A stretch of 63,823 nucleotides of DNA, counting the filler, from Lenisia limosa (Eukaryota; Protista; Breviatea), in NCBI GenBank assembly GCA_001655205.1. It is 12 parts of 12 records of this genome, joined end to end, with 100 filler letters (N's around TTAATTAATTAA, not from the genome) between each part and the next. Parts side by side here need not be neighbours in the genome. Positions count along the whole stretch, not along the records: positions 1 to 4,138 come from LPNZ01010890.1; positions 4,239 to 7,945 come from LPNZ01000166.1; positions 8,046 to 9,356 come from LPNZ01009296.1; positions 9,457 to 11,269 come from LPNZ01007447.1; positions 11,370 to 16,357 come from LPNZ01009706.1; positions 16,458 to 18,107 come from LPNZ01000933.1; positions 18,208 to 26,689 come from LPNZ01009574.1; positions 26,790 to 32,245 come from LPNZ01009817.1; 4 more parts are not named here. One strand, 5' to 3'. Under the pieces are notes generated by a model. The model made no database searches. It had not been told where the DNA came from and was given only the letters and a program-made list of their open reading frames with translations. A program made the translations under genes and the position numbers. Positions 1-63,823 of the stretch are shown here, one piece after another. Within the stretch, counting starts at the first letter, position 1; each line of letters begins with the position of its first letter.

Positions 1-185
1 CCCCTCACACCCCCTTCTCTCAACTCGCCAATTGACAGACCGTCATCTCTTCCCCCTCCGAAGTCCCCAAGTGATGTAAGCCTCGGGAGAACTCTGGACA
101 AAGCAGAACTCTGCAAGAGTTGGAGCATATTATGTAACCCGGAATTGATTCACGCACTCATCGCGTTTTGTTCTTATTCGCGCAG

Positions 186-483
186 CGATTACGCAAAAAG
201 CTCAGACGCACGCCTTCGGAGGTCATTTCCCTGGAAGTTGAGGTCAAATACAAGGCTGGCGAATGCACTTCTTTTGCCCGGATCTATCCCGAGGAAAGTG
301 AGCTACTATTGGTGATAATTGACATTTCATCACAATCAAATTGTCTTTATAAAATCCGATATGTAGCAGTTATAGTTTAGTATATGATAAATAATATACT
401 ACTAGTATATGATACTACATATCATTGCATATATTATCTACATTTTATATCTATCGTATAGTGAATCTATATGTATGTATATG

Positions 484-518
<35 letters not shown>

Positions 519-3500
519 AGCTATATTATTGGATTTACTCTTCCCTTTATTTACCCATCAGATACAATGCCAAACGGGGCTGTCCGGTCGTCAGTGAGGG
601 AAATCCTTGCAGGTGAGGAAGAAATTGTCACTTTGATTGATTGAGAAGGAGGGAAATTTTTCTTTTTCATCAGAACCGCTGTTATTATTTTTTAAACTGT
701 TGCCAGGACTGCAGACATTTAATGAATCGCGTTTATTAGCAGCCAAGCTCCGCACCCCGAGATTCCACTCAATGGTTTGTTGGGCCCAATGGAAAAGTCG
801 AAATTAGTCAATCCGTCGTTCCCCAGGAGGAGGAGTTCTTTCTCACCTTCTTAGACCGTGCAGAACAGCAGCCCCATTGTTGCGTCGCCACTCAGGTACG
901 CAGCGGCTCATTTATATTGTTATTGGGTCAAAAGTTTTAGAAAGATTCTGTACACCCTTTTCCCCTCACCTTTTGTTATTCTGATATCTTCCTTATATCT
1001 TACAACTGCAGGCCATTTGAAACAATCACAGATTTTGACTATGACCACACCACAATTCCCTATGTAAGCCCTTTACATTAATGTCCATGTCCCTGCTGTT
1101 GATATCGCTGTACCTAGTTCAATAGAGAGTAAAAGTCAAAATAGGACCCCGATCATCCTCTGTATCGATATCGCGTTATCTGTGCTGCTGTGTTCAACTC
1201 TCTCATTTTGGCCACTTACCACCCAGCATGTGCGTGAATATGGCCTCCACGCTTGCTCCCTGGGTTTTGATGACCCTGATATTATCTTGTGGGTTATGAG
1301 TAATGAAACACCGTTGTGGTCTTTTCCGACATTATTCAATTTTGAAAATATTTCAAGACGTATCACAGTCGGTGTTCGTACTGTATGGGTGATGATCTTA
1401 TATAATATATTACAAATGAGATTACCGCGCGCCCCTTGTATTAAGTGGAGGTTGTTGTAAAAAACTATCTTTGATCCTCATCCGCTTGCTTCAGTGATGA
1501 TGAAGAAATCGAGGAAATCGACCTAATTGAGGACCTTCCTGCCCCCCAGTTGCTTTTCGCTGTAGGTGGCATGGAGAGATTGATTGTACTATTTGAATTA
1601 ATAAGAGAAACCTGGGGCTGTGAAAGAGTGAGACAAAAACATCTGATATAAACATCTTATATCATAGAATATATAATGTAGACCTGTTTGCCCCCTCTCC
1701 CCTCTGGGATGCGGTACTGCAAAAGCGACTGGTCTTGGCTTTATTTGTTTTGTTGTTATCAACCCTTGGGTGTTGTCAGCCAATATAATTGATAGGGCTT
1801 TTTTGTTTTATAATTCTTATTTATCTCCCCCCCCCCCCNNNNNNNNNNNNNNNNNNNNNNNNNNNNNNNNNNNNNNNNNNNNNNNNNNNNNNNNNNNNNN
1901 NNNNNNNNNNNNNNNNNNNNNNNNNNNNNNNNNNNNNNNNNNNNNTCCCCCCTCCTCCCAGCCTTCATTTATGCCGTCCTCACTCGAGGCCTCAGCACTT
2001 CGCGTACTTCTGATGTCCGCTACTGTGGCCGCACAGCTCTCAGGTCCGCTGAGTTCAAAATAGAATATTCGGCTGCTGAAGAGCTTCACTTTTCGCTTTC
2101 ATTATGATTTGCTCATTTTCACTTATTTACTTATTTTTCTGAGGGACATCTGACCATATCGGTCAAGTCAGAGTTTTCTGACTCTTGAGAAGTTATTCCT
2201 TTTTATAGCTGAAGAACCAGGTGGAGATAATGACAGTGACGGAATGTTGACAAAGGCACCAGGAGCATACTTCAGAAGGGCTATCGAGAACATCGATGTG
2301 AACCGGCTCATTTTGCAAGGGTATGAGGGCACGTCTGCTTCCTCCAGGATACATGCGTCTTATCTTCTTTCTGCATATCATATTTAATATATTGTGGCGT
2401 AGCTTTGCTGGTCGTCAGAATCGAAGAGGCTTTCAAATATTTCCTTTATCACCCCTTTGCAGTTCTCGATACCCAAGCATGGTCATACCGCCCTCGTGCT
2501 ATCTGAGGGAGGCGTATGAAGGACGTGTCGGTAAAATGGACCGAATCACTTTTGCGAATTACGCCAATAGGCAACAGGGTAGGGAGATTAAGTGTTGGAT
2601 TCATAACATTATTTGTCATAGGGTTTTCATTTTGCTACATCGTATGACATGGGCAACTTCACTTCAAGTTTCAGTTTAAACTCAATCCCATGCTTATTAC
2701 AATATGAATCCAGCCTCATCCGATGTAGAGCTCTATAGCGACGTATTTCCCAGGATACTTCTCGATTCTGAAGAACTTATTCTCTCATAGTACGCGGGTA
2801 ATGGACTTGGGATAAGGCTCATTAAAAGCCGTGAAAAAGGATAAAATGATCGGTGTATACGTTTGGCCTTTTATGTTGCTCTATCATTTCCATGCCAATA
2901 AGTCACCCCCCCCCCCGTCATTTAGTGATATGCGTTACTGCGGAAGNNNNNNNNNNNNNNNNNNNNNNNNNNNNNNNNNNNNNNNNNNNNNNNNNNNNNN
3001 NNNNNNNNNNNNNNNNNNNNNNNTTGTTTATTTTTTTCAACCCTTGTGTGTTTCGCCTATGTTTAGCTCGGGGCGTTGTTTGTTTGTTTTCTCAAAAAAA
3101 TTCATTTTACGATTAGTCTTTTCGCCAATATTCTTCATCGAAATTTCCTTCGATTTACTAACTCATTCCCCTCAGTGCCAGGAGGAACCCTTCTCGATGG
3201 GGCATGGACCGAACCACTATCGGCATGTCTGTGTCCAACTTAGCGCCAAATTCGCCTGCTGCAAGGGATAAGGTGTGGGGATAAGTTGGGGTCGGATAGG
3301 GGACGGGATTATTTGATGGCCCTTTTTAGCTGAAATTGGCAGAAAAAATCTGACAGTATTATTATATTCACTTCAAGATACTTTTTGATATTGATTGATA
3401 AGTTTACCCTCGAATTTTGCCCCATTTTCTAATTTTGTATTCTTTTGATGAACTGTTTTTTGAAATCATATTTTGCGCTTTTTTTTTTTTTTTTTTNNNN

Positions 3501-4022
3501 NNNNNNNNNNNNNNNNNNNNNNNNNNNNNNNNNNNNNNNNNNNNNNNNNNNNNNNNNNNNNNNNNNNNNNNNNNNNNNNNNNNNNNNNNNNNNNNNNNNN
3601 NNNNNNNNNNNNNNNNNNNNNNNNNNNNNNNNNNNNNNNNNNNNNNNNNNNNNNNNNNNNNNNNNNNNNNNNNNNNNNNNNNNNNNNNNNNNNNNNNNNN
3701 NNNNNNNNNNNNNNNNNNNNNNNNNNNNNNGTATGTATTATCTAGGAACTGACCCAAAATAGGAAACCATCTATTACTAATCTTAAAATATCACAATAAA
3801 CTAACATACACATTCAGAAGCTTCTATTACACTATATCATCGTAATTTGGCAGCTCTTCATCATCAGCTTGATGGTGAAAGGTGGGGAGAATTTCAGGTT
3901 TTGGAAAACCAGATAGGAATGTTTATCAAAGACGGCAAGGTGATTCACCACCTTTCCTTGAGGTACATCAATTCAAAAGATCCAGAAATGTATCCTTTTA
4001 TTGATGACGGCAATATAGTGGT
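186..4022 (+). CDS. Multi-exon gene, product unknown (partial; may be more than one gene)
   Basis: Series of AG/GT-bounded open exons, e.g. RLRKKLRRTPSEVISLEVEVKY (186-), AFIYAVLTRGLSTSRTSDVRYCGRTAL (1962-), AEEPGGDNDSDGMLTKAPGAYFRRAIENIDVNRLILQG (~2208-) and ARRNPSRWGMDRTTIGMSVSNLAP (3176-). No family recognised. Confidence 0.55.
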
Positions 4023-4138
4023 AATATCATGAGTGTTTTTAAATTTATTCTCAACCCAGCCGCCCACTGAGTTTTGGAGGCGCCGAGGGTTGTGGGCTGA
4101 CAGCTGCGTATGATGGTGGCTGTGGGAGGGGGGGGGGG

Positions 4139-4238
4139 NNNNNNNNNNNNNNNNNNNNNNNNNNNNNNNNNNNNNNNNNNNNTTAATTAATTAANNNNNN
4201 NNNNNNNNNNNNNNNNNNNNNNNNNNNNNNNNNNNNNN
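4139..4238. other. Artificial scaffold linker (first of 11)
   Basis: 44 N + TTAATTAATTAA (stops in all six frames) + 44 N. The identical 100-bp structure recurs at 7946-8045, 9357-9456, 11270-11369, 16358-16457, 18108-18207, 26690-26789, 32246-32345, 47372-47471, 58474-58573 and 62624-62723. Confidence 0.97.
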
Positions 4239-4684
4239 TGTTGGGTTGTTAAGTGTTAAGTAATATAAGGTGTGTGTGGGATGAAACAAAAGAAGCCCGA
4301 ATCAACTCTGTTGGGTTGTTAAGTGTTAAGTAATATAAGGTGTGTGTGGGATGAAACAAAAGAAGCCCAAATCAACTCTTGGTAAAACATTAGAAGTACA
4401 CAAGGGTTTTAAACAACGACCAGTCCAGTCGCTTCTACACCACATCCCATCACTCAAAAATAAGCAGGATCTAGGTAATATTAAAACGACTTGTAGAATG
4501 ATTTTATTTCAGAGTTTCATTGAGATTTGTTAATCAATTATCACATGAGTGGATAAGAGGTATCAATTACTGCGTAAAAAATGGATAGTTCAGTTCACAC
4601 ATGTGAAAATGCCCCAAAAAGTGTGGTAGTATTCAATGTAGTTATTTAGACTTATACTTTATTATATCCCAATGTACGTATACA

Positions 4685-4761
4685 TACACTGACCGGGATA
4701 AGTCTTGACCGATTTGCTCTATGATTTCCCCAAGAAAAGTAAGACTATCCCGGTCACTTTA
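4685..4761. mobile_element. Tc1/mariner-type MITE family D
   Basis: TA-CACTGACCGGGATAAGTCTT...AAGACTATCCCGGTCACT-TTA. Confidence 0.75.
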
Positions 4762-5016
4762 TGTATTTGTGATTCTGAAGTTATCTCATTTTCTTGACTC
4801 AAAAAAGAAGAAGAATAAACAATATCGTTTATGCCTTGGAATGGCTGGGCTTGTATCCGCTCGTTTTAACAACATACCATGGTTGGGGGAATTAATATCC
4901 TTGAAAATACGTTGATATATGCTTCGATCAGGTATTTCTCATTTCAACAAAGAACAATGAGGGGATCAGAATCAGAGGGCCATGGAGGGATTGGTAAACA
5001 CGGAGGGCGTTCTTAC

Positions 5017-5169
5017 TTTGTGTTTGTGGCGGCTGAGCTTGTTGGAACGCCTGTAAGGAAGGAGGTGAGAGGAGACAGGGAAGAAGAGACAAACAGTTGC
5101 ATCATTTGAAGAATCGTTAAATCCCCCGTAGAGTGCGTCATCATCCTCTTCTTCGTGGTGATACGACAT
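5017..5169 (-). CDS. 5' exons of a gene with an IFT88-like N-terminus
   Basis: MSYHHEEEDDDALYGGFNDSSNDAT|AFQQAQPPQTQ, joined by a clean GT-AG intron. Resembles the EEDDLY(S/G)G(Y/F)ND...AFQQA N-terminus of IFT88 as recalled. No TPR region is present in this scaffold. Confidence 0.4.
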
Positions 5170-5543
5170 TTCTGAAAGCTAATTAACGCGAATACGCGTC
5201 AGTTCAATGAGGTTTATTCCTCTTTATGAGTTTCAAGCGAGATGTCCCTGTTATTAATGATAAAGCTTTTTAAAAAATGCGAATTAACCTAAAGAGCGAG
5301 TAAACTGTCTATGTTTAGTTTCAGCAAATTATTTATATAATGATTAATACTGGGGATACTTCTTATCAAGGTCTTATACCAAATATGCCTCTTTTCTTTT
5401 TGCTTTTTGGCCGTTTTTGGTCTCTTCAGTTCTTTATCAAAACACTAGAGAAACACTACATCAACAGATCGAATTTAAGCTCCTATACCTCTTCTCATCT
5501 CCCAACGGATTTTGTGAAGTATTGAAAGCGCCACACTCCCGCC

Positions 5544-6630
5544 ATGAGCCTCACTGAAGCCCTATTTGATCCAGTATGTTAATACACGTTTTTTAGAAGC
5601 GGGATAGAAAGGTCTGGGTAATTAACGCCTAAATAGCTCCGCAAGTTCGCAGCAACGGTTTCGCATGATGCGAAGGATCTTGCGCTTGCAGTGAAGAAGC
5701 GTCCCGAGGCCTCTGCTGGAGGTAGGAAGGAAATTAGCATGCATGTCAATGAAATAAGATTAGGTTGTCATTTGAAAAGATCTTGGTGTCAGAGGTCAAC
5801 TTTGCCTCTTCGTTTCGTTTATGGTTAAAATATTTCAAGAATGATGGAGGGAAGAAGGCTGAAATATTATCAAAGAGACACTTGTTCAGCTAATACATAT
5901 GATAATGTAACTGATCTTTGTTTGTTTTGTTGTTTTCAGCCCTCGTGTGTTTTCCAAAATTTAACACAATACAGAGGACTTATCATGCATATATAGTAGT
6001 AGTTATATCACCACATCCTAAATTAATCCACAACAAATATCGGTATGTTGAGGGAGTCACTGATATGGAGAGATGAGGTTTTGGATGGGAGGGGGGTCTG
6101 TAATAGATTTAGTTTTGATTCCAAGAAAAAAGTCCGATTATTTTCGATAATTCTTCGATAAATGACGTTGTTTTATGTTTTATTTTTTGAAATGACACTC
6201 TCACCACCCTAGATTCTTCTTTAAACCTTGTGGACCTCAAAGAAAAGGTTCGTACTATACATGATATAATTTATGAAACAACTTTGTGAACTTCAAACAA
6301 AAGGCTCGTTGGGCATGATTTTTACACTCTGTATCATAAATACATACATAAGACATAGTAGATAGTATTTTGTTGTTTTTTTGTATTATGTTATATATAG
6401 TATAGTTAGACGATAAGTATATGATATGATGTATTACAGGACTTTGGGCAATAATTTGTTGAAGAAATGTATTGGCAAAATCGAAATTAAAGTATCTCCA
6501 TTGTACTATTTTAAAACGAATTGCACAGATTCCTTAATTTACTTTTGTTTTACTGTTGCAGGTCGAACACACTAAAGCAGAAATCGACAGCTTGACCCGA
6601 TACACAAATGGTGGGCTCTTGAAGACAGAT
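5544..6630 (+). CDS. Small coiled-coil protein, weakly SKA3-N-like (partial)
   Basis: Spliced MSLTEALFDP|LRKFAATVSHDAKDLALAVKKRPEASAG|..SLNLVDLKEKV..TLGNNLLKK|VEHTKAEIDSLTRY. Helical heptad pattern; the family call is weak. Confidence 0.4.
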
Positions 6631-6640
6631 GTATTATATC

Positions 6641-6740
6641 TAGGGCTTCACTGCGATTACAAAAAGACCGGAAAAATAATCGATAGTTCTCGAGGATTTA
6701 TCGAGACATTCAGTTTTTTTTCGACCGAAGTGTAGCCCTA
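6641..6740. mobile_element. hAT-type MITE family C
   Basis: TAGGGCTTCAC...GTGTAGCCCTA with 8-bp flanks ATTATATC/ATTGTATC. A sister copy is at 6801-6899, and decayed copies are at ~6100-6170, ~6950-7045 and ~7520-7580. Confidence 0.85.
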
Positions 6741-8045
6741 ATTGTATCCTTTACCCCGTGAAGTAGAGCTTCACTTAAGTCAGATGCATTATATGATATC
6801 TAGGGCTTCACACGATACAGAAAATGACTAAATTCCTCGATATCTCATCGATATATTTCGATAGTTTTCCGATCTTTATTGTACGTGGGTGAAGCCCTTA
6901 TTGTATCATCTATATCATCTTTCATCGACCTGATGTAAGAATTGCTTTAAGTAGAGTTTCACTTGCTTTTCCATAAGACATTTAAAATATCGATAGTTAT
7001 CGAAGATTTATCGAATTCAGTCTTTTTTAACCGAAAGTGCATCGCTATCTTTAAGTCAGAAATTATATTATCATATAATTATGCCTTCTCGATACACAAA
7101 TGTATAATCAAAACTCAAGACATCATAAAAAATTCGCTTTTACTCGATTCGTACTGGATTTCTTCGCTCTGTTGTAACCTTTTTTTGTCACCTGAACATG
7201 TTTACTATTTTCTACTTCAGATTTTATTTCTTGACTAACATACTCAGCATCTTCTATTTCCGACTTTATTTCTTCTGTTTCGGGAGTTGTAAGAGGAGGG
7301 GGGGTTGGAAAAAATAGGGTGGAACTTTTTGAAAAGTGGCAACAATTGTTTTTTTATTTTATTACTTTGATCATAAAAAGACCACTTTTATCCTTTTGAT
7401 TATATTAGCTACAGACGCTAAATAAATTACCGCCACGTTTTTTTCTTAGAATACCCAAAATGTTCACTCCCAAGCAAAGGAGGTGTGTTTTCTCAGAGTT
7501 ATCAATTATCAATAGGTCTTTTCTGCGGTGTAAAAAAGACTGAATTTCTCGGTAAATCTTCGATAACTAGCGATCTTTACCATTTCACGTGTATATGAAT
7601 GTGTTATCTAATTATCACTCTTATCTATTTTTAATTTTCAAATTATCATCATAAAAGTGGGGCAATTTGAAGGATCATAATTCAACTTCTTATCATAATT
7701 CACCTCGGATATAATTGTCAATTCCATTCCCATCATGATATTGTGTTCATATTTTATCAATTTCATCACGATACATACATGTATGTTCGTGATGAAATTG
7801 ATTTGAAACCGATTTTGAAATACAGTAGAAAACACATCACCCCGAGAATGAAGTATAAACAAAGTCAAGATAATTTTACTTCTAATTTTGCGAGATAAAC
7901 ACAAAATATACATTTTAGACTTGTTTTTCTCAAAAAGAGTGAATCNNNNNNNNNNNNNNNNNNNNNNNNNNNNNNNNNNNNNNNNNNNNTTAATTAATTA
8001 ANNNNNNNNNNNNNNNNNNNNNNNNNNNNNNNNNNNNNNNNNNNN

Positions 8046-9356
8046 ACGCCAGGTCTGGAAGAATCTCCGTCCTTTTGCTGGGAACATAAGTAGGGCTTCA
8101 CTTCGATTCAAAAATAAAAAGACTGAATTTCTCTATGAATCTTTGAAAATTATCGATATTTTACTAGTGTTTTTCTAACCAAAGTGAAGCCCAAGATACG
8201 AGAGGGATATGTTTGGAAGAAACGCCGTTCTTTTGCTGGCGGTATGAGAGGGACATGTTTGGTTAACCCGGTCACTATATATGATATATATGTATCTGGT
8301 ATAGCTATGATATAGTAGTATGTAGCAAAATGAGGAAACAAATGGTATCACCCCCCCCCCCTCACATTGCATAAAAAACGNNNNNNNNNNNNNNNNNNNN
8401 NNNNNNNNNNNNNNNNNNNNNNNNNNNNNNNNNNNNNNNNNNNNNNNNNNNGCCTGTTCCTGGGAACATGGAGCCATAACAGCATGAAAAAGATCGGCTC
8501 GTTTTTGCCATCGATCTACCCATACGATGAAACCTTGGAGGTTGGGTTAGTTTGCTTCTGGTATCCCTACGAATTATTTTGTATCCACATACAGTGAACG
8601 GGAGAAGTCTTGGCCGATTTGTTATGGTTTTCCAATGAAAATCGGTCAAGACTAATCGGGTCACTGTATATTTGATTGTGTATTGCCTCGTTCTCATATA
8701 AGTGATAAGGAGAAATAGAAACATGGCATGTTTAACCGAATTTGTCCACAAAATCACGCTTCTCTAGGTATTGGATTATATTATCTGCCCAAGCCTTCCA
8801 CACCTTTACGGTTATAGTATCTGGCCGAAGCTGTCCACTCCATCATTATCAACATAAACTAATCCGGGCATAGGAGGTCAAACCTACATACATTTCTCCT
8901 TCATAGCCGCGTGTCTTTTGGCCACAATGAACTTTTCTGCGGAACGAAGTGTCTACAAGAATTAGAGTTTGGCTTACTCTTTTTTTTTTGCTGTCAAGGT
9001 CACAGTCACATATTGGAAGACACGTACATATTATAGAAATGAGAAATAAAACAAGTTTTGTATCCGGCCTAAGCCCACACCATCACGCTTATAAGATATA
9101 TTGGATAAAAGGAAAATACTAATACACCCAATCATTTGCCTGACAACTCTGTGCACACAGCTTTCTGCGTGCCTGAACTATAGTACACACATATAACTAA
9201 CTTCCAATCAATTGCCTTACTTATAACAAGCCCTGTAGATTGGAATACTAGTGACCCTTCAAACGTTTTGTTTGACAGTCATTTTGGTGAAGACGGTCCA
9301 GGACACAAAGGCTTTTCGAAGGGCATTGAGAGCGAAAAAAGTGGATGCAATGATCT
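8046..9356 (-). CDS. Fragment of an Sfi1-like (centrin-binding repeat) protein
   Basis: Minus-strand exons repeat an L/F-x-x-(x)-W motif: ALRKAFVSWTVF, VKVWKAWADNI, LQGFIVWVDRW, GRRFFQTWR. This fits the Sfi1 repeat consensus (LLxxxF/LxxW). Confidence 0.45.
8091..8194. mobile_element. hAT-type MITE family C
   Basis: TAGGGCTTCACTTCG...AAAGTGAAGCCCAA, with internal GACTGAATTTCTC/TATCGATATTTT core. Confidence 0.8.
8590..8668. mobile_element. Tc1/mariner-type MITE family D
   Basis: TA-CAGTGAACGGGAGAAGTCTTGGCCGATTT...AAATCGGTCAAGACTAATCGGGTCACTG-TA: ~30-bp TIR and TA TSD. Confidence 0.85.
9126..9170 (-). repeat. Short dispersed repeat family E
   Basis: Core CTGTGTGCACAGAGTTGT(C/A)AGGCAAATGATTGGGTGAATTAATATTA. 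Also at ~21445-21495+, ~26505-26560- (tandem partials), ~52448-52493+ and ~61102-61150+. Confidence 0.75.
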
Positions 9357-9701
9357 NNNNNNNNNNNNNNNNNNNNNNNNNNNNNNNNNNNNNNNNNNNN
9401 TTAATTAATTAANNNNNNNNNNNNNNNNNNNNNNNNNNNNNNNNNNNNNNNNNNNNGGTCCTTTCACGAACCGAAAAATTTGAATTGTTCATTATGTTGG
9501 GGCGTAGGGGTGGAATGTGGCATCTTCGAAAACAGCTTACGCATCAACTATGGTTTTATTAATAGTATTACATGAACTGTATAGTGAACGAAAAGATCTT
9601 TGTTTGTTTTGTTGTTCTCAACCCTCGTGTTTTGTCTGCCAACAGAGTTGATTTTGGGCTTTTTTTTGTTGCATAAATTCAATTTCACCCCCCCCCCCCA
9701 G

Positions 9702-11203
9702 GGCTGTGGACAAGCTGTATATGGGCTTCAGCCAGTTCTGCCGCAACATCATGACCAAGGCTTCTATTCACATTTCAAACCTCCCTGGTATTACTGGTTA
9801 AATTATCGGGTCATTGCCTTACTATCCAAATATTACGCAATTCGGCTGAAAACACTTACCATATAAGGCAACTGGGCCCGCAACCTTGTCGACCAAATCT
9901 CAAACACTGACCTTTCCACCACTCGCCGCTCTGCTGGCCTCCCCTTCGCGTAAGCGGTAATAGTGTTGATTGTCGGCTTTTTTTTGTTTGCTTCATAAAA
10001 TCCTATGTTCCACGAGGCGGCTGCAGAAGCGACTGGCCGCTTTGTTTGTTTTGTNNNNNNNNNNNNNNNNNNNNNNNNNNNNNNNNNNNNNNNNNNNNNN
10101 NNNNNNNNNNNNNNNNNNNNNNNNNNNNNNNNNNNNNNNNNNNNNNNNNNNNNNNNNNNNNNNNNNNNNNNNNNNNNNNNNNNNNNNNNNNNNNNNNNNN
10201 NNNNNNNNNNNNNGTCTCTGCATTTTTTGTTGTTTGCTTCAAAAAAAAACAAACCTACCCTTGTCTGCGTTCAAATGTTGGAGTTTCAGAGTAATCGGAG
10301 CATGATCAGTACCTTTACGATAATATTCATCATTGAAACCATCTTCGTTCACCCCCCCCCCCNNNNNNNNNNNNNNNNNNNNNNNNNNNNNNNNNNNNNN
10401 NNNNNNNNNNNNNNNNNNNNNNNNNNNNNNNNNNNNNNNNNNNNNNNNNNNNNNNNNNNNNNNNNNNNNNNNNNNNNNNNNNNNNNNNNNNNNNNNNNNN
10501 NNNNNNNNNNNNNNNNNNNNNNNNNNCATTTTAGGCAGGGTCATCAGCACCCTGCTGCTTGTTGCCGCCAATACGGACCCGGATGAGCATCGTTCCGGTG
10601 GTGAGTGGGACAATCTTTGATCTCTTTCGGGCTTTTTGTATGCATACTGATAATTGATCTCTTTGTCATTTGATTGGATTCATATATTAGCCCCACAATT
10701 GAGCTTTTTCAATGAAAACAATGATCAATTTTCTCGAATATTGATGTTTTATCGGACTGTCTTGAACCAACGAAAATCCGTTATTGTCTCAGTATACTGT
10801 CATCTTACGTTGAGTTCTCTCATACCACCTCATTAACACTGTATGTAGTGCCTTACGTGAGGCGGCGCTTCAGAGGAAAACTCCAGCTGGCTGACCCTGA
10901 TTCAGTGGGGCATGGGGTAAATTGAGATGCCATCTTCTTGATACATTTATCATGTGTATACATGTATAGCTACACTGACCGCGATAAGTCCAGACACGGA
11001 TATTGAGCTTTATCTTTAATCAAATGTGTCAGGACTTATCGCGGTCACTGTCTATGTCTGAGGGATGGAGAAGATGAAGATAACAATATTAATGAGCGCC
11101 CTTGTGCCCCTCACGGTTTAGGCGTCCGGTCAATGGGGCTTCGACAACGGACACAAAATGTCTCTCGAGCCAACGTCCGAGGACAGATTCCCTGTTACCA
11201 ACA
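9702..11203 (+). CDS. THADA: THADA/Trm732 homologue, DUF2428 region (partial)
   Basis: AVDKLYMGFSQFCRNIM...GNWARNLVDQISNTDLSTTRRSAGLPF. TRRSAG(L/I)PF is the hallmark DUF2428 motif. Confidence 0.72.
10971..11052. mobile_element. Tc1/mariner-type MITE family D variant
   Basis: TA-CACTGACCGCGATAAGTCC...GGACTTATCGCGGTCACTG. Confidence 0.8.
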
Positions 11204-11380
11204 GGTGGGATTCCGCTTTGCGACTGTTTTGTTTTGGTTCTGGGGAAATTCATTTACCCTCCCCGCTTCNNNNNNNNNNNNNNNNNNNNNNNNNNNNNNN
11301 NNNNNNNNNNNNNTTAATTAATTAANNNNNNNNNNNNNNNNNNNNNNNNNNNNNNNNNNNNNNNNNNNNGGGGGGGGGGG

Positions 11381-12210
11381 ATGACGAAGCAGGTTTCAAT
11401 GCCAGAAATACTGAGTACACACACAGTCACACTGGCCAAGCCAAAAACAGTACAAGCTCTTACCACCAAGCTTACCTTGGTGAGCTAATTTTTGCAATTT
11501 GAATTATTATGTTGTATTTTTGATACTGACGCTCAAACCAAAGCGGGGGGGGGGGGGTCCTGNNNNNNNNNNNNNNNNNNNNNNNNNNNNNNNNNNNNNN
11601 NNNNNNNNNNNNNNNNNNNNNNNNNNNNNNNNNNNNNNNNNNNNNNNNNNNNNNNNNNNNNNNNNNNNNNNNNNNNNNNNNNNNNNNNNNNNNNNNNNNN
11701 ACCAAGCCTTTCTCTCTCCAACCATACCAACCTTTTCTCTCTCGCAGGGTCTTGATGAGGCACTCGATGGGAAGAGGAACATCATCGCTTCGGTCGGACA
11801 AGGCAAGGACAATCTCGAGGTTTCCGCCAAACAGAGGTTCTTGGAATGTGAGGGGGGGGGGGTAAAACCCTAGGAATGGCAATATGCCTACCAAAAGAGA
11901 ACGCAAGACACATTATACAATGATATTGTATGGGAAAACAGAGTAACCTCCCCTTGGGTTTAAATAGCTTCAAACAAACACCAAGTTGAATTCCATTTGA
12001 TCAAGATGGTAAGCTCAGTATAACATCCAAAAAACACACAACAATTTTTTTTTAAAAAAAAATAAACCATCCCATACCTTGAATGATACCCAGCTTGGTG
12101 AGTTCTTCCTTGGTGGGGCGGTCATGGATGAACTCAGAGAGTTTCGCTCTGAAGTTTGCCTCCTTCTCCTGTGCAACTGGTGACTGGGCCATTCGGACTG
12201 AGCCGCCCTG
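11381..12210 (+). CDS. Multi-exon gene fragment, unknown product
   Basis: Exons GLDEALDGKRNIIASVGQGKDNLEVSAKQR, EWQYAYQKRTQDTLYNDIVWEN, ASNKHQVEFHLIKM and LGEFFLGGAVMDELREFRSEV with GT-AG boundaries. Confidence 0.45.
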
Positions 12211-12319
12211 CGTATGTCAATGCCATGCTCCATCAATCGTATTGATTGTATATTGTGTCACAATGTTTGTTTCAAATTCCTTCTACATATGGAGGTGAAA
12301 CAGTCTCAGGAAAGATGAG

Positions 12320-14678
12320 TTATATTGTCTTTTGTGACTTTCGAATGACGGGTTCGTCCAGCTGATGATATCTCATCCACCCAATCATAATCATTTGAGT
12401 GCACTTCCATTCAGCAACCTACCATCATAGCTTTGTCACTCTTCTTGACTGCCTTCATTGTTTTGGACCTCGCGCGAAGTTCCTTCTTCTCCATCTTCTT
12501 GGCGTACTTTTCGAGGTCTACCAAGGTGAAAAAAGAAACTAATTTAACCAATCATATACCTCACAACTCCATACGTAGCAAAATATGGTTTTTTAAGAGA
12601 GAAATTCAAAAATTGTCCCCCTCTCCTACCCTTGGCATAATCTCCAGCAAGGTACTTGATCAGCTTGCTGCCGCCTTTTGTTGCTGGCTTCGCGAGGAAG
12701 GATGGGAACGTATTACCGTTCGCCGTAAACTAAGCGGTTAAGAAAATGGGACCTTTTAATTTGATAATCCCATGGGTCGGGTGAAATACCAGATATAAAA
12801 AGTCTTAAAGTGCTATCAGAGAGAAGAAAGAAGATGCATGAACCAAATGGAGTCATGTAGTATGAAAAATATAAATACCAGAGCCCAACATTTTTAAGGT
12901 TTGCAGCTTCACCAAGTTCAGTAGGAAGGGCAGTCAAAAGGTTGTTGTCAAGGGTCAGAGTCTAGAGGGTGAATACCAAGATTGAACGAAATGCTCAACA
13001 ATAATAATAAAAAAAAAGTTGAACAAATGGTCCACAAAACAAAAAAAAAACTGCGCGAACCTCAATTGTCTTGTAGGAACCCAGAGGAATTTCTTCGATT
13101 CTGTTGTCGTGGAGGAGAAGGGATGTGAGATTGGGGGCCTCACCCATTGAGGATGGTGGCACGTCCATAGCATTGGTGCTTAGATCTACAAAGATAAAGG
13201 CCTTATTTTGAAACGAAACCCCACTCCCCTCCCATAATAAAGATTCAGTCGGATAGGGACACAGTGAATTGACAAAACGCTTACCGAGCTTCCTCAGGTT
13301 GGCCATGCGATGCATCTCAAGCTTCTCAGTGTCCTTGATACGATTGTTGTTCGCTTCCAGAATCTAGGATTGTGATGGCAGGTATGATGTGTAACACACC
13401 TGACACATATTACTATTACAAAGTTTCTAGTAGGCTTTGTCCAATTGAACCAATTTAACAATATATCTCTCTCTTCGCAACTTCAAAAATTTTACGCTAA
13501 TATTATTCACTCCCAGCAACCTGCAATTCAGGGAGTTCTGCGAGGGACACAGGAAGCTCAGAAAGGTTACAGCGGTTCACAATGAGCCCCTTCAGTGACT
13601 TCAACTTGGAAATTTCACTATAAAGGTCAGATAAATGTAGTAAAAGGGTAAGTTACACGTATAAGGAGGAAAAGAAAAGAAATGGATTGATAAACAAAGG
13701 CCAAGCTAGCAAAATTCAACACTATTACGAATTATGAGCAACATAACATGAAAAATAACGTCTCAAGGTCCACGAATTTCAACATTTCAGGGTGAAAATG
13801 AAAGCAGGCATACGGGGGAATAGAAGTGACGCCAGCACCGCTTAGAGTGATAGCCTCCAAATTGGGGTAAACCAAGAGGCAATTGGGGAACGAAGTCATC
13901 TGAACAATTATATCGATCTTAATACTGTCGAATGTATGATGCTTTATATTCTGAGAGCAGACGGTGATTTTTATTTTTATTTTTGATGAACGTTCTCCTT
14001 AAATATGAGAAATTTCTGAAAACGCCAATAAAAAAAGACCCATGGACGAACCTTTGTTGAGCTCAGGTCGACTTGCTTGATAGATGGAAACGAGTTTTCA
14101 GGGGGGTTGAGACTGACCAAGGGGTTGTTGGAGAACTTGAGTACCTGGAGGCTTGGCAGGTTGAAAACAGCGTCTAAAAAGTGACACTTTTACTTCTCGA
14201 GAATTGCCAACAGATATAATTAGAGGATGAACAACTTTTGCACAAAGTACGTGTCAACTTTCTTGCTAACATCATGTCAATAGAGCCCAGACCCACCAGG
14301 GATTGAGGTGAAGGAATTGTTGGAAAGGTTTAGCTCAGTGAGGTTGGTCAGATTTGCAAAAGAATCCGGTAAGGCAGCTGTATGTGTCATTTTAATATGA
14401 ATTTCATACATAATGAGTTGTCGGAAAGGTCAAGGGCGCGGAGAGAGGTAGCAATGGGGGAAAAATCATCATAAACCTTGATAATCTGAAGATAATGAGA
14501 ATAAATTGGGGATTCTTACTCCGTTTGATGCTAGGTTAATTTCCGAGAACCCAGAAAGTTCGGCAATAACTTCATTGTAGACTTCTCTTGGAAACTGCTT
14601 GAAGTTTGTCAGGTTACAAGGCTTCCCCTTCTTCTTGCAAGCTGCTACTTCCTTTTTTATTGCCTTTGGAACCTCCAT
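12320..14678 (-). CDS. Leucine-rich repeat protein (about 11 exons, apparently complete)
   Basis: LxxLxLxxN repeats: LPDSFANLTNLTELNLSNNSF, FNLPSLQVLKFSNNPL, EISKLKSLKGLIVNRCNLSELP, PNLTSLLLHDNRIEEIP and TLTLDNNLLTALPTELG. Basic C-terminal tail ends ...IRKSQKTI*. Confidence 0.88.
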
Positions 14679-14952
14679 TGTTGCAAGAAGAAAGAAAACT
14701 TGAGGACAATAACAAAATTAAGTATTTGATTTTTAAATCTCTATCACTTCACCTCTTATTTACAAGTAAAAACGGAAACAAAATTGTAAAAATTGCATAA
14801 ATTCATTGTGTGATGTTGCGTTACCCCAATTTAGATAAATATTTAAACGAATTTTAACTTCTCACCTCCTCTTTTCAGAATAGCATAATAGCATTGTATT
14901 CTAAAACATATTTGAGAAGGGGATTGACAAATGTACTGATTTTGAAAGAAAA

Positions 14953-16156
14953 ATGAACATTGTTCTCAACCTCTTGGTGGCTATCTGTCTTTTGGCAGTA
15001 TATGGTTGTGATGGAAGTCAGCCTTACACTGCTGCAGTCGTTGAAATGCGACCAGTCTTTTACGAACGTATGATAGCGGCAAAATTATTCTTTATTCTCT
15101 AGGTATTGTCGATTCAGTTGCTGCACTTGAAGTAATGCTCACAAACGTTGTCCAAATTAAGAAAATCACTGAAATTGCAGCGGATAAAGGAGCGGATATC
15201 GTTGTTTATCCCGAGTACGGTTTGCTGGCGAGCCCGTACACTTCTATTTATGAATTTATATCTGTAAATATCCCTATTTAAACGAAAAAACCTGCTTCCG
15301 CTTCCTGAGATTCGTATTCACAACTGATCATATCACTTTCCTTTCCGCCATCACCTGAGTCCGCTTTTGCAAGGGCGGATAATCTTGAAGGGTGTTTTTT
15401 TTTTTGCAACAATTATTACACTTTGTGTGAATAATTTTTTCTTGATTTGACTTTCCCAATCTACCTAATACAATGAAATCATCTGATTGCTGATCAGTCT
15501 TTATCTTTATGTTAGCTTCCTAACTCTGCTTCAGGACTCTTCGGTGCATCCTTTTTGTCCCGAGAATGGATTGAGCCGTATGGCATCGATATTCCGGAGG
15601 TTGATGAATCTGTAAGCCAGACTGGGTGCTACTAGCCACGTCACTGTTGTTTATTTTTTCTGACCAGAGTACATAGCAAATATATGAATGCTTATGGACT
15701 CAATTTGGTCACTAAATAAAGGGATTCCCCCCCCCTTTTTATTATTTATATCCCTTAGCTTCCCCTAATGCAACGCACATCAAATGAGGTTCTCCAGAAG
15801 CTTTCTTTTATTGCCAAGGAAAACAGTAGGCACATCTTTGCTTCCCCACCCTATGTTCAATATGATATCTTTTTATTTGAAGAAGAATTTTTATTCTGAA
15901 CAGTAAAACCTACATACATACACCTGATTTTCACTTTGTCAGCTACTTCCATTAATAAGGCAAAATGCTCATATTTTGCAATTCGTATGATTTATATAAT
16001 GGCAAGAATAGCGCACAATTTTTGGTTATCCCCTATTTTCAACTTTTTAACGAAGCACTTATGATATTAGAAATGTACATGGCCGTCAATCTTGCTGATA
16101 AGAAGAAATGTGAAGGATTTGACTGTCCTTACAGATATTACTACTACAATACTGAG
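14953..16156 (+). CDS. Vanin/biotinidase-like secreted nitrilase-superfamily amidase (5' part)
   Basis: Signal peptide MNIVLNLLVAICLLAVYG, then YTAAVVE, GADIVVYPEYG (catalytic Glu), VLQKLSFIAKEN and YMAVNLADKKKC...YYYNTEV, all matching the vanin/BTD pattern. Truncated by the scaffold end. Confidence 0.85.
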
Positions 16157-16457
16157 GTAGGTTGTCTTTTGAGATATTCCAACTTTACTGCACTTAATAA
16201 TATTGAATAGATTATCAATATGATGTATAAGAGCTTTTTTCTGATATCAATATATTATATGATATAGGATATCATATTATATAACGATGTATATATCATA
16301 TAGGTCACTTAACACAACCGCGAACACTCACATAACCGCGAACGCTTTTTTAAATATNNNNNNNNNNNNNNNNNNNNNNNNNNNNNNNNNNNNNNNNNNN
16401 NTTAATTAATTAANNNNNNNNNNNNNNNNNNNNNNNNNNNNNNNNNNNNNNNNNNNN

Positions 16458-16538
16458 CCCAAGATTATCCTCTTCTAAAAGTGTCTGCTCCTCATCCCTC
16501 TGTAGCAGCTCAGCCTCGAGATCCTCGACTCGTCCCAT
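16458..16538 (-). CDS. Coiled-coil exon fragment
   Basis: MGRVEDLEAELLQRDEEQTLLEEDNLG runs into the linker. A further possible minus exon (PKACLRQPQLKVSVILPLAASIANMLPPDLL) lies at ~17845-17975. Confidence 0.35.
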
Positions 16539-16593
16539 TATTCACTGTTCTCTAAATAATTAGGAAAAAAGAGTGTGCAACAAAGTTCCAACT

Positions 16594-16710
16594 TGGGCTT
16601 CACTTCGGTCCGAACAAGACCGGGAATATATCGATAGTTTTCGAGGACCAAAAAATCAAACATTCAGGATTTTGATTAATTCTCGATATTCTACAAATTC
16701 TCGATAAGTA
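16594..16710. mobile_element. MITE family C, partial
   Basis: TTGGGCTTCACTTCGGTCCGAA...ATCGATAGTTTTCGAGG; right TIR not evident. Confidence 0.6.
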
Positions 16711-18207
16711 GTTTGACGGTGGTAGTGGTTGGCCTGTTTGGAAAAGAAATGAAGGAGATATTGATAGCAATATATTATACTCAATCATTTCCAATACTGC
16801 TTTAAAGTGCTAGCCAATAAGAGGTCAAAGAGTTTGTTGTTGTTGCTTTCAGCCAACATCTATTCCTCAAATAAAGGTTGAAAGGAAGCTTATCAACATA
16901 AAGGCTGAACAAAGCAAGCTTACCAAGGACAAATAACTCATCCATTCAAGTAGAAGAAGTACATTATTATTCTGCAAGATTTATACATAAGGTATACGAT
17001 TATTTGTGTTTGATGGTCCAACTTGGGCATAGGATGATCAAGAAAAGAGGGGGCAAGGCAACCCGAAAATAGACGGGGAGGTCTAGATCGAGGAAACCAA
17101 AACCATATTCACTCCAAACATGAATAAATCAAATTATAAGAGGGGAGGGACAGCTCAGAAGAGTCCTTGTTTCACAGTCTACAAACCTATGAAGAGCTCT
17201 TCCTTTATCTTTTGCTTGTTAAACGTCCAAACGTGGGAAATGAACGCAAGAGTCGTGGCGTAAAAGTGTCTGCTTTCCTTCCTTTCGTGATCAACACTTA
17301 CTTACAACTTTACTACTGGAGGAGTTTGTAAACTGTTTGTTGAGTTTGAGAATTTGAGAACTTTTTTTCAGGCAAAATTATTTTAATTTATTGCTACGTT
17401 ACTTCAATTTATTTACGAAATTTTGAAGTGAGCGATTAAATTGTCACCTTTTTTTGGGATTTGAATTTTGTTTCCCAAATGAGACTAATTCCCTGTGTCT
17501 TAATCTTAAATCTCAATAGTTTAATTATTATAATGCTCCGATTATTACATACTCGTCAGAATCATAATGTCAGTCATAATATTCTCTCACTATTCACATC
17601 AACTTGATATATAATAAAATATAATACAACCCAACAACCCGCATAAACTCCATTTACCCAATCAGGAGACGTATCGCCAAATTTCTAATTGTAAGATCAT
17701 TCGGATTCCTGAAATGAATTCAATTTTTACAAGGTGACCACTCAAATTGGAGAGATAGCGGTTAATGACTCAATGGCGTGCTAAAATTTAAGCCAGGATT
17801 ACCCCCCCTCAATTAAGTTATGAAGACGAGCGTTTATAGACCTCAGGATTAGACACATGCGACTCAATGAGTGACAAAAGGTCCGGAGGCAGCATGTTGG
17901 CAATGGAGGCAGCAAGCGGGAGGATGACGGAAACTTTCAACTGGGGCTGTCGCAGGCATGCCTTGGGACTGTGGGGTTGAGTAAAACGAAGGGAAATTCC
18001 TATGTTAATATTTGCATTTAATCAAGAACCGAATAATCTGAAACTCCACTGTGGTAAGGCCTGTAATTGAAAATATTGTTTTCTATGAAACAAAATAAGC
18101 TCACTGTNNNNNNNNNNNNNNNNNNNNNNNNNNNNNNNNNNNNNNNNNNNNTTAATTAATTAANNNNNNNNNNNNNNNNNNNNNNNNNNNNNNNNNNNNN
18201 NNNNNNN

Positions 18208-19114
18208 GCATCGAAGACGAAGATCAAAACCTCAGCGTCCGAGAAAATGTGGTCCCTCTGCGACGACAAGTAGTTTTCCATGAAGGCTTCTTGTCTGCGA
18301 GGGGTGACACAAAGGATTTTTTCTGTGAGGGGTGGTGCTTTACGGTGTTCATTTGATATATAGAAATAGGAATTAAATAGCTTTTAACCAGCCAGGCGTC
18401 CAGACCTATTGTGCATTTTATACATATGATACATCCCACATATATTTAATATATAATAATACAATATATAAATGGTATGATATAATTAACCAATCATTAG
18501 CCATGTTATCCCCTCCAACCCTCCGCAATCCCAAAGATTGAGAAAGATGTTCCCAAGGAATCGGATGTGCGTGTGTTCAACGTTAATTGTTGCGCCAAGA
18601 CGCCCAGTATCGCGCGCTGTGCGTGAAGGGGGTTTGCGAGGCAAGATAAAAAATAAAAACAAGTTATCAACGAATCAAAGACATGTGTGGATGAGATGTA
18701 ATCCTTGGGGAACTGGATAGAAAAAGAGTGAGTTCGGGCTCTATAATCATAACAAGTACAGCTCAACACATGGAAAATAATAAGAATCTTCATGATGACA
18801 TTCTTATTCAATGAGGTGAGTAAAATGAGACGTAATGATACAGGGCTAAATGAGAATAATCATAACGATAAGTAGGGGGTCGGCTGAAAATATATTGCTG
18901 GAAGGGAGGTATCCATCCCTCTCGAATCCCCTATAAAACGTCTTTATTTTAGATAATACTCTTATCTACACTGGGAAACACCGAGAAGGGCATACCAACG
19001 TAATTCGCAAAAATGATAGACCGCATAGAGGTTTTTCCGGACCCGGATTTGCCCATAAGCAAAACCTAAACGTTAAATAAACCTTTAACATTAAAGAAAT
19101 ACCTTCTTCTTCAT
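18208..19114 (-). CDS. RRAGA: Rag GTPase A/B (Gtr1), 5' part
   Basis: MKKK|[23 protein letters not shown]|[33 protein letters not shown]|[28 protein letters not shown], near-identical to RagA/Gtr1. Confidence 0.96.
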
Positions 19115-19417
19115 TATGAATCCTTACAGAGTTGAGTCTTCTTGTATTTTTCTACCGTAATAACAAAAACAAAGTAAAAAATATAACTACTGAGAGCTCA
19201 GTTAATGAAAGGAACAGAGCAAAGTACACAAAACAATAAATACACAAAGATCCTGGGGAATCATTTCTCCTTAGCAATAATATATAAACTGAAATAAATG
19301 GCCTCCTCTCTCCCTATTCTGCTCGGAAAAGGACTATTATACCATTATTTAATCAAGAAAAGGACCAAATGAGAAAATTGGACTGTTGACAAACAATTTA
19401 ATAACCGTTGATCTATC

Positions 19418-22400
19418 ATGTCGAAGCAACCAGCCACATGGCAGTCTACTCTCTCCTCCATTCTTGATGTAAGCATCTTCACATCTTTATGTGTTTTTCT
19501 ACTCGTTCTTTGAATCGGGTGTGTTTCCCTTGCTTTCCCAATCAATGGTCATCATGTTGCCTATTTTGACAACGTATTGATGCCCTGCAGCTGCAGTTTA
19601 TAATGTTTGATTCTAATCTTGAAGTATTATGCACATTCGATGGAGTATTTCCTCCCTTTTTTCCCCGGTTTAAAATGACTAGTTTTAGCGTTGGTTGCGT
19701 GTTTGTTGTTGCTTGTTTTGTTTTGTTTGTTTGGAGTTTCAGTTTATTCGTACCTTCACGCCAATATTCTTCATCAAAATTTCCTTCATTTCACCCCCCC
19801 CCCNNNNNNNNNNNNNNNNNNNNNNNNNNNNNNNNNNNNNNNNNNNNNNNNNNNNNNNNNNTCCCATGACTTTGTGACTTTGTAGCGAACACAGCAAACT
19901 CTGAATGATCGCGAGTCCTTTGTGCGTTATTCCAAACTGGCAGACGCAAGACGAGATGGTGAGATAGACAAAGGATGCAGAAAGTTGTGTGAACAGAATG
20001 GGGAGGCAAAGGGATTTGATATTTTAAACTTACTAACAAAAGTGGTTTTGGCTGGATGTTTACGTATAACTTTGTTGAGGGCCAGAATATTATAAATAAT
20101 ATCTAGGGAAACAAATAAATACATGAGATACCTTAAAACACAATATCGTAGACGCGTGTTATGCATGTTCCACTGTTTCTTGTCCTTATTAATCCAACGC
20201 CGGCATGTTGTGGCCATTAATCCCACCACAGCATATGTCATGGATACTACGGTACGTCAGCGCGAAAATGAGCAATTTAGCCGTTCCATGGTCAACCCTG
20301 ATAGCTCAAGAGTGGGGCTGTGCTTTTTTATCACACTGTTCACTTTTCATGCTGTAACCACTACATTATTATGTCATAAAAAACATGTTCAATCTCTTAC
20401 ATTGTGTCATATGCAAGACCACCAGCTGATAGAGTTTTTTGTTTCATCATTGGTAATATCATTCGACTTTTTTTGACTGACAGAAGCCTTAATAACAGCT
20501 CATACGAGGTTATTGCTCAACTTGACTTGTTATTTGGCCTTTTACTTTTCTCATTTCAACATTCTGTGCTTTCTTTGGACATCAAAGTAAATGCAGTTAT
20601 AAATTATCTATCTCTGATAAGCGTGGTGGATGGTGTGGACGGCTTCGGNNNNNNNNNNNNNNNNNNNNNNNNNNNNNNNNNNNNNNNNNNNNNNNNNNNN
20701 NNNNNNNNNNNNNNNNNNNNNNNNNNNNNNNNNNNAATAATTGACATATTAATTTTCCGGACCAAATTAAAGCCTTCACCTGAGCCACATAACAGCTTAG
20801 GTTGAAGGCCTCAAAAAGGACGTAGAGAATCTCTCAACAGACGTGCATAATATGGCTGAGTTCCTATCAACAACAATGCCTGTGCCTGCCCCTATCCACC
20901 ACCAGTCCTTCAACCCCCACCAAGGTTTCAATCCCGCTGCAACACAGTACAGGTATTGGGGATTTCCCCCAAGTCAACGGACATTTCTTATGATTCTGTG
21001 CAATTAATTGGGGAATTTTATGTAACAGATATGAGAACTCCACTTTAATTTCCAATTTCACCAAATCATTTTTGTTTCATTTGCCAATATTCTTTTTTCT
21101 TGTATCCTTCGCTTTATGTCAAAACCTTTTACTCACCCAGTGAACACCCCGAGNNNNNNNNNNNNNNNNNNNNNNNNNNNNNNNNNNNNNNNNNNNNNNN
21201 NNNNNNNNNNNNNNNNNNNNNNNNNNNNNNNNNNNNNNNNNNNNNNNNNNNNNNNNNNNNNNNNNNNNNNNNNNNNNNNNNNNNNNNNNNNNNNNNNNNN
21301 NNNNNNNNNNNNNNNNNNNNNNNNNATGATGTTGGTTACCCACTCCTCACCCCTCCCCTCATTATTTTTCCTCCATGCTCAAGAACCAGACTAACTAAAT
21401 ACATCTTGCATATATTATAATATCTGCTGGAGAGGCCACAGAAACCTGTGTGTACATAGATAAGGCAAATGATTGGGTGAAATAATATTATACTAAAATC
21501 CAACATCTCTTATAGCATGGTGTGGACGGCTTCAGTCAGATACAAGCTTGTTTTATTTTGCTACACAGTATATAATATTTTTATTGTAGTATATACTCAA
21601 TATAGACATATACTAAATAAGTTATATATGACATGTATAGTTAGGCCCAGTAATAACATCTTCAAGGTCGCGTATAGCGGATGCTTCCCCTGGTACAACA
21701 TTTCTGTCAAGAACAGCCCTTGGACAGAACACCCCACGTTACCAGCCTGATGGTTAGTGGAGACCCCAGAATTATTTTAATCTATTGAAATATTCAACAA
21801 TGGGAGGACAAATCATCATATTTTAAAGGATCTGAATGCTCTCCGAATCCTATGCAATTCTGTGCTCTCAGCTTCTTATCATCGAATCCTATGCAACTCT
21901 GTGCTCTCAGCTTCTTATCTGCAGCTCGTGGGGGCTCCAATCGAGACCAACCCTCTTTCGTCAATACCACCCCCAGAGAAGCCTTTAATACGGCGACAAC
22001 TCTCCCGCCAGAGGTGCGTTTGGTTCGATATTGAAAAATACTAAAATACGGCGTAATACATACATGTATATATCGGGGTGGTGGGGGGATATAAAAACTG
22101 CAAACGATCAATAATTAGACCAAATTGGGAGTCCATCGTCAAAATGTTGTTTGTTGTTTTTTACTCCTATTACGCCCCCCCCCCCTCCGCCGCCGCCCCG
22201 CCCTATGAATTTCCCATTTTACTCCTCTCCGNNNNNNNNNNNNNNNNNNNNNNNNNNNNNNNNNNNNNNNNNNNNNNNNNNNNNNNNNTTTGAGGAGCGT
22301 TTAGTGGCCTCAGCAGCCTCGGCAGGCCGGACCGCAGCCATATCCGCTGTGGACGAGACCGTTTCGGCCCAAACCCGGGCGTCAAACCGGGCGCTCCAGG

Positions 22401-25165
22401 GGGCCGTGGATCGTGTACGGTATTAGGGCTATTACTTCGGTTCGTGATTAGTATCTTTGCGCAAATATTCTTCAAAATACTCTTCGTTTTAGTTCCCCTC
22501 ACCCAACCTGCAGAAGCGACTGGCCTGGGCTTTTTTTGTTTTGTTTTCAAACCTCGTGTGTTGTCAACCAACAGAGAGTTGATTTTTAGTTTCACGAAAT
22601 ATCCCCCCTGACATTCCACCTTGGGCCTTACTTCGGTTCGAAAAAAGACTGAATTTCTCTATATAAATCCTCGAAAACTATCGATATTTTCCCGAACCGA
22701 AGTGAAGCCCAAATTCCACCCCGTAACATTCCTCAGACAAGAGGTGCAGGAACAGGCGTCAGCTGCAGTGGCTGCGGCATTCCAGGACTACGAAGCCAAT
22801 AACAAGCCCTTTGCTCAGACCCAGAACACGGACACTGCTAACGAACTCGGTGAGAGGGGTGGAAGGTGTAGCACTCATAGATATTGGGCTTCCCTACAGT
22901 CCAAAAAGACCGGTAAAATATCGATATTTATCGAGGATATATCGAGATATTCAATCTTTTTTGGGACCGTAGGGAAGCCCTAGATATTACATAATATGTT
23001 ATATAGTACATAATATACATATACATGTATATCAAATGTAAATCATTAGATGTTATTGATGCAAATAATGTCATGAGAATCCTGTTAATGATCTAGCACG
23101 ACGGGAGGCCCGGACAGAGGTTGAGCGTCTCCACGCCAAAACAGTGCGCTCAGCTGAGAATACTGCACGTCAATCTGCAACCGTGGGGGGCATGTCTGAT
23201 TATGTACACCCAACTTGGCCCATATAACCTATAGTGGCCGTAATCAGTGATGGGATGCGGTGCTGCAAAAGCAAATGATCGGGGCTCTCTTTGTTTTGTT
23301 GTTTTCAAACCTAGTATACATACTATATTATGGCTCATATTACCTGGATATCATATAATATACAAACCTAGCAATATGATAATTATGTCTAACCTAGCTA
23401 TATATGATATGTATGTACTATTTATAACTGCGGGTTTAGGAGTCCGCAGAAGCTACGTTAGAGATGTGGCGAACCTCTGCCCTTGCCGAGGTTAAGGCTT
23501 GTATTGCAAGGTGGGGGGGGGGGGGNNNNNNNNNNNNNNNNNNNNNNNNNNNNNNNNNNNNNNNNNNNNNNNNNNNNNNNNNNNNNNNNNNNNNNNNNNN
23601 NNNNNNNNNNNNNNNNNNNNNNNNNNNNNNNNNNNNNGGAACCTCAAGTGAAACCGTAGTTGTAAGATGGGTTTAGCTAGTGTTGCAAGGTAGCAGGTTT
23701 GTAACTTTGACATTGTGCGTTATCTCTGGGTTCCAAATGAAAAACAGTTTTTCATTTTTGTGTTTTTAGTCATCTGGTTTTTGTCTAGTTTTTAGCGTTG
23801 GTTGCTCCTGTTTTTTGTTTGCTTATTTGGAGTTTCAGATTTTTCGTTTCGTGACTAGTACCTTTACCCCTCCCCTCCCCCAGAGCTGACGAGGTCGTTT
23901 CAGGGCTGAGAGCCGAGTCAGTCCTTTGGATACAAGATGCCAAGGACGCTGGAAGAGAGGCGGGATGGTGAGGAGGCTGACCTTTTGGATTTTGAGGCTG
24001 CCCCCCCNNNNNNNNNNNNNNNNNNNNNNNNNNNNNNNNNNNNNNNNNNNNNNNNNNNNNNNNNNNNNNNNNNNNNNNNNNNNNNNNNNNNNNNNNNNNC
24101 TGGGCTTTATTTGTTTTGTTGTTTGCAACCCTCGAGTTTTGAGCCAACAGAGTTGATTTGGGTTTTTTTTTATTTCATAAATTTTCCAATTTTACTCCCC
24201 CCGTGCAGCCAGGGAGCGCGTACGCAAGCTGTGGAGGAAATTGAGCGCTGGCGCAATGAATTTGACGCGGCTTTAGAACGCGCTAAAACGTCGGGATGGG
24301 ATTAAGCACGACGCGGGTGTATATTGTGTTTTGTTAGCATTGGAGGGAGAGATGGGGGACTGCATTGGAGGGAGAGATGGGGGACTGCATTGGAGGGATG
24401 NNNNNNNNNNNNNNNNNNNNNNNNNNNNNNNNNNNNNNNNNNNNNNNNNNNNNNNNNNNNNNNNNNNNNNNNNNNNNNNNNNNNNNNNNNNNNNNNNNNN
24501 NNNNNNNNNNNNNNNNNNNNNNNNNNNNNNNNNNNNNNNNNNNNNNNNNNNNNNNNNNNNNNNNNNNNNNNNNNNNNNNNNNNNNNNNNNNNNNNNNNNN
24601 NNNAGTTGCTACAGTTAGTATCTTTATAATTGTGTTCAACCAATGTCATAGAACTAATGTTTGATGGTGGTGATGGGTGGGCATATAGATGGTGGTGATG
24701 GGTGGGCATATAGATGGTGGTGATGGGTGGGTATATAGAGAAGTATGGGTCCTTGCCGCCGTTCCCTCTCAAAAATTCGTTCTTATAATTTACTCTGACT
24801 TGCTGTCCTCTCATCGTCCTTAGGGCTGGCATAGCGGCGGCAGCAGAGGGGTTGCAAACGGTGGAGGCCAAAGTGCAACAGGCAGTTTCCAGGAAAATGG
24901 TGGACATCACTGCAACCGCTGATCGGTGGGAGGGGGGCGGGGACGAAGGAAATTCTGATGAAGAATATTGGCGTTAAGGTACTACTCACAAACCTAATAA
25001 TTTGAAACTCAAAACACAAAAAAACAAGTAATAACAAACATGAGCAACCAACGCTAAAGCTAGACAAAAGCCAGATGACAAAAACACAAACAAAAACAAG
25101 CCCGAGCCATCCTTTGAAGAGTCCCCACACCGCTTGATCAACCAAACGTACCTGTATTGTGTTAA
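19418..25165 (+). CDS. Long multi-exon Ala/Glu-rich coiled-coil gene (possibly two genes), unknown product
   Basis: Exons include VEGLKKDVENLSTDVHNMAEFL, FEERLVASAASAGRTAAISAVDE, QEVQEQASAAVAAAFQDYE, QGARTQAVEEIERWRNEFDAALERAK and AGIAAAAEGLQTVEAKVQQAVSRKMVDITATADR|VPTPLDQPNVPVLC*. Confidence 0.55.
22621..22712. mobile_element. hAT-type MITE family C
   Basis: TTGGGCCTTACTTCGGTTCG...CGAACCGAAGTGAAGCCCAA with a perfect 8-bp TSD ATTCCACC. Confidence 0.9.
22884..22982. mobile_element. MITE family C, subfamily C2
   Basis: GGGCTTCCCTACAGTCC...GGACCGTAGGGAAGCCC; TAGATATT is repeated on both sides. Confidence 0.85.
24337..24737. repeat. Two G-rich 25-bp tandem arrays
   Basis: GCATTGGAGGGAGAGATGGGGGACT x2.5 (24337-24400, runs into a gap) and GATGGTGGTGATGGGTGGGCATATA x3 (24663-24737). 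Confidence 0.9.
24926..25119 (-). repeat. Intronic dispersed repeat family B (most complete copy)
   Basis: GTCATCTGG..TTGTCTAG..TTAGCGTTGGTTGC..TTTGGAGTTTCA..CGCCAATATTCTTCATC..AATTTCCTTC..(C)n. Other copies: 3062-3175+, 19678-19803+, 23755-23883+, 58574-58602+. Confidence 0.82.
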
Positions 25166-25179
25166 AAAGCAAGAGAAAT

Positions 25180-26500
25180 GTTAAAAAAAATCCGACTTTT
25201 TAACGGTCACAACCCAATCAATGCTTAGAGCCGTTCCAAGCATACTTTTGGCTTTCTTCTCTAGACATTGTGATAGACTTGGCGAATAAGGTGGCCGTTG
25301 GCCAATAATAATTCCTTTCAAGATGTGTTTAGGTATAGTTGAAGAGGAATAAGGATATTGGAAGACCTTGAAAGGAAAAACCACCAAGAAAACCCACTCC
25401 GTATAAAAAGATGCATGAATAGAGACAGTAATATTCAAAAAGACACTATAAAACAATAAAATGGAAAATAAAACACTTATAAAACAGAAACACGAGGAAT
25501 AGGGGCTGGCCAATTGAATCCTGGGGCAGCAGCAAAGTGGAAAGATTCCTCCCCGACCTACAAATGTGTGGACGCTCTCCGAGATGAGGTTTGAAATGTG
25601 CAGGGCTGACTTTTGATGGAAGGGTGTCTTCAACTGGTGTGAGCCTTTCTGTGGTTCAGCTTATTTAAATTTGGCTCGCAGTGAAAAGATACCATGGAAA
25701 CAATTCCCTTGCCAATTTAAACCCAATGCAACGTTTTTTTAAAAAATCTTCCCATAAGAAATTTGGAATGCTTTCAAAGGTAAAAACAATCGAAAACTGA
25801 CTGATAAAAAGAGACATCTGAAAGCACAGCCTTCTTCAGAGGATTGGAAAAGTCTTGATTCCTTCTGAGCCATAACACGTCTGAAGAAAGACAAACGCGA
25901 GGTTTTGGTCGATACTTTCTGAATAGGGTTAGAAATTAATTTAGTGAAAAAGCAGCTTACCACTAGTGACAGCTTCCTGGTGTCCTCGAATGAATACATT
26001 AATGTATTCAACAAAAAAACAGTTTGTCAAATATCGAGAGGAACAACTTTACTTTGAATAGAGATATGAATACTTAAGTAATTATACTCCAAGGCGACAG
26101 TAATGTTTTCCAAACGGAGCGAGTCCGGATTGATCGCAAGCCCATCATCCCCATCAGGAGGGTTAGTTAGCAGAGTTATCAAATCGTCGTGAGGGTCTAC
26201 AATGAGGAGATCATCAATGAACCGAAATGCGTTGTGAAAAGAAGAGAAAAGAAGAGATTAACGGAGATTCAGGCGGAAGTGATTCAATAAAGTCCCGTTC
26301 AAAAGAATAAAGGCAAATGTTAGCCAGCAGAGGAGCTGTGTTGGTTGGTTCCCATTAGAATGCCAATTTTCTGATGAAACACAAGAGACCCGTTTTGGAC
26401 CACAGTATTTTAAACCACAAACTTCAAAAACCCTAAAATCTGATAAAGTGAGAAAAGATCTTTTGACGTGTGTTAACGGTATGCCTCGTATCCGTTTTTT
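25180..26500 (-). mobile_element. Decayed Penelope-like retroelement (RT pseudogene)
   Basis: After removing a 4-bp (26341-26350) and a 10-bp (26236-26255) duplication it reads FHQKIGILMGTNTAPLLANICLYSFERDF...SFHNAFRFIDDLL. The thumb motif FPFKVFQYPYSSSTIPKHILKGIIIGQ lies at ~25300-25380. In-frame TAA at ~26410; no introns. Confidence 0.85.
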
Positions 26501-26689
26501 TTACATTCACCCAATCATTTGCCTCGTACCCGTTTTACTGTAATTCACTCAATCATATGCCTCTTAACTGTTTTACTGCTGGTGTAGGTCGTATTTATTT
26601 TATCTCCCCCTCTCACCAAAAAGGGCGCTAGTATCGACCAAAACCTCGCGTTTGTCTTTCTTCAGACGTGTTATGGCTCAGAAGGAATC
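25857..26689. repeat. 60-bp inverted repeat (25857-25916 / 26630-26689)
   Basis: GATTCCTTCTGAGCCATAACACGTCTG...GGTCGATACT is the exact reverse complement of the scaffold-terminal 60 bp. Confidence 0.9.
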
Positions 26690-26789
26690 NNNNNNNNNNN
26701 NNNNNNNNNNNNNNNNNNNNNNNNNNNNNNNNNTTAATTAATTAANNNNNNNNNNNNNNNNNNNNNNNNNNNNNNNNNNNNNNNNNNNN

Positions 26790-28619
26790 AAGCTCATGCT
26801 CTTCCCTCGATATGGCCAACCTGGTTAGAGGGACTGGCGTGGAGTAGTTTAATGAGGAGCTGCAGGGAGTCGCCTACAATGACACCTCCACTCGAGATTC
26901 CTCCCTGTTGTGCGTGAAGGAAGCATGTGTAAACATACTGAGGCCAAGAGAAATATCCCATCATAGTAGGTATCAATGAGAAATACAATCCCATTTCCTT
27001 CGTGTGCCACTTTACATGAGCATACCTCAACTTCAATGATTTCAAACACCCTGTCAAAGCCACCCTGTGCTTATTAATACTCTCAACAAATTACAAAATT
27101 GAAAGAGAATATTGTGATAGATATCTCAATACAACTTCAATTATACTATTGTTTATCATAATCCACGATAAAGAAAAAGACAATACTAGATTTCAAACCT
27201 GGAAAGCCACCAGTTTTTGAATGTCTTGGTTGTCTTCCACCAAATGTGTTAGAATCAGCAGCGACTCTGTCAAAGTCAAAACCCACTCAAAAACCCACTC
27301 TGATGCAAAGCAACACTCCGTCATAATAAAGAAAACCCTATTTCAAATAAAAAGTCCAAAATGCGGTTTTCTGTTTCATCCAAGGCATACCATTCCTCAG
27401 AGCCTCCTCTCTGTCAGCCAGCAAGTCCATTACCTCAGCCAAGGCATTGGGGAGTGTTAACATGGCCGCAGCAAGTTCCTTGCCGCTAGAGGAGGGGGGT
27501 AAGGACAGGATGAAAAAAAAGGTGATTTACCAATTAATAAAACATAGAGTATCCTTGGTCTATAGAAACAAACAGCGTTATTGAGAAACGGATTGACCAA
27601 AACAGTTTCACGTGAGAAAGAGCTGTTCAAACCAGATTCCTTGAATAGCAGTAAGCAGTTGACTTGCAAAGTAGCGGGCATAGAACACACGTTGGCTGAG
27701 GGCTGAGATGATTGCTCCAAGATTGGTTGTGTCCTGAGGTTTTTAGCTGATGTGCAATCTTACTCTACTCTTCACTATTCTATCTCCATTAACTACGCTA
27801 TATTCCAAGAATAACTTCACTCTTTCATGTTCATTGATCCTAACTAGGTTATAATACTAGGTACTAATCAACGCGTAACCTTATCATACGTATACCCCCC
27901 TCTCCCACCGGGACACCACTATCCTCACATATGTTAATCAGACCCCGGACCTTGACCAGCCACAGGGCCGGAGCGGTGCATTGCTCGTCCGGAGACGGCA
28001 CATACGTCACAACGTTGATGAGGGTCTCCAACGAGGCGACAATGAGATCTGGTGTGTCTTGGTCGTATCGAAGAACGTGGATGAGCGAGGGGAGCGCAAC
28101 TGCTGCCACGGACTAAAGAGGTGAACAGAGAATAATGTAGGTACGGATGGTCAGTCGAAAAGAAGTGTTGAATGACTAATATGGTATGTTATGCCAAAGT
28201 GGAGAGAGAAAAAAGGAAAGTCGCGAGATAACAAATGAATGATGCTAAATCAACATAAATATGATGACACATTAGACAAAATCAATCGAAGCACTTGGGT
28301 AGTTGAATCCATGTAACCAGGATAATTAATGATCAGAATTGAGACAAGAGGGAGGCACAAAATAGGTTCGTTAAAATTAATACCCTCTAATATAAAACGC
28401 TATTTTCCCCATATGACATCATTGGGAGAAAGTGAAAGGGAAGAGGGAGTTCTTGTCAGATACCTTTTGGTTTTCGAGGGAAATGTTGCGGACGTTTTGG
28501 ATCTCCTTGAGCCTTTGTCCCTTTGATCCATCGCCAACAACGATATCCAAGGATGTTTTGACGGCGTTCTCACTCGTATTAGTGGGAACACCCATCAAAA
28601 TATTGCCCAAATTCATCAT
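26790..28619 (-). CDS. USO1: Golgi tether p115/USO1 head domain (5' part)
   Basis: ALPSLIHVLRYDQDTPDLIVASLETLINV, ALAEVMDLLADREEALRN, LTHLVEDNQDIQKLVAFQ|GGFDRVFEIIEVE|GGISSGGVIVGDSLQLLIKLLHASPSNQ, matching the USO1 head motifs in order. Confidence 0.9.
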
Positions 28620-28954
28620 TTTGCCACTTCTTCTACTGTATTATTACGAGAAATCAATTTTCCTACGTTTAATGGTAAAAAGGAGCTAAAATTTGAAAAA
28701 TCAATTTCAAAAAAACAGTTATAACCGCCCAGTGTTTATTTGCTCTCACCTTTGACCTCGGAGGGTTCTCTCTCTAACCTCCAAGCTTAGACCTCCAAGG
28801 CNNNNNNNNNNNNNNNNNNNNNNNNNNNNNNNNNNNNNNNNNNNNNNNNNNNNNNNNNNNNNNNNNNNNNNNNNNNNNNGAATGAAATCTTTTTGGAATT
28901 GAAACACAAGAAAACCATTTATCTTCCTAAAAATACAAGACCTAAATACACACA

Positions 28955-30862
28955 CTACTCCCTGTCGTCCTCGAGGTTGATCTGTTTGCCAAACTTGGCG
29001 TATAGCTCAGTCTTAAGCTGTCCCATTTCGGACATGATTTCTGGAGTGGGTAATGCGGAAACCTCGATGAAGAACGAGTGGGAATGTCGGTTCCAATAAA
29101 GTAGGACCTCCGCTTGTTAAAACGAGGAAAGTATGAAGGGCCTATAAACAGAACCAAGTATCCACCACCCAAGGTTATGAAAGTATGTAAATGTAATAGA
29201 AATTTATGTGGAGGGGGGGGGGGGGGGNNNNNNNNNNNNNNNNNNNNNNNNNNNNNNNNNNNNNNNNNNNNNNNNNNNNNNNNNNNNNNNNNNNNNNNNN
29301 NNNNNNNNNNNNNNNNNNNNNNNNNNNNNNNNNNNNNNNNNNNNNNNNNNNNNNNNNNNNNNNNNNNNNNNNNNNNNNNNNNNNNNTCAATTTCCTTGGT
29401 CAGCATTTCCTCAGCGTCTTCGGGGGACAAGTTGAAGTATGAGTTGCCGATACGGTATCTGGGGGTGTTAACCGAAGGAAATTGCAATGAAGAGGAAATG
29501 CTTGAAAGCGAAAACAATAAAAACGTTTAAATCAACTCTGTTCCGACAAGTAGGGGTTGGAATCAACAAAAAAAACAAGACACATACAGTTTTTAGGAAT
29601 TGATGGAGATGGAACTGATGAATAACCAGGTGGGGGTAANNNNNNNNNNNNNNNNNNNNNNNNNNNNNNNNNNNNNNNNNNNNNNNNNNNNNNNNNNNNN
29701 NNNNNNNNNNNNNNNNNNNNNNNNNNNNNNNNNNNNNNNNNNNNNNNNNNNNNNNNNNNNNNNNNNNNNNNNNNNNNNNNNNNNNNNNNNNNNNNNNNNN
29801 NNNNNNNNNNNNNNNNNNNNNNNNNNNNNNNNNNNNNNNNNNNNNNNNNNNNNNNNNNNNNNNNNNNNNNGGTCTCCAACATGCATGATTAATTAATACT
29901 TCCCTATGGTCCTGATAGGTCGAAAACATTCATAGTTACCTGGGGCACCCACTTTATGACCTCCACTTCATCTTGGAGCATGAGTTCGGCTTCCGCATCG
30001 TCAAGGTTCTCAACACGGGCCTAATTGGGGGTAAACANNNNNNNNNNNNNNNNNNNNNNNNNNNNNNNNNNNNNNNNNNNNNNNNNNNNNNNNNNNNNNN
30101 NNNNNNNNNNNNNNNNNNNNNNNNNNNNNNNNNNNNNNNNNNNNNNNNNNNNNNNNNNNNNNNNNNNNNNNTACATACAGGCTTCCTGAAATAAAATTTG
30201 GCGACAATGGGATAACAAAAAAAGTAAATTTCCCACGTTGTCTTATTCCAAGTTCTAAACCCTGAAGGAGTGCAGGCTCTTAACGCATAGATATGAATGC
30301 GATCTTCCAGATACCTTCATTCGTTCCTCATAATACATCTATGTCGAAATATACGTTACAATTATATCTACTATGCACAGTGTGTTTTTTTTTAAAAAAA
30401 AAAACCCTTGTTGTAATTCTGCATTCCTAGGTTAGCAATATCATATGATATAATAAATAAATATAATTGAAAGAATAAAAAAAAACAAAAAAACAACACA
30501 AACGCAAATGTATTAACAAAAGAGCGACCAACCAGCATGTGTAGTAGAAGCACCAGCCCAAATAATAATTACAGAAGGCCCAAAACAAGGATCGTTTGTA
30601 GAATAGTGGATATGGAAAAGGGAGGAAGGGAGAGACAAGATGGTCCAAAGTTTGGACATATTCATTAAAATGGGGAACTAAATCAGCAAAAGGAAGCCTG
30701 CACACCTTAACTGCGCTCAAAGAAGAAGATGTTTCCCTTCTTTGGAGATTTAAGATACTGAATCTGTTGATTTTGACCTGATCTTCATATGTGACGTCAA
30801 CAACGGGCTTCTGTGCGGGTGCCTACGAATAAGAACTTTGAAAAAAAAAGAACACCTACCAT
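28955..30862 (-). CDS. PFDN4: Prefoldin subunit 4
   Basis: M|APAQKPVVDVTYEDQVKINRFSILN...|ARVENLDDAEAELML...KYRIGNSYFNLSPEDAEEML...MGQLKTELYAKFGKQINLEDDRE*. Confidence 0.93.
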
Positions 30863-31287
30863 GTTTTGTAAGTAAGTCGGGTATACGGGATCAACAAGTG
30901 CTAGACAAGTACAGGGATGGTGCTAAGAGGCTTCAATTGATCAAAAATCAGTGTAAAAGGGAACGTTATAAACCCCACAGGGGGAATTGGATTGCAAAAA
31001 GCGTAATTACCTATTATTTGTCGCCGGTGTAATTTAATAACATAATTAATATATTTTAATAGTAAATAGACATATATTTACATTTTTCCGTAAGCTAACA
31101 GCGATTGTCCGAGTTCGGGTGGCTCGGAGCCGATACGAAATCGTAAATGAAAAAAAAAAAATGCAAAGGCCTTTTTGTTGGTTTATTGTTTTAGTTTGAC
31201 TGGTGTGACTTTTTAATAATATTTTGACCGAGAGAACGATCAATAAACTGACAACCGCAGTTTTTTAAAGGTTATTGAGAACCAACA

Positions 31288-32245
31288 ATGACTTCCTCCA
31301 GTACACTAAAGCCAGTGGCTGTTACAGATAAAAATGAGAATGTTGACCCAACAATTAGGTGAGAACCGGTTTTCATGTGGAGACAACATCCCTCATTGCA
31401 TGTCTTGTGAGCCATTCTCCCAGATATAGCGACAATTTCAATGAAATGTGATGTTTTGGGTGTTTAATACTTTCCTCATGTTCAAACTATTTGACTCATT
31501 GTTCTCCATTCCAGCGAACTCACCCTCTGCGAAGAGACAACAGCCCCCCCTGCTAACGAAAAAGAAGAGGCGTTTGTGGGGATCTGGAGATGGGGTTGTG
31601 TATGTGATCATCGTCTGTCAAATGCCTGCCTTACCCCGATTTGGAAAAGGAAAAGGGGGCTTATGATTTTAGGGGTATCGTAGGGCCTTATGGCGGCAAA
31701 ACCCTTGACTATATTTCAATTTACTGCCATTTTAATTTGATGTAGAGGATCATGATTTTTCACTCTCCAGTGGATTTTTTTCATTTTCAAGGCCTTTTTA
31801 TTGATTTTTTTCGGGCTCTGGGCTCTTCGAGGGCATGACTCAACCGGATACTTATATATATATATATATGTATATGTTGGTAATACCTAGAGGCCAGATG
31901 GGGTGGAAACGTTGGTACGTTTGATATAATATATATCAATATACATATCATATCAACATATCGATAAATTGTTTTATTATTATATATGCATATACTATAT
32001 CATATACTACATGATATGGGGGTGGGGGGTAGGCAAGTATTTCAACAGTTGGGATGCTGTGTACTTATTTGTTTTATTTTTGCGCTTACCTTATGAGTGA
32101 TACTAGTTCTTTATTACTTTTAGCTGCCTTATTAGGAAAGGATGTTATTCTATAATAACCTTATTAGGAAAGGGGGATGCTACTTGGGCTATGAACGAGC
32201 CATGGTTCGGATGAATGACGGCATCAGAAAGTTCTATTACAAGGT
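31288..32245 (+). CDS. 5' part of an unknown gene
   Basis: MTSSSTLKPVAVTDKNENVDPTI followed by a GTGAG donor; further short exons at ~31512, ~31890 and ~32170. Confidence 0.4.
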
Positions 32246-32345
32246 NNNNNNNNNNNNNNNNNNNNNNNNNNNNNNNNNNNNNNNNNNNNTTAATTAATTA
32301 ANNNNNNNNNNNNNNNNNNNNNNNNNNNNNNNNNNNNNNNNNNNN

Positions 32346-35300
32346 GAAAATGGAAAACGATTTGTATGTAATCCCCCTCTCCGAACCTTATCAGCAATCT
32401 GGCTATAGGCAAGCTTCTTACGGTCCTTCCTAAGGGACTTTGTTTCCAATATAGTGACTGACGCGTTATGGCCATTTGCGAGCCAAGTTAGTTGGTCTTT
32501 GGCTGTGACAAGGTCTTCGCACGTCATGAGCTGCAAGGAGTATTATTTGGTATCATATGCCCGGCTTTCGAGTCGAAATGATGAACGAAGATAACACGAC
32601 GGTTCATTCCGAGTTTATCAGAGTTAGGGACTTCCTTACGGTACAAAAAAAACGGTATTTCTCGAAAAATCCTCGAAACGAATCGATATTTTGCCGGTCT
32701 TTTTCGAACCGTTGGAAGTCCTAGTTTATGCATAAGTGGTATATGATCATATGCCCGACTTTCAAGTCAAAATGATGAACGATGATAACATGACGGTTCA
32801 TTTTGAGTGTAGCCGGTCAATACCCCTCTCCCGCACTTTCAAAATATCATCAACAGTCATCAGTAAATCGGTCTCGATTCTTAAAACCTCCGCAACCTTC
32901 ACTTGAACGTCCTGAACAATCATGATAAGAGAATAGTCTTGATAAGAGGCTGCTGACAAGAGAATAATCATGATAAGAGAATAATCATGATGGGTGACTT
33001 CTTATGCTTAGATACTTAATATGCTGGCAAAATTTTATTTTGTTTACATTTAAGATAATTTAGTTTCTGATACCCCCACGACTCCGCCTTAAAAGCCTGG
33101 TTTAATCATATACCCAACTAGGGCTTCACTTCGATTCGAAAAAAACCATTAAAAATATCGATAGTTTTCGAGGATTTATCGAGAAATTCAGTCTTTGAAC
33201 CGAAGTGCGGCTCTGACGGTTCTTGGCCGCTGAGGACTGGAAACTATTTAGACATAAATATTCGATGACTTTTGTTCATAAATCTCCTGAAATCAGTTCA
33301 TTTAGCCTCCTATAACACCTTTTTCTGAGGTAAAGGAGTCGAACTTTTTCAGTTCCAAGATTTCCAACTCCCTGCGGCCAAGTGAAGCTCTAACTACAAC
33401 TCCCACCTGAAGGTCCTGGTTTATTCCACCAAGATGCTGCATGCTACTCAACATGAAGCCGTGTTCCAGCGACACCTTTGCCATTGCAATCTATATCATG
33501 GATAAACAAGGTATCATAGTAAATCCATCAATTAAATCAAACAAGATAAGGCTATCTACATTCCGTCAATACGGTCAAGAGAAGGCCTCCCTACCTTAGA
33601 CCTCCCCCTGACAGAGCTACATCCGTATTGACGGAATGTAGACAGCCTTCTCCTTTTTCTTCTTTATAAACCCCTCGACCTTTACACAATATTCGCGGTG
33701 CGCGATGCGCATGCCGGTGTTCTCATGGGTATAGGTGTGACGATACGGCGGCGCTGCGATCTGCAGCATCACCTTCGGAGGAGCACTGGTCTTGTCGGAC
33801 CGGATGAAGTAAGGCACAAATTCTGGGGGTGAGAGGAGGAAGTTCATACTAAAGGGGAGGGGGGAAGAAGCAAAACGGGAATTGCATTCTAAAGAAAAGA
33901 GAGGGGGCAGTGGGTTGAGAGAAGGTTTAGTAATTTCTGTAAAATATAGGATTCCACTTTTTTTTTAGATATGATGGAGAACAATACAGTAGTTTGGGTT
34001 TTGCTGTGTGTTATCAATTAGCATTACTCACTTGTTGTTTTCTTGGCAGAGGGGAAGTGCACTGATTTGACAACCAGGTAGACAATGAGGGACTGTTGTG
34101 TTTTGTAATGCGATGCTCCTGTGCCTGGAGGGGGGGGGGGAGTAAAATTGGAAAAACATATGAAACAAAAAAAAAGAAGCCCAAATCAACGTTNNNNNNN
34201 NNNNNNNNNNNNNNNNNNNNNNNNNNNNNNNNNNNNNNNNNNNNNNNNNNNNNNNNNNNNNNNNNNNNNNNNNNNNNNNNNNNNNNNNNNNNNNNNNNNN
34301 NNNNNNNNNNNNNNNNNNNNNNNNNNNNNNNNNNNNNNNNGAGTTGAATGAAAACAACTCCATTGAAACTAATTTTTTTATAGGAGAAAAGGAAAAGGAG
34401 AACAGGAGGCCTCGTATTTTGGATGTGAGCAAGGTTGTTGCAGTGAGCTTTCAATTTGGTATTATTTCAATAGAACCCAAGCAGGATTCAGTAATTTTTT
34501 GAAGTTGCTGGTGAGCTATATGCATCACTTTATGAAGTTGCTGGTGAGCTCTACGCATCACTGTTTAGAAAGAGGATATCGCAATGAAGGTGAAACGAAT
34601 AATGGCCTCAGGAAGCCTCGGGCTCCCAAAGTTTCACGAGATGATGACCTTATGGTATGATTCAATTTTGGCAGATTGTTTTTTATTTTTGGAAAATTAG
34701 CATTGGCGTCAATGGTGACAGAGTTTCATTAAAAGCTAGTTCTTACAATTCAAAAAAAAAGTGTCAAGTGTGCAATAAGTGGCATAAATATGCATGTAAA
34801 GCCTCATCCAACAACACGGGCACGTTTGTCTATGGCCTCTGCTTGAAGAAATTTACTTCTCCCAGATGTTACGGACACACATTATTAATTCGTGGCTTCT
34901 CTCACCAATACAGAACTGTTCATTCAGCTCAAGGAGCTTCCTTTTGATGCTCCTTGTTACAAACTTACCTCATTGTTGTTGCTCTTTGGACATGTACAGT
35001 TGTTGTTTAAGCCAGGTCTTAATTAGCTGTAGGGATGCTTTTTAATAGCCATGCTATTTCTCCCAATTTAGGCATATCGATTTTCCGATTGTCTTTAATC
35101 GTGTCTGAAAATCGCCTGAAGAATAGAGTACGTAGAAATGAGAAATAAAGAAGCTATCAAACCACAATAATTATTATTCAGAAAGAAGAAATAAAAAATA
35201 AGTCCGGAGGCAATTAACATCATCGCGCTGACCGATGCGGAATAATAAGGATATTAAGAAGGATACTGTGAAGAAAAAGTTGAACTTCAAAGATAAACAC

Positions 35301-35491
35301 ATATAACACAGGAAAATATGATCAAAAGAAAACAGAAATAAAAATAAATATGCTTTGAAAGCACCCGTACATCGATGGTACAGATCAAGTGAGCTGAGGC
35401 TGACGGATTTCTTCGGTTCAATGCGATGAGACTTCTCGGGGGAATCTGGCGATGAGATACGTATACGCGGTGAAATTGGTGAGAAAGGCAT
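32346..35491 (-). CDS. Putative type II membrane protein, possibly glycosyltransferase-like (partial)
   Basis: MPFSPISPRIRISSPDSP..., a hydrophobic segment GLVSAMMLIASGLIFYFFFL (~35180-35250), then luminal exons (EFVPYFIRSDKT..., VGVVVRASLGRRELEILE, TCEDLVTAKDQLTWLANG). The GT61-like resemblance is weak. Confidence 0.4.
32625..32723. mobile_element. MITE family C, subfamily C2
   Basis: TAGGGACTTCCTTACGG...CCGTTGGAAGTCCTA. Confidence 0.8.
33119..33215. mobile_element. MITE family C
   Basis: TAGGGCTTCACTTCGATTCG...GAACCGAAGTGCGGCTC. Confidence 0.8.
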
Positions 35492-36049
35492 ATTATACTA
35501 TACGTGGGAATCGGGGCTAAAAAGGTATGTTATTTTCCATGTTTGATTGTTGTTGCAAGTAAAATAGTCTACTAGTAAACTATACTGGTATGTGCAGTGC
35601 AATATAGGAAAACTATTTTATTGGATACATAATGAATAAATGTTATGGATCTTGGCCCTAAATAAGTATGTAAAATGAGATGAGAAGAAGTGTGAGTTAA
35701 AGCTGCGCCCAACAAACTAATACCGCACTGGGGAACGAACATCTAAAAAATCAATGCTACGGAAGCTAGGTCATTGAATTGACGGATGTGGTGGTAGTAT
35801 AATATATCTTATCCTAATAGAGTTGAAAAATGAGAGAATAACACGGAAAGTCAACAAATGAATGATGGTGGCTGGATAAAAAAGATAACTGAGGGGGGGG
35901 GGTGGGGNNNNNNNNNNNNNNNNNNNNNNNNNNNNNNNNNNNNNNNNNNNNNNNNNNNNNNNNNNNNNNNNNNNNNNNNNNNNNNNNNNNNNNNNNNNNG
36001 AATGTAAGTATCAATTAATTAAGGAAGAAAAATACAAGTAATATAGATA

Positions 36050-38165
36050 CATTCTGAACAATTAGCATTCCATAGCCGCAAGAAATTGGTGGGGTTAGGG
36101 GGGGGGGGTAAAATTGGAAAATTTATAAAACAGAAGAGCCCAAATCAACTCTGCTGTTGGGTCACAACACAAAAGGGTTGATAACAAAATAAAAACATAA
36201 AAAAACAACAAAGCCCAGACCGGTCGCTTCTGCAGCAACACCGCATCCCATCACTCCCCGTGTAAAAACTGTGAAACTAACAATTAGGTAAACATACATT
36301 GAAAGTGATGTCTGTCGCCTTGCTAGAGTTGGAAATGACCCTCAGTTCAGCCATTTCTCTTGACCTACTGCATTCAAGCTTGAAGTAACTGGAGGGGATA
36401 AAACAGAGAAACAGAAGAAAAAAACTAGAGCTGCACTTCCAAGAAGGACTAAACAATCGAACTAATAATTAATGGGTCATCTGGAACTGAAAGTGAAGCT
36501 CTCAAACAGACCCCAAATTTAACACACTTGAAGTTGACACAGGGTTGGAAAACAACAACAAAAACACACACACAAGACCAAAGGATAAGATGGAACGCAT
36601 AAACACACACACAGACCATATGCGACAATAGTATCTTTTTAGAGACNNNNNNNNNNNNNNNNNNNNNNNNNNNNNNNNNNNNNNNNNNNNNNNNNNNNNN
36701 NNNNNNNNNNNNNNNCGACCTTCGGATCTGCAGATCCTGAGGCGGGATAGACCACTCAAATGTCATCTAAAACCTCGTCATTATGGTGAAAATAAAGACT
36801 GAATATCACAAAAAAACCTGCTTCTCGCAAGAAATACACAGTTTCTCTCGTAGGGTAGATAAGAAGTTGACAACATCATAATATACTAAAATATTGTCAC
36901 TGGCCCGTCATTTCCATCAAACCGCCCTTTGCCCATATCATTAGGATACGACATACAGTGACCGGGACAAGTCTTGACCGATTTTCCTTGGGAAATCAAA
37001 TAGCAAATCGGACAAGACTTATCCCAGTCACATACCGCTCTTACCCATAATTCTTCTGGGATGCCCCGCAACCAGCACCCCATCCAACCTCTCCAGGGTG
37101 CCCCGCGAGCTCGTAGTAGTAATGAACGGTCCCCTTGACATCAATCTACAAAGGTCATATCTAGAGCTTCCCTTCGGTCCCAAAAAAAGACCGAATCTCT
37201 CGAAAAATCCTCTATAACTATCAATATTTTAACGGGCTTTTTCGGACCGCAGGGAAGCCCTAGTCATATATCAGTAGTACTTCCCCTTGACATCAATCTA
37301 TTAGTACCTAGTCTCCTTTATACTTTATGATGGATCCTTTTGGTCCAAAAGAGGTCTTGTGAAAAGATAACCGGAAAAACAAAAAAAAAAAAAAAGGAAA
37401 TTTGGAGTAACAGATAAAATGAATAGTTTGGGGGAGTAAAATAGATAAAATGGATATGTGGGAGCAATAGCAGAAAGATTGTATCTCTTTTATTTAACAA
37501 AGCCTTCAAGCTGCCTCAAAAACATAACTTTATCGAATAACAGCAAAATCAAGAATAAAAAAAAAACAGCAAACCGCAAGGAATTCAAGTCGAAAGACTG
37601 AGTTTCTCGATAAAACCTCGAAAACTAAAGATATCTTACGGTCTTTTCCGGACCGAAGGGAAGCCCCATTCACCGCCCACCTCATCCGCAGGACCCAGCT
37701 GGTGGACCTCTTCAAAAGTCGCGTCTAGGCTGGTGTCTTGTCTTGTGCCTTCATCAATGTTAGTGAGGGGTGCTGAGGGCTGCGGCTGGCTGTCATCGTC
37801 ATCAGTGAAGTTGAGAAAGTCCATTCTGGGGGGGGGGGAGTAAATTGGAAAATTTATGAAAACAAAAAAAGCCCAAAATAAACTCTGTTGGCTGACAAAC
37901 ACACGGGTTGAATANNNNNNNNNNNNNNNNNNNNNNNNNNNNNNNNNNNNNNNNNNNNNNNNNNNNNNNNNNNNNNNNNNNNNNNNNNNNNNNNNNNNNN
38001 NNNNNNNNNNNNNNNNNNNNNNNNNNNNNNNNNNNNNNNNNNNNNNNNNNNNNNNNNNNNNNNNNNNNNNNNNNNNNNNNNNNNNNNNNNNNNNNNNNNN
38101 NNNNNNNNGATTCCTCCAAACCTTCTTCTTTCCGGTTTCTTGACTTCTTCTCCCTCACCGTCTGT
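36050..38165 (-). CDS. Multi-exon gene, unknown product
   Basis: Exons MDFLNFTDDDDSQPQPSAP..., IDVKGTVHYYYELAGHPGEVGWGAGCG, GKGRFDGNDGP|MTFEWSIPPQDLQ and YFKLECSRSREMAELRV. Confidence 0.5.
36096..36260 (-). repeat. Intronic dispersed repeat family A (most complete copy, ~160 bp)
   Basis: GGAGTGATGGGATGCGGT..CTGCAGAAGCGAC..GGGCTTTGTT..CAACCC..GTGTTG..CCAACAG..AGTTGATTTGGGCT..TAAATTTTCCAATTTTAC(C)n. Other copies: 1705-1838+, 4270-4455-, 9597-9701+, 10021-10054+, 22508-22610+, 23245-23312+, 24100-24208+, 34125-34193-, 37826-37914-, 48214-48280-, 52959-53056+, 58612-58653+, 58764-58890+. Confidence 0.88.
36954..37034. mobile_element. Tc1/mariner-type MITE family D
   Basis: TA-CAGTGACCGGGACAAGTCTTGACCGATTT...AAATCGGACAAGACTTATCCCAGTCACA-TA. 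Confidence 0.85.
37162..37262. mobile_element. MITE family C, subfamily C2
   Basis: TAGAGCTTCCCTTCGGTCC...GGACCGCAGGGAAGCCCTA with TSD GTCATATC/GTCATATA. Another half copy lies at ~37575-37668. Confidence 0.88.
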
Positions 38166-38359
38166 TAGAAAATCTATCCATGATTGTTGTTAACAGCAAA
38201 TCTGCCTATTCCTTGTGTTCGCGCCTGGGGTTGCCCTTCCAAGAAAAACAGATCGCAGGATCTCTACTCTACGCAAACAAACCACCCAGACCACTGCAAC
38301 CACACTTGCACACTTGCACAAACTACCACCACACGGTCTATCATCAATAATAAATAGTA

Positions 38360-40290
38360 ATGAGTGGAAGGTTGTTTAAGAAGGCCCCTCCGGAATTTGT
38401 GCGGTCACCAAGTGCACCAATCTTACCTGACCAGTCAATGTTCAACTTCAAATTGGTAGGGTTCCCGTTCTGTCTTATTGCAAGGGAACACATTCAGAGT
38501 TCAATGTTGTTGCTGTGTTCGAGGGATTATTTGACTCCACAGGACCAGAAACATTCCAAGGTGAGAGGTTATCATATTCTGATTAATTTTTTTTTTTTTT
38601 TTAGCATCCTACTTTTCTCCTTTGCTCTAATTCCAGGTTTTCTCCTTTTAAGTCAAATGCGGGCTTTTGTTCAATCCGGAATCAACATCGGAATGTAAGT
38701 GGTGCTTTTCAAGAGTATTATTTTGGATGTAACTGACATAATAGGAACTTGGCAAGGGTCTTGAAGAATTCTCTCAGGAACCCACTACTTCCACTTGCGT
38801 TGCGAGAAGATATTACCTACACTCTTAAATTTGTGAGTTAACTATTTTGGGGACTTTAGATATCAACACTGATGTTTATACAGATTTCGAAAAAGCAAAC
38901 AGTTGGAAAGGTGTACTCATTCCCTCGGGTAACGAAAGAAGATCTTTTTGGACTGCTTGCAATGGGTGAAGGTTGGTTTTATTGTAACGAATCTTACCTT
39001 TTGAGACCCGGTTTCGTTAACATTGATATTGTGGCTCATATCAACAAATTTGGAAAGCTCACCTATGAAGACTCCTCAAAAACCACTGGCAAAAAAAGTG
39101 GATAGGGGGAGGGTAAGATTTATTTTTGCTATTCACGGAGTAGGAACTTCTTGAAGCAATTTTTGATGCCGGCCTAAGTATGTCAAGTATAAATGGAGCA
39201 ATATCTCCTGAGGTTGCTTCATTGGACCAACTCTTTGAAATGGTTTGCATTCTAAAACAAACGATATTACAGGGTAATATTTAATAATAATAAAAAATAA
39301 TAATAATAATAAAATACAGACGTATCAATATTTAAACATTTTAGATTGAGGTCAAAGCAGCAGAATTTTCTGTTTTAAAAGATTTTATCACTGATAATTT
39401 CAGGCAATGGAACAATGTCTGGTGCCATCCCCTAATGTTGCCTTGCGTTTTGATGAGACGAGAACTGAGAAAGTAGGGTTTAAAAGCAGGATTCCAACCC
39501 ATAAATTGGGTCGGATAAACCACAAATAGCGCCAAAAAAACCGAGCGTAACCTGCGTGATTTTTATTTACTGTTATAAAAGAAGTTTTTTGCAAGAGAGC
39601 AAATGTTGTGATATCATACTGACGAAAATATTCTTTCGGATATCCGTGACAATTTTCTGGAGTGACGCCCTGCTTTGAGAGTAATATTAGTGGAATTAGG
39701 AAAAAAAAAAAAAAAANNNNNNNNNNNNNNNNNNNNNNNNNNNNNNNNNNNNNNNNNNNNNNNNNNNNNNNNNNNGTAATTTTTTCAAAAATTAACAATA
39801 ATTTAATCGCTCTATTAGGAATTCAAAAATAAGAAAAAGTCTTTGATAATTTTATAGTCAATCGAACAACGCTTGAAACCTGATGAAAATATTGTGTTGT
39901 CTTTCGATAAGAAACAAATGGAGAAGAACAATGTGACGGTTGGTTAATCAATGCCTTTTATATTTTAGCCAACTTGTTATAATTGTACTCCTGAAGCGAA
40001 TTTATGCCTTGCACTCAGTTTCATAGACTCAATTCACCAAGTTAAAGGAGGTTGCTGAGGTTTCCTTGAAATTTGATGGGCAGTTTTATAAGTTTGGATA
40101 ATCAGGTTATTTTAAACATGAAAAGGAAATTGAACTGATATTCGTTATTCAGTTCGTGATGAGTTCTTTGATGCTAATATTCTCCCTTCGTTTTACTCCA
40201 CAGATACCATATTACAAACGGTGAAAAGGGTGTGCTCAACATCATGCGGGTACTTTGAAATACAACTGTTGATGAACTATGTGTCCTCCT
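38360..40290 (+). CDS. Multi-exon gene, unknown product
   Basis: Spliceable chain MSGRLFKKAPPEFVRSP...|EFNVVAVFEGLFDSTGPETFQ|GFLLLSQMRAFVQSGINIGM|NLARVLKNSLRNPLLPLAL...|ISKKQTVGKVYSFPRVTKEDLFGLL... Confidence 0.55.
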
Positions 40291-40528
40291 GTTTAAGAGT
40301 ATGGCCTCTCTCTCTCACCTTTTAGTTCGTTTTACACAAGAAGAGAACACTTGTCTTAGAAGATGAAGTTCTCTCAATAATAATGCAAGTTATTTTCAAC
40401 ATTTCTCATAAAACAAAAACAGAACCCCCAGATCAACTCATCATTGTAAGAGCTTTCCAAAGTTTTATCTTCAGGACATGGAAATACTAGAGTGTCTCAT
40501 CAAGAAAACTGGAGAGCAGATACCATGA

Positions 40529-41307
40529 CTAAGCCTTCACTTCAGGCTTAGGCAAATGACGCTTCAAGTGCTCAACTTGATATTTCAGCTTGTCATTCTC
40601 CAATTGTAGTCTTTTTACTTCTTCTGATGAAGATGAATTGTTTTCAGCGGATGAGCTCATTCTGAGGCTGTCTTGCTCTATTTGGTAGCGAAGAAACCTA
40701 TGTAATAAGCAAAGCAAGTGTCCAGATTCTAAGTCGTTTTTTTCACCCCTAAGAATTATTGAACCTTTCCACCAAAAGATGGGATAAATCCTCTATATCT
40801 CGGGTTTATTGTATCTATTTTGCACCGAAGTCAATCAGTTAAGCTCAAGCCAGGTTGCAACCAAACCAACCTGAGTTCACCAACAAGTTGCTCCTTAGCA
40901 GCCTTCGTGGCGCCAGCTGAGGTGTTAGGCAACTCATGTACATATCTTTCTATATTCCTCTGAAGCCCGTAACATTTCGGCACATTTAGTTCATTTTATA
41001 CCAAGCTTGACGCTATTTTAGAACGTTACATATTTAAGCATTGTATTAAGAGATAAAGAGAGGTAGATGAGAAATAATAATAATAAAAAATATATATTTA
41101 GCTAAATGGATTTAGTTAAGTACAAAAAAGTATGTAAAAAATTATACTAAGTACAAAATGAGCTAATACACAGCAAAAATACAGCTAAGCACAAGCTTGT
41201 TGCTGCTCACTCACTTCACCTTTTTCAAGATCAGACAGTTTTGCCCAAAGAGCTTTAATTTCAGCCTCACAAAGGTTAGCCCTTGCTTCACAAGAAGTGG
41301 TAGACAT
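40529..41307 (-). CDS. Small coiled-coil/leucine-zipper protein (~90-100 aa)
   Basis: MSTTSCEARANLCEAEIKALWAKLSDLEK|AGATKAAKEQLV|EQDSLRMSSSAENNSSSSEEVKRLQLENDKLKYQVEHLKRHLPKPEVKA*. Confidence 0.55.
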
Positions 41308-41715
41308 AGCAATAGCAAGAAGAGTAAAGAGTAAGCAGGTGAAAAGTATCCTCCAATAACAATGATTCTCCCTCCCTTCTTTCAGCAGCTTCTGAGCAGC
41401 TTCTTCCTCTTTTTCTTCCCTTTCTTCAGCTTGCTCTGCTTGCAAGTTCTTATGTGTTCCACGCGAAAAAAGAAAATACCTGCAACTCATGTAACTAATG
41501 TTGGTTTATAGCGTTTAGACCACTTCACTGACAGTTTTGACTCAATATCTACTTGTCTAAAATAACTAATGTTTCTTGTTTTCAATGTTTATTTTATTAA
41601 TGCAGTTGATTTTTGGCGGTTTGGGCAAATACTAAATACTTACTCAATTAAAATAAAAATACATAGAACACAATATACTAACAATACTCGTAACTAGCTT
41701 GCTGCAATAGTCTCA

Positions 41716-44700
41716 CCTGGTCAATGTTCAAATGTGCAATACCGTTCTCATCTACTCAATAAGTAGGGTTGTATGTGATGCATTAACATAATTGGGGGAA
41801 AGGTTTGTGTTTATTTTTTCACTGCTAGTACATCATAGAGTCACATTGCATACTCACAATACTAAACTGACACGTCAACTTCATCAAAAACATTTCCCCT
41901 TGCCACTTTCTCATTATTTCACAATTGTTACAACAGTAATTGTGGTGTTTGTGATAATTGTGATAAATATGACGGTAAAAGGATTGTGATGGTAGTTTTA
42001 ATGGTTAGAGTGGTGGTGATAGTGAATATATGGATAAAAGTGGTGTATGATGATGATGGTAATAATGATGGTTATGGTGTTGATTGTAGTAATGATGGTT
42101 GGTGGTTTTGATGGTTATGTTGATGGTTGTGATGGTGATAATGGTAACGCCAATGATTCAAACCACCCCCAATTCCACACACATGCAACGTGTACAGTAG
42201 CTGCATCTGGGGGTACTGCAAGCCCGCTTAGATGCTGATCCACGCCAGGTTCCGAGATGCGCACGATCTACCCAGTGTTATCTTGATTATTCACAACAGA
42301 TATCAGATTGGTATTGTTTACGAATATCCTGACCTGTCTTGAAGCGAATGTTCGCGTGTCCACAATTGTCAGGTAGTTCTGGAATTAGTAAATCCGTGAA
42401 TTCAATATTGTTTCAATTTGATAATTACGCTTTTAATATAAAAGTTTTAGGAATGAAAAAATTCATGAATGACTGGGGGTTCAAATGACGTAATATTATA
42501 ACATTAATACACATTATGTAAACAATCTAAAATCTGCCTCCATAGATCTTGTTAACGTCTTACAACCTTCTTAATAACCCACCAACCACGTGCTCTGTGA
42601 AATAAAGCAAGGGAACCGTTCTGTTTTGCGAGAATTTCAGGGACCGACATGCCCCTTTCAATCCAGGGTACTGCATTGTCACACTCATTGGATCAGTTGG
42701 GAATATGCTGAATTTTGTTTTTTGATAAATTGTAATTACAAATCAGATACAACGTATGCTAAACGTGTCATTGTAATACATAAAATATTGTAATTTAATC
42801 CTATGACCCCTTCATTTCATCTACAAAAACTGACATGAGACAATGTTTAAGAAGAATTATGCACAGTGATGAAGATTTTGTAATTATGTGATAGATTGAG
42901 GTAGAGTGCCTGAAATACTGAATTAACGCTTTTGGTCCATCAAAATATGATCATTTTATTCTTAGTTAACAATGTTGAATTGTAAATGAAACAACTCTTA
43001 AAGTGAAATACTATGCGGGTGACTGACCTGCATAGTTGCTAGTCGTGCCAGATAAACAGACATCTTCCTTTTGTCGTAGATATTCTAAAATCTCAATATG
43101 GCAAAGATGATTTTAAATAGAATTTTCTTTGGCCTTGGAACAGCATCATCTCAAAATTGTAAACAAATCATATGTTTTTGTTGACAATTCATTTTACAAA
43201 GATTGTGGAAACTAGTTGCCTCAAACATATAAAAGCTCGATAAATCCATGAAGAATACCGATATAATACAAATTTCATATTAGAAGCGTTAAGAAGCCTA
43301 ACATACCACGTTCCCAACTTGGTCAGACTCTGCGAATTTAATTGAATCTGGGTCCCAACCAAGAGCAAAACTGCAACGGTAAAAGTGATTTAGGTTTTAC
43401 CAAGATCTAAAAGCTGAAAACAATGGATCAATATTGAGTTTCACTTCGGTTCGAAATAAGACTGAATTTTTCAATAAATCCAATAGTTTTTTTGGACTTT
43501 TCAAACCGAAGTGAAACCCTAAACAGTATCGAATACTATCTTGAGTGCCAACAACTTCTTACCCCGTATCCCTTGCAAGAGTAAACCGACGGAGCTCAAC
43601 AAGGACTCCAACATTGTCAACTGAATAGAGTATGGTCTGATGTAGTTAATATAACTAATGAAAGGAAGTCATTATTGACATGTATACTAGTAGTATATAT
43701 CATATGAAATATCATAATCGAAATAAGATACAAAAAGAACAGTACAATACAATATAGCGATTTGGAGGAAAAGGGTTTCAGTTTTGTCTAACAGAACCAA
43801 AAACCAACTATCGCACACACCACCTTTCACCTGTTGTGCATCTCCAGAAACAAGAGCCATTGTGCGGTCCGGGGATAATCTAAATATTCAGTGATTGGAA
43901 TGTCCAGCTGATTTATGATAACCATGAAGCCATATTACAAATTAAAAACATATCAGCTGCATATGCATGCAACAGAAGATAATATATCTTGTATTTTAGT
44001 TTTTGCACCAAACATGATTTGAGCTGATTATATATTTCACCCTAAGCAAATTGAGTATTGAACTAAGTAATAAGAGAGGAATTTAATAATATTATGAATC
44101 TCAGGAATCAAAATATTTTTACAGTCATTTTGGGGCAACGTATCAAATAGTAAGCAATCAACAGCGCCTCACCGAATAATATTCACAGGAAAGTCAATTG
44201 TGAGGCTGAATTTATGTTGACAGCTTGGTAGGGTGTAACCTGATTTTCATTAGTTCAGAGACAAATGTAATGACAGCATTAGGGCTTTCTTGTGGTCATC
44301 AGAAACCCAGTTCATATTTTCATTGAACTTTGGCTATTAATCGGGAATTTATACTTATGGGAATTCTAAGAGTATAACACTAGGGTACAAAAACAAATTC
44401 CCTCCCACATCGAATGGTGTTATCATTGTTTCCTAAGTAGATCCAAGCATTTTCACCTTGGGTCGAGAAACTTCCGAGTTCCACTATATGGCAGCAATTC
44501 GTAATGGACTACATTTGTAACGGATGCAAATCAAAAATCTATTTTCCATATCATATGATGTACATCGGGCTGTAGAGTACTGACAATTCCGATTGTCTGT
44601 TAATTTATTCAACATAATAGTTATAATGAGCACAAATAGTAATCTTCATCCCTCGAAGGATCAAGTCATCTATCCCATCATTATAAGCATAGCAATCCCC

Positions 44701-45677
44701 TAGTTACGTCGCAAAGGATGTCTCGGAATATCTGCCTGTAACAGTAAATGAATAATGATGAAGAAATTAAATTGAATGTATTCTTTGTCATAACACCAGT
44801 TTTAAGCAGGGTTTTGGTTAATCATATGATAAAACAGACATTTTTAGTTATTCAATTATTCATTGGGGCTTCTTCACCCTGGCACTAATAAACGAATGAT
44901 TCTTAAATTGAAAATTAACAATTATTTAAATGCGAAAGAGAAGTTACTGTTATCTATTCTAGCTTTTGGTCTAACCTTTTTGGCTCCCTCAGGATAATGG
45001 CTATTTCACCATCATTACCACCACAAGCAAGGTAGTTGGTGGAAACATCCATGCTTGCAATGTGGAAGTCCACTGAGAAAAAGGGTGTAATAACCTGATT
45101 TGGTCATCTTGATAAATATTTCAAACAAAAGGGTAATAATTAATTGAAAAAAGACGGAAGGCAATGGTTATGTTATGATAAACGGATCAAAAGGTAAAAT
45201 GACCTACTATCACAAGAAGCAGATGAGGAAAAATGTTTATTGTATCCCAAGATTTACATTGTATTTAGATGTCTAATAGTTTTCTTTTTCAAAAAGTAGA
45301 GTAAACGCAGTTGTTACCCCTTACGCCGGTGTTGCCATTAATTCTGTTGACTGTTTTGTTTTCAGCAAAAAAGATCTTTGATATATCGTCTGGAATATGG
45401 AGCAGGTCTCTCAACTGGAAGTAATAAGCAGGAATAAAATTACTTAACGGAATTCACAATCAAAAGGTTCCCTCCTTCGTTGCACCTTCCCATTGGGTAA
45501 TATTTGATGTCTTTCTTGATAAGGTTATATTACATAACTCAAACAGATTTCCATTAAATTTGCCCCCCCCCCCACCTGCCAATGTCGTATTGAGGGCCTG
45601 GCTTGATGAATAACGTGGTTTGGAAGCAGAAATCTGAGACAACTTAATGCAATTACGATTTCCAAATGGAACACCAT
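41716..45677 (-). CDS. WD40-repeat protein of the DUF2415 type
   Basis: RPSIRHWQ|LRDLL, MDVSTNYLACGGNDGEI, IYLGNNDNTIR, FPVN..|LSPDRTMALVSGD, FALGWDPDSIKFAESDQ and GACRSLKFS...LLYFTEH, in the order expected for this family. Confidence 0.72.
43434..43521. mobile_element. MITE family C
   Basis: TTGAGTTTCACTTCGGTTCG...CAAACCGAAGTGAAACCCTA. Confidence 0.8.
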
Positions 45678-45703
45678 TTATAAAAATGTCTATGATATGT
45701 ATG

Positions 45704-45785
45704 CACAGTGACCAGGGTAAGTCTTGACCGATTTGCTTTTGTAACTTCCCAAGGTAAATAGGTCAAGAGTTCTCCTATCACTGTA
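45704..45785. mobile_element. Tc1/mariner-type MITE family D
   Basis: CAGTGACCAGGGTAAGTCTTGACCGATTT...AAATAGGTCAAGAG...ATCACTG-TA. Confidence 0.78.
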
Positions 45786-45991
45786 TGTACATAATATACG
45801 TATATGAAAATACTTATACCATATGTACACATGGAAATATGTGATTGACATTCTAATCAACCACAATAACATGCGTGTTTATCAAAGGTTTTTCATTGTT
45901 TCATTGAGAATACAAAAGTAGTCTCATAGTGTTCCACATACTGATTATTCGATTTACGATATGAAATGACGATGACGCAATTATATGTGGA

Positions 45992-47061
45992 ATGTCTCCC
46001 TACCCTCCTATGGACAATTGGGAAGCGGGTCGAATCCTCGTACATATTAGAATGCATACAAATTCAACAATTTACTAAAGTTGACTATTAGTTCTCATCG
46101 CATTATGTATGACGATTACGCAGTTATATGAGATACCCCCAAAGAAATCTTTTATGAATAACAAAGACTTTCTGTTCTATTACAGCATCAAGTCAACCGT
46201 GAAGTCAACAAAGCCAACCCAGCTGACCTTGCATGGCTGTCCATGATGCTATGCCCCGCAAAAGGGCATTCCGTTGCAACCATTGGGGAAGTAAGTGGTG
46301 GAAGGAGGGAAATCAAACAATGAAATGCGAAATAAGGTCACTATATCAATTAAAATAAAACACACACTATTTATTTTGTGCTTATGTGAATGGCAATTCA
46401 TCACAATATATCTGAAATGAACCTTTCCTGATATGGAAGATGGAAGATCGGCGTTGACAGAAAGTTGGTAATCTCGGCGAGGGGGTTTAGATTCCGCCTT
46501 CAATCTGGCATTGATAATTAGATTATTTAGTTTTAATTTCTTTGCCACCTTCATTTCGAACATGCATCTTCTATACGATTGTAACTTAATTCATTTCATC
46601 TCGATAAATTTTCGAAATATTTCGATATAAATTGTAATTAATGATAGAGGAAAGGAGGAGGCGTTATTCTACTACTGCATCTTGATAAAAGAGAAAGGCA
46701 ACGATTTTATAGCTAGTTTAGACCGAAATTTAAGAAAATTGATGTTGTGAGTAGTTGTGCAATGAATATCCCGTAGTGCTGCTCTTCCCTTGCCTCTTCT
46801 AAGCTCGCAAAGTTCTTAGAAAGGATGGTATTGATCATTAGCCACGGGATGATCGCCTTCCTTCTCTTACTCTCCTGGCCAATCTTCTCTGGCGTGGAGG
46901 GAGTAGCAAGTGGCAATGTTACCTTCGAGCACCTGTATTCCCTAACACCTGTGGATCACCCACTCGGATGGCTTGAAACGCCGTTCCCAGATGTGTACAA
47001 CAGGATGGACTATCCCCACGCTCGGTTCTTCTTCGGATATAGTCGGCGGGTTGATGATTGA
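45992..47061 (+). CDS. Possible small multi-exon gene, unknown product
   Basis: MSPYPPMDNWEAGRIL|HQVNREVNKANPADLAWLSMMLCPAKG... and a GC-richer terminal exon 46805-47061. Confidence 0.35.
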
Positions 47062-47568
47062 TCTCTCTCATTATATGTCTATCAAAGTCTTAACCTTATC
47101 TCTCTCATTTTATGGCTATCATAATCTAAACCTTCTTATAAATGTTAAATATTGCTCTTTGTTGAGGAAGGAAAGTATTATTGTTGGTGATCTGAGTATT
47201 CAGCAAAATCAATGGGTATACTAAACGAAATTAAACACACCTAAAAAATGCATACTATAACTTCCAAGTAAAAGGGTATTTCTTATCTATTTATTATATG
47301 TAACAGTAGTACATCTTCTCCAAGAATCAGGCAAATTGCAAAGAAATAACCTCCTTCAAAAAAAAAAAAAANNNNNNNNNNNNNNNNNNNNNNNNNNNNN
47401 NNNNNNNNNNNNNNNTTAATTAATTAANNNNNNNNNNNNNNNNNNNNNNNNNNNNNNNNNNNNNNNNNNNNCAAGGTACTTGATGATAGTAAGAAGTAAA
47501 ATATTTATATGCATATAATACATCGAGAGCTATCCAGAAACTCCGTCTTCTTGGCCATTGTACAAAGC

Positions 47569-50500
47569 TCATACCTTTGGTGGGGCAACAGGTGATACAT
47601 TGACCTTGACAAGATTAGGCTCAACCTTCTCCACCTTCTTCACAACCTTCTTTGCAGCTTTCTTTTCGACCTAAAAGGGGTCAGTAATTCTCTTTGGAGC
47701 TTGAGAAACGATTTAAAGACTGTGACTGATAATACTCTTACTTCTGGTCCTATTATACATACATCTAACCATAAACTGGAGCTGTTTGAACAACTCTTGA
47801 AAACGATAATTACCAGGATTTAAGCTAATTCAAAAGTAGGTTCCCGAGATCAACACAGATCACACCTTTTTCGCAGCAACAATAGCGGCTTCATTGAAGG
47901 GCTCATGTAGGGGTGTCACGGATCCGCAGTCCTCGGGAATGCTGTCGAAAATCGCACTGGATGTATGAGAAAATAAAAAACAGAAAACAAAAGAAGGCAC
48001 CGAGACTCCCCACATATTTCTCTTTTTTTTTTTTTTTTTTTNNNNNNNNNNNNNNNNNNNNNNNNNNNNNNNNNNNNNNNNNNNNNNNNNNNNNNNNNNN
48101 NNNNNNNNNNNNNNNNNNNNNNNNNNNNNNNNNNNNNNNNNNNNNNNNNNNNNNNNNNNNNNNNNNNNAAACTACTCTGGTAAAACCGACCAAAAGCTGC
48201 CAAAAAGAGGCAACTTAAAAAGGAGGGGAGGGGGAGTAAAATGTGACAATTTATGAAACAAAAAAAAAATCTCAAATCGGCAAAAAGGTGGTTCCGGGAT
48301 ATGCTCCGAGGGTAGTGATACCAAACTATTTACAACAGCACTCAACCTTGCTGTAAGCCAGTAGGTGGAGCTATAAGTCTCAGAAACAACCCATGGTGAC
48401 ATCCAAGACGTTCGAAAAATGCCCTCCGCTGCTAGCAAAACGAGGCTCTACTAATTCATGGAAAAGGTCACCACAAAAGGGGATTATGAATAACGTCTGA
48501 CAGTTTTACGAGAGTGAATACCTCAGCAGGAACCATGACGAAAAATGGCCTTGTTTTGTAATTAACCAGAACCGGCTTGCACCCACTCAAAAATATTTTA
48601 CTANNNNNNNNNNNNNNNNNNNNNNNNNNNNNNNNNNNNNNNNNNNNNNNNNNNNNNNNNNNNNNNNNNNNNNNNNNNNNNNNNNNNNNNNNNNNNNNNN
48701 NNNNNNNNNNNNNNNNNNNNNATACAGCCTCCAGGAACTCCATGGTGGCTTCTGCTCTGGGTCAAAATGGCCGTCATAGATTTGGCATATTGCGACTGAG
48801 AATAGCGACAAGCATCCGGAAAAGCTCTAGCGATATGTGTTACTATTACGCGAATTCAAACAGCATTCTGCATACCCCCACTCCCCGCAGCTATATCAGC
48901 ATAGCGGCATACCTCTGAAATAGTCAGGCATATTCTTCACAAGCTCAGCGACGCTAGTTTCCTCCTTCAATCGCTTGGCTTCAGCCATCGACACACCGGT
49001 CCAAGGTAAACGCTGAGTATTAGGACTAGGAATTCTAGGATTTAACTAGCGCTTCACTTCGGTTCGAAAAATACGGGTGAAATATCGATAGATTTCGAGG
49101 ATTTATCGAGAAATTCAGCCATTTTCGAACCGAAGTGAAGCCCAAGATATAACATTAGAACCCGATTATGGTGGGGTATGCAATAGCGCACTATCCTTTC
49201 AGGAAATATTGTTTTCATTGAAATCCAGACGTGGGACTCCCATCAACCACATCTACGCTTACCCCCCCCCCACCTCCAGACAGAAGAACACAAAGCAATA
49301 GGCGAGGGAAATGAGGTCATCACGGCGTGAGAGCACTGAATCGTTGAGAGGCAAAATGGAATGAAAGAGATGATATTGAAAAGCACGAGCAAACCCACAC
49401 ACACACATCCAGAACCTTACTCCCCCTTCCCACTATCGGCAGTATGGACGTTGAGGGAGATGAAGGAGGGAGTGCCTTGCATCTTCTGCTTCTGGATCTT
49501 ATGCGCTCCGTTGATGGTCCTGGAATGTCAGAAAGAGTTCTGTGTAGCTGTTGGCAAATTACCCCTCCCACTTGAATCGGTCCACACAACCAAAGTCGAT
49601 AATGCGCAAATTGGAGACATCAGTAGAGCTGAAGCCGTTAAAATAGACCAAGCCACAACCATGTGGGCTCAAGAACAGCAAAGTATGCTTCCATACCGCC
49701 CTTTTGAAGACAATTGATGTGGACACAATCAAGGTTAAAGAAACTTCAAGATGGTTGAAAGAGAGAAAAAAGAACACCAAATTATTTAACTATCTATCGG
49801 CTATCCAAACCATTGTGTCCCAGTTAGAAAGATAAAAGGGATGACAAGTAAGAGGATATGCCAACTTATAAGTAAAGAGGAAGTTTGCGGGCTTGACGTC
49901 GGAATGAACGTGGTCGGTGCTGTGGATAAACTCAACAAGGCGAATCTGAGGGGGGGTGGTCAACATTTTGGTTGAAAAACATAATCATAATATTGAATAT
50001 TGGGGTTGGGCCATTTGTAGCTTAATTGTTTCAAAGTCGAAATGCATATTCTCCTGTTGTTGTTNNNNNNNNNNNNNNNNNNNNNNNNNNNNNNNNNNNN
50101 NNNNNNNNNNNNNNNNNNNNNNNNNNNNNNNNNNNNNNNNNNNNNNNNNNNNNNNNNNAAAGTTTCCAAATCTTTTCCAAGAAGCTCATTGATCTGAAAG
50201 ATCAGGTTTATTTGAGTGTTAAACAAAGCGAGGATTTGAAGATCCTAATAGAGAATACGTTGTAATGAAATAGCGCTTCACATAACCGTTTGTACCGAAA
50301 TTTGACTATTCTGAACTATGGAGATTTGACATCCCCCCAAGACCAAAACAACAACAACCCCCCACCAGGCAATAGAACTTTTGGGTCTGATCCGCACCTC
50401 TCTGGATGAATCGGGGGACAAATTGGTCTGCTAAGTAAAGGGGCGACAAATTGGTATGTTAAGTAAAGGGGCGACAAATTGGTCTGTTAAATAAAGAGGC

Positions 50501-51222
50501 GACAAATTGGTCTGTTAAAGGGGCGACAAATTGGTCTCTTAAAGGGGCGACAAATTGGTCTGTTAAGTAAAGGGGCGACAAATTGGTCTGTTAAAGGGCG
50601 ACAAATTGGTCTGTTAAAGGGGCGGGCTTTAAGGTAAGTGCATTACGGTTGGTCAGAAATATTTCAACAATAATCCAAAACTGAGACTATGCGCATAAAG
50701 AAACCTACAAATGAAAAATGTTGTCTCTAATCTTGAAAAAAATGACATTTATTGGTTTTTGTTTTCAAAAAAAAACAGGGGAGTGACAAAACAAAGCTAA
50801 AGAAAGGTAATGATAAACAACTGCTGTGAAGATTCGTTCGCCCCTGAGAAGATGACCGATGTGTCAGACCCCCACCGCCCACGTTGCTTGTCAAGACTGG
50901 CCAAAACAGTTCCGCGAGCACCATCGTTGAAAGTTTGTCCGTTCTGAGACGCGTGTTCCTGATATGTCAAAACCGTTGAGCAACAAAGGCAACTAACGCA
51001 TTTGATCACACATGGCACGCCACGAGAAGTAGTTCCTAAAATAAAGGTTAGTGGAAGGAGGAGAGAAAGGAAAGAAGGACTAGATCCCGACATACCCTTG
51101 TAAACGCGAGTAGCAGCGGAAGGGCAAGCAATCTCCTCTTCAACGTTGAATTTCATCTTCATAACCTCAAGTGGATTAGGAGGCTTCGGGATCTCGACCA
51201 TCTTGGCCTTAGAAGGTGCCAT
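47569..51222 (-). CDS. Divergent casein kinase 1-family kinase with a Lys-rich tail
   Basis: GVPCVIKC, ELLGKDLETL, EFIHSTDHVHSDVKPANFL, LRIIDFGC, GTPSFISLNVH, LSRRDDLISLAYCF, RLPWTG...TSVAELVKNMP: CK1/TTBK signature subdomains. The tail is KKAAKKVVKKVEKVEP. Confidence 0.85.
49047..49145. mobile_element. MITE family C
   Basis: TAGCGCTTCACTTCGGTTCGAAAA...TTTTCGAACCGAAGTGAAGCCCAA with TSD GATTTAAC/GATATAAC. Confidence 0.9.
50414..50624. repeat. Minisatellite, 8 units of 23-28 bp
   Basis: GGGGCGACAAATTGGTCTGTTAA(GTAA)A repeated head to tail in a kinase intron, with no unique spacers. Confidence 0.95.
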
Positions 51223-52109
51223 AACTGAAAAACAAAAAACAAAACCGGAGATAGAGCAATTCAACAAAGTATAATTACGTATAAGTACCTAACTAAACAA
51301 CAGAGAGAGTAACGAGGTCGAAATGGAAAAAAAAAAAATGATTTTCAACCACAACTTTTATAGTATACAATTTGTACCAGGACACTTATATGTTGATTGT
51401 GTCGCAAAAATCCCACCTCCCACCAAATGCTGTAAGATTGCAAGTATATTAGCCATCTTTGAATAACACATAAGAAATTGGCTTGATAAAGTTTTGATAA
51501 AGTTCCTTATCAATGGCCAAATACACGAAGGAGCCTCCGCGAAGTGAGTTTCTGCCCTTCTTTTGCCATATATTATGACAATGTACTTATTACACAGCGC
51601 GTATCGCAATTCGACACCTCCCCTTCGATTTAACTCAGGAAGTCTTTGATGAGGTATGATCGAGAGGGTGTCCTCATAAGATTGTCGTTTCAAGGGCAGG
51701 CATGTTATATAAGAATTATTTAATAATGGGATGCTTTGTGTCGAGGAATACCAGTGCTTTGTAAATTCAACGGCTTTGCCCACTCATTATAAGTGCCAAC
51801 AAAATTCTATTTTCAGAGCATTGTTCAACTTCCAAGTACGCAGATACCAACCTTGTAGACGCTTTCGGCCCTTAAAGTCGGCCATTCGTCCTATCATTTC
51901 GCGCAGGGCAAGCTGAAGTGGGCTCGGGGCTGAATATTCAGAAATATCACCAGGGCTACACTTTGGTCATGAAAGGACATCCATAAATATTGAAAATATT
52001 GTGGTGCCTTGTATTTTTTGGAGTTGTGCTCCCCTATATGTATTTTTTTGGTTCTGTACCATATGATATGGGAAGTACCCAAATAATAACGTACCGTACT
52101 GATATGTAG

Positions 52110-55100
52110 TATTGCCCAAAAGTATTGGAGCTGCTTGATATAAAGCCAAAGAATCAGAACTATTGTGAAGATATTCTGCCCCATGTACGAATTTAGTCAC
52201 CCTTCAGGGGGCACAGTCAGGTGAACTCTCTGGCAGTGGTGCGGTATCCCAACGAAAATGACGCCATTGTCGCCGCCGCGCTTTTGGCCAACTCCTCGTT
52301 TGCTACAGCCAAAGGTGGGCCTCTCTTTCTTCTTCACGGTCTTGCTTTATTGCATGGATAAGAAGACAACATGAAATATCATATGCTTATTTACCATACA
52401 AACTAGTTTTTGTGTTGCACTCAAATGCGCCCGATTTCTCTTTATATATGTGCACAGAGTTGTAAGGCAAATGATTGGGTGAATTAATATTATNNNNNNN
52501 NNNTTTGTGTCAATTTCTGACACTATAGTACCAAAACCAGCCGTCCTCGTGGAGTTTGCCTTTCACCAGTACTCTGAGAAGTCCGCAAAGAAAGACGCTC
52601 GCGCAACCAACATGGAGGATGGTGGGGGGGGGGGGTTGANNNNNNNNNNNNNNNNNNNNNNNNNNNNNNNNNNNNNNNNNNNNNNNNNNNNNNNNNNNNN
52701 NNNNNNNNNNNNNNNNNNNNNNNNNNNNNNNNNNNNNNNNNNNNNNNNNNNNNNNNNNNNNNNNNNNNNATACTATATTGTATTCTGGACATCTTGCAAT
52801 AACACCCACAGACCCTCGATTCAAGGCTTTCTGTGAAAAGTACGAAGCGGGTGAGCCAACAGCACCCGATACCCAACTCAACATCCAGCAGGCCAAGACT
52901 TTCGAAGGAAAGGTGGGGGAGAGGGGAGTGCTTTTATTGAATTATATAAGGCATATTCCTGGAGTGATGGGATGCGGTACTACAGAAGCGACTGCCCAGG
53001 CTTTGTTTGTTTTGTTGTCATCAACTCGTGTGTTGTCAATTTTCCAAAAATTACTCGCATACTCGCATACTGACCCCTAAGACCGGTAATGTCACTGCTC
53101 TGATCGCAGCCGTACTCTCCAATGAAAACAAGAAGAAGGTGCGGGGTGGGGGGTCATGAGTTGTATTGACTGTCTCGATTCGTTGATTCGTTGATTCTGA
53201 CCTCTTTAGAAGCTGAAGGAGAAGAAGAAGAAGAAAGCAAAGGCCTTCAAGAAGAGAGAAGCCGCGGCCAAAAACGTCCCTCCCAGTGACGGCAAAAAGA
53301 AGCCCAGCAGAAAACCCACTACCAAGGTATGGTGGTATATTGTGCTGGGTGGAGGGCATATGGTATTTGTAGTGAAAGAGTTTGGGCTTCCCCTCGTTCC
53401 AAAAAAGACTGAATTTCTCGTAAATCCGATAATTATCGATATTTTATGGTGTTTTTCGGATTGTAAGGAAGCTTTATAATGCTAAAATAACAGAGTTTAT
53501 TCCTGTTTTTTTTATAAATAATCCATATTCACCCCTCCCCAGGAACCCGAAACCCCCCGGGAGCTGACAAGTGCCGAGCTCTGGGCGATGGGCGGTACCC
53601 CCCAGGAAATCCAGAAGGCCAAGCAACACAATGCGTCTCTTACACAAAATCGCGCAACACCTGATAAGACCAGGCCAAAGCCCAAAACGTCACCACAGGC
53701 AAAACCGCCACAAACGGAACCGAAGGTTCTGGTGCGCCCCCCAGGTTTNNNNNNNNNNNNNNNNNNNNNNNNNNNNNNNNNNNNNNNNNNNNNNNNNNNN
53801 NNNNNNNNNNNNNNNNNNNNNNNNNNNNNNNNNNNNNNNNTAACACGTCTTTCTTTTCCAAGCCCTCGAGCTTTACGCCGAATTCAGCCGCCGCTGCCCC
53901 CAGCCCACAGTACTCACCCCAGGTATGCTGCCTGCTGGGGCTTCCCGTCGTACGAATAATAAAATGGGCTTTGAATTTATGGACATTAAAACTGTATTAG
54001 TCAAGACAGAGCACATAATGTCATATAGTGTATATGTATGATAAGCAGGTATGATCCTTGTGTTGTAATTATCCGCTATTATCAATATAAATATCCATAA
54101 ATATCTCTGACCATTCTTTAGGACTCAAAAACATCGAAAGCAGTGGGGACGCCGTACCACAGAGCCCCGGAGGTGGGGGGGGGGGNNNNNNNNNNNNNNN
54201 NNNNNNNNNNNNNNNNNNNNNNNNNNNNNNNNNNNNNNNNNNNNNNNNNNNNNNNNNNNNNNNNNNNNNNNNNNNNNNNNNNNNNNNNNNNNNNNNNNNN
54301 NNNNNNNNNNNNNNNNNNNNNNNNNNNNNNNNNNNNNNNNNNNNNNNNNNNNNNNNNNNNNNNNNNNNNNNNNNNNNNNNNNNNNNNNNNNNNNNNNNNN
54401 NNNNNNNNNNNNNNNNNNNNNNNNNNNNNNNNNNNNNNNNNNNCCGATCCGAGCCGAAGGTATATCAGCAGCAGCCCTACGCGCAACCCGACCAATATTC
54501 GGCATCGCCTGTCGGGTCCCCGTTTATGTCACAACCATCACAACCGCGGCAGTATCAGCAGAAACCAGCAGGACGCTACACCAAGTCCCAGCAGTACCCC
54601 CAGCAACCTTATGCTCAGCCAAGTCCAAACAACGCTTTTGCCAACACCCAGTACTCCGCCCCTCCCCCACAGTTCTCCCCTGGTGGGTGGATTTCTTGCT
54701 TTTTGACACTCATTTGTACTTTTCCAAAGTACTACCCCGCCCAATTCACAAATAAGCAAATCGCTTAGGGCTTCACTTCGGTTCGAAAGAAGACTGAAAT
54801 TTTCGATAAATCCTCGATAACTTTCGATAATTTACCCGGTCTTTTTCTTCCCAAAGTGAAGCCCAACATATTATTGATAATTAAAGATGCTCTGCCCTCA
54901 CCCCCCCAGGTTACACACCCCAAACCAGTCAGCCCCCACAAAACCCCCAAATGGAGATGGTTTGTCAAGGCCTGTATTTTATGGCGGTACAGCTTTATTG
55001 TCTTGTTTATTACGACTTTAGGCCGCATCAGCACCGCATTCTGAANNNNNNNNNNNNNNNNNNNNNNNNNNNNNNNNNNNNNNNNNNNNNNNNNNNNNNN

Positions 55101-55290
55101 NNNNNNNNNNNNNNNNNNNNNNNNNNNNNNNNNNNNNNNNNNTAGATTTTCCAAAATTTTCCAATAAAGGGCTTTTTTGCTTCAGAAATTTTCCAATTAC
55201 ATATCATATTATTATAAACAAGATAACCAGCCCAGGACGCGGCGGTCGCGGCCGGGGCGAAGGCAGGCGTTATCGCGGCCGCGGTGGCGG
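52110..55290 (+). CDS. UPF3: UPF3-like NMD factor (RRM-like domain, basic/Pro-Gln-rich tail, RGG end)
   Basis: SLAVVRYPNENDAIVAA..., PAVLVEFAFHQYSEKSAKKDARATNMED|DPRFKAFCEKY and TALIAAVL..KKK match the Smg4/UPF3 domain (AIVEFAPFQK...KKD...TIEDDPEY..FLE.Y). The start was not located. Confidence 0.7.
53382..53476. mobile_element. MITE family C2, decayed
   Basis: TTGGGCTTCCCCTCGTTCC...CGGATTGTAAGGAAGC, with the shared internal core. Confidence 0.7.
54766..54866. mobile_element. MITE family C
   Basis: TAGGGCTTCACTTCGGTTCG...AAAGTGAAGCCCAA. Confidence 0.82.
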
Positions 55291-55687
55291 GTCTCTTTTG
55301 AGTTGAAAGGTGGGGTGAAAGATCTTGAGAACCATCCTAATGACACTAATTATGGTGAGAATGAGATGAGGACCATGAAATGAGGACCATAACCTAATCT
55401 AGATGAGCATACTGAGTTGAGTTATGATGCAACCTTCCTTATGGGGACATTCCCCTTTTGGTGATTCCAACTTTCCTCTTTTAGTAACTTTTTTATTGTG
55501 TTGTGGGTGAATGTATTTCCTTTGGTTTAAACACCATGAGAACACTCCACTCCACGTTTGTACCACCCGCTCCCAGTTACATTACCACATGATTAGGAAG
55601 GGCCCTTCACCCCAGCCAAAGACACCATATTCAATAATATCAGTAAGAACTTGGAAACATTTACCATAACCTGGGGTATCGAAGGCG

Positions 55688-58335
55688 TCAGATATCGGAG
55701 ATTGTGAAATACAAGCACAGCACACCGAAGACAAAACCCCCGAAGACTGCTACCATGGACCTGGGGGAGGTAAGATTGGGTTAGATTGTTATGGATGTTC
55801 ACTACAGAGATTAAGAGGATGGTTGACAAACTAGAAAAGACTCCTCTCTTCTCCTTGAAGAAATTGTGAATTGTAGTGTTGTCCCAAGTCTGCTTGAAAT
55901 ACATGAGGTTGTGCACCCCCTACATTCGGGACTCAAAGCTTTCTTTGTTGTGCTTCTTGCAAAGGTAGTAGTATGCTCTGAAAGATGAGAAGACTATGGG
56001 TACCAATATGAATGCTCAATTCTTCACCCCACCTCCCCTCTCACAAGCAAGGGAATATTACGCTCAACGAAGGACCGCCTATTGACCCTGCAATTCCAAA
56101 AACAATGGAAACATCTGTGTGGTTACTAAGCTCAGCATTAGGGAAAATCTTGAATCAGTGGGATCAATTGATTGGGTGAAGTACTTCTCCAGTAGCCAGT
56201 AAATTGTAATCAAAAATCATTAATGTTCAACATTTGGATAGATTACAAGCCCTTTACTTCCTTGAGTACTTGAGGATCATAATATATGATATCAAGATAT
56301 GATATAATGAGTATGAGTGGTATATGATATGATATACTACTACAGTATATCATATGAGGTATCTAAAACCCACGAGTTTATCCAAAATGACCAACCATCC
56401 ACTGTGAAAGCGATTAAAAGGGGCAAGATGAAGTTGCATACTGCGATGATCATGGAGTGTTTATATGGCACCTCTTTGCCTGAAAGGTGAGATTCTAATT
56501 CAACAAGTCACAAATAATATTCAGTCCCTCCAACCAGGAAAAAGTAAATCCTCGATACCCACGCGCAGCGCAAACGCCAAAAGTGGAGTGCTACGTTGTG
56601 ATCAGCCTCAACCAAGAGTGTGGAAAGAATGTCAATTTGATCTGGTTAAAAATGGGTGAACTGGCTGTTATTATTCTGCTGAATTATCAAGGATTTATCA
56701 AGCAGTCACTTTAGTAAAAATAAGGATATCAAGACTCGTATTGCTATGGGGCACTAATAACATAGTATGGCGCCAAATGGGAGCAAAGCGACCACTTTGG
56801 GACACGATTTATCGGTATGTAATTTTTGGTGTTGTGCATGCGCCCACTCTATATTATTGGCACTGGGCGATGCGATTGATACGCCACGCTTACACAAAGA
56901 TGATGATGAAAAGGAACAGCACCTGCGCCACCGAAAAAATGACCGGGAACGCTAATTCAGACTACAGCATGAGACATGACAAGAATGTGAGTTGAGATTC
57001 AATCATTTGAGGTAACGGCAAAGGTTGGGTCTCAGTTATTATCAAATCTACGAATTATAATCATTTAAAGCAGGGATTCCGTGTCAGAAATTATAACCCA
57101 CCCATTCCATGTTCCAAAATGATGATTCTCCACCAACCTCGTTATCAGCATAGACGTTAAGGATGTTACCAGTATCAATACGCGATCCCCATCGGAGGTA
57201 CCCGCCAACGCCCGACACAATGTACTGAATAGTGATGGGGAAGGTTGTCATGTCTTTCGTTCATCCTGAGTATTGTTTTAATAAACCCAGCTAAAACCAA
57301 AGCTTTCAAAGTATTCAATATCAGGTCGGCATAAGTAACTTTTAGTTACCCTCTTACGAATAGGAAGCACATCGAAAAGCCAAAAATGATCACAGTCATC
57401 ATTTTTCCTTTTTTGAGCCTCAGTGCTATCACATTATCCTAATCAGTAATCTTCAAGAAATGCAGAAAACAATACCGTGTATAATGCCAAATGTGCATTG
57501 TTAAGACTTTCCTTCATAGCCCCATCATTATCTCATAGTTATTACATTTCTCTGTCATATAATGAACTTAAGTCCATCTCCTCACAGATTCAATTTTCTT
57601 GTCCTCCAATTTAACATCAGAAATATCACAGCTCTTCTCTTTTTTCTCTTCATCGGTACTCGTCACATTCTTTTCTTCCATCTCCAACTTATCTTTCTTG
57701 CTGACTTTCCTTGCCTTATCTCCCCTTTTTTCATTCTCTTCAACTTGTGTCTTTTCCTCCTTTTCCTCGGGCTTTTTTGGCTTCAACTGGGGGGTCCTGG
57801 ATTTGTTTTGAACTTTACCTACAATGTCAACCAATTCTCCAAGACAGAAATGCATGCAGTGACCGTAGTAGGGAACATTTCATCAGTAGTACCTGGTACG
57901 ATAATATATTTTACAATTCAATAATAACAACTTTTACGTTCACCAAAAAGCAGTAATAAAGACATTATAATAATACAGGGTGTGATAAAATATAATCATA
58001 TCTAAATCCCCCCCACCCCAAGTCGTCCACGCCATTATAATAAGTGACGTAACTCATGATATAAGTGACGTAACTCATGATATATCGTGGATATTCATGT
58101 AATATGTTAATAACCTTAGTTTATGACTATTATGATATCTGTAAGACACATTCTGATTCATAATTCCCTTTTCATTGTGTTTTGAATGGTTATCAACAGT
58201 CAATGGAGCCCCTGCGACCTTTCAACTCTTGGAAGATGGGCAGAATCAAAGGGTGGCACTGGAATCCGAAGAGCGTGATTGGAATCGACCTAAAGATCTG
58301 CCACGATGGTTTCGCCATTTCTATGGAGTCTGATG
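55688..58335 (-). CDS. AAAP/SLC38-family amino-acid transporter (3' part)
   Basis: FRSIPITLFGFQCHPLILPIFQELK, KMMTVIIFGFSMCFLF|YIVSGVGGYLRWG..TGNILNVY, TPLLAFALRVGIEDLLFP, DVSIVFGIAGSIGGPSLSVIFP, and C-terminal TM AVFGGFVFGVLCLY...DI*. Confidence 0.85.
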
Positions 58336-58653
58336 TGCCACTCGTGAGAGCCTGTGGCGAAGAATAATTTAAAGAATCCTGGGGTGTATTGTATAATGGC
58401 CTCACTATAGTTATTCAAAATGATGATTTCCCAAATACTAAGAAGTGTGTGAGTGGAGATGGGGGGGGGGGGGNNNNNNNNNNNNNNNNNNNNNNNNNNN
58501 NNNNNNNNNNNNNNNNNTTAATTAATTAANNNNNNNNNNNNNNNNNNNNNNNNNNNNNNNNNNNNNNNNNNNNAATATTCATCATCGAAATTTCCTTCGT
58601 TTTACTGTGCTGCAGAAGTAATATAAATTTTCCAATTTTACTCCCTCCCCTAG

Positions 58654-59163
58654 TCTGGCGCAAGCATAGCTGTCCCCATAGTCGCTTCAAGTAACAACGC
58701 CATCGCCCACAGGTATTGTCTCCCACCCCCAGCAATATTGTTTTCCCCATTAATAGTACTGCCCGGGATGCGGTACTGCTGGCATGGGCTTTGTTTTGTT
58801 GTTATCAACCCTCGTGTTTTGTCAGCCAACAGTGTTGATTTTGGGCTTTTTTTTTGTTTCAAAAATTGTCAAGATTTTACTCCTCACCCTCCATCATTCT
58901 CAAGATGCAACCATAGCCCCCACATACAAAACCCTCTCCCATCAATATTGAGTTGATTTTGGGCTTTTGTTTTTTTTCAAAAATTTTCCCATTTGACTTC
59001 TTCCAACCAATATGACTCTTCAGTGCTGTAATGCACTTCCGCACAATTGCTGAAGATCCCTGGATCTCTGACGTCGATCATGCTGTTGCTACCCAGGTCA
59101 TGCTTTATGGAGAGAACTCACACCTGTCTCATCTGACAGGCCCCCAGGGGCACCTTGGTCTAA
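58654..59163 (+). CDS. 3' exons of an unknown gene
   Basis: SGASIAVPIVASSNNAIAH|AVMHFRTIAEDPWISDVDHAVATQ|APRGTLV*. Confidence 0.4.
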
Positions 59164-59360
59164 ACGTGTTTGTCAGATAGATCGTTGCGATTGAGGAATT
59201 TTGTTGAAAGTAACGGAAGAAAGTATTACAGTGCTTCTATTTATACCCTGAGCAGTTTATGATCAACTTTGGGTTGATGAAGGGACTGTTTTGTTGGCAT
59301 GATTCTTGTACAATTATTTGTGTGAAGGGGCATGCCAATGAAGGGATGAAGAGTTATGAT

Positions 59361-59470
59361 TATAAGGCTTCCCTACGGCCCCAAAAATGACCGAATTTCT
59401 CGATATATCCCAAATCAATCCTCGATAAACATCAATATTTTAACGGTTTTTCTCGGACTGTAGAAACCCT
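59361..59470. mobile_element. MITE family C2
   Basis: TAAGGCTTCCCTACGGCCCC...CGGACTGTAGAAACCCTC with flanks GTTATGAT/GTTATGAA. Confidence 0.75.
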
Positions 59471-60201
59471 CGTTATGAAACAAAAAAAAAACAAACGCTC
59501 ATTAACTCATGGGGTCAAGGTGTGTGTGGGGGGATTCAGCGATACACACAACAAATATATGATATACTGTTTATATATCATATACTACACCCCCTAACAT
59601 GAAAACCCAAATAAAAAACGTATTTTTACCGGGCACATGTACTCCGCAAGGGTAATCAAATCTAATCACATAAAAACGCGCCATTTTTACAAGCCAGAAA
59701 GCCAGTTAGCCAGTTGCAACAAAGTCTCTTCTCACGAACGCTCCTCTACAATTTTCAATCAATTGTGTTGTTAAGTAAAAAGATCGGGAACTTATCAAGA
59801 AAATCTCAGCCGCTTCCCCGACAATCCGGTGATCTGATCTCCTTTCCCCTACCATGAACAAGGTTACGCCGCGAGTTCAAGTGAGATTTTGGTCGTATTT
59901 TAAACGATTGTGTACTATTTAGTCGTTTTATATCTTATTTTGTATCTTTTATTGTATTATTCTAGGAGTAGTTGGTTCTGATTCTGCACATATATCGCTA
60001 TGTTTAAGTCTTATTTTTCTCTATATTTGACTAGTATAATGCTCTTTTAACTAAATTTTGTGGATGTTTTGGTCGTATCCCTCAAAAACCACACTAAATG
60101 TCTCAATAGATCCTCGCGAAAATCTATTGTCCCACCTTTTCGAACAAGATCAAAATAAGTGTATGGCTGACCTTAGTCTTCCCTGAATTGTATGAATAGA
60201 T

Positions 60202-60300
60202 TAGAACTTCACATTCGGTTCCAACAAAGACTGAATTCTCGAGACATCCTCAATAAATATCGATATTTAAAATATCTTTCATTACCTAAATCAAGCGCTA
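60202..60300. mobile_element. MITE family C, decayed
   Basis: TAGAACTTCACATTCGG...TCAAGCGCTA with TSD GAATAGAT/GAATGGAT. Confidence 0.72.
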
Positions 60301-60728
60301 GAATGGATATCTATGCAATAGGACTCCATTGTCAAGTTAGGTATTAGTTTCAGATTTTGAAGTGCAACAAAGTGCAACCCAAACTCCATTTCAGACGCTT
60401 AAATAAATATATATATCAGTAAAATCCCTGTATACTAATACCAAAAATCCACTTATATTAGATAGTAAGCCCCATATTCAGATGAGCTAGATAAAGCTCT
60501 TTAATTGTGAATTGTATGATAATCGCAGATAGCATTAAAACAATATAGCGCAAAAGCATATGTGTATAAATAAAAATAGAGAGCAACCTACAGGATATTG
60601 ATTATAGTACACTGTGTCCCATTGCATATCATGTTATTTTGCATATTGAGAAAATATTTCAGAATTTTGAGTGGGTCATATTGTAACGAGAATGCTATTT
60701 CAGAAATTTTCATTTCTTCAACAAACTG

Positions 60729-62455
60729 TTTCAACAAAGCCCTCATGATACGATTTCTCAGAGTATTTCACACAAAGAGAATATAGAATATCAACATATA
60801 GAAAGGATATGATGAAAGTACACCCAAATTCCCATCTAATTGTTCAGGTGATTTCTCACATAGAAAAGAGTATCAACTACAAGGTATTTGACACAAAATG
60901 GTTGGTCAAACATCTTCATGTCATATACTCTTTTTTGAAACAAGAGAGTGCATTAAGAATCACAGGGATACCATAAACACATTGCACTACTCTATAAGCG
61001 GCTGGATGACTTCGATGAATACTACCTTTATGCTTCACTTCGGTTCAAAAAAAGACTGAATTTCTCGATAAATCCTCGAAAACTATCGATANNNNNNNNN
61101 NCTGTGTGCACAGAGTTGTACATGATTGGGTGAATTAATATTATACTATAATCCAATATCACTTATAAGCGTGATGGGGATGGCATCTTGGTCCAAGCTG
61201 ACGTGTATGGTTAATCTTCAGAGTCATTGGGGATATAGGAGCTCGCAAATCCAGCGACGGTTTTTGTCAGACATCGGTAACCGGGAAGGCGGCAACGAAC
61301 AGCTCCTCGAGACGCTCAATCACTGGAGCTGATCTCCTCGCTCACAGCAAAGCCGGAAGCAACAGAGAGACCGGAGGAAAGCTCGGACAGTAGCATGAAA
61401 AAGCCATGCTGGAGAAGCTCCTCTTCACTCATTGGAGTGAAGGCAGCGATAGCATCAAGAACCGAACTGGACACAACCTACTCAACGTCCAGGAATTCAA
61501 TGTTCTTCTGAAAGAATTTTGGCGAACGACGTGGAGCTTGGACAGGATAGATTTGTTAATGGGCTTAGGTTCTCAAGGATGAGGAAGTCCTTCTTGATGG
61601 CTGGCTTTGAAATTATCCGTACTTGTGGTTCTAAACCCAACAACTACATAGAGAGCTAACAAACCTTCGTTGGTGTCAGTCTCAGGGATAATAGCATCTT
61701 CGGAGGTGGCTTCACCATAGACTCCAATGTTGGTAGCGGCGTTATCCAGAATGGACCTGGGCAGAGATGACCAGCTTGTCAAGCGCTTCTCAAAGGCCTG
61801 TTGGCTCTCGGCTAGAGGCATGGCAGAAAGGCATATTGAGCAAGAGCCACAAGGGTCGATCTTCTTGAAGGGACTGCCATTTGGAGGAAACAGATGAACT
61901 GAGGAGGTGAAAAGGTAACCCCCCAAGGTGCAAACACAAAAATAGGAGAAAAGATTTACTATAAAACAAAGGAGGAGAAGGAGGGGTGGAAATAACGCTC
62001 TCTCGTCAATCTGAAATATGTACCTTGCGATTGCCACTGTCCAGTCCCAACAACCACCCAATGAACTTTTACAAAGGACTTCAGCATGCTTTCAACAAAG
62101 CCCTCATGATACGATTTCTCAGAGTATTGAAATACACAAAGAGAATATAGAATATCAACATATAGAAAGGATATGATGAAAGTACACCCAAATTCCCATC
62201 TAATTGTTCAGGTGATTTCTCACATAGAAAAGAGTATCAACTACAAGGTATTTGACACAAAATGGTTGGTCAAACATCTTCATGTCATATACTCTTTTTT
62301 GAAACAAGAGAGTGCATTAAGAATCACAGGGATACCATAAACACATTGCACTACTCTATAAGCGGCTGGATGGCTTCGATAAATACTACCTTTATGCTTC
62401 ACTTCGGTTCAAAAAAAGACTGAATTTCTCGATAAATCCTTGAAAACTATCGATA
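60729..62455. repeat. ~360-bp near-identical direct repeats (60729-61091 and 62090-62455) around ~1 kb of unique DNA
   Basis: Both copies run TTTCAACAAAGCCCTCATGATACG...GAAAACTATCGATA and differ by only a few substitutions/indels. Confidence 0.92.
61240..62061 (-). pseudogene. GC-richer ORF fragments between direct repeats (gene remnant or TE cargo)
   Basis: ORF 61573-62061 (…MPLAESQQAFEKRLTSWSSLPRSILDNAATNIGVYG…) is followed by out-of-frame segments (VVSSSVLDAIAAFTPMSEEELLQHG; VIERLEELFVAAFP). No family recognised. Confidence 0.3.
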
Positions 62456-62490
62456 TTTTACCGGTCTTTTTTGAACCGAAGTGAAGCCTT
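62391..62490. mobile_element. MITE family C
   Basis: GCTTCACTTCGGTTCAAAAAAAGAC...GTCTTTTTTGAACCGAAGTGAAGC. Its duplicate at ~61030-61091 is cut by a 10-N gap. Confidence 0.85.
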
Positions 62491-62874
62491 TATGCTCACA
62501 ACCTTCATAATTTTACTTGTTGAAAAATTTGTTTTGGTATCTTTGATTCATCAATCGTCAAATTTTTCTCACCCCCTCTCTCTTTCCATTTTTACCCCCC
62601 CCCCGTTCTCTGGAGTGATGCGGNNNNNNNNNNNNNNNNNNNNNNNNNNNNNNNNNNNNNNNNNNNNTTAATTAATTAANNNNNNNNNNNNNNNNNNNNN
62701 NNNNNNNNNNNNNNNNNNNNNNNTAAAATAAGTACTAAAATACATACAAAAAATATAAAATTTATTTTTTATCTAATGAGAACATACTGGAGAATTACTT
62801 TAAGAGTTTAGTTTTTAGGAAATAAGATAAAAGGTTTTTTATGTTGTTATTTATATAGTTAAGTTAAAATTTTA

Positions 62875-62934
62875 TTTATGTAGTTAAGTAATAATTTATG
62901 TAGTTAAGTAATAATTTATGTAATTAAGTAATAT
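62875..62934. repeat. 20-bp tandem array x3
   Basis: TTTATGTAGTTAAGTAATAA x2 plus TTTATGTAATTAAGTAATAT, with a degenerate unit at ~62850-62869. Confidence 0.9.
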
Positions 62935-62936
62935 AT

Positions 62937-63323
62937 TTATTCGGTGAATACCACAGTTTCAACGCATCTCAATGAAGTAATACGTTTTTGAACATAGTCC
63001 ATCTCACGATCATAAGTCTTCTCAGAAATATGATTATGAAGATGTAACTGTACCAATTTCTCACAATAATTCCTAAAATCTTCAAGAAGAGCTTTATTCA
63101 GAAAAGTTCTTCGATAGGATTCAAGTCCAGCTCTGGTCAAGGAATATTTTAATTCAAGCTCGTTACTTTTGCAAGAAGAATTCTTCTTAGGAGCAGCAAC
63201 TTTATTGAGCTGAATAGGTTTATCGATCTTAACCTGAGACATTGAATTAATCAGAGAGTTGATAGATTTGTTCTCAGCAACGGAAACCATTGTATGGTAT
63301 TGAATATTACTGAGACCGGTCAT
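62937..63323 (-). CDS. Intronless 128-aa ORFan on an AT-rich scaffold (possibly viral or extrachromosomal)
   Basis: Single open frame flanked by very AT-rich DNA, with a helical C-terminal half (YRRTFLNKALLEDFRNYCEKL...TYDREMDYVQKRI). No introns and none of the host repeat families on this scaffold. Confidence 0.7.
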   Translation of the reverse strand: MTGLSNIQYHTMVSVAENKSINSLINSMSQVKIDKPIQLNKVAAPKKNSSCKSNELELKYSLTRAGLESYRRTFLNKALLEDFRNYCEKLVQLHLHNHISEKTYDREMDYVQKRITSLRCVETVVFTE

Positions 63324-63616
63324 ACTTAAAAAATACTATTTGTACCCAGGAAAAAATACGGAAATTTTTGCCTTAATTTTTTAAAAATTTATTTCAAATT
63401 AAATTTTAAATTTTTCCCCAATAAGAAGTCAAATATAGCCGAATAGTACTCGATTTTAAAATTTAGTAAAATAGCCGACTTGCTATAGGGGGTACCCTTA
63501 AGGAAAATGTGAAAAAAGTATGTAATTTTTTCAGCTTTGGAATAAAACAGGTCTAAAATAGACTATAATAGGTGAATATCGATGTTTTTAGAGGATACTG
63601 ATATTAATTTTATGAT

Positions 63617-63766
63617 TTTAATAATATAATATGAACACCATATGTACATCAATAATTATACATCGTTAAATTATGGGTCAAATGGGAGCGTAAGCGACCA
63701 TTTGAGACATGATTTAATGATGTGTAATTATTGGTGTACATATGGTGTTCATATTATATTATTAAA
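63617..63766 (+). other. Long imperfect palindrome (69-bp stem, 12-nt cap GAGCGTAAGCGA)
   Basis: The arms 63617-63685 and 63698-63766 pair except for four G-T-compatible positions and one 2x2 internal loop. Confidence 0.93.
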
Positions 63767-63823
63767 GGGATCTTACATTGGGAGAAAAGGGCACTGAAAC
63801 AAAACGGTTTTTCCAAGAGAAGG

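What the first reader, a model, noticed from the sequence alone, without database searches (positions are those of the whole stretch)
1705..58890. Strand-biased repeat family A that builds intron 3' ends (Introner-like system)
Seen: about 14 copies of a ~160-bp repeat on at least 8 unlinked scaffolds. All lie in inferred introns and all are in the same sense as the surrounding inferred gene. In several, the repeat's 3' end (AATTTTCCAATTTTACT-(C)n) runs straight into the acceptor AG: 9701 (THADA), 24208, 34125(-), 37826(-), 48214(-) and 58653. The 5' GGGGAGT and 3' ACTCCCC ends could be short inverted termini. Established: Introners are non-autonomous elements that create or remodel introns en masse in some algae, fungi and other eukaryotes. 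Inference: this is an uncharacterised element family that supplies the pyrimidine tract and acceptor, either generating introns or being retained only where it strengthens a 3' splice site. The MITEs here show no such positional behaviour.
Basis: partly seen in the sequence, partly recalled or inferred. Interest (0 to 1): 0.82.

Follow-up and report, generated by a model that had tools for sequence, protein, structure and literature searches.

The report
Retroelement scraps rebuilding intron acceptor ends
A ~145-base repeat recurs in this intron-rich eukaryote's predicted introns, facing the gene's direction and often forming the last bases before the splice acceptor, but it never starts where the intron starts, so it is likely a scrap of a Penelope-type retroelement landing on C-runs of existing introns rather than an intron-maker.

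Summary
The repeat is real: 20 profile hits on 8 of 12 scaffolds, none in shuffles. All are sense to their modelled host (10 of 10 genes, p=0.002). In 5 of 11 judgeable copies the 3' end abuts the acceptor; RNA confirms 37826 directly and 34125 indirectly.

It fails the Introner test. No copy's 5' start lies within 10 nt of a donor (intact starts at 41-139 nt), and the 5' ends of host introns are unrelated. It has no hairpin, and the proposed GGGGAGT terminus is in one copy only.

A similar family (B) sits where the 3' UTR of a broken Penelope-like RT is expected (26472-25298, minus); a relative has an N-terminal GIY-YIG, the Naiad/Chlamys layout. In Chlamydomonas such elements make ~128-bp intronic insertions at (C)n runs (PMC9977147). 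Here C-runs mark acceptors and G-runs mark donors.

Best reading: short C-run-targeted retro-insertions into existing introns; survivors supply the branch-like TTTAC and pyrimidine tract. The A-to-retroelement link is indirect (A-B homology p about 0.02-0.09). Secondary insertion ~0.85; Penelope-type ~0.5.

The parts
36101..36256 (-). Family A, most complete copy; mid-intron, starts 41 nt after the modelled donor, not at an acceptor
   Evidence: inside one DNA contig (table 8, record 6)
37826..37912 (-). Family A 3' half with C-run and acceptor AG; exon starts at 37825
   Evidence: RNA contig piece 37681-37825 (table 8)
34125..34193 (-). Family A 3' end with C-run and acceptor AG
   Evidence: exon of 88-94 nt inferred from RNA depth
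9583..9701 (+). Family A, 5'-truncated, ending at acceptor of a THADA exon
   Evidence: next exon hits PF10350
24099..24208 (+). Family A ending at predicted acceptor; 5' part in a gap
   Evidence: no RNA cover
58610..58653 (+). Internally deleted A piece behind a B end, ending at predicted acceptor
   Evidence: ORF model only
1705..1838 (+). Family A, near full length, C-rich tract on both sides; acceptor 1961 beyond a 107-N gap
52959..53056 (+). Family A with internal deletion; starts 49 nt after donor, host keeps its own CTGAC before AG 53081; 8-nt one-mismatch flanking repeat
58765..58999 (+). Two A copies in one intron (58765-58883, 58940-58999), ending 140 and 24 nt before the AG
22508..22605 (+). 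5'-truncated A directly behind a B end, followed by a D MITE
23246..23317 (+). A 5' half only, 63 nt after donor, 122 nt before acceptor
9953..10054 (+). A 3' piece followed head-to-tail by an A 5' piece
48230..48281 (-). A 3' end in kinase gene; acceptor not established
4280..4455 (-). A copy lacking its 3' end plus a duplicated piece at a scaffold end
5910..5955 (+). A middle fragment, 257 nt from acceptor
29459..29579 (-). A-like middle with B-like 3' end, ending at predicted acceptor
3033..3175 (+). A-like middle (weak) with B 3' end, at predicted acceptor
62524..62623 (+). Decayed A 3' end with C-run followed by an A 5' start; no host intron assignable
   Evidence: (iteration 1)
24927..25089 (-). 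Family B copy at the expected 3' UTR position of the Penelope-like element; its C-run reads as the G-run of donor 24926 of the host gene
25298..26472 (-). Broken, 5'-truncated Penelope-like reverse transcriptase (frameshifts, stops, ~580-nt unmatched stretch inside)
40145..40203 (+). Family B 3' end forming an RNA-supported acceptor
   Evidence: (record 2)
19677..19803 (+). Family B copy ending in a C-run at a gap
23758..23883 (+). Family B copy ending at predicted acceptor; the same intron has a G-run donor

Best explanation
Family A is a dispersed ~145-bp repeat nested inside predicted introns that it does not span, and it is likely the short 3'-terminal or non-autonomous form of a Penelope-like retroelement of the Naiad/Chlamys type that inserts at (C)n runs. 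Step 1 (shown): copies lie inside introns, share a 3' end followed by a C-rich run, vary at the 5' end and occur head-to-tail. Step 2 (shown): C-runs here lie just before acceptors and G-runs just after donors. Step 3 (inferred): an element that joins its 3' end to a C-run lands in sense orientation at acceptors and in antisense orientation at donors; the one long insertion (RT plus family B) does the latter. Step 4 (inferred): sense copies survive because their T-rich body suits the T-rich introns and their end restores a branch-like TTTAC plus pyrimidines before the host AG. Antisense copies would be removed because they are A-rich and carry an acceptor-like TCACTCCAG. The result is rebuilt 3' splice sites, not new introns.
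For: Element start never at donor; host intron 5' ends unrelated. 5 of 11 judgeable 3' ends within 12 nt of the AG against 1.2 expected (p=0.003), and 0 of 12 MITEs (p=0.014). No hairpin (z -0.9 to +1.0; MITE D -9.9), no tRNA, no Rfam family. Head-to-tail copies in the window, in an RNA contig (table 5) and in a DNA contig (table 5c). In 62 introns without detected A/B: 7 have a C-run before the acceptor, 8 a G-run after the donor, 0 the reverse. RT at 26472-25298: relative P0001 53% identical; telomerase-like and GIY-YIG/RT neighbours; relative P0007 has GIY-YIG at 107-162 ahead of RT at 638-869. 4 of 6 relatives end 67-80 residues after the last matched column, which puts the ORF end near 25100-25060, where B-shared sequence begins (25089). 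B copies start at variable positions (2-102) and 8 of 9 reach position 134-141. Precedent: PMC9977147 (median 128-bp, all intronic, (C)n target) and PMC8557442 (5' truncation, head-to-tail non-autonomous copies, no discernible TSD).
Against: No A copy is joined to RT sequence. A-B homology is weak: A profile on extended B p=0.07-0.09, terminal 30 nt p=0.024, pairwise p=0.003-0.03 under a looser null. The B-RT link rests on one locus and could be a chance neighbour. A has a defined 5' start in several copies, and 10 of 20 hits stop well short of the 3' end (one at a gap, one continuing after an internal deletion). P0007's GIY-YIG score is below Pfam's cut-off. Target availability is symmetric, so the near-absence of antisense copies needs selection, which I did not test; G-run donors that run into gaps (23526, 52640, 54186) could hide such copies. 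The C-run may be the element's tail: one 'free' C-run acceptor (53542) looks like a decayed A end. A's TTTAC adenosine lies at -14 to -19, beyond the -8 to -12 peak of other introns, and TTAC is not enriched there.
Confidence: 0.5

Rival explanations
1. A is a non-autonomous DNA transposon with very short terminal inverted repeats (GGAGTGA ... TTACTCC). It inserts broadly and is kept in sense orientation near acceptors by selection alone, since its right end resembles a 3' splice site.
For: 6-of-7 complementarity between the ends; defined 5' start in several copies; an 8-nt one-mismatch repeat flanks the 52959 copy and, offset by 5 nt, the 22508 copy. The genome has active-looking MITEs with 7-8-nt TSDs.
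Against: No hairpin. No flanking repeat of 8 nt in 3 of 5 copies tested. Frequent 5' truncation and head-to-tail arrays. It does not explain why the similarly behaving family B adjoins an RT.
Confidence: 0.2
2. A is an old Introner family that created these introns; the 5' parts have since diverged or been overwritten by other insertions.
For: Strict sense orientation and acceptor-abutting ends; copies are old (median 76% identity). Three 5' ends are hidden in gaps. An internal GT exists near A's start. Donor G content and acceptor C content correlate weakly (rho 0.23, p=0.048).
Against: Intact 5' starts lie 41-139 nt inside introns behind unrelated sequence. The internal GT scores in the lowest 8% of donors, and the in-frame extension it needs at 52913-52963 scores as non-coding. 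For the RNA-confirmed intron the upstream exon fits at 38159-38241, well before the repeat (inferred from depth). Several introns hold two copies or only a middle piece.
Confidence: 0.1
3. A spreads by another route: a SINE or LINE-dependent tail, a Helitron-like element, or spliceosome-linked reverse splicing of intron RNA at existing 3' splice sites followed by reverse transcription.
For: Sense-only orientation and a constant 3' end would follow directly from a splicing-coupled route. A pieces occur in 8-10 polyA RNA contigs from other loci.
Against: No tRNA or Rfam head. No 3' hairpin. Several copies end 24-140 nt before the AG with the host's own branch-like motif retained. Left flanks do not end in a consistent AG.
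Confidence: 0.17
4. The pattern is an assembly artefact at homopolymer gaps.
For: Many internal gaps abut C- or G-runs or lie inside copies; one copy is duplicated at a scaffold end.
Against: Single-copy-depth DNA contigs cross the exon-repeat junctions, and RNA confirms the acceptor. Copies are only 56-91% identical to each other.
Confidence: 0.03

Closest known systems
Chlamys/Naiad Penelope-like elements and their non-autonomous partners (e.g. Chlamys-9_cRei / Chlamys-N4_cRei; PMC8557442, PMC9977147)
   Same: Short insertions of about 130-150 bp, intronic, 3' end at a (C)n run, 5' truncation, head-to-tail copies, no clear TSD, no Rfam hammerhead. An RT whose relative has the N-terminal GIY-YIG layout is in the window.
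   Different: Here the C-runs are part of 3' splice sites, so insertions overwrite the branch-point/pyrimidine zone and are almost all sense; the passages I read describe neither. A itself is not physically linked to the RT.
Introners (PMC9860276, PMC12130899)
   Same: Repeated intronic sequence in sense orientation that can carry 3' splice-site signals.
   Different: Introners match out to both intron ends and create introns. A matches at most at the 3' end, the pattern those papers filter out as secondary insertion.
Intronic Alu/L1 orientation bias in mammals (PMC3088655)
   Same: Selection shapes orientation near exons; antisense Alus carry cryptic acceptors and are depleted near exons.
   Different: Mammalian elements are depleted next to acceptors; A and B are enriched there.
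MITEs (families D and E in this window)
   Same: Short, non-coding, high-copy, intronic.
   Different: D folds as a long hairpin (z -9.9), has 7-8-nt TSDs in 3 of 6 copies tested, mixed orientation (6 sense, 3 antisense) and never enters the last 20 nt of an intron.

Membership tests
Introner | Similarity between introns begins within 10 intronic bases of the 5' end | tested here: not met
   0 of 16 intronic hits has the element's start there; intact starts at 41, 49, 52, 63, 139 nt; 5' ends p=0.20. One 3'-half piece begins 3 nt from a donor. Three 5' ends are in gaps.
Introner | Similarity reaches the 3' end | tested here: met
   Met in 5 of 11 judgeable copies; 3' ends of host introns alike, p=0.001.
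Introner | Intron absent at the same position in orthologues or strains | not testable with these tools
   No genome held; the metagenome scan gave only two chance bacterial matches.
Introner | TSD across the exon junction | not tested
   Only the element's own flanks were searched; most abutting copies lack a secure donor.
Naiad/Chlamys Penelope-like element | Telomerase-related RT | tested here: met
   For the element at 26472-25298 via close relative P0001; not for A itself.
Naiad/Chlamys Penelope-like element | N-terminal GIY-YIG with RT at the C-terminus; DKA-type motif | tested here: inconclusive
   The window copy is 5'-truncated. Relative P0007 shows the order at a sub-threshold score; DKA in P0004 and P0007.
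Naiad/Chlamys Penelope-like element | Short copies share the 3' end of an autonomous family | tested here: inconclusive
   B sits at the expected 3' UTR in one locus; A-B similarity p=0.02-0.09 under the stricter tests.
Naiad/Chlamys Penelope-like element | 5' truncation and head-to-tail partial tandems | tested here: met
   Variable starts for A and B; tandems at 9953-10054 and 62524-62623 and in contigs. Many A hits also lack the 3' end.
Naiad/Chlamys Penelope-like element | Insertion at (C)n or (CA)n with no clear TSD | tested here: inconclusive
   13 C-runs of 5 or more abut A/B ends, but target versus tail needs empty sites.
MITE | Terminal inverted repeats forming a hairpin | tested here: not met
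   z -0.9 to +1.0 for 5 A copies; only a 6-of-7 terminal match.
MITE | Fixed-length TSD | tested here: inconclusive
   8-nt one-mismatch repeats in 2 of 5 copies, one of them offset.
SINE or snoRNA-derived retroposon | tRNA- or ncRNA-derived head | tested here: not met
   No tRNA; no Rfam match over any A copy at gathering score or E up to 5.

The most novel reading that the evidence does not exclude
A C-run-seeking Penelope-like family has rewritten the 3' splice sites of this genome on a large scale. Thousands of acceptors use a retroelement-supplied branch point and pyrimidine tract, each insertion leaves a fresh C-run that attracts the next, and this cycle shaped the C-rich acceptors and G-rich donors seen throughout. 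It would be a splice-site-remodelling parasite distinct from Introners, and perhaps one step short of one.
Probability: 0.25. Interest if true: 0.7.

Novelty: new variant of a known kind. Interest (0 to 1): 0.45.

Why it matters
In mammals, insertions next to splice acceptors are purged (PMC3088655). Here two repeat families pile up exactly there, and at two RNA-supported acceptors (37826 for A, 40203 for B) the intron's last bases are repeat-derived. If this holds genome-wide, a retroelement can become harmless by replacing the splice signals it disrupts. That is a route of intron-sequence turnover which Introner surveys filter out by design, and a plausible intermediate towards intron-generating elements. 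As a claim of a new Introner it is not supported.

Tried and rejected
Whole-genome mapping: no genome is held. RNA test of scaffold 7 (acceptor 24208, donor 24926): the gene is not covered; only repeat-matching contigs from other loci were laid, which says nothing for or against. Metagenome scan with an A motif: 2 hits, both chance 28-nt matches in bacterial-looking coding DNA. Rfam and tRNA: nothing over A; weak miRNA hits are MITE hairpins. Structure in A, B or C: none. Idea that G-run donors are mirror-image remnants of A ends: 3 of 10 against 10 of 81, p=0.15, rejected. A's internal GT as donor: weak and not coding-like upstream; a 29-nt intron plus 14-nt micro-exon before it at 36297-36255 cannot be excluded by depth. 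C-family homology to A: not significant; one negative-score match. Single-exon protein searches were mostly too short: Pfam named only THADA, LRR, RagA and kinase among 62 exons; PDB gave nothing useful; one homologue search was empty. The labels UPF3, prefoldin-4, IFT88, USO1 and vanin are recalled, not from a call, and the kinase is not shown to be CK1. Pfam did not recognise the six RT frame pieces; the representative search found one same-family protein; the atlas gave nothing for the thumb piece. Three look-ups of earlier findings were empty. A paper search for the GIPMG motif found 0.
Full report
Setting. The window is 12 short scaffolds joined by a linker, from an intron-dense eukaryote; no whole genome is held. 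One polyA RNA run (X1) and one run holding all sampled words (X2), from one study, are available as contigs; X2 may be the source of the assembly. I modelled genes with a self-trained exon finder and by hand and kept 78 of 79 candidate introns as GT-AG. One of them had a mis-set donor until; its acceptor end lies by a gap and was left out of the acceptor counts. Most models rest on reading frames only.

The repeat is real. An iterated profile of 144 positions gives 20 hits at E<0.01 on 8 of 12 scaffolds and none in 10 shuffles or the reversed window; copies are 56-91% identical, median 76%. Four further terminal pieces (about 22205, 55165, 58610, 62524) were found by motif. Summed contig depth at 37841 is about 36,000 against 26-40 for single-copy contigs, which suggests copies in the order of a thousand, though the tool warns this is not a copy number. 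Single-copy-depth DNA contigs cross the junctions at 34125 and 37826, so these are not scaffolding artefacts.

Orientation and position. 16 of 20 hits are inside modelled introns, all sense; the other 4 are sense to the flanking gene. By host gene that is 10 of 10 (p=0.002), with 3 strands anchored by RNA or Pfam. Of 11 copies whose 3' end could be judged, 5 end within 12 nt of the AG, against 1.2 expected under uniform placement (p=0.003) and 0 of 12 MITEs (p=0.014; 11 MITEs, one placed by eye). I left out 48230 (acceptor unverified), 22226 (gap) and 62600 (no gene); the test is partly circular where acceptors were predicted. RNA fixes one case: a contig piece covers 37681-37825 and stops at the AG. 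Binned depth implies an 88-94-nt exon behind 34125, where 93 nt is predicted. A family-B end forms the RNA-supported acceptor at 40203. The gene holding 24208 is not in the RNA. 48214 is doubtful.

It is not an Introner. PMC9860276 (parts 1-2 of 7 and passages read) and PMC12130899 (passages) require similarity out to both intron ends and discard secondary insertions. A's intact starts lie 41, 49, 52, 63 and 139 nt after the donor, and none of 16 intronic hits has its start within 10 nt. The first 34 nt of 13 host introns are unrelated (p=0.20) while their last 37 nt are alike (12 introns, p=0.001). Some introns hold two copies, a half copy, or A behind B. The proposed terminal repeat reduces to a 6-of-7 match, there is no hairpin, and TSD-like repeats appear in 2 of 5 copies.

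The splice-site context. In 59 introns without A or B, a TNAC motif has its A at -7 to -22 in 39 (18 expected, p=0.002), peaking at -9/-10. In 62 such introns, 7 end in a C-run and 8 begin with a G-run, with none the other way round. Repeat-masked intron interiors are T-rich on the sense strand in 49 of 60 (skew 0.12); A and B have skews near 0.4, MITE D 0.02. Where A abuts the AG, its terminal TTTAC or TTCAC is the only such motif nearby, but it sits at -14 to -19 and TTAC is not enriched elsewhere, so its use as branch point is inferred.

A likely source. Family B (9 hits) behaves like A: T-rich, ending in a similar motif plus C-run, and sense wherever a host could be placed, except once (5 of 5 in modelled introns). 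That copy (25089-24927, minus) follows a broken RT in the same orientation. The RT's relative P0001 is 53% identical over the searched frame and groups with telomerase RTs and GIY-YIG/RT proteins. Among 6 longer relatives, P0007 has a sub-threshold GIY-YIG ahead of its RT. A profile of these maps to 26472-25298, and 4 of 6 end 67-80 residues beyond the last matched column, so the ORF would end where B-shared sequence begins. B is therefore likely the 3' UTR of a Naiad/Chlamys-type Penelope-like element, and its C-run coincides with the G-run of the host donor at 24926. PMC8557442 (passages and section 9) describes 5' truncation, head-to-tail non-autonomous copies and (C)n targeting for Chlamys. 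PMC9977147 (passages) reports de novo insertions of median 128 bp, all intronic, tracking (C)n. A matches this in size, tandem habit and 3' context. Its own link is indirect: no copy is joined to RT, and homology to B is borderline (p=0.024; p=0.07-0.09).

Mechanism, with status. Shown: nesting, sense bias, 3' enrichment, polarised C- and G-runs, an RT-plus-B insertion at a G-run donor. Inferred: C-run targeting, selection against antisense copies, use of the repeat's motif as branch point, and A's membership of this clade. Because G-run donors are as common as C-run acceptors, targeting alone does not explain the bias; selection is needed, and three G-run donors run into gaps that could hide antisense copies. 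PMC3088655 (passages) gives the mammalian contrast: elements are depleted beside acceptors, and antisense Alus with cryptic acceptors are selected against. PMC11282704 (passages) and PMC10288648 (abstract and outline) added nothing decisive. No supplements were read; the species tables of the Introner papers might list this organism.

Novelty. Three searches of the held library (the last found 0 papers holding all of Penelope-like, intron, splice site, polypyrimidine) showed no description of a repeat family that systematically forms 3' splice sites of existing introns; the library is incomplete. The element class is known; the splice-site-rebuilding pattern is a variant of it. Verdict: observation largely right, Introner reading not supported, secondary insertion about 0.85, Penelope-type origin about 0.5, interest 0.45.

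Noticed in passing
window 38456-38484, 39939-39968, 40299-40325, 40446-40474 (+): Four RNA-confirmed GT-AG introns of only 27-30 nt in one transcript, beside introns of 100-500 nt elsewhere; the transcript's modelled frame has stops.
   Followed up: partly
whole window: Branch-like TNAC is tightly placed 8-12 nt from the intron end in many introns; donor position +5 is G in 66 of 77.
   Followed up: yes
e.g. 23511, 27908(-), 49273(-), 52622, 52913, 54173: Donors followed directly by G-runs, mirroring C-run acceptors; intron 27486-27908 has imperfect complementary ends. Many assembly gaps start at such runs.
   Followed up: partly
window 25857-25916 and 26630-26689: Identical 60-bp inverted repeat, one arm inside the unmatched stretch of the RT region, the other at the scaffold end. 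It could be an inverted truncated copy as described for Penelope-like elements, another element, or an artefact.
   Followed up: no
9041-9166(-), 20608-20649, 21440-21579, 52449-52494, 61101-61200, 26505-26570(-): Family C, a third dispersed ~140-bp repeat without hairpin; sense where a host is apparent; two weak fragments abut the 5' end of the RT piece.
   Followed up: partly
21 copies, e.g. 62396-62488, 22624-22709, 37166-37259: Family D, a very abundant palindromic MITE with 7-8-nt TSDs in some copies; family E (5 copies) and a single hairpin at 33553-33645 are further MITE-like repeats. D often adjoins A ends in DNA contigs.
   Followed up: partly
window 60770-61091 and 62134-62455: About 300-bp direct repeat (99%) ending in a D MITE on both sides of a ~1-kb minus-strand gene.
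   Followed up: no
window 50408-50624: Tandem array of 23-28-nt units inside a kinase intron.
   Followed up: no
window 40406-40448 (-): Weak A-like match (E about 0.01 in one iteration), antisense and inside an RNA-covered exon; not counted as a copy.
   Followed up: no
window 34380-34660 (+): Short exon-like pieces on the opposite strand inside a long intron of the RNA-supported minus-strand gene, with no RNA cover.
   Followed up: no
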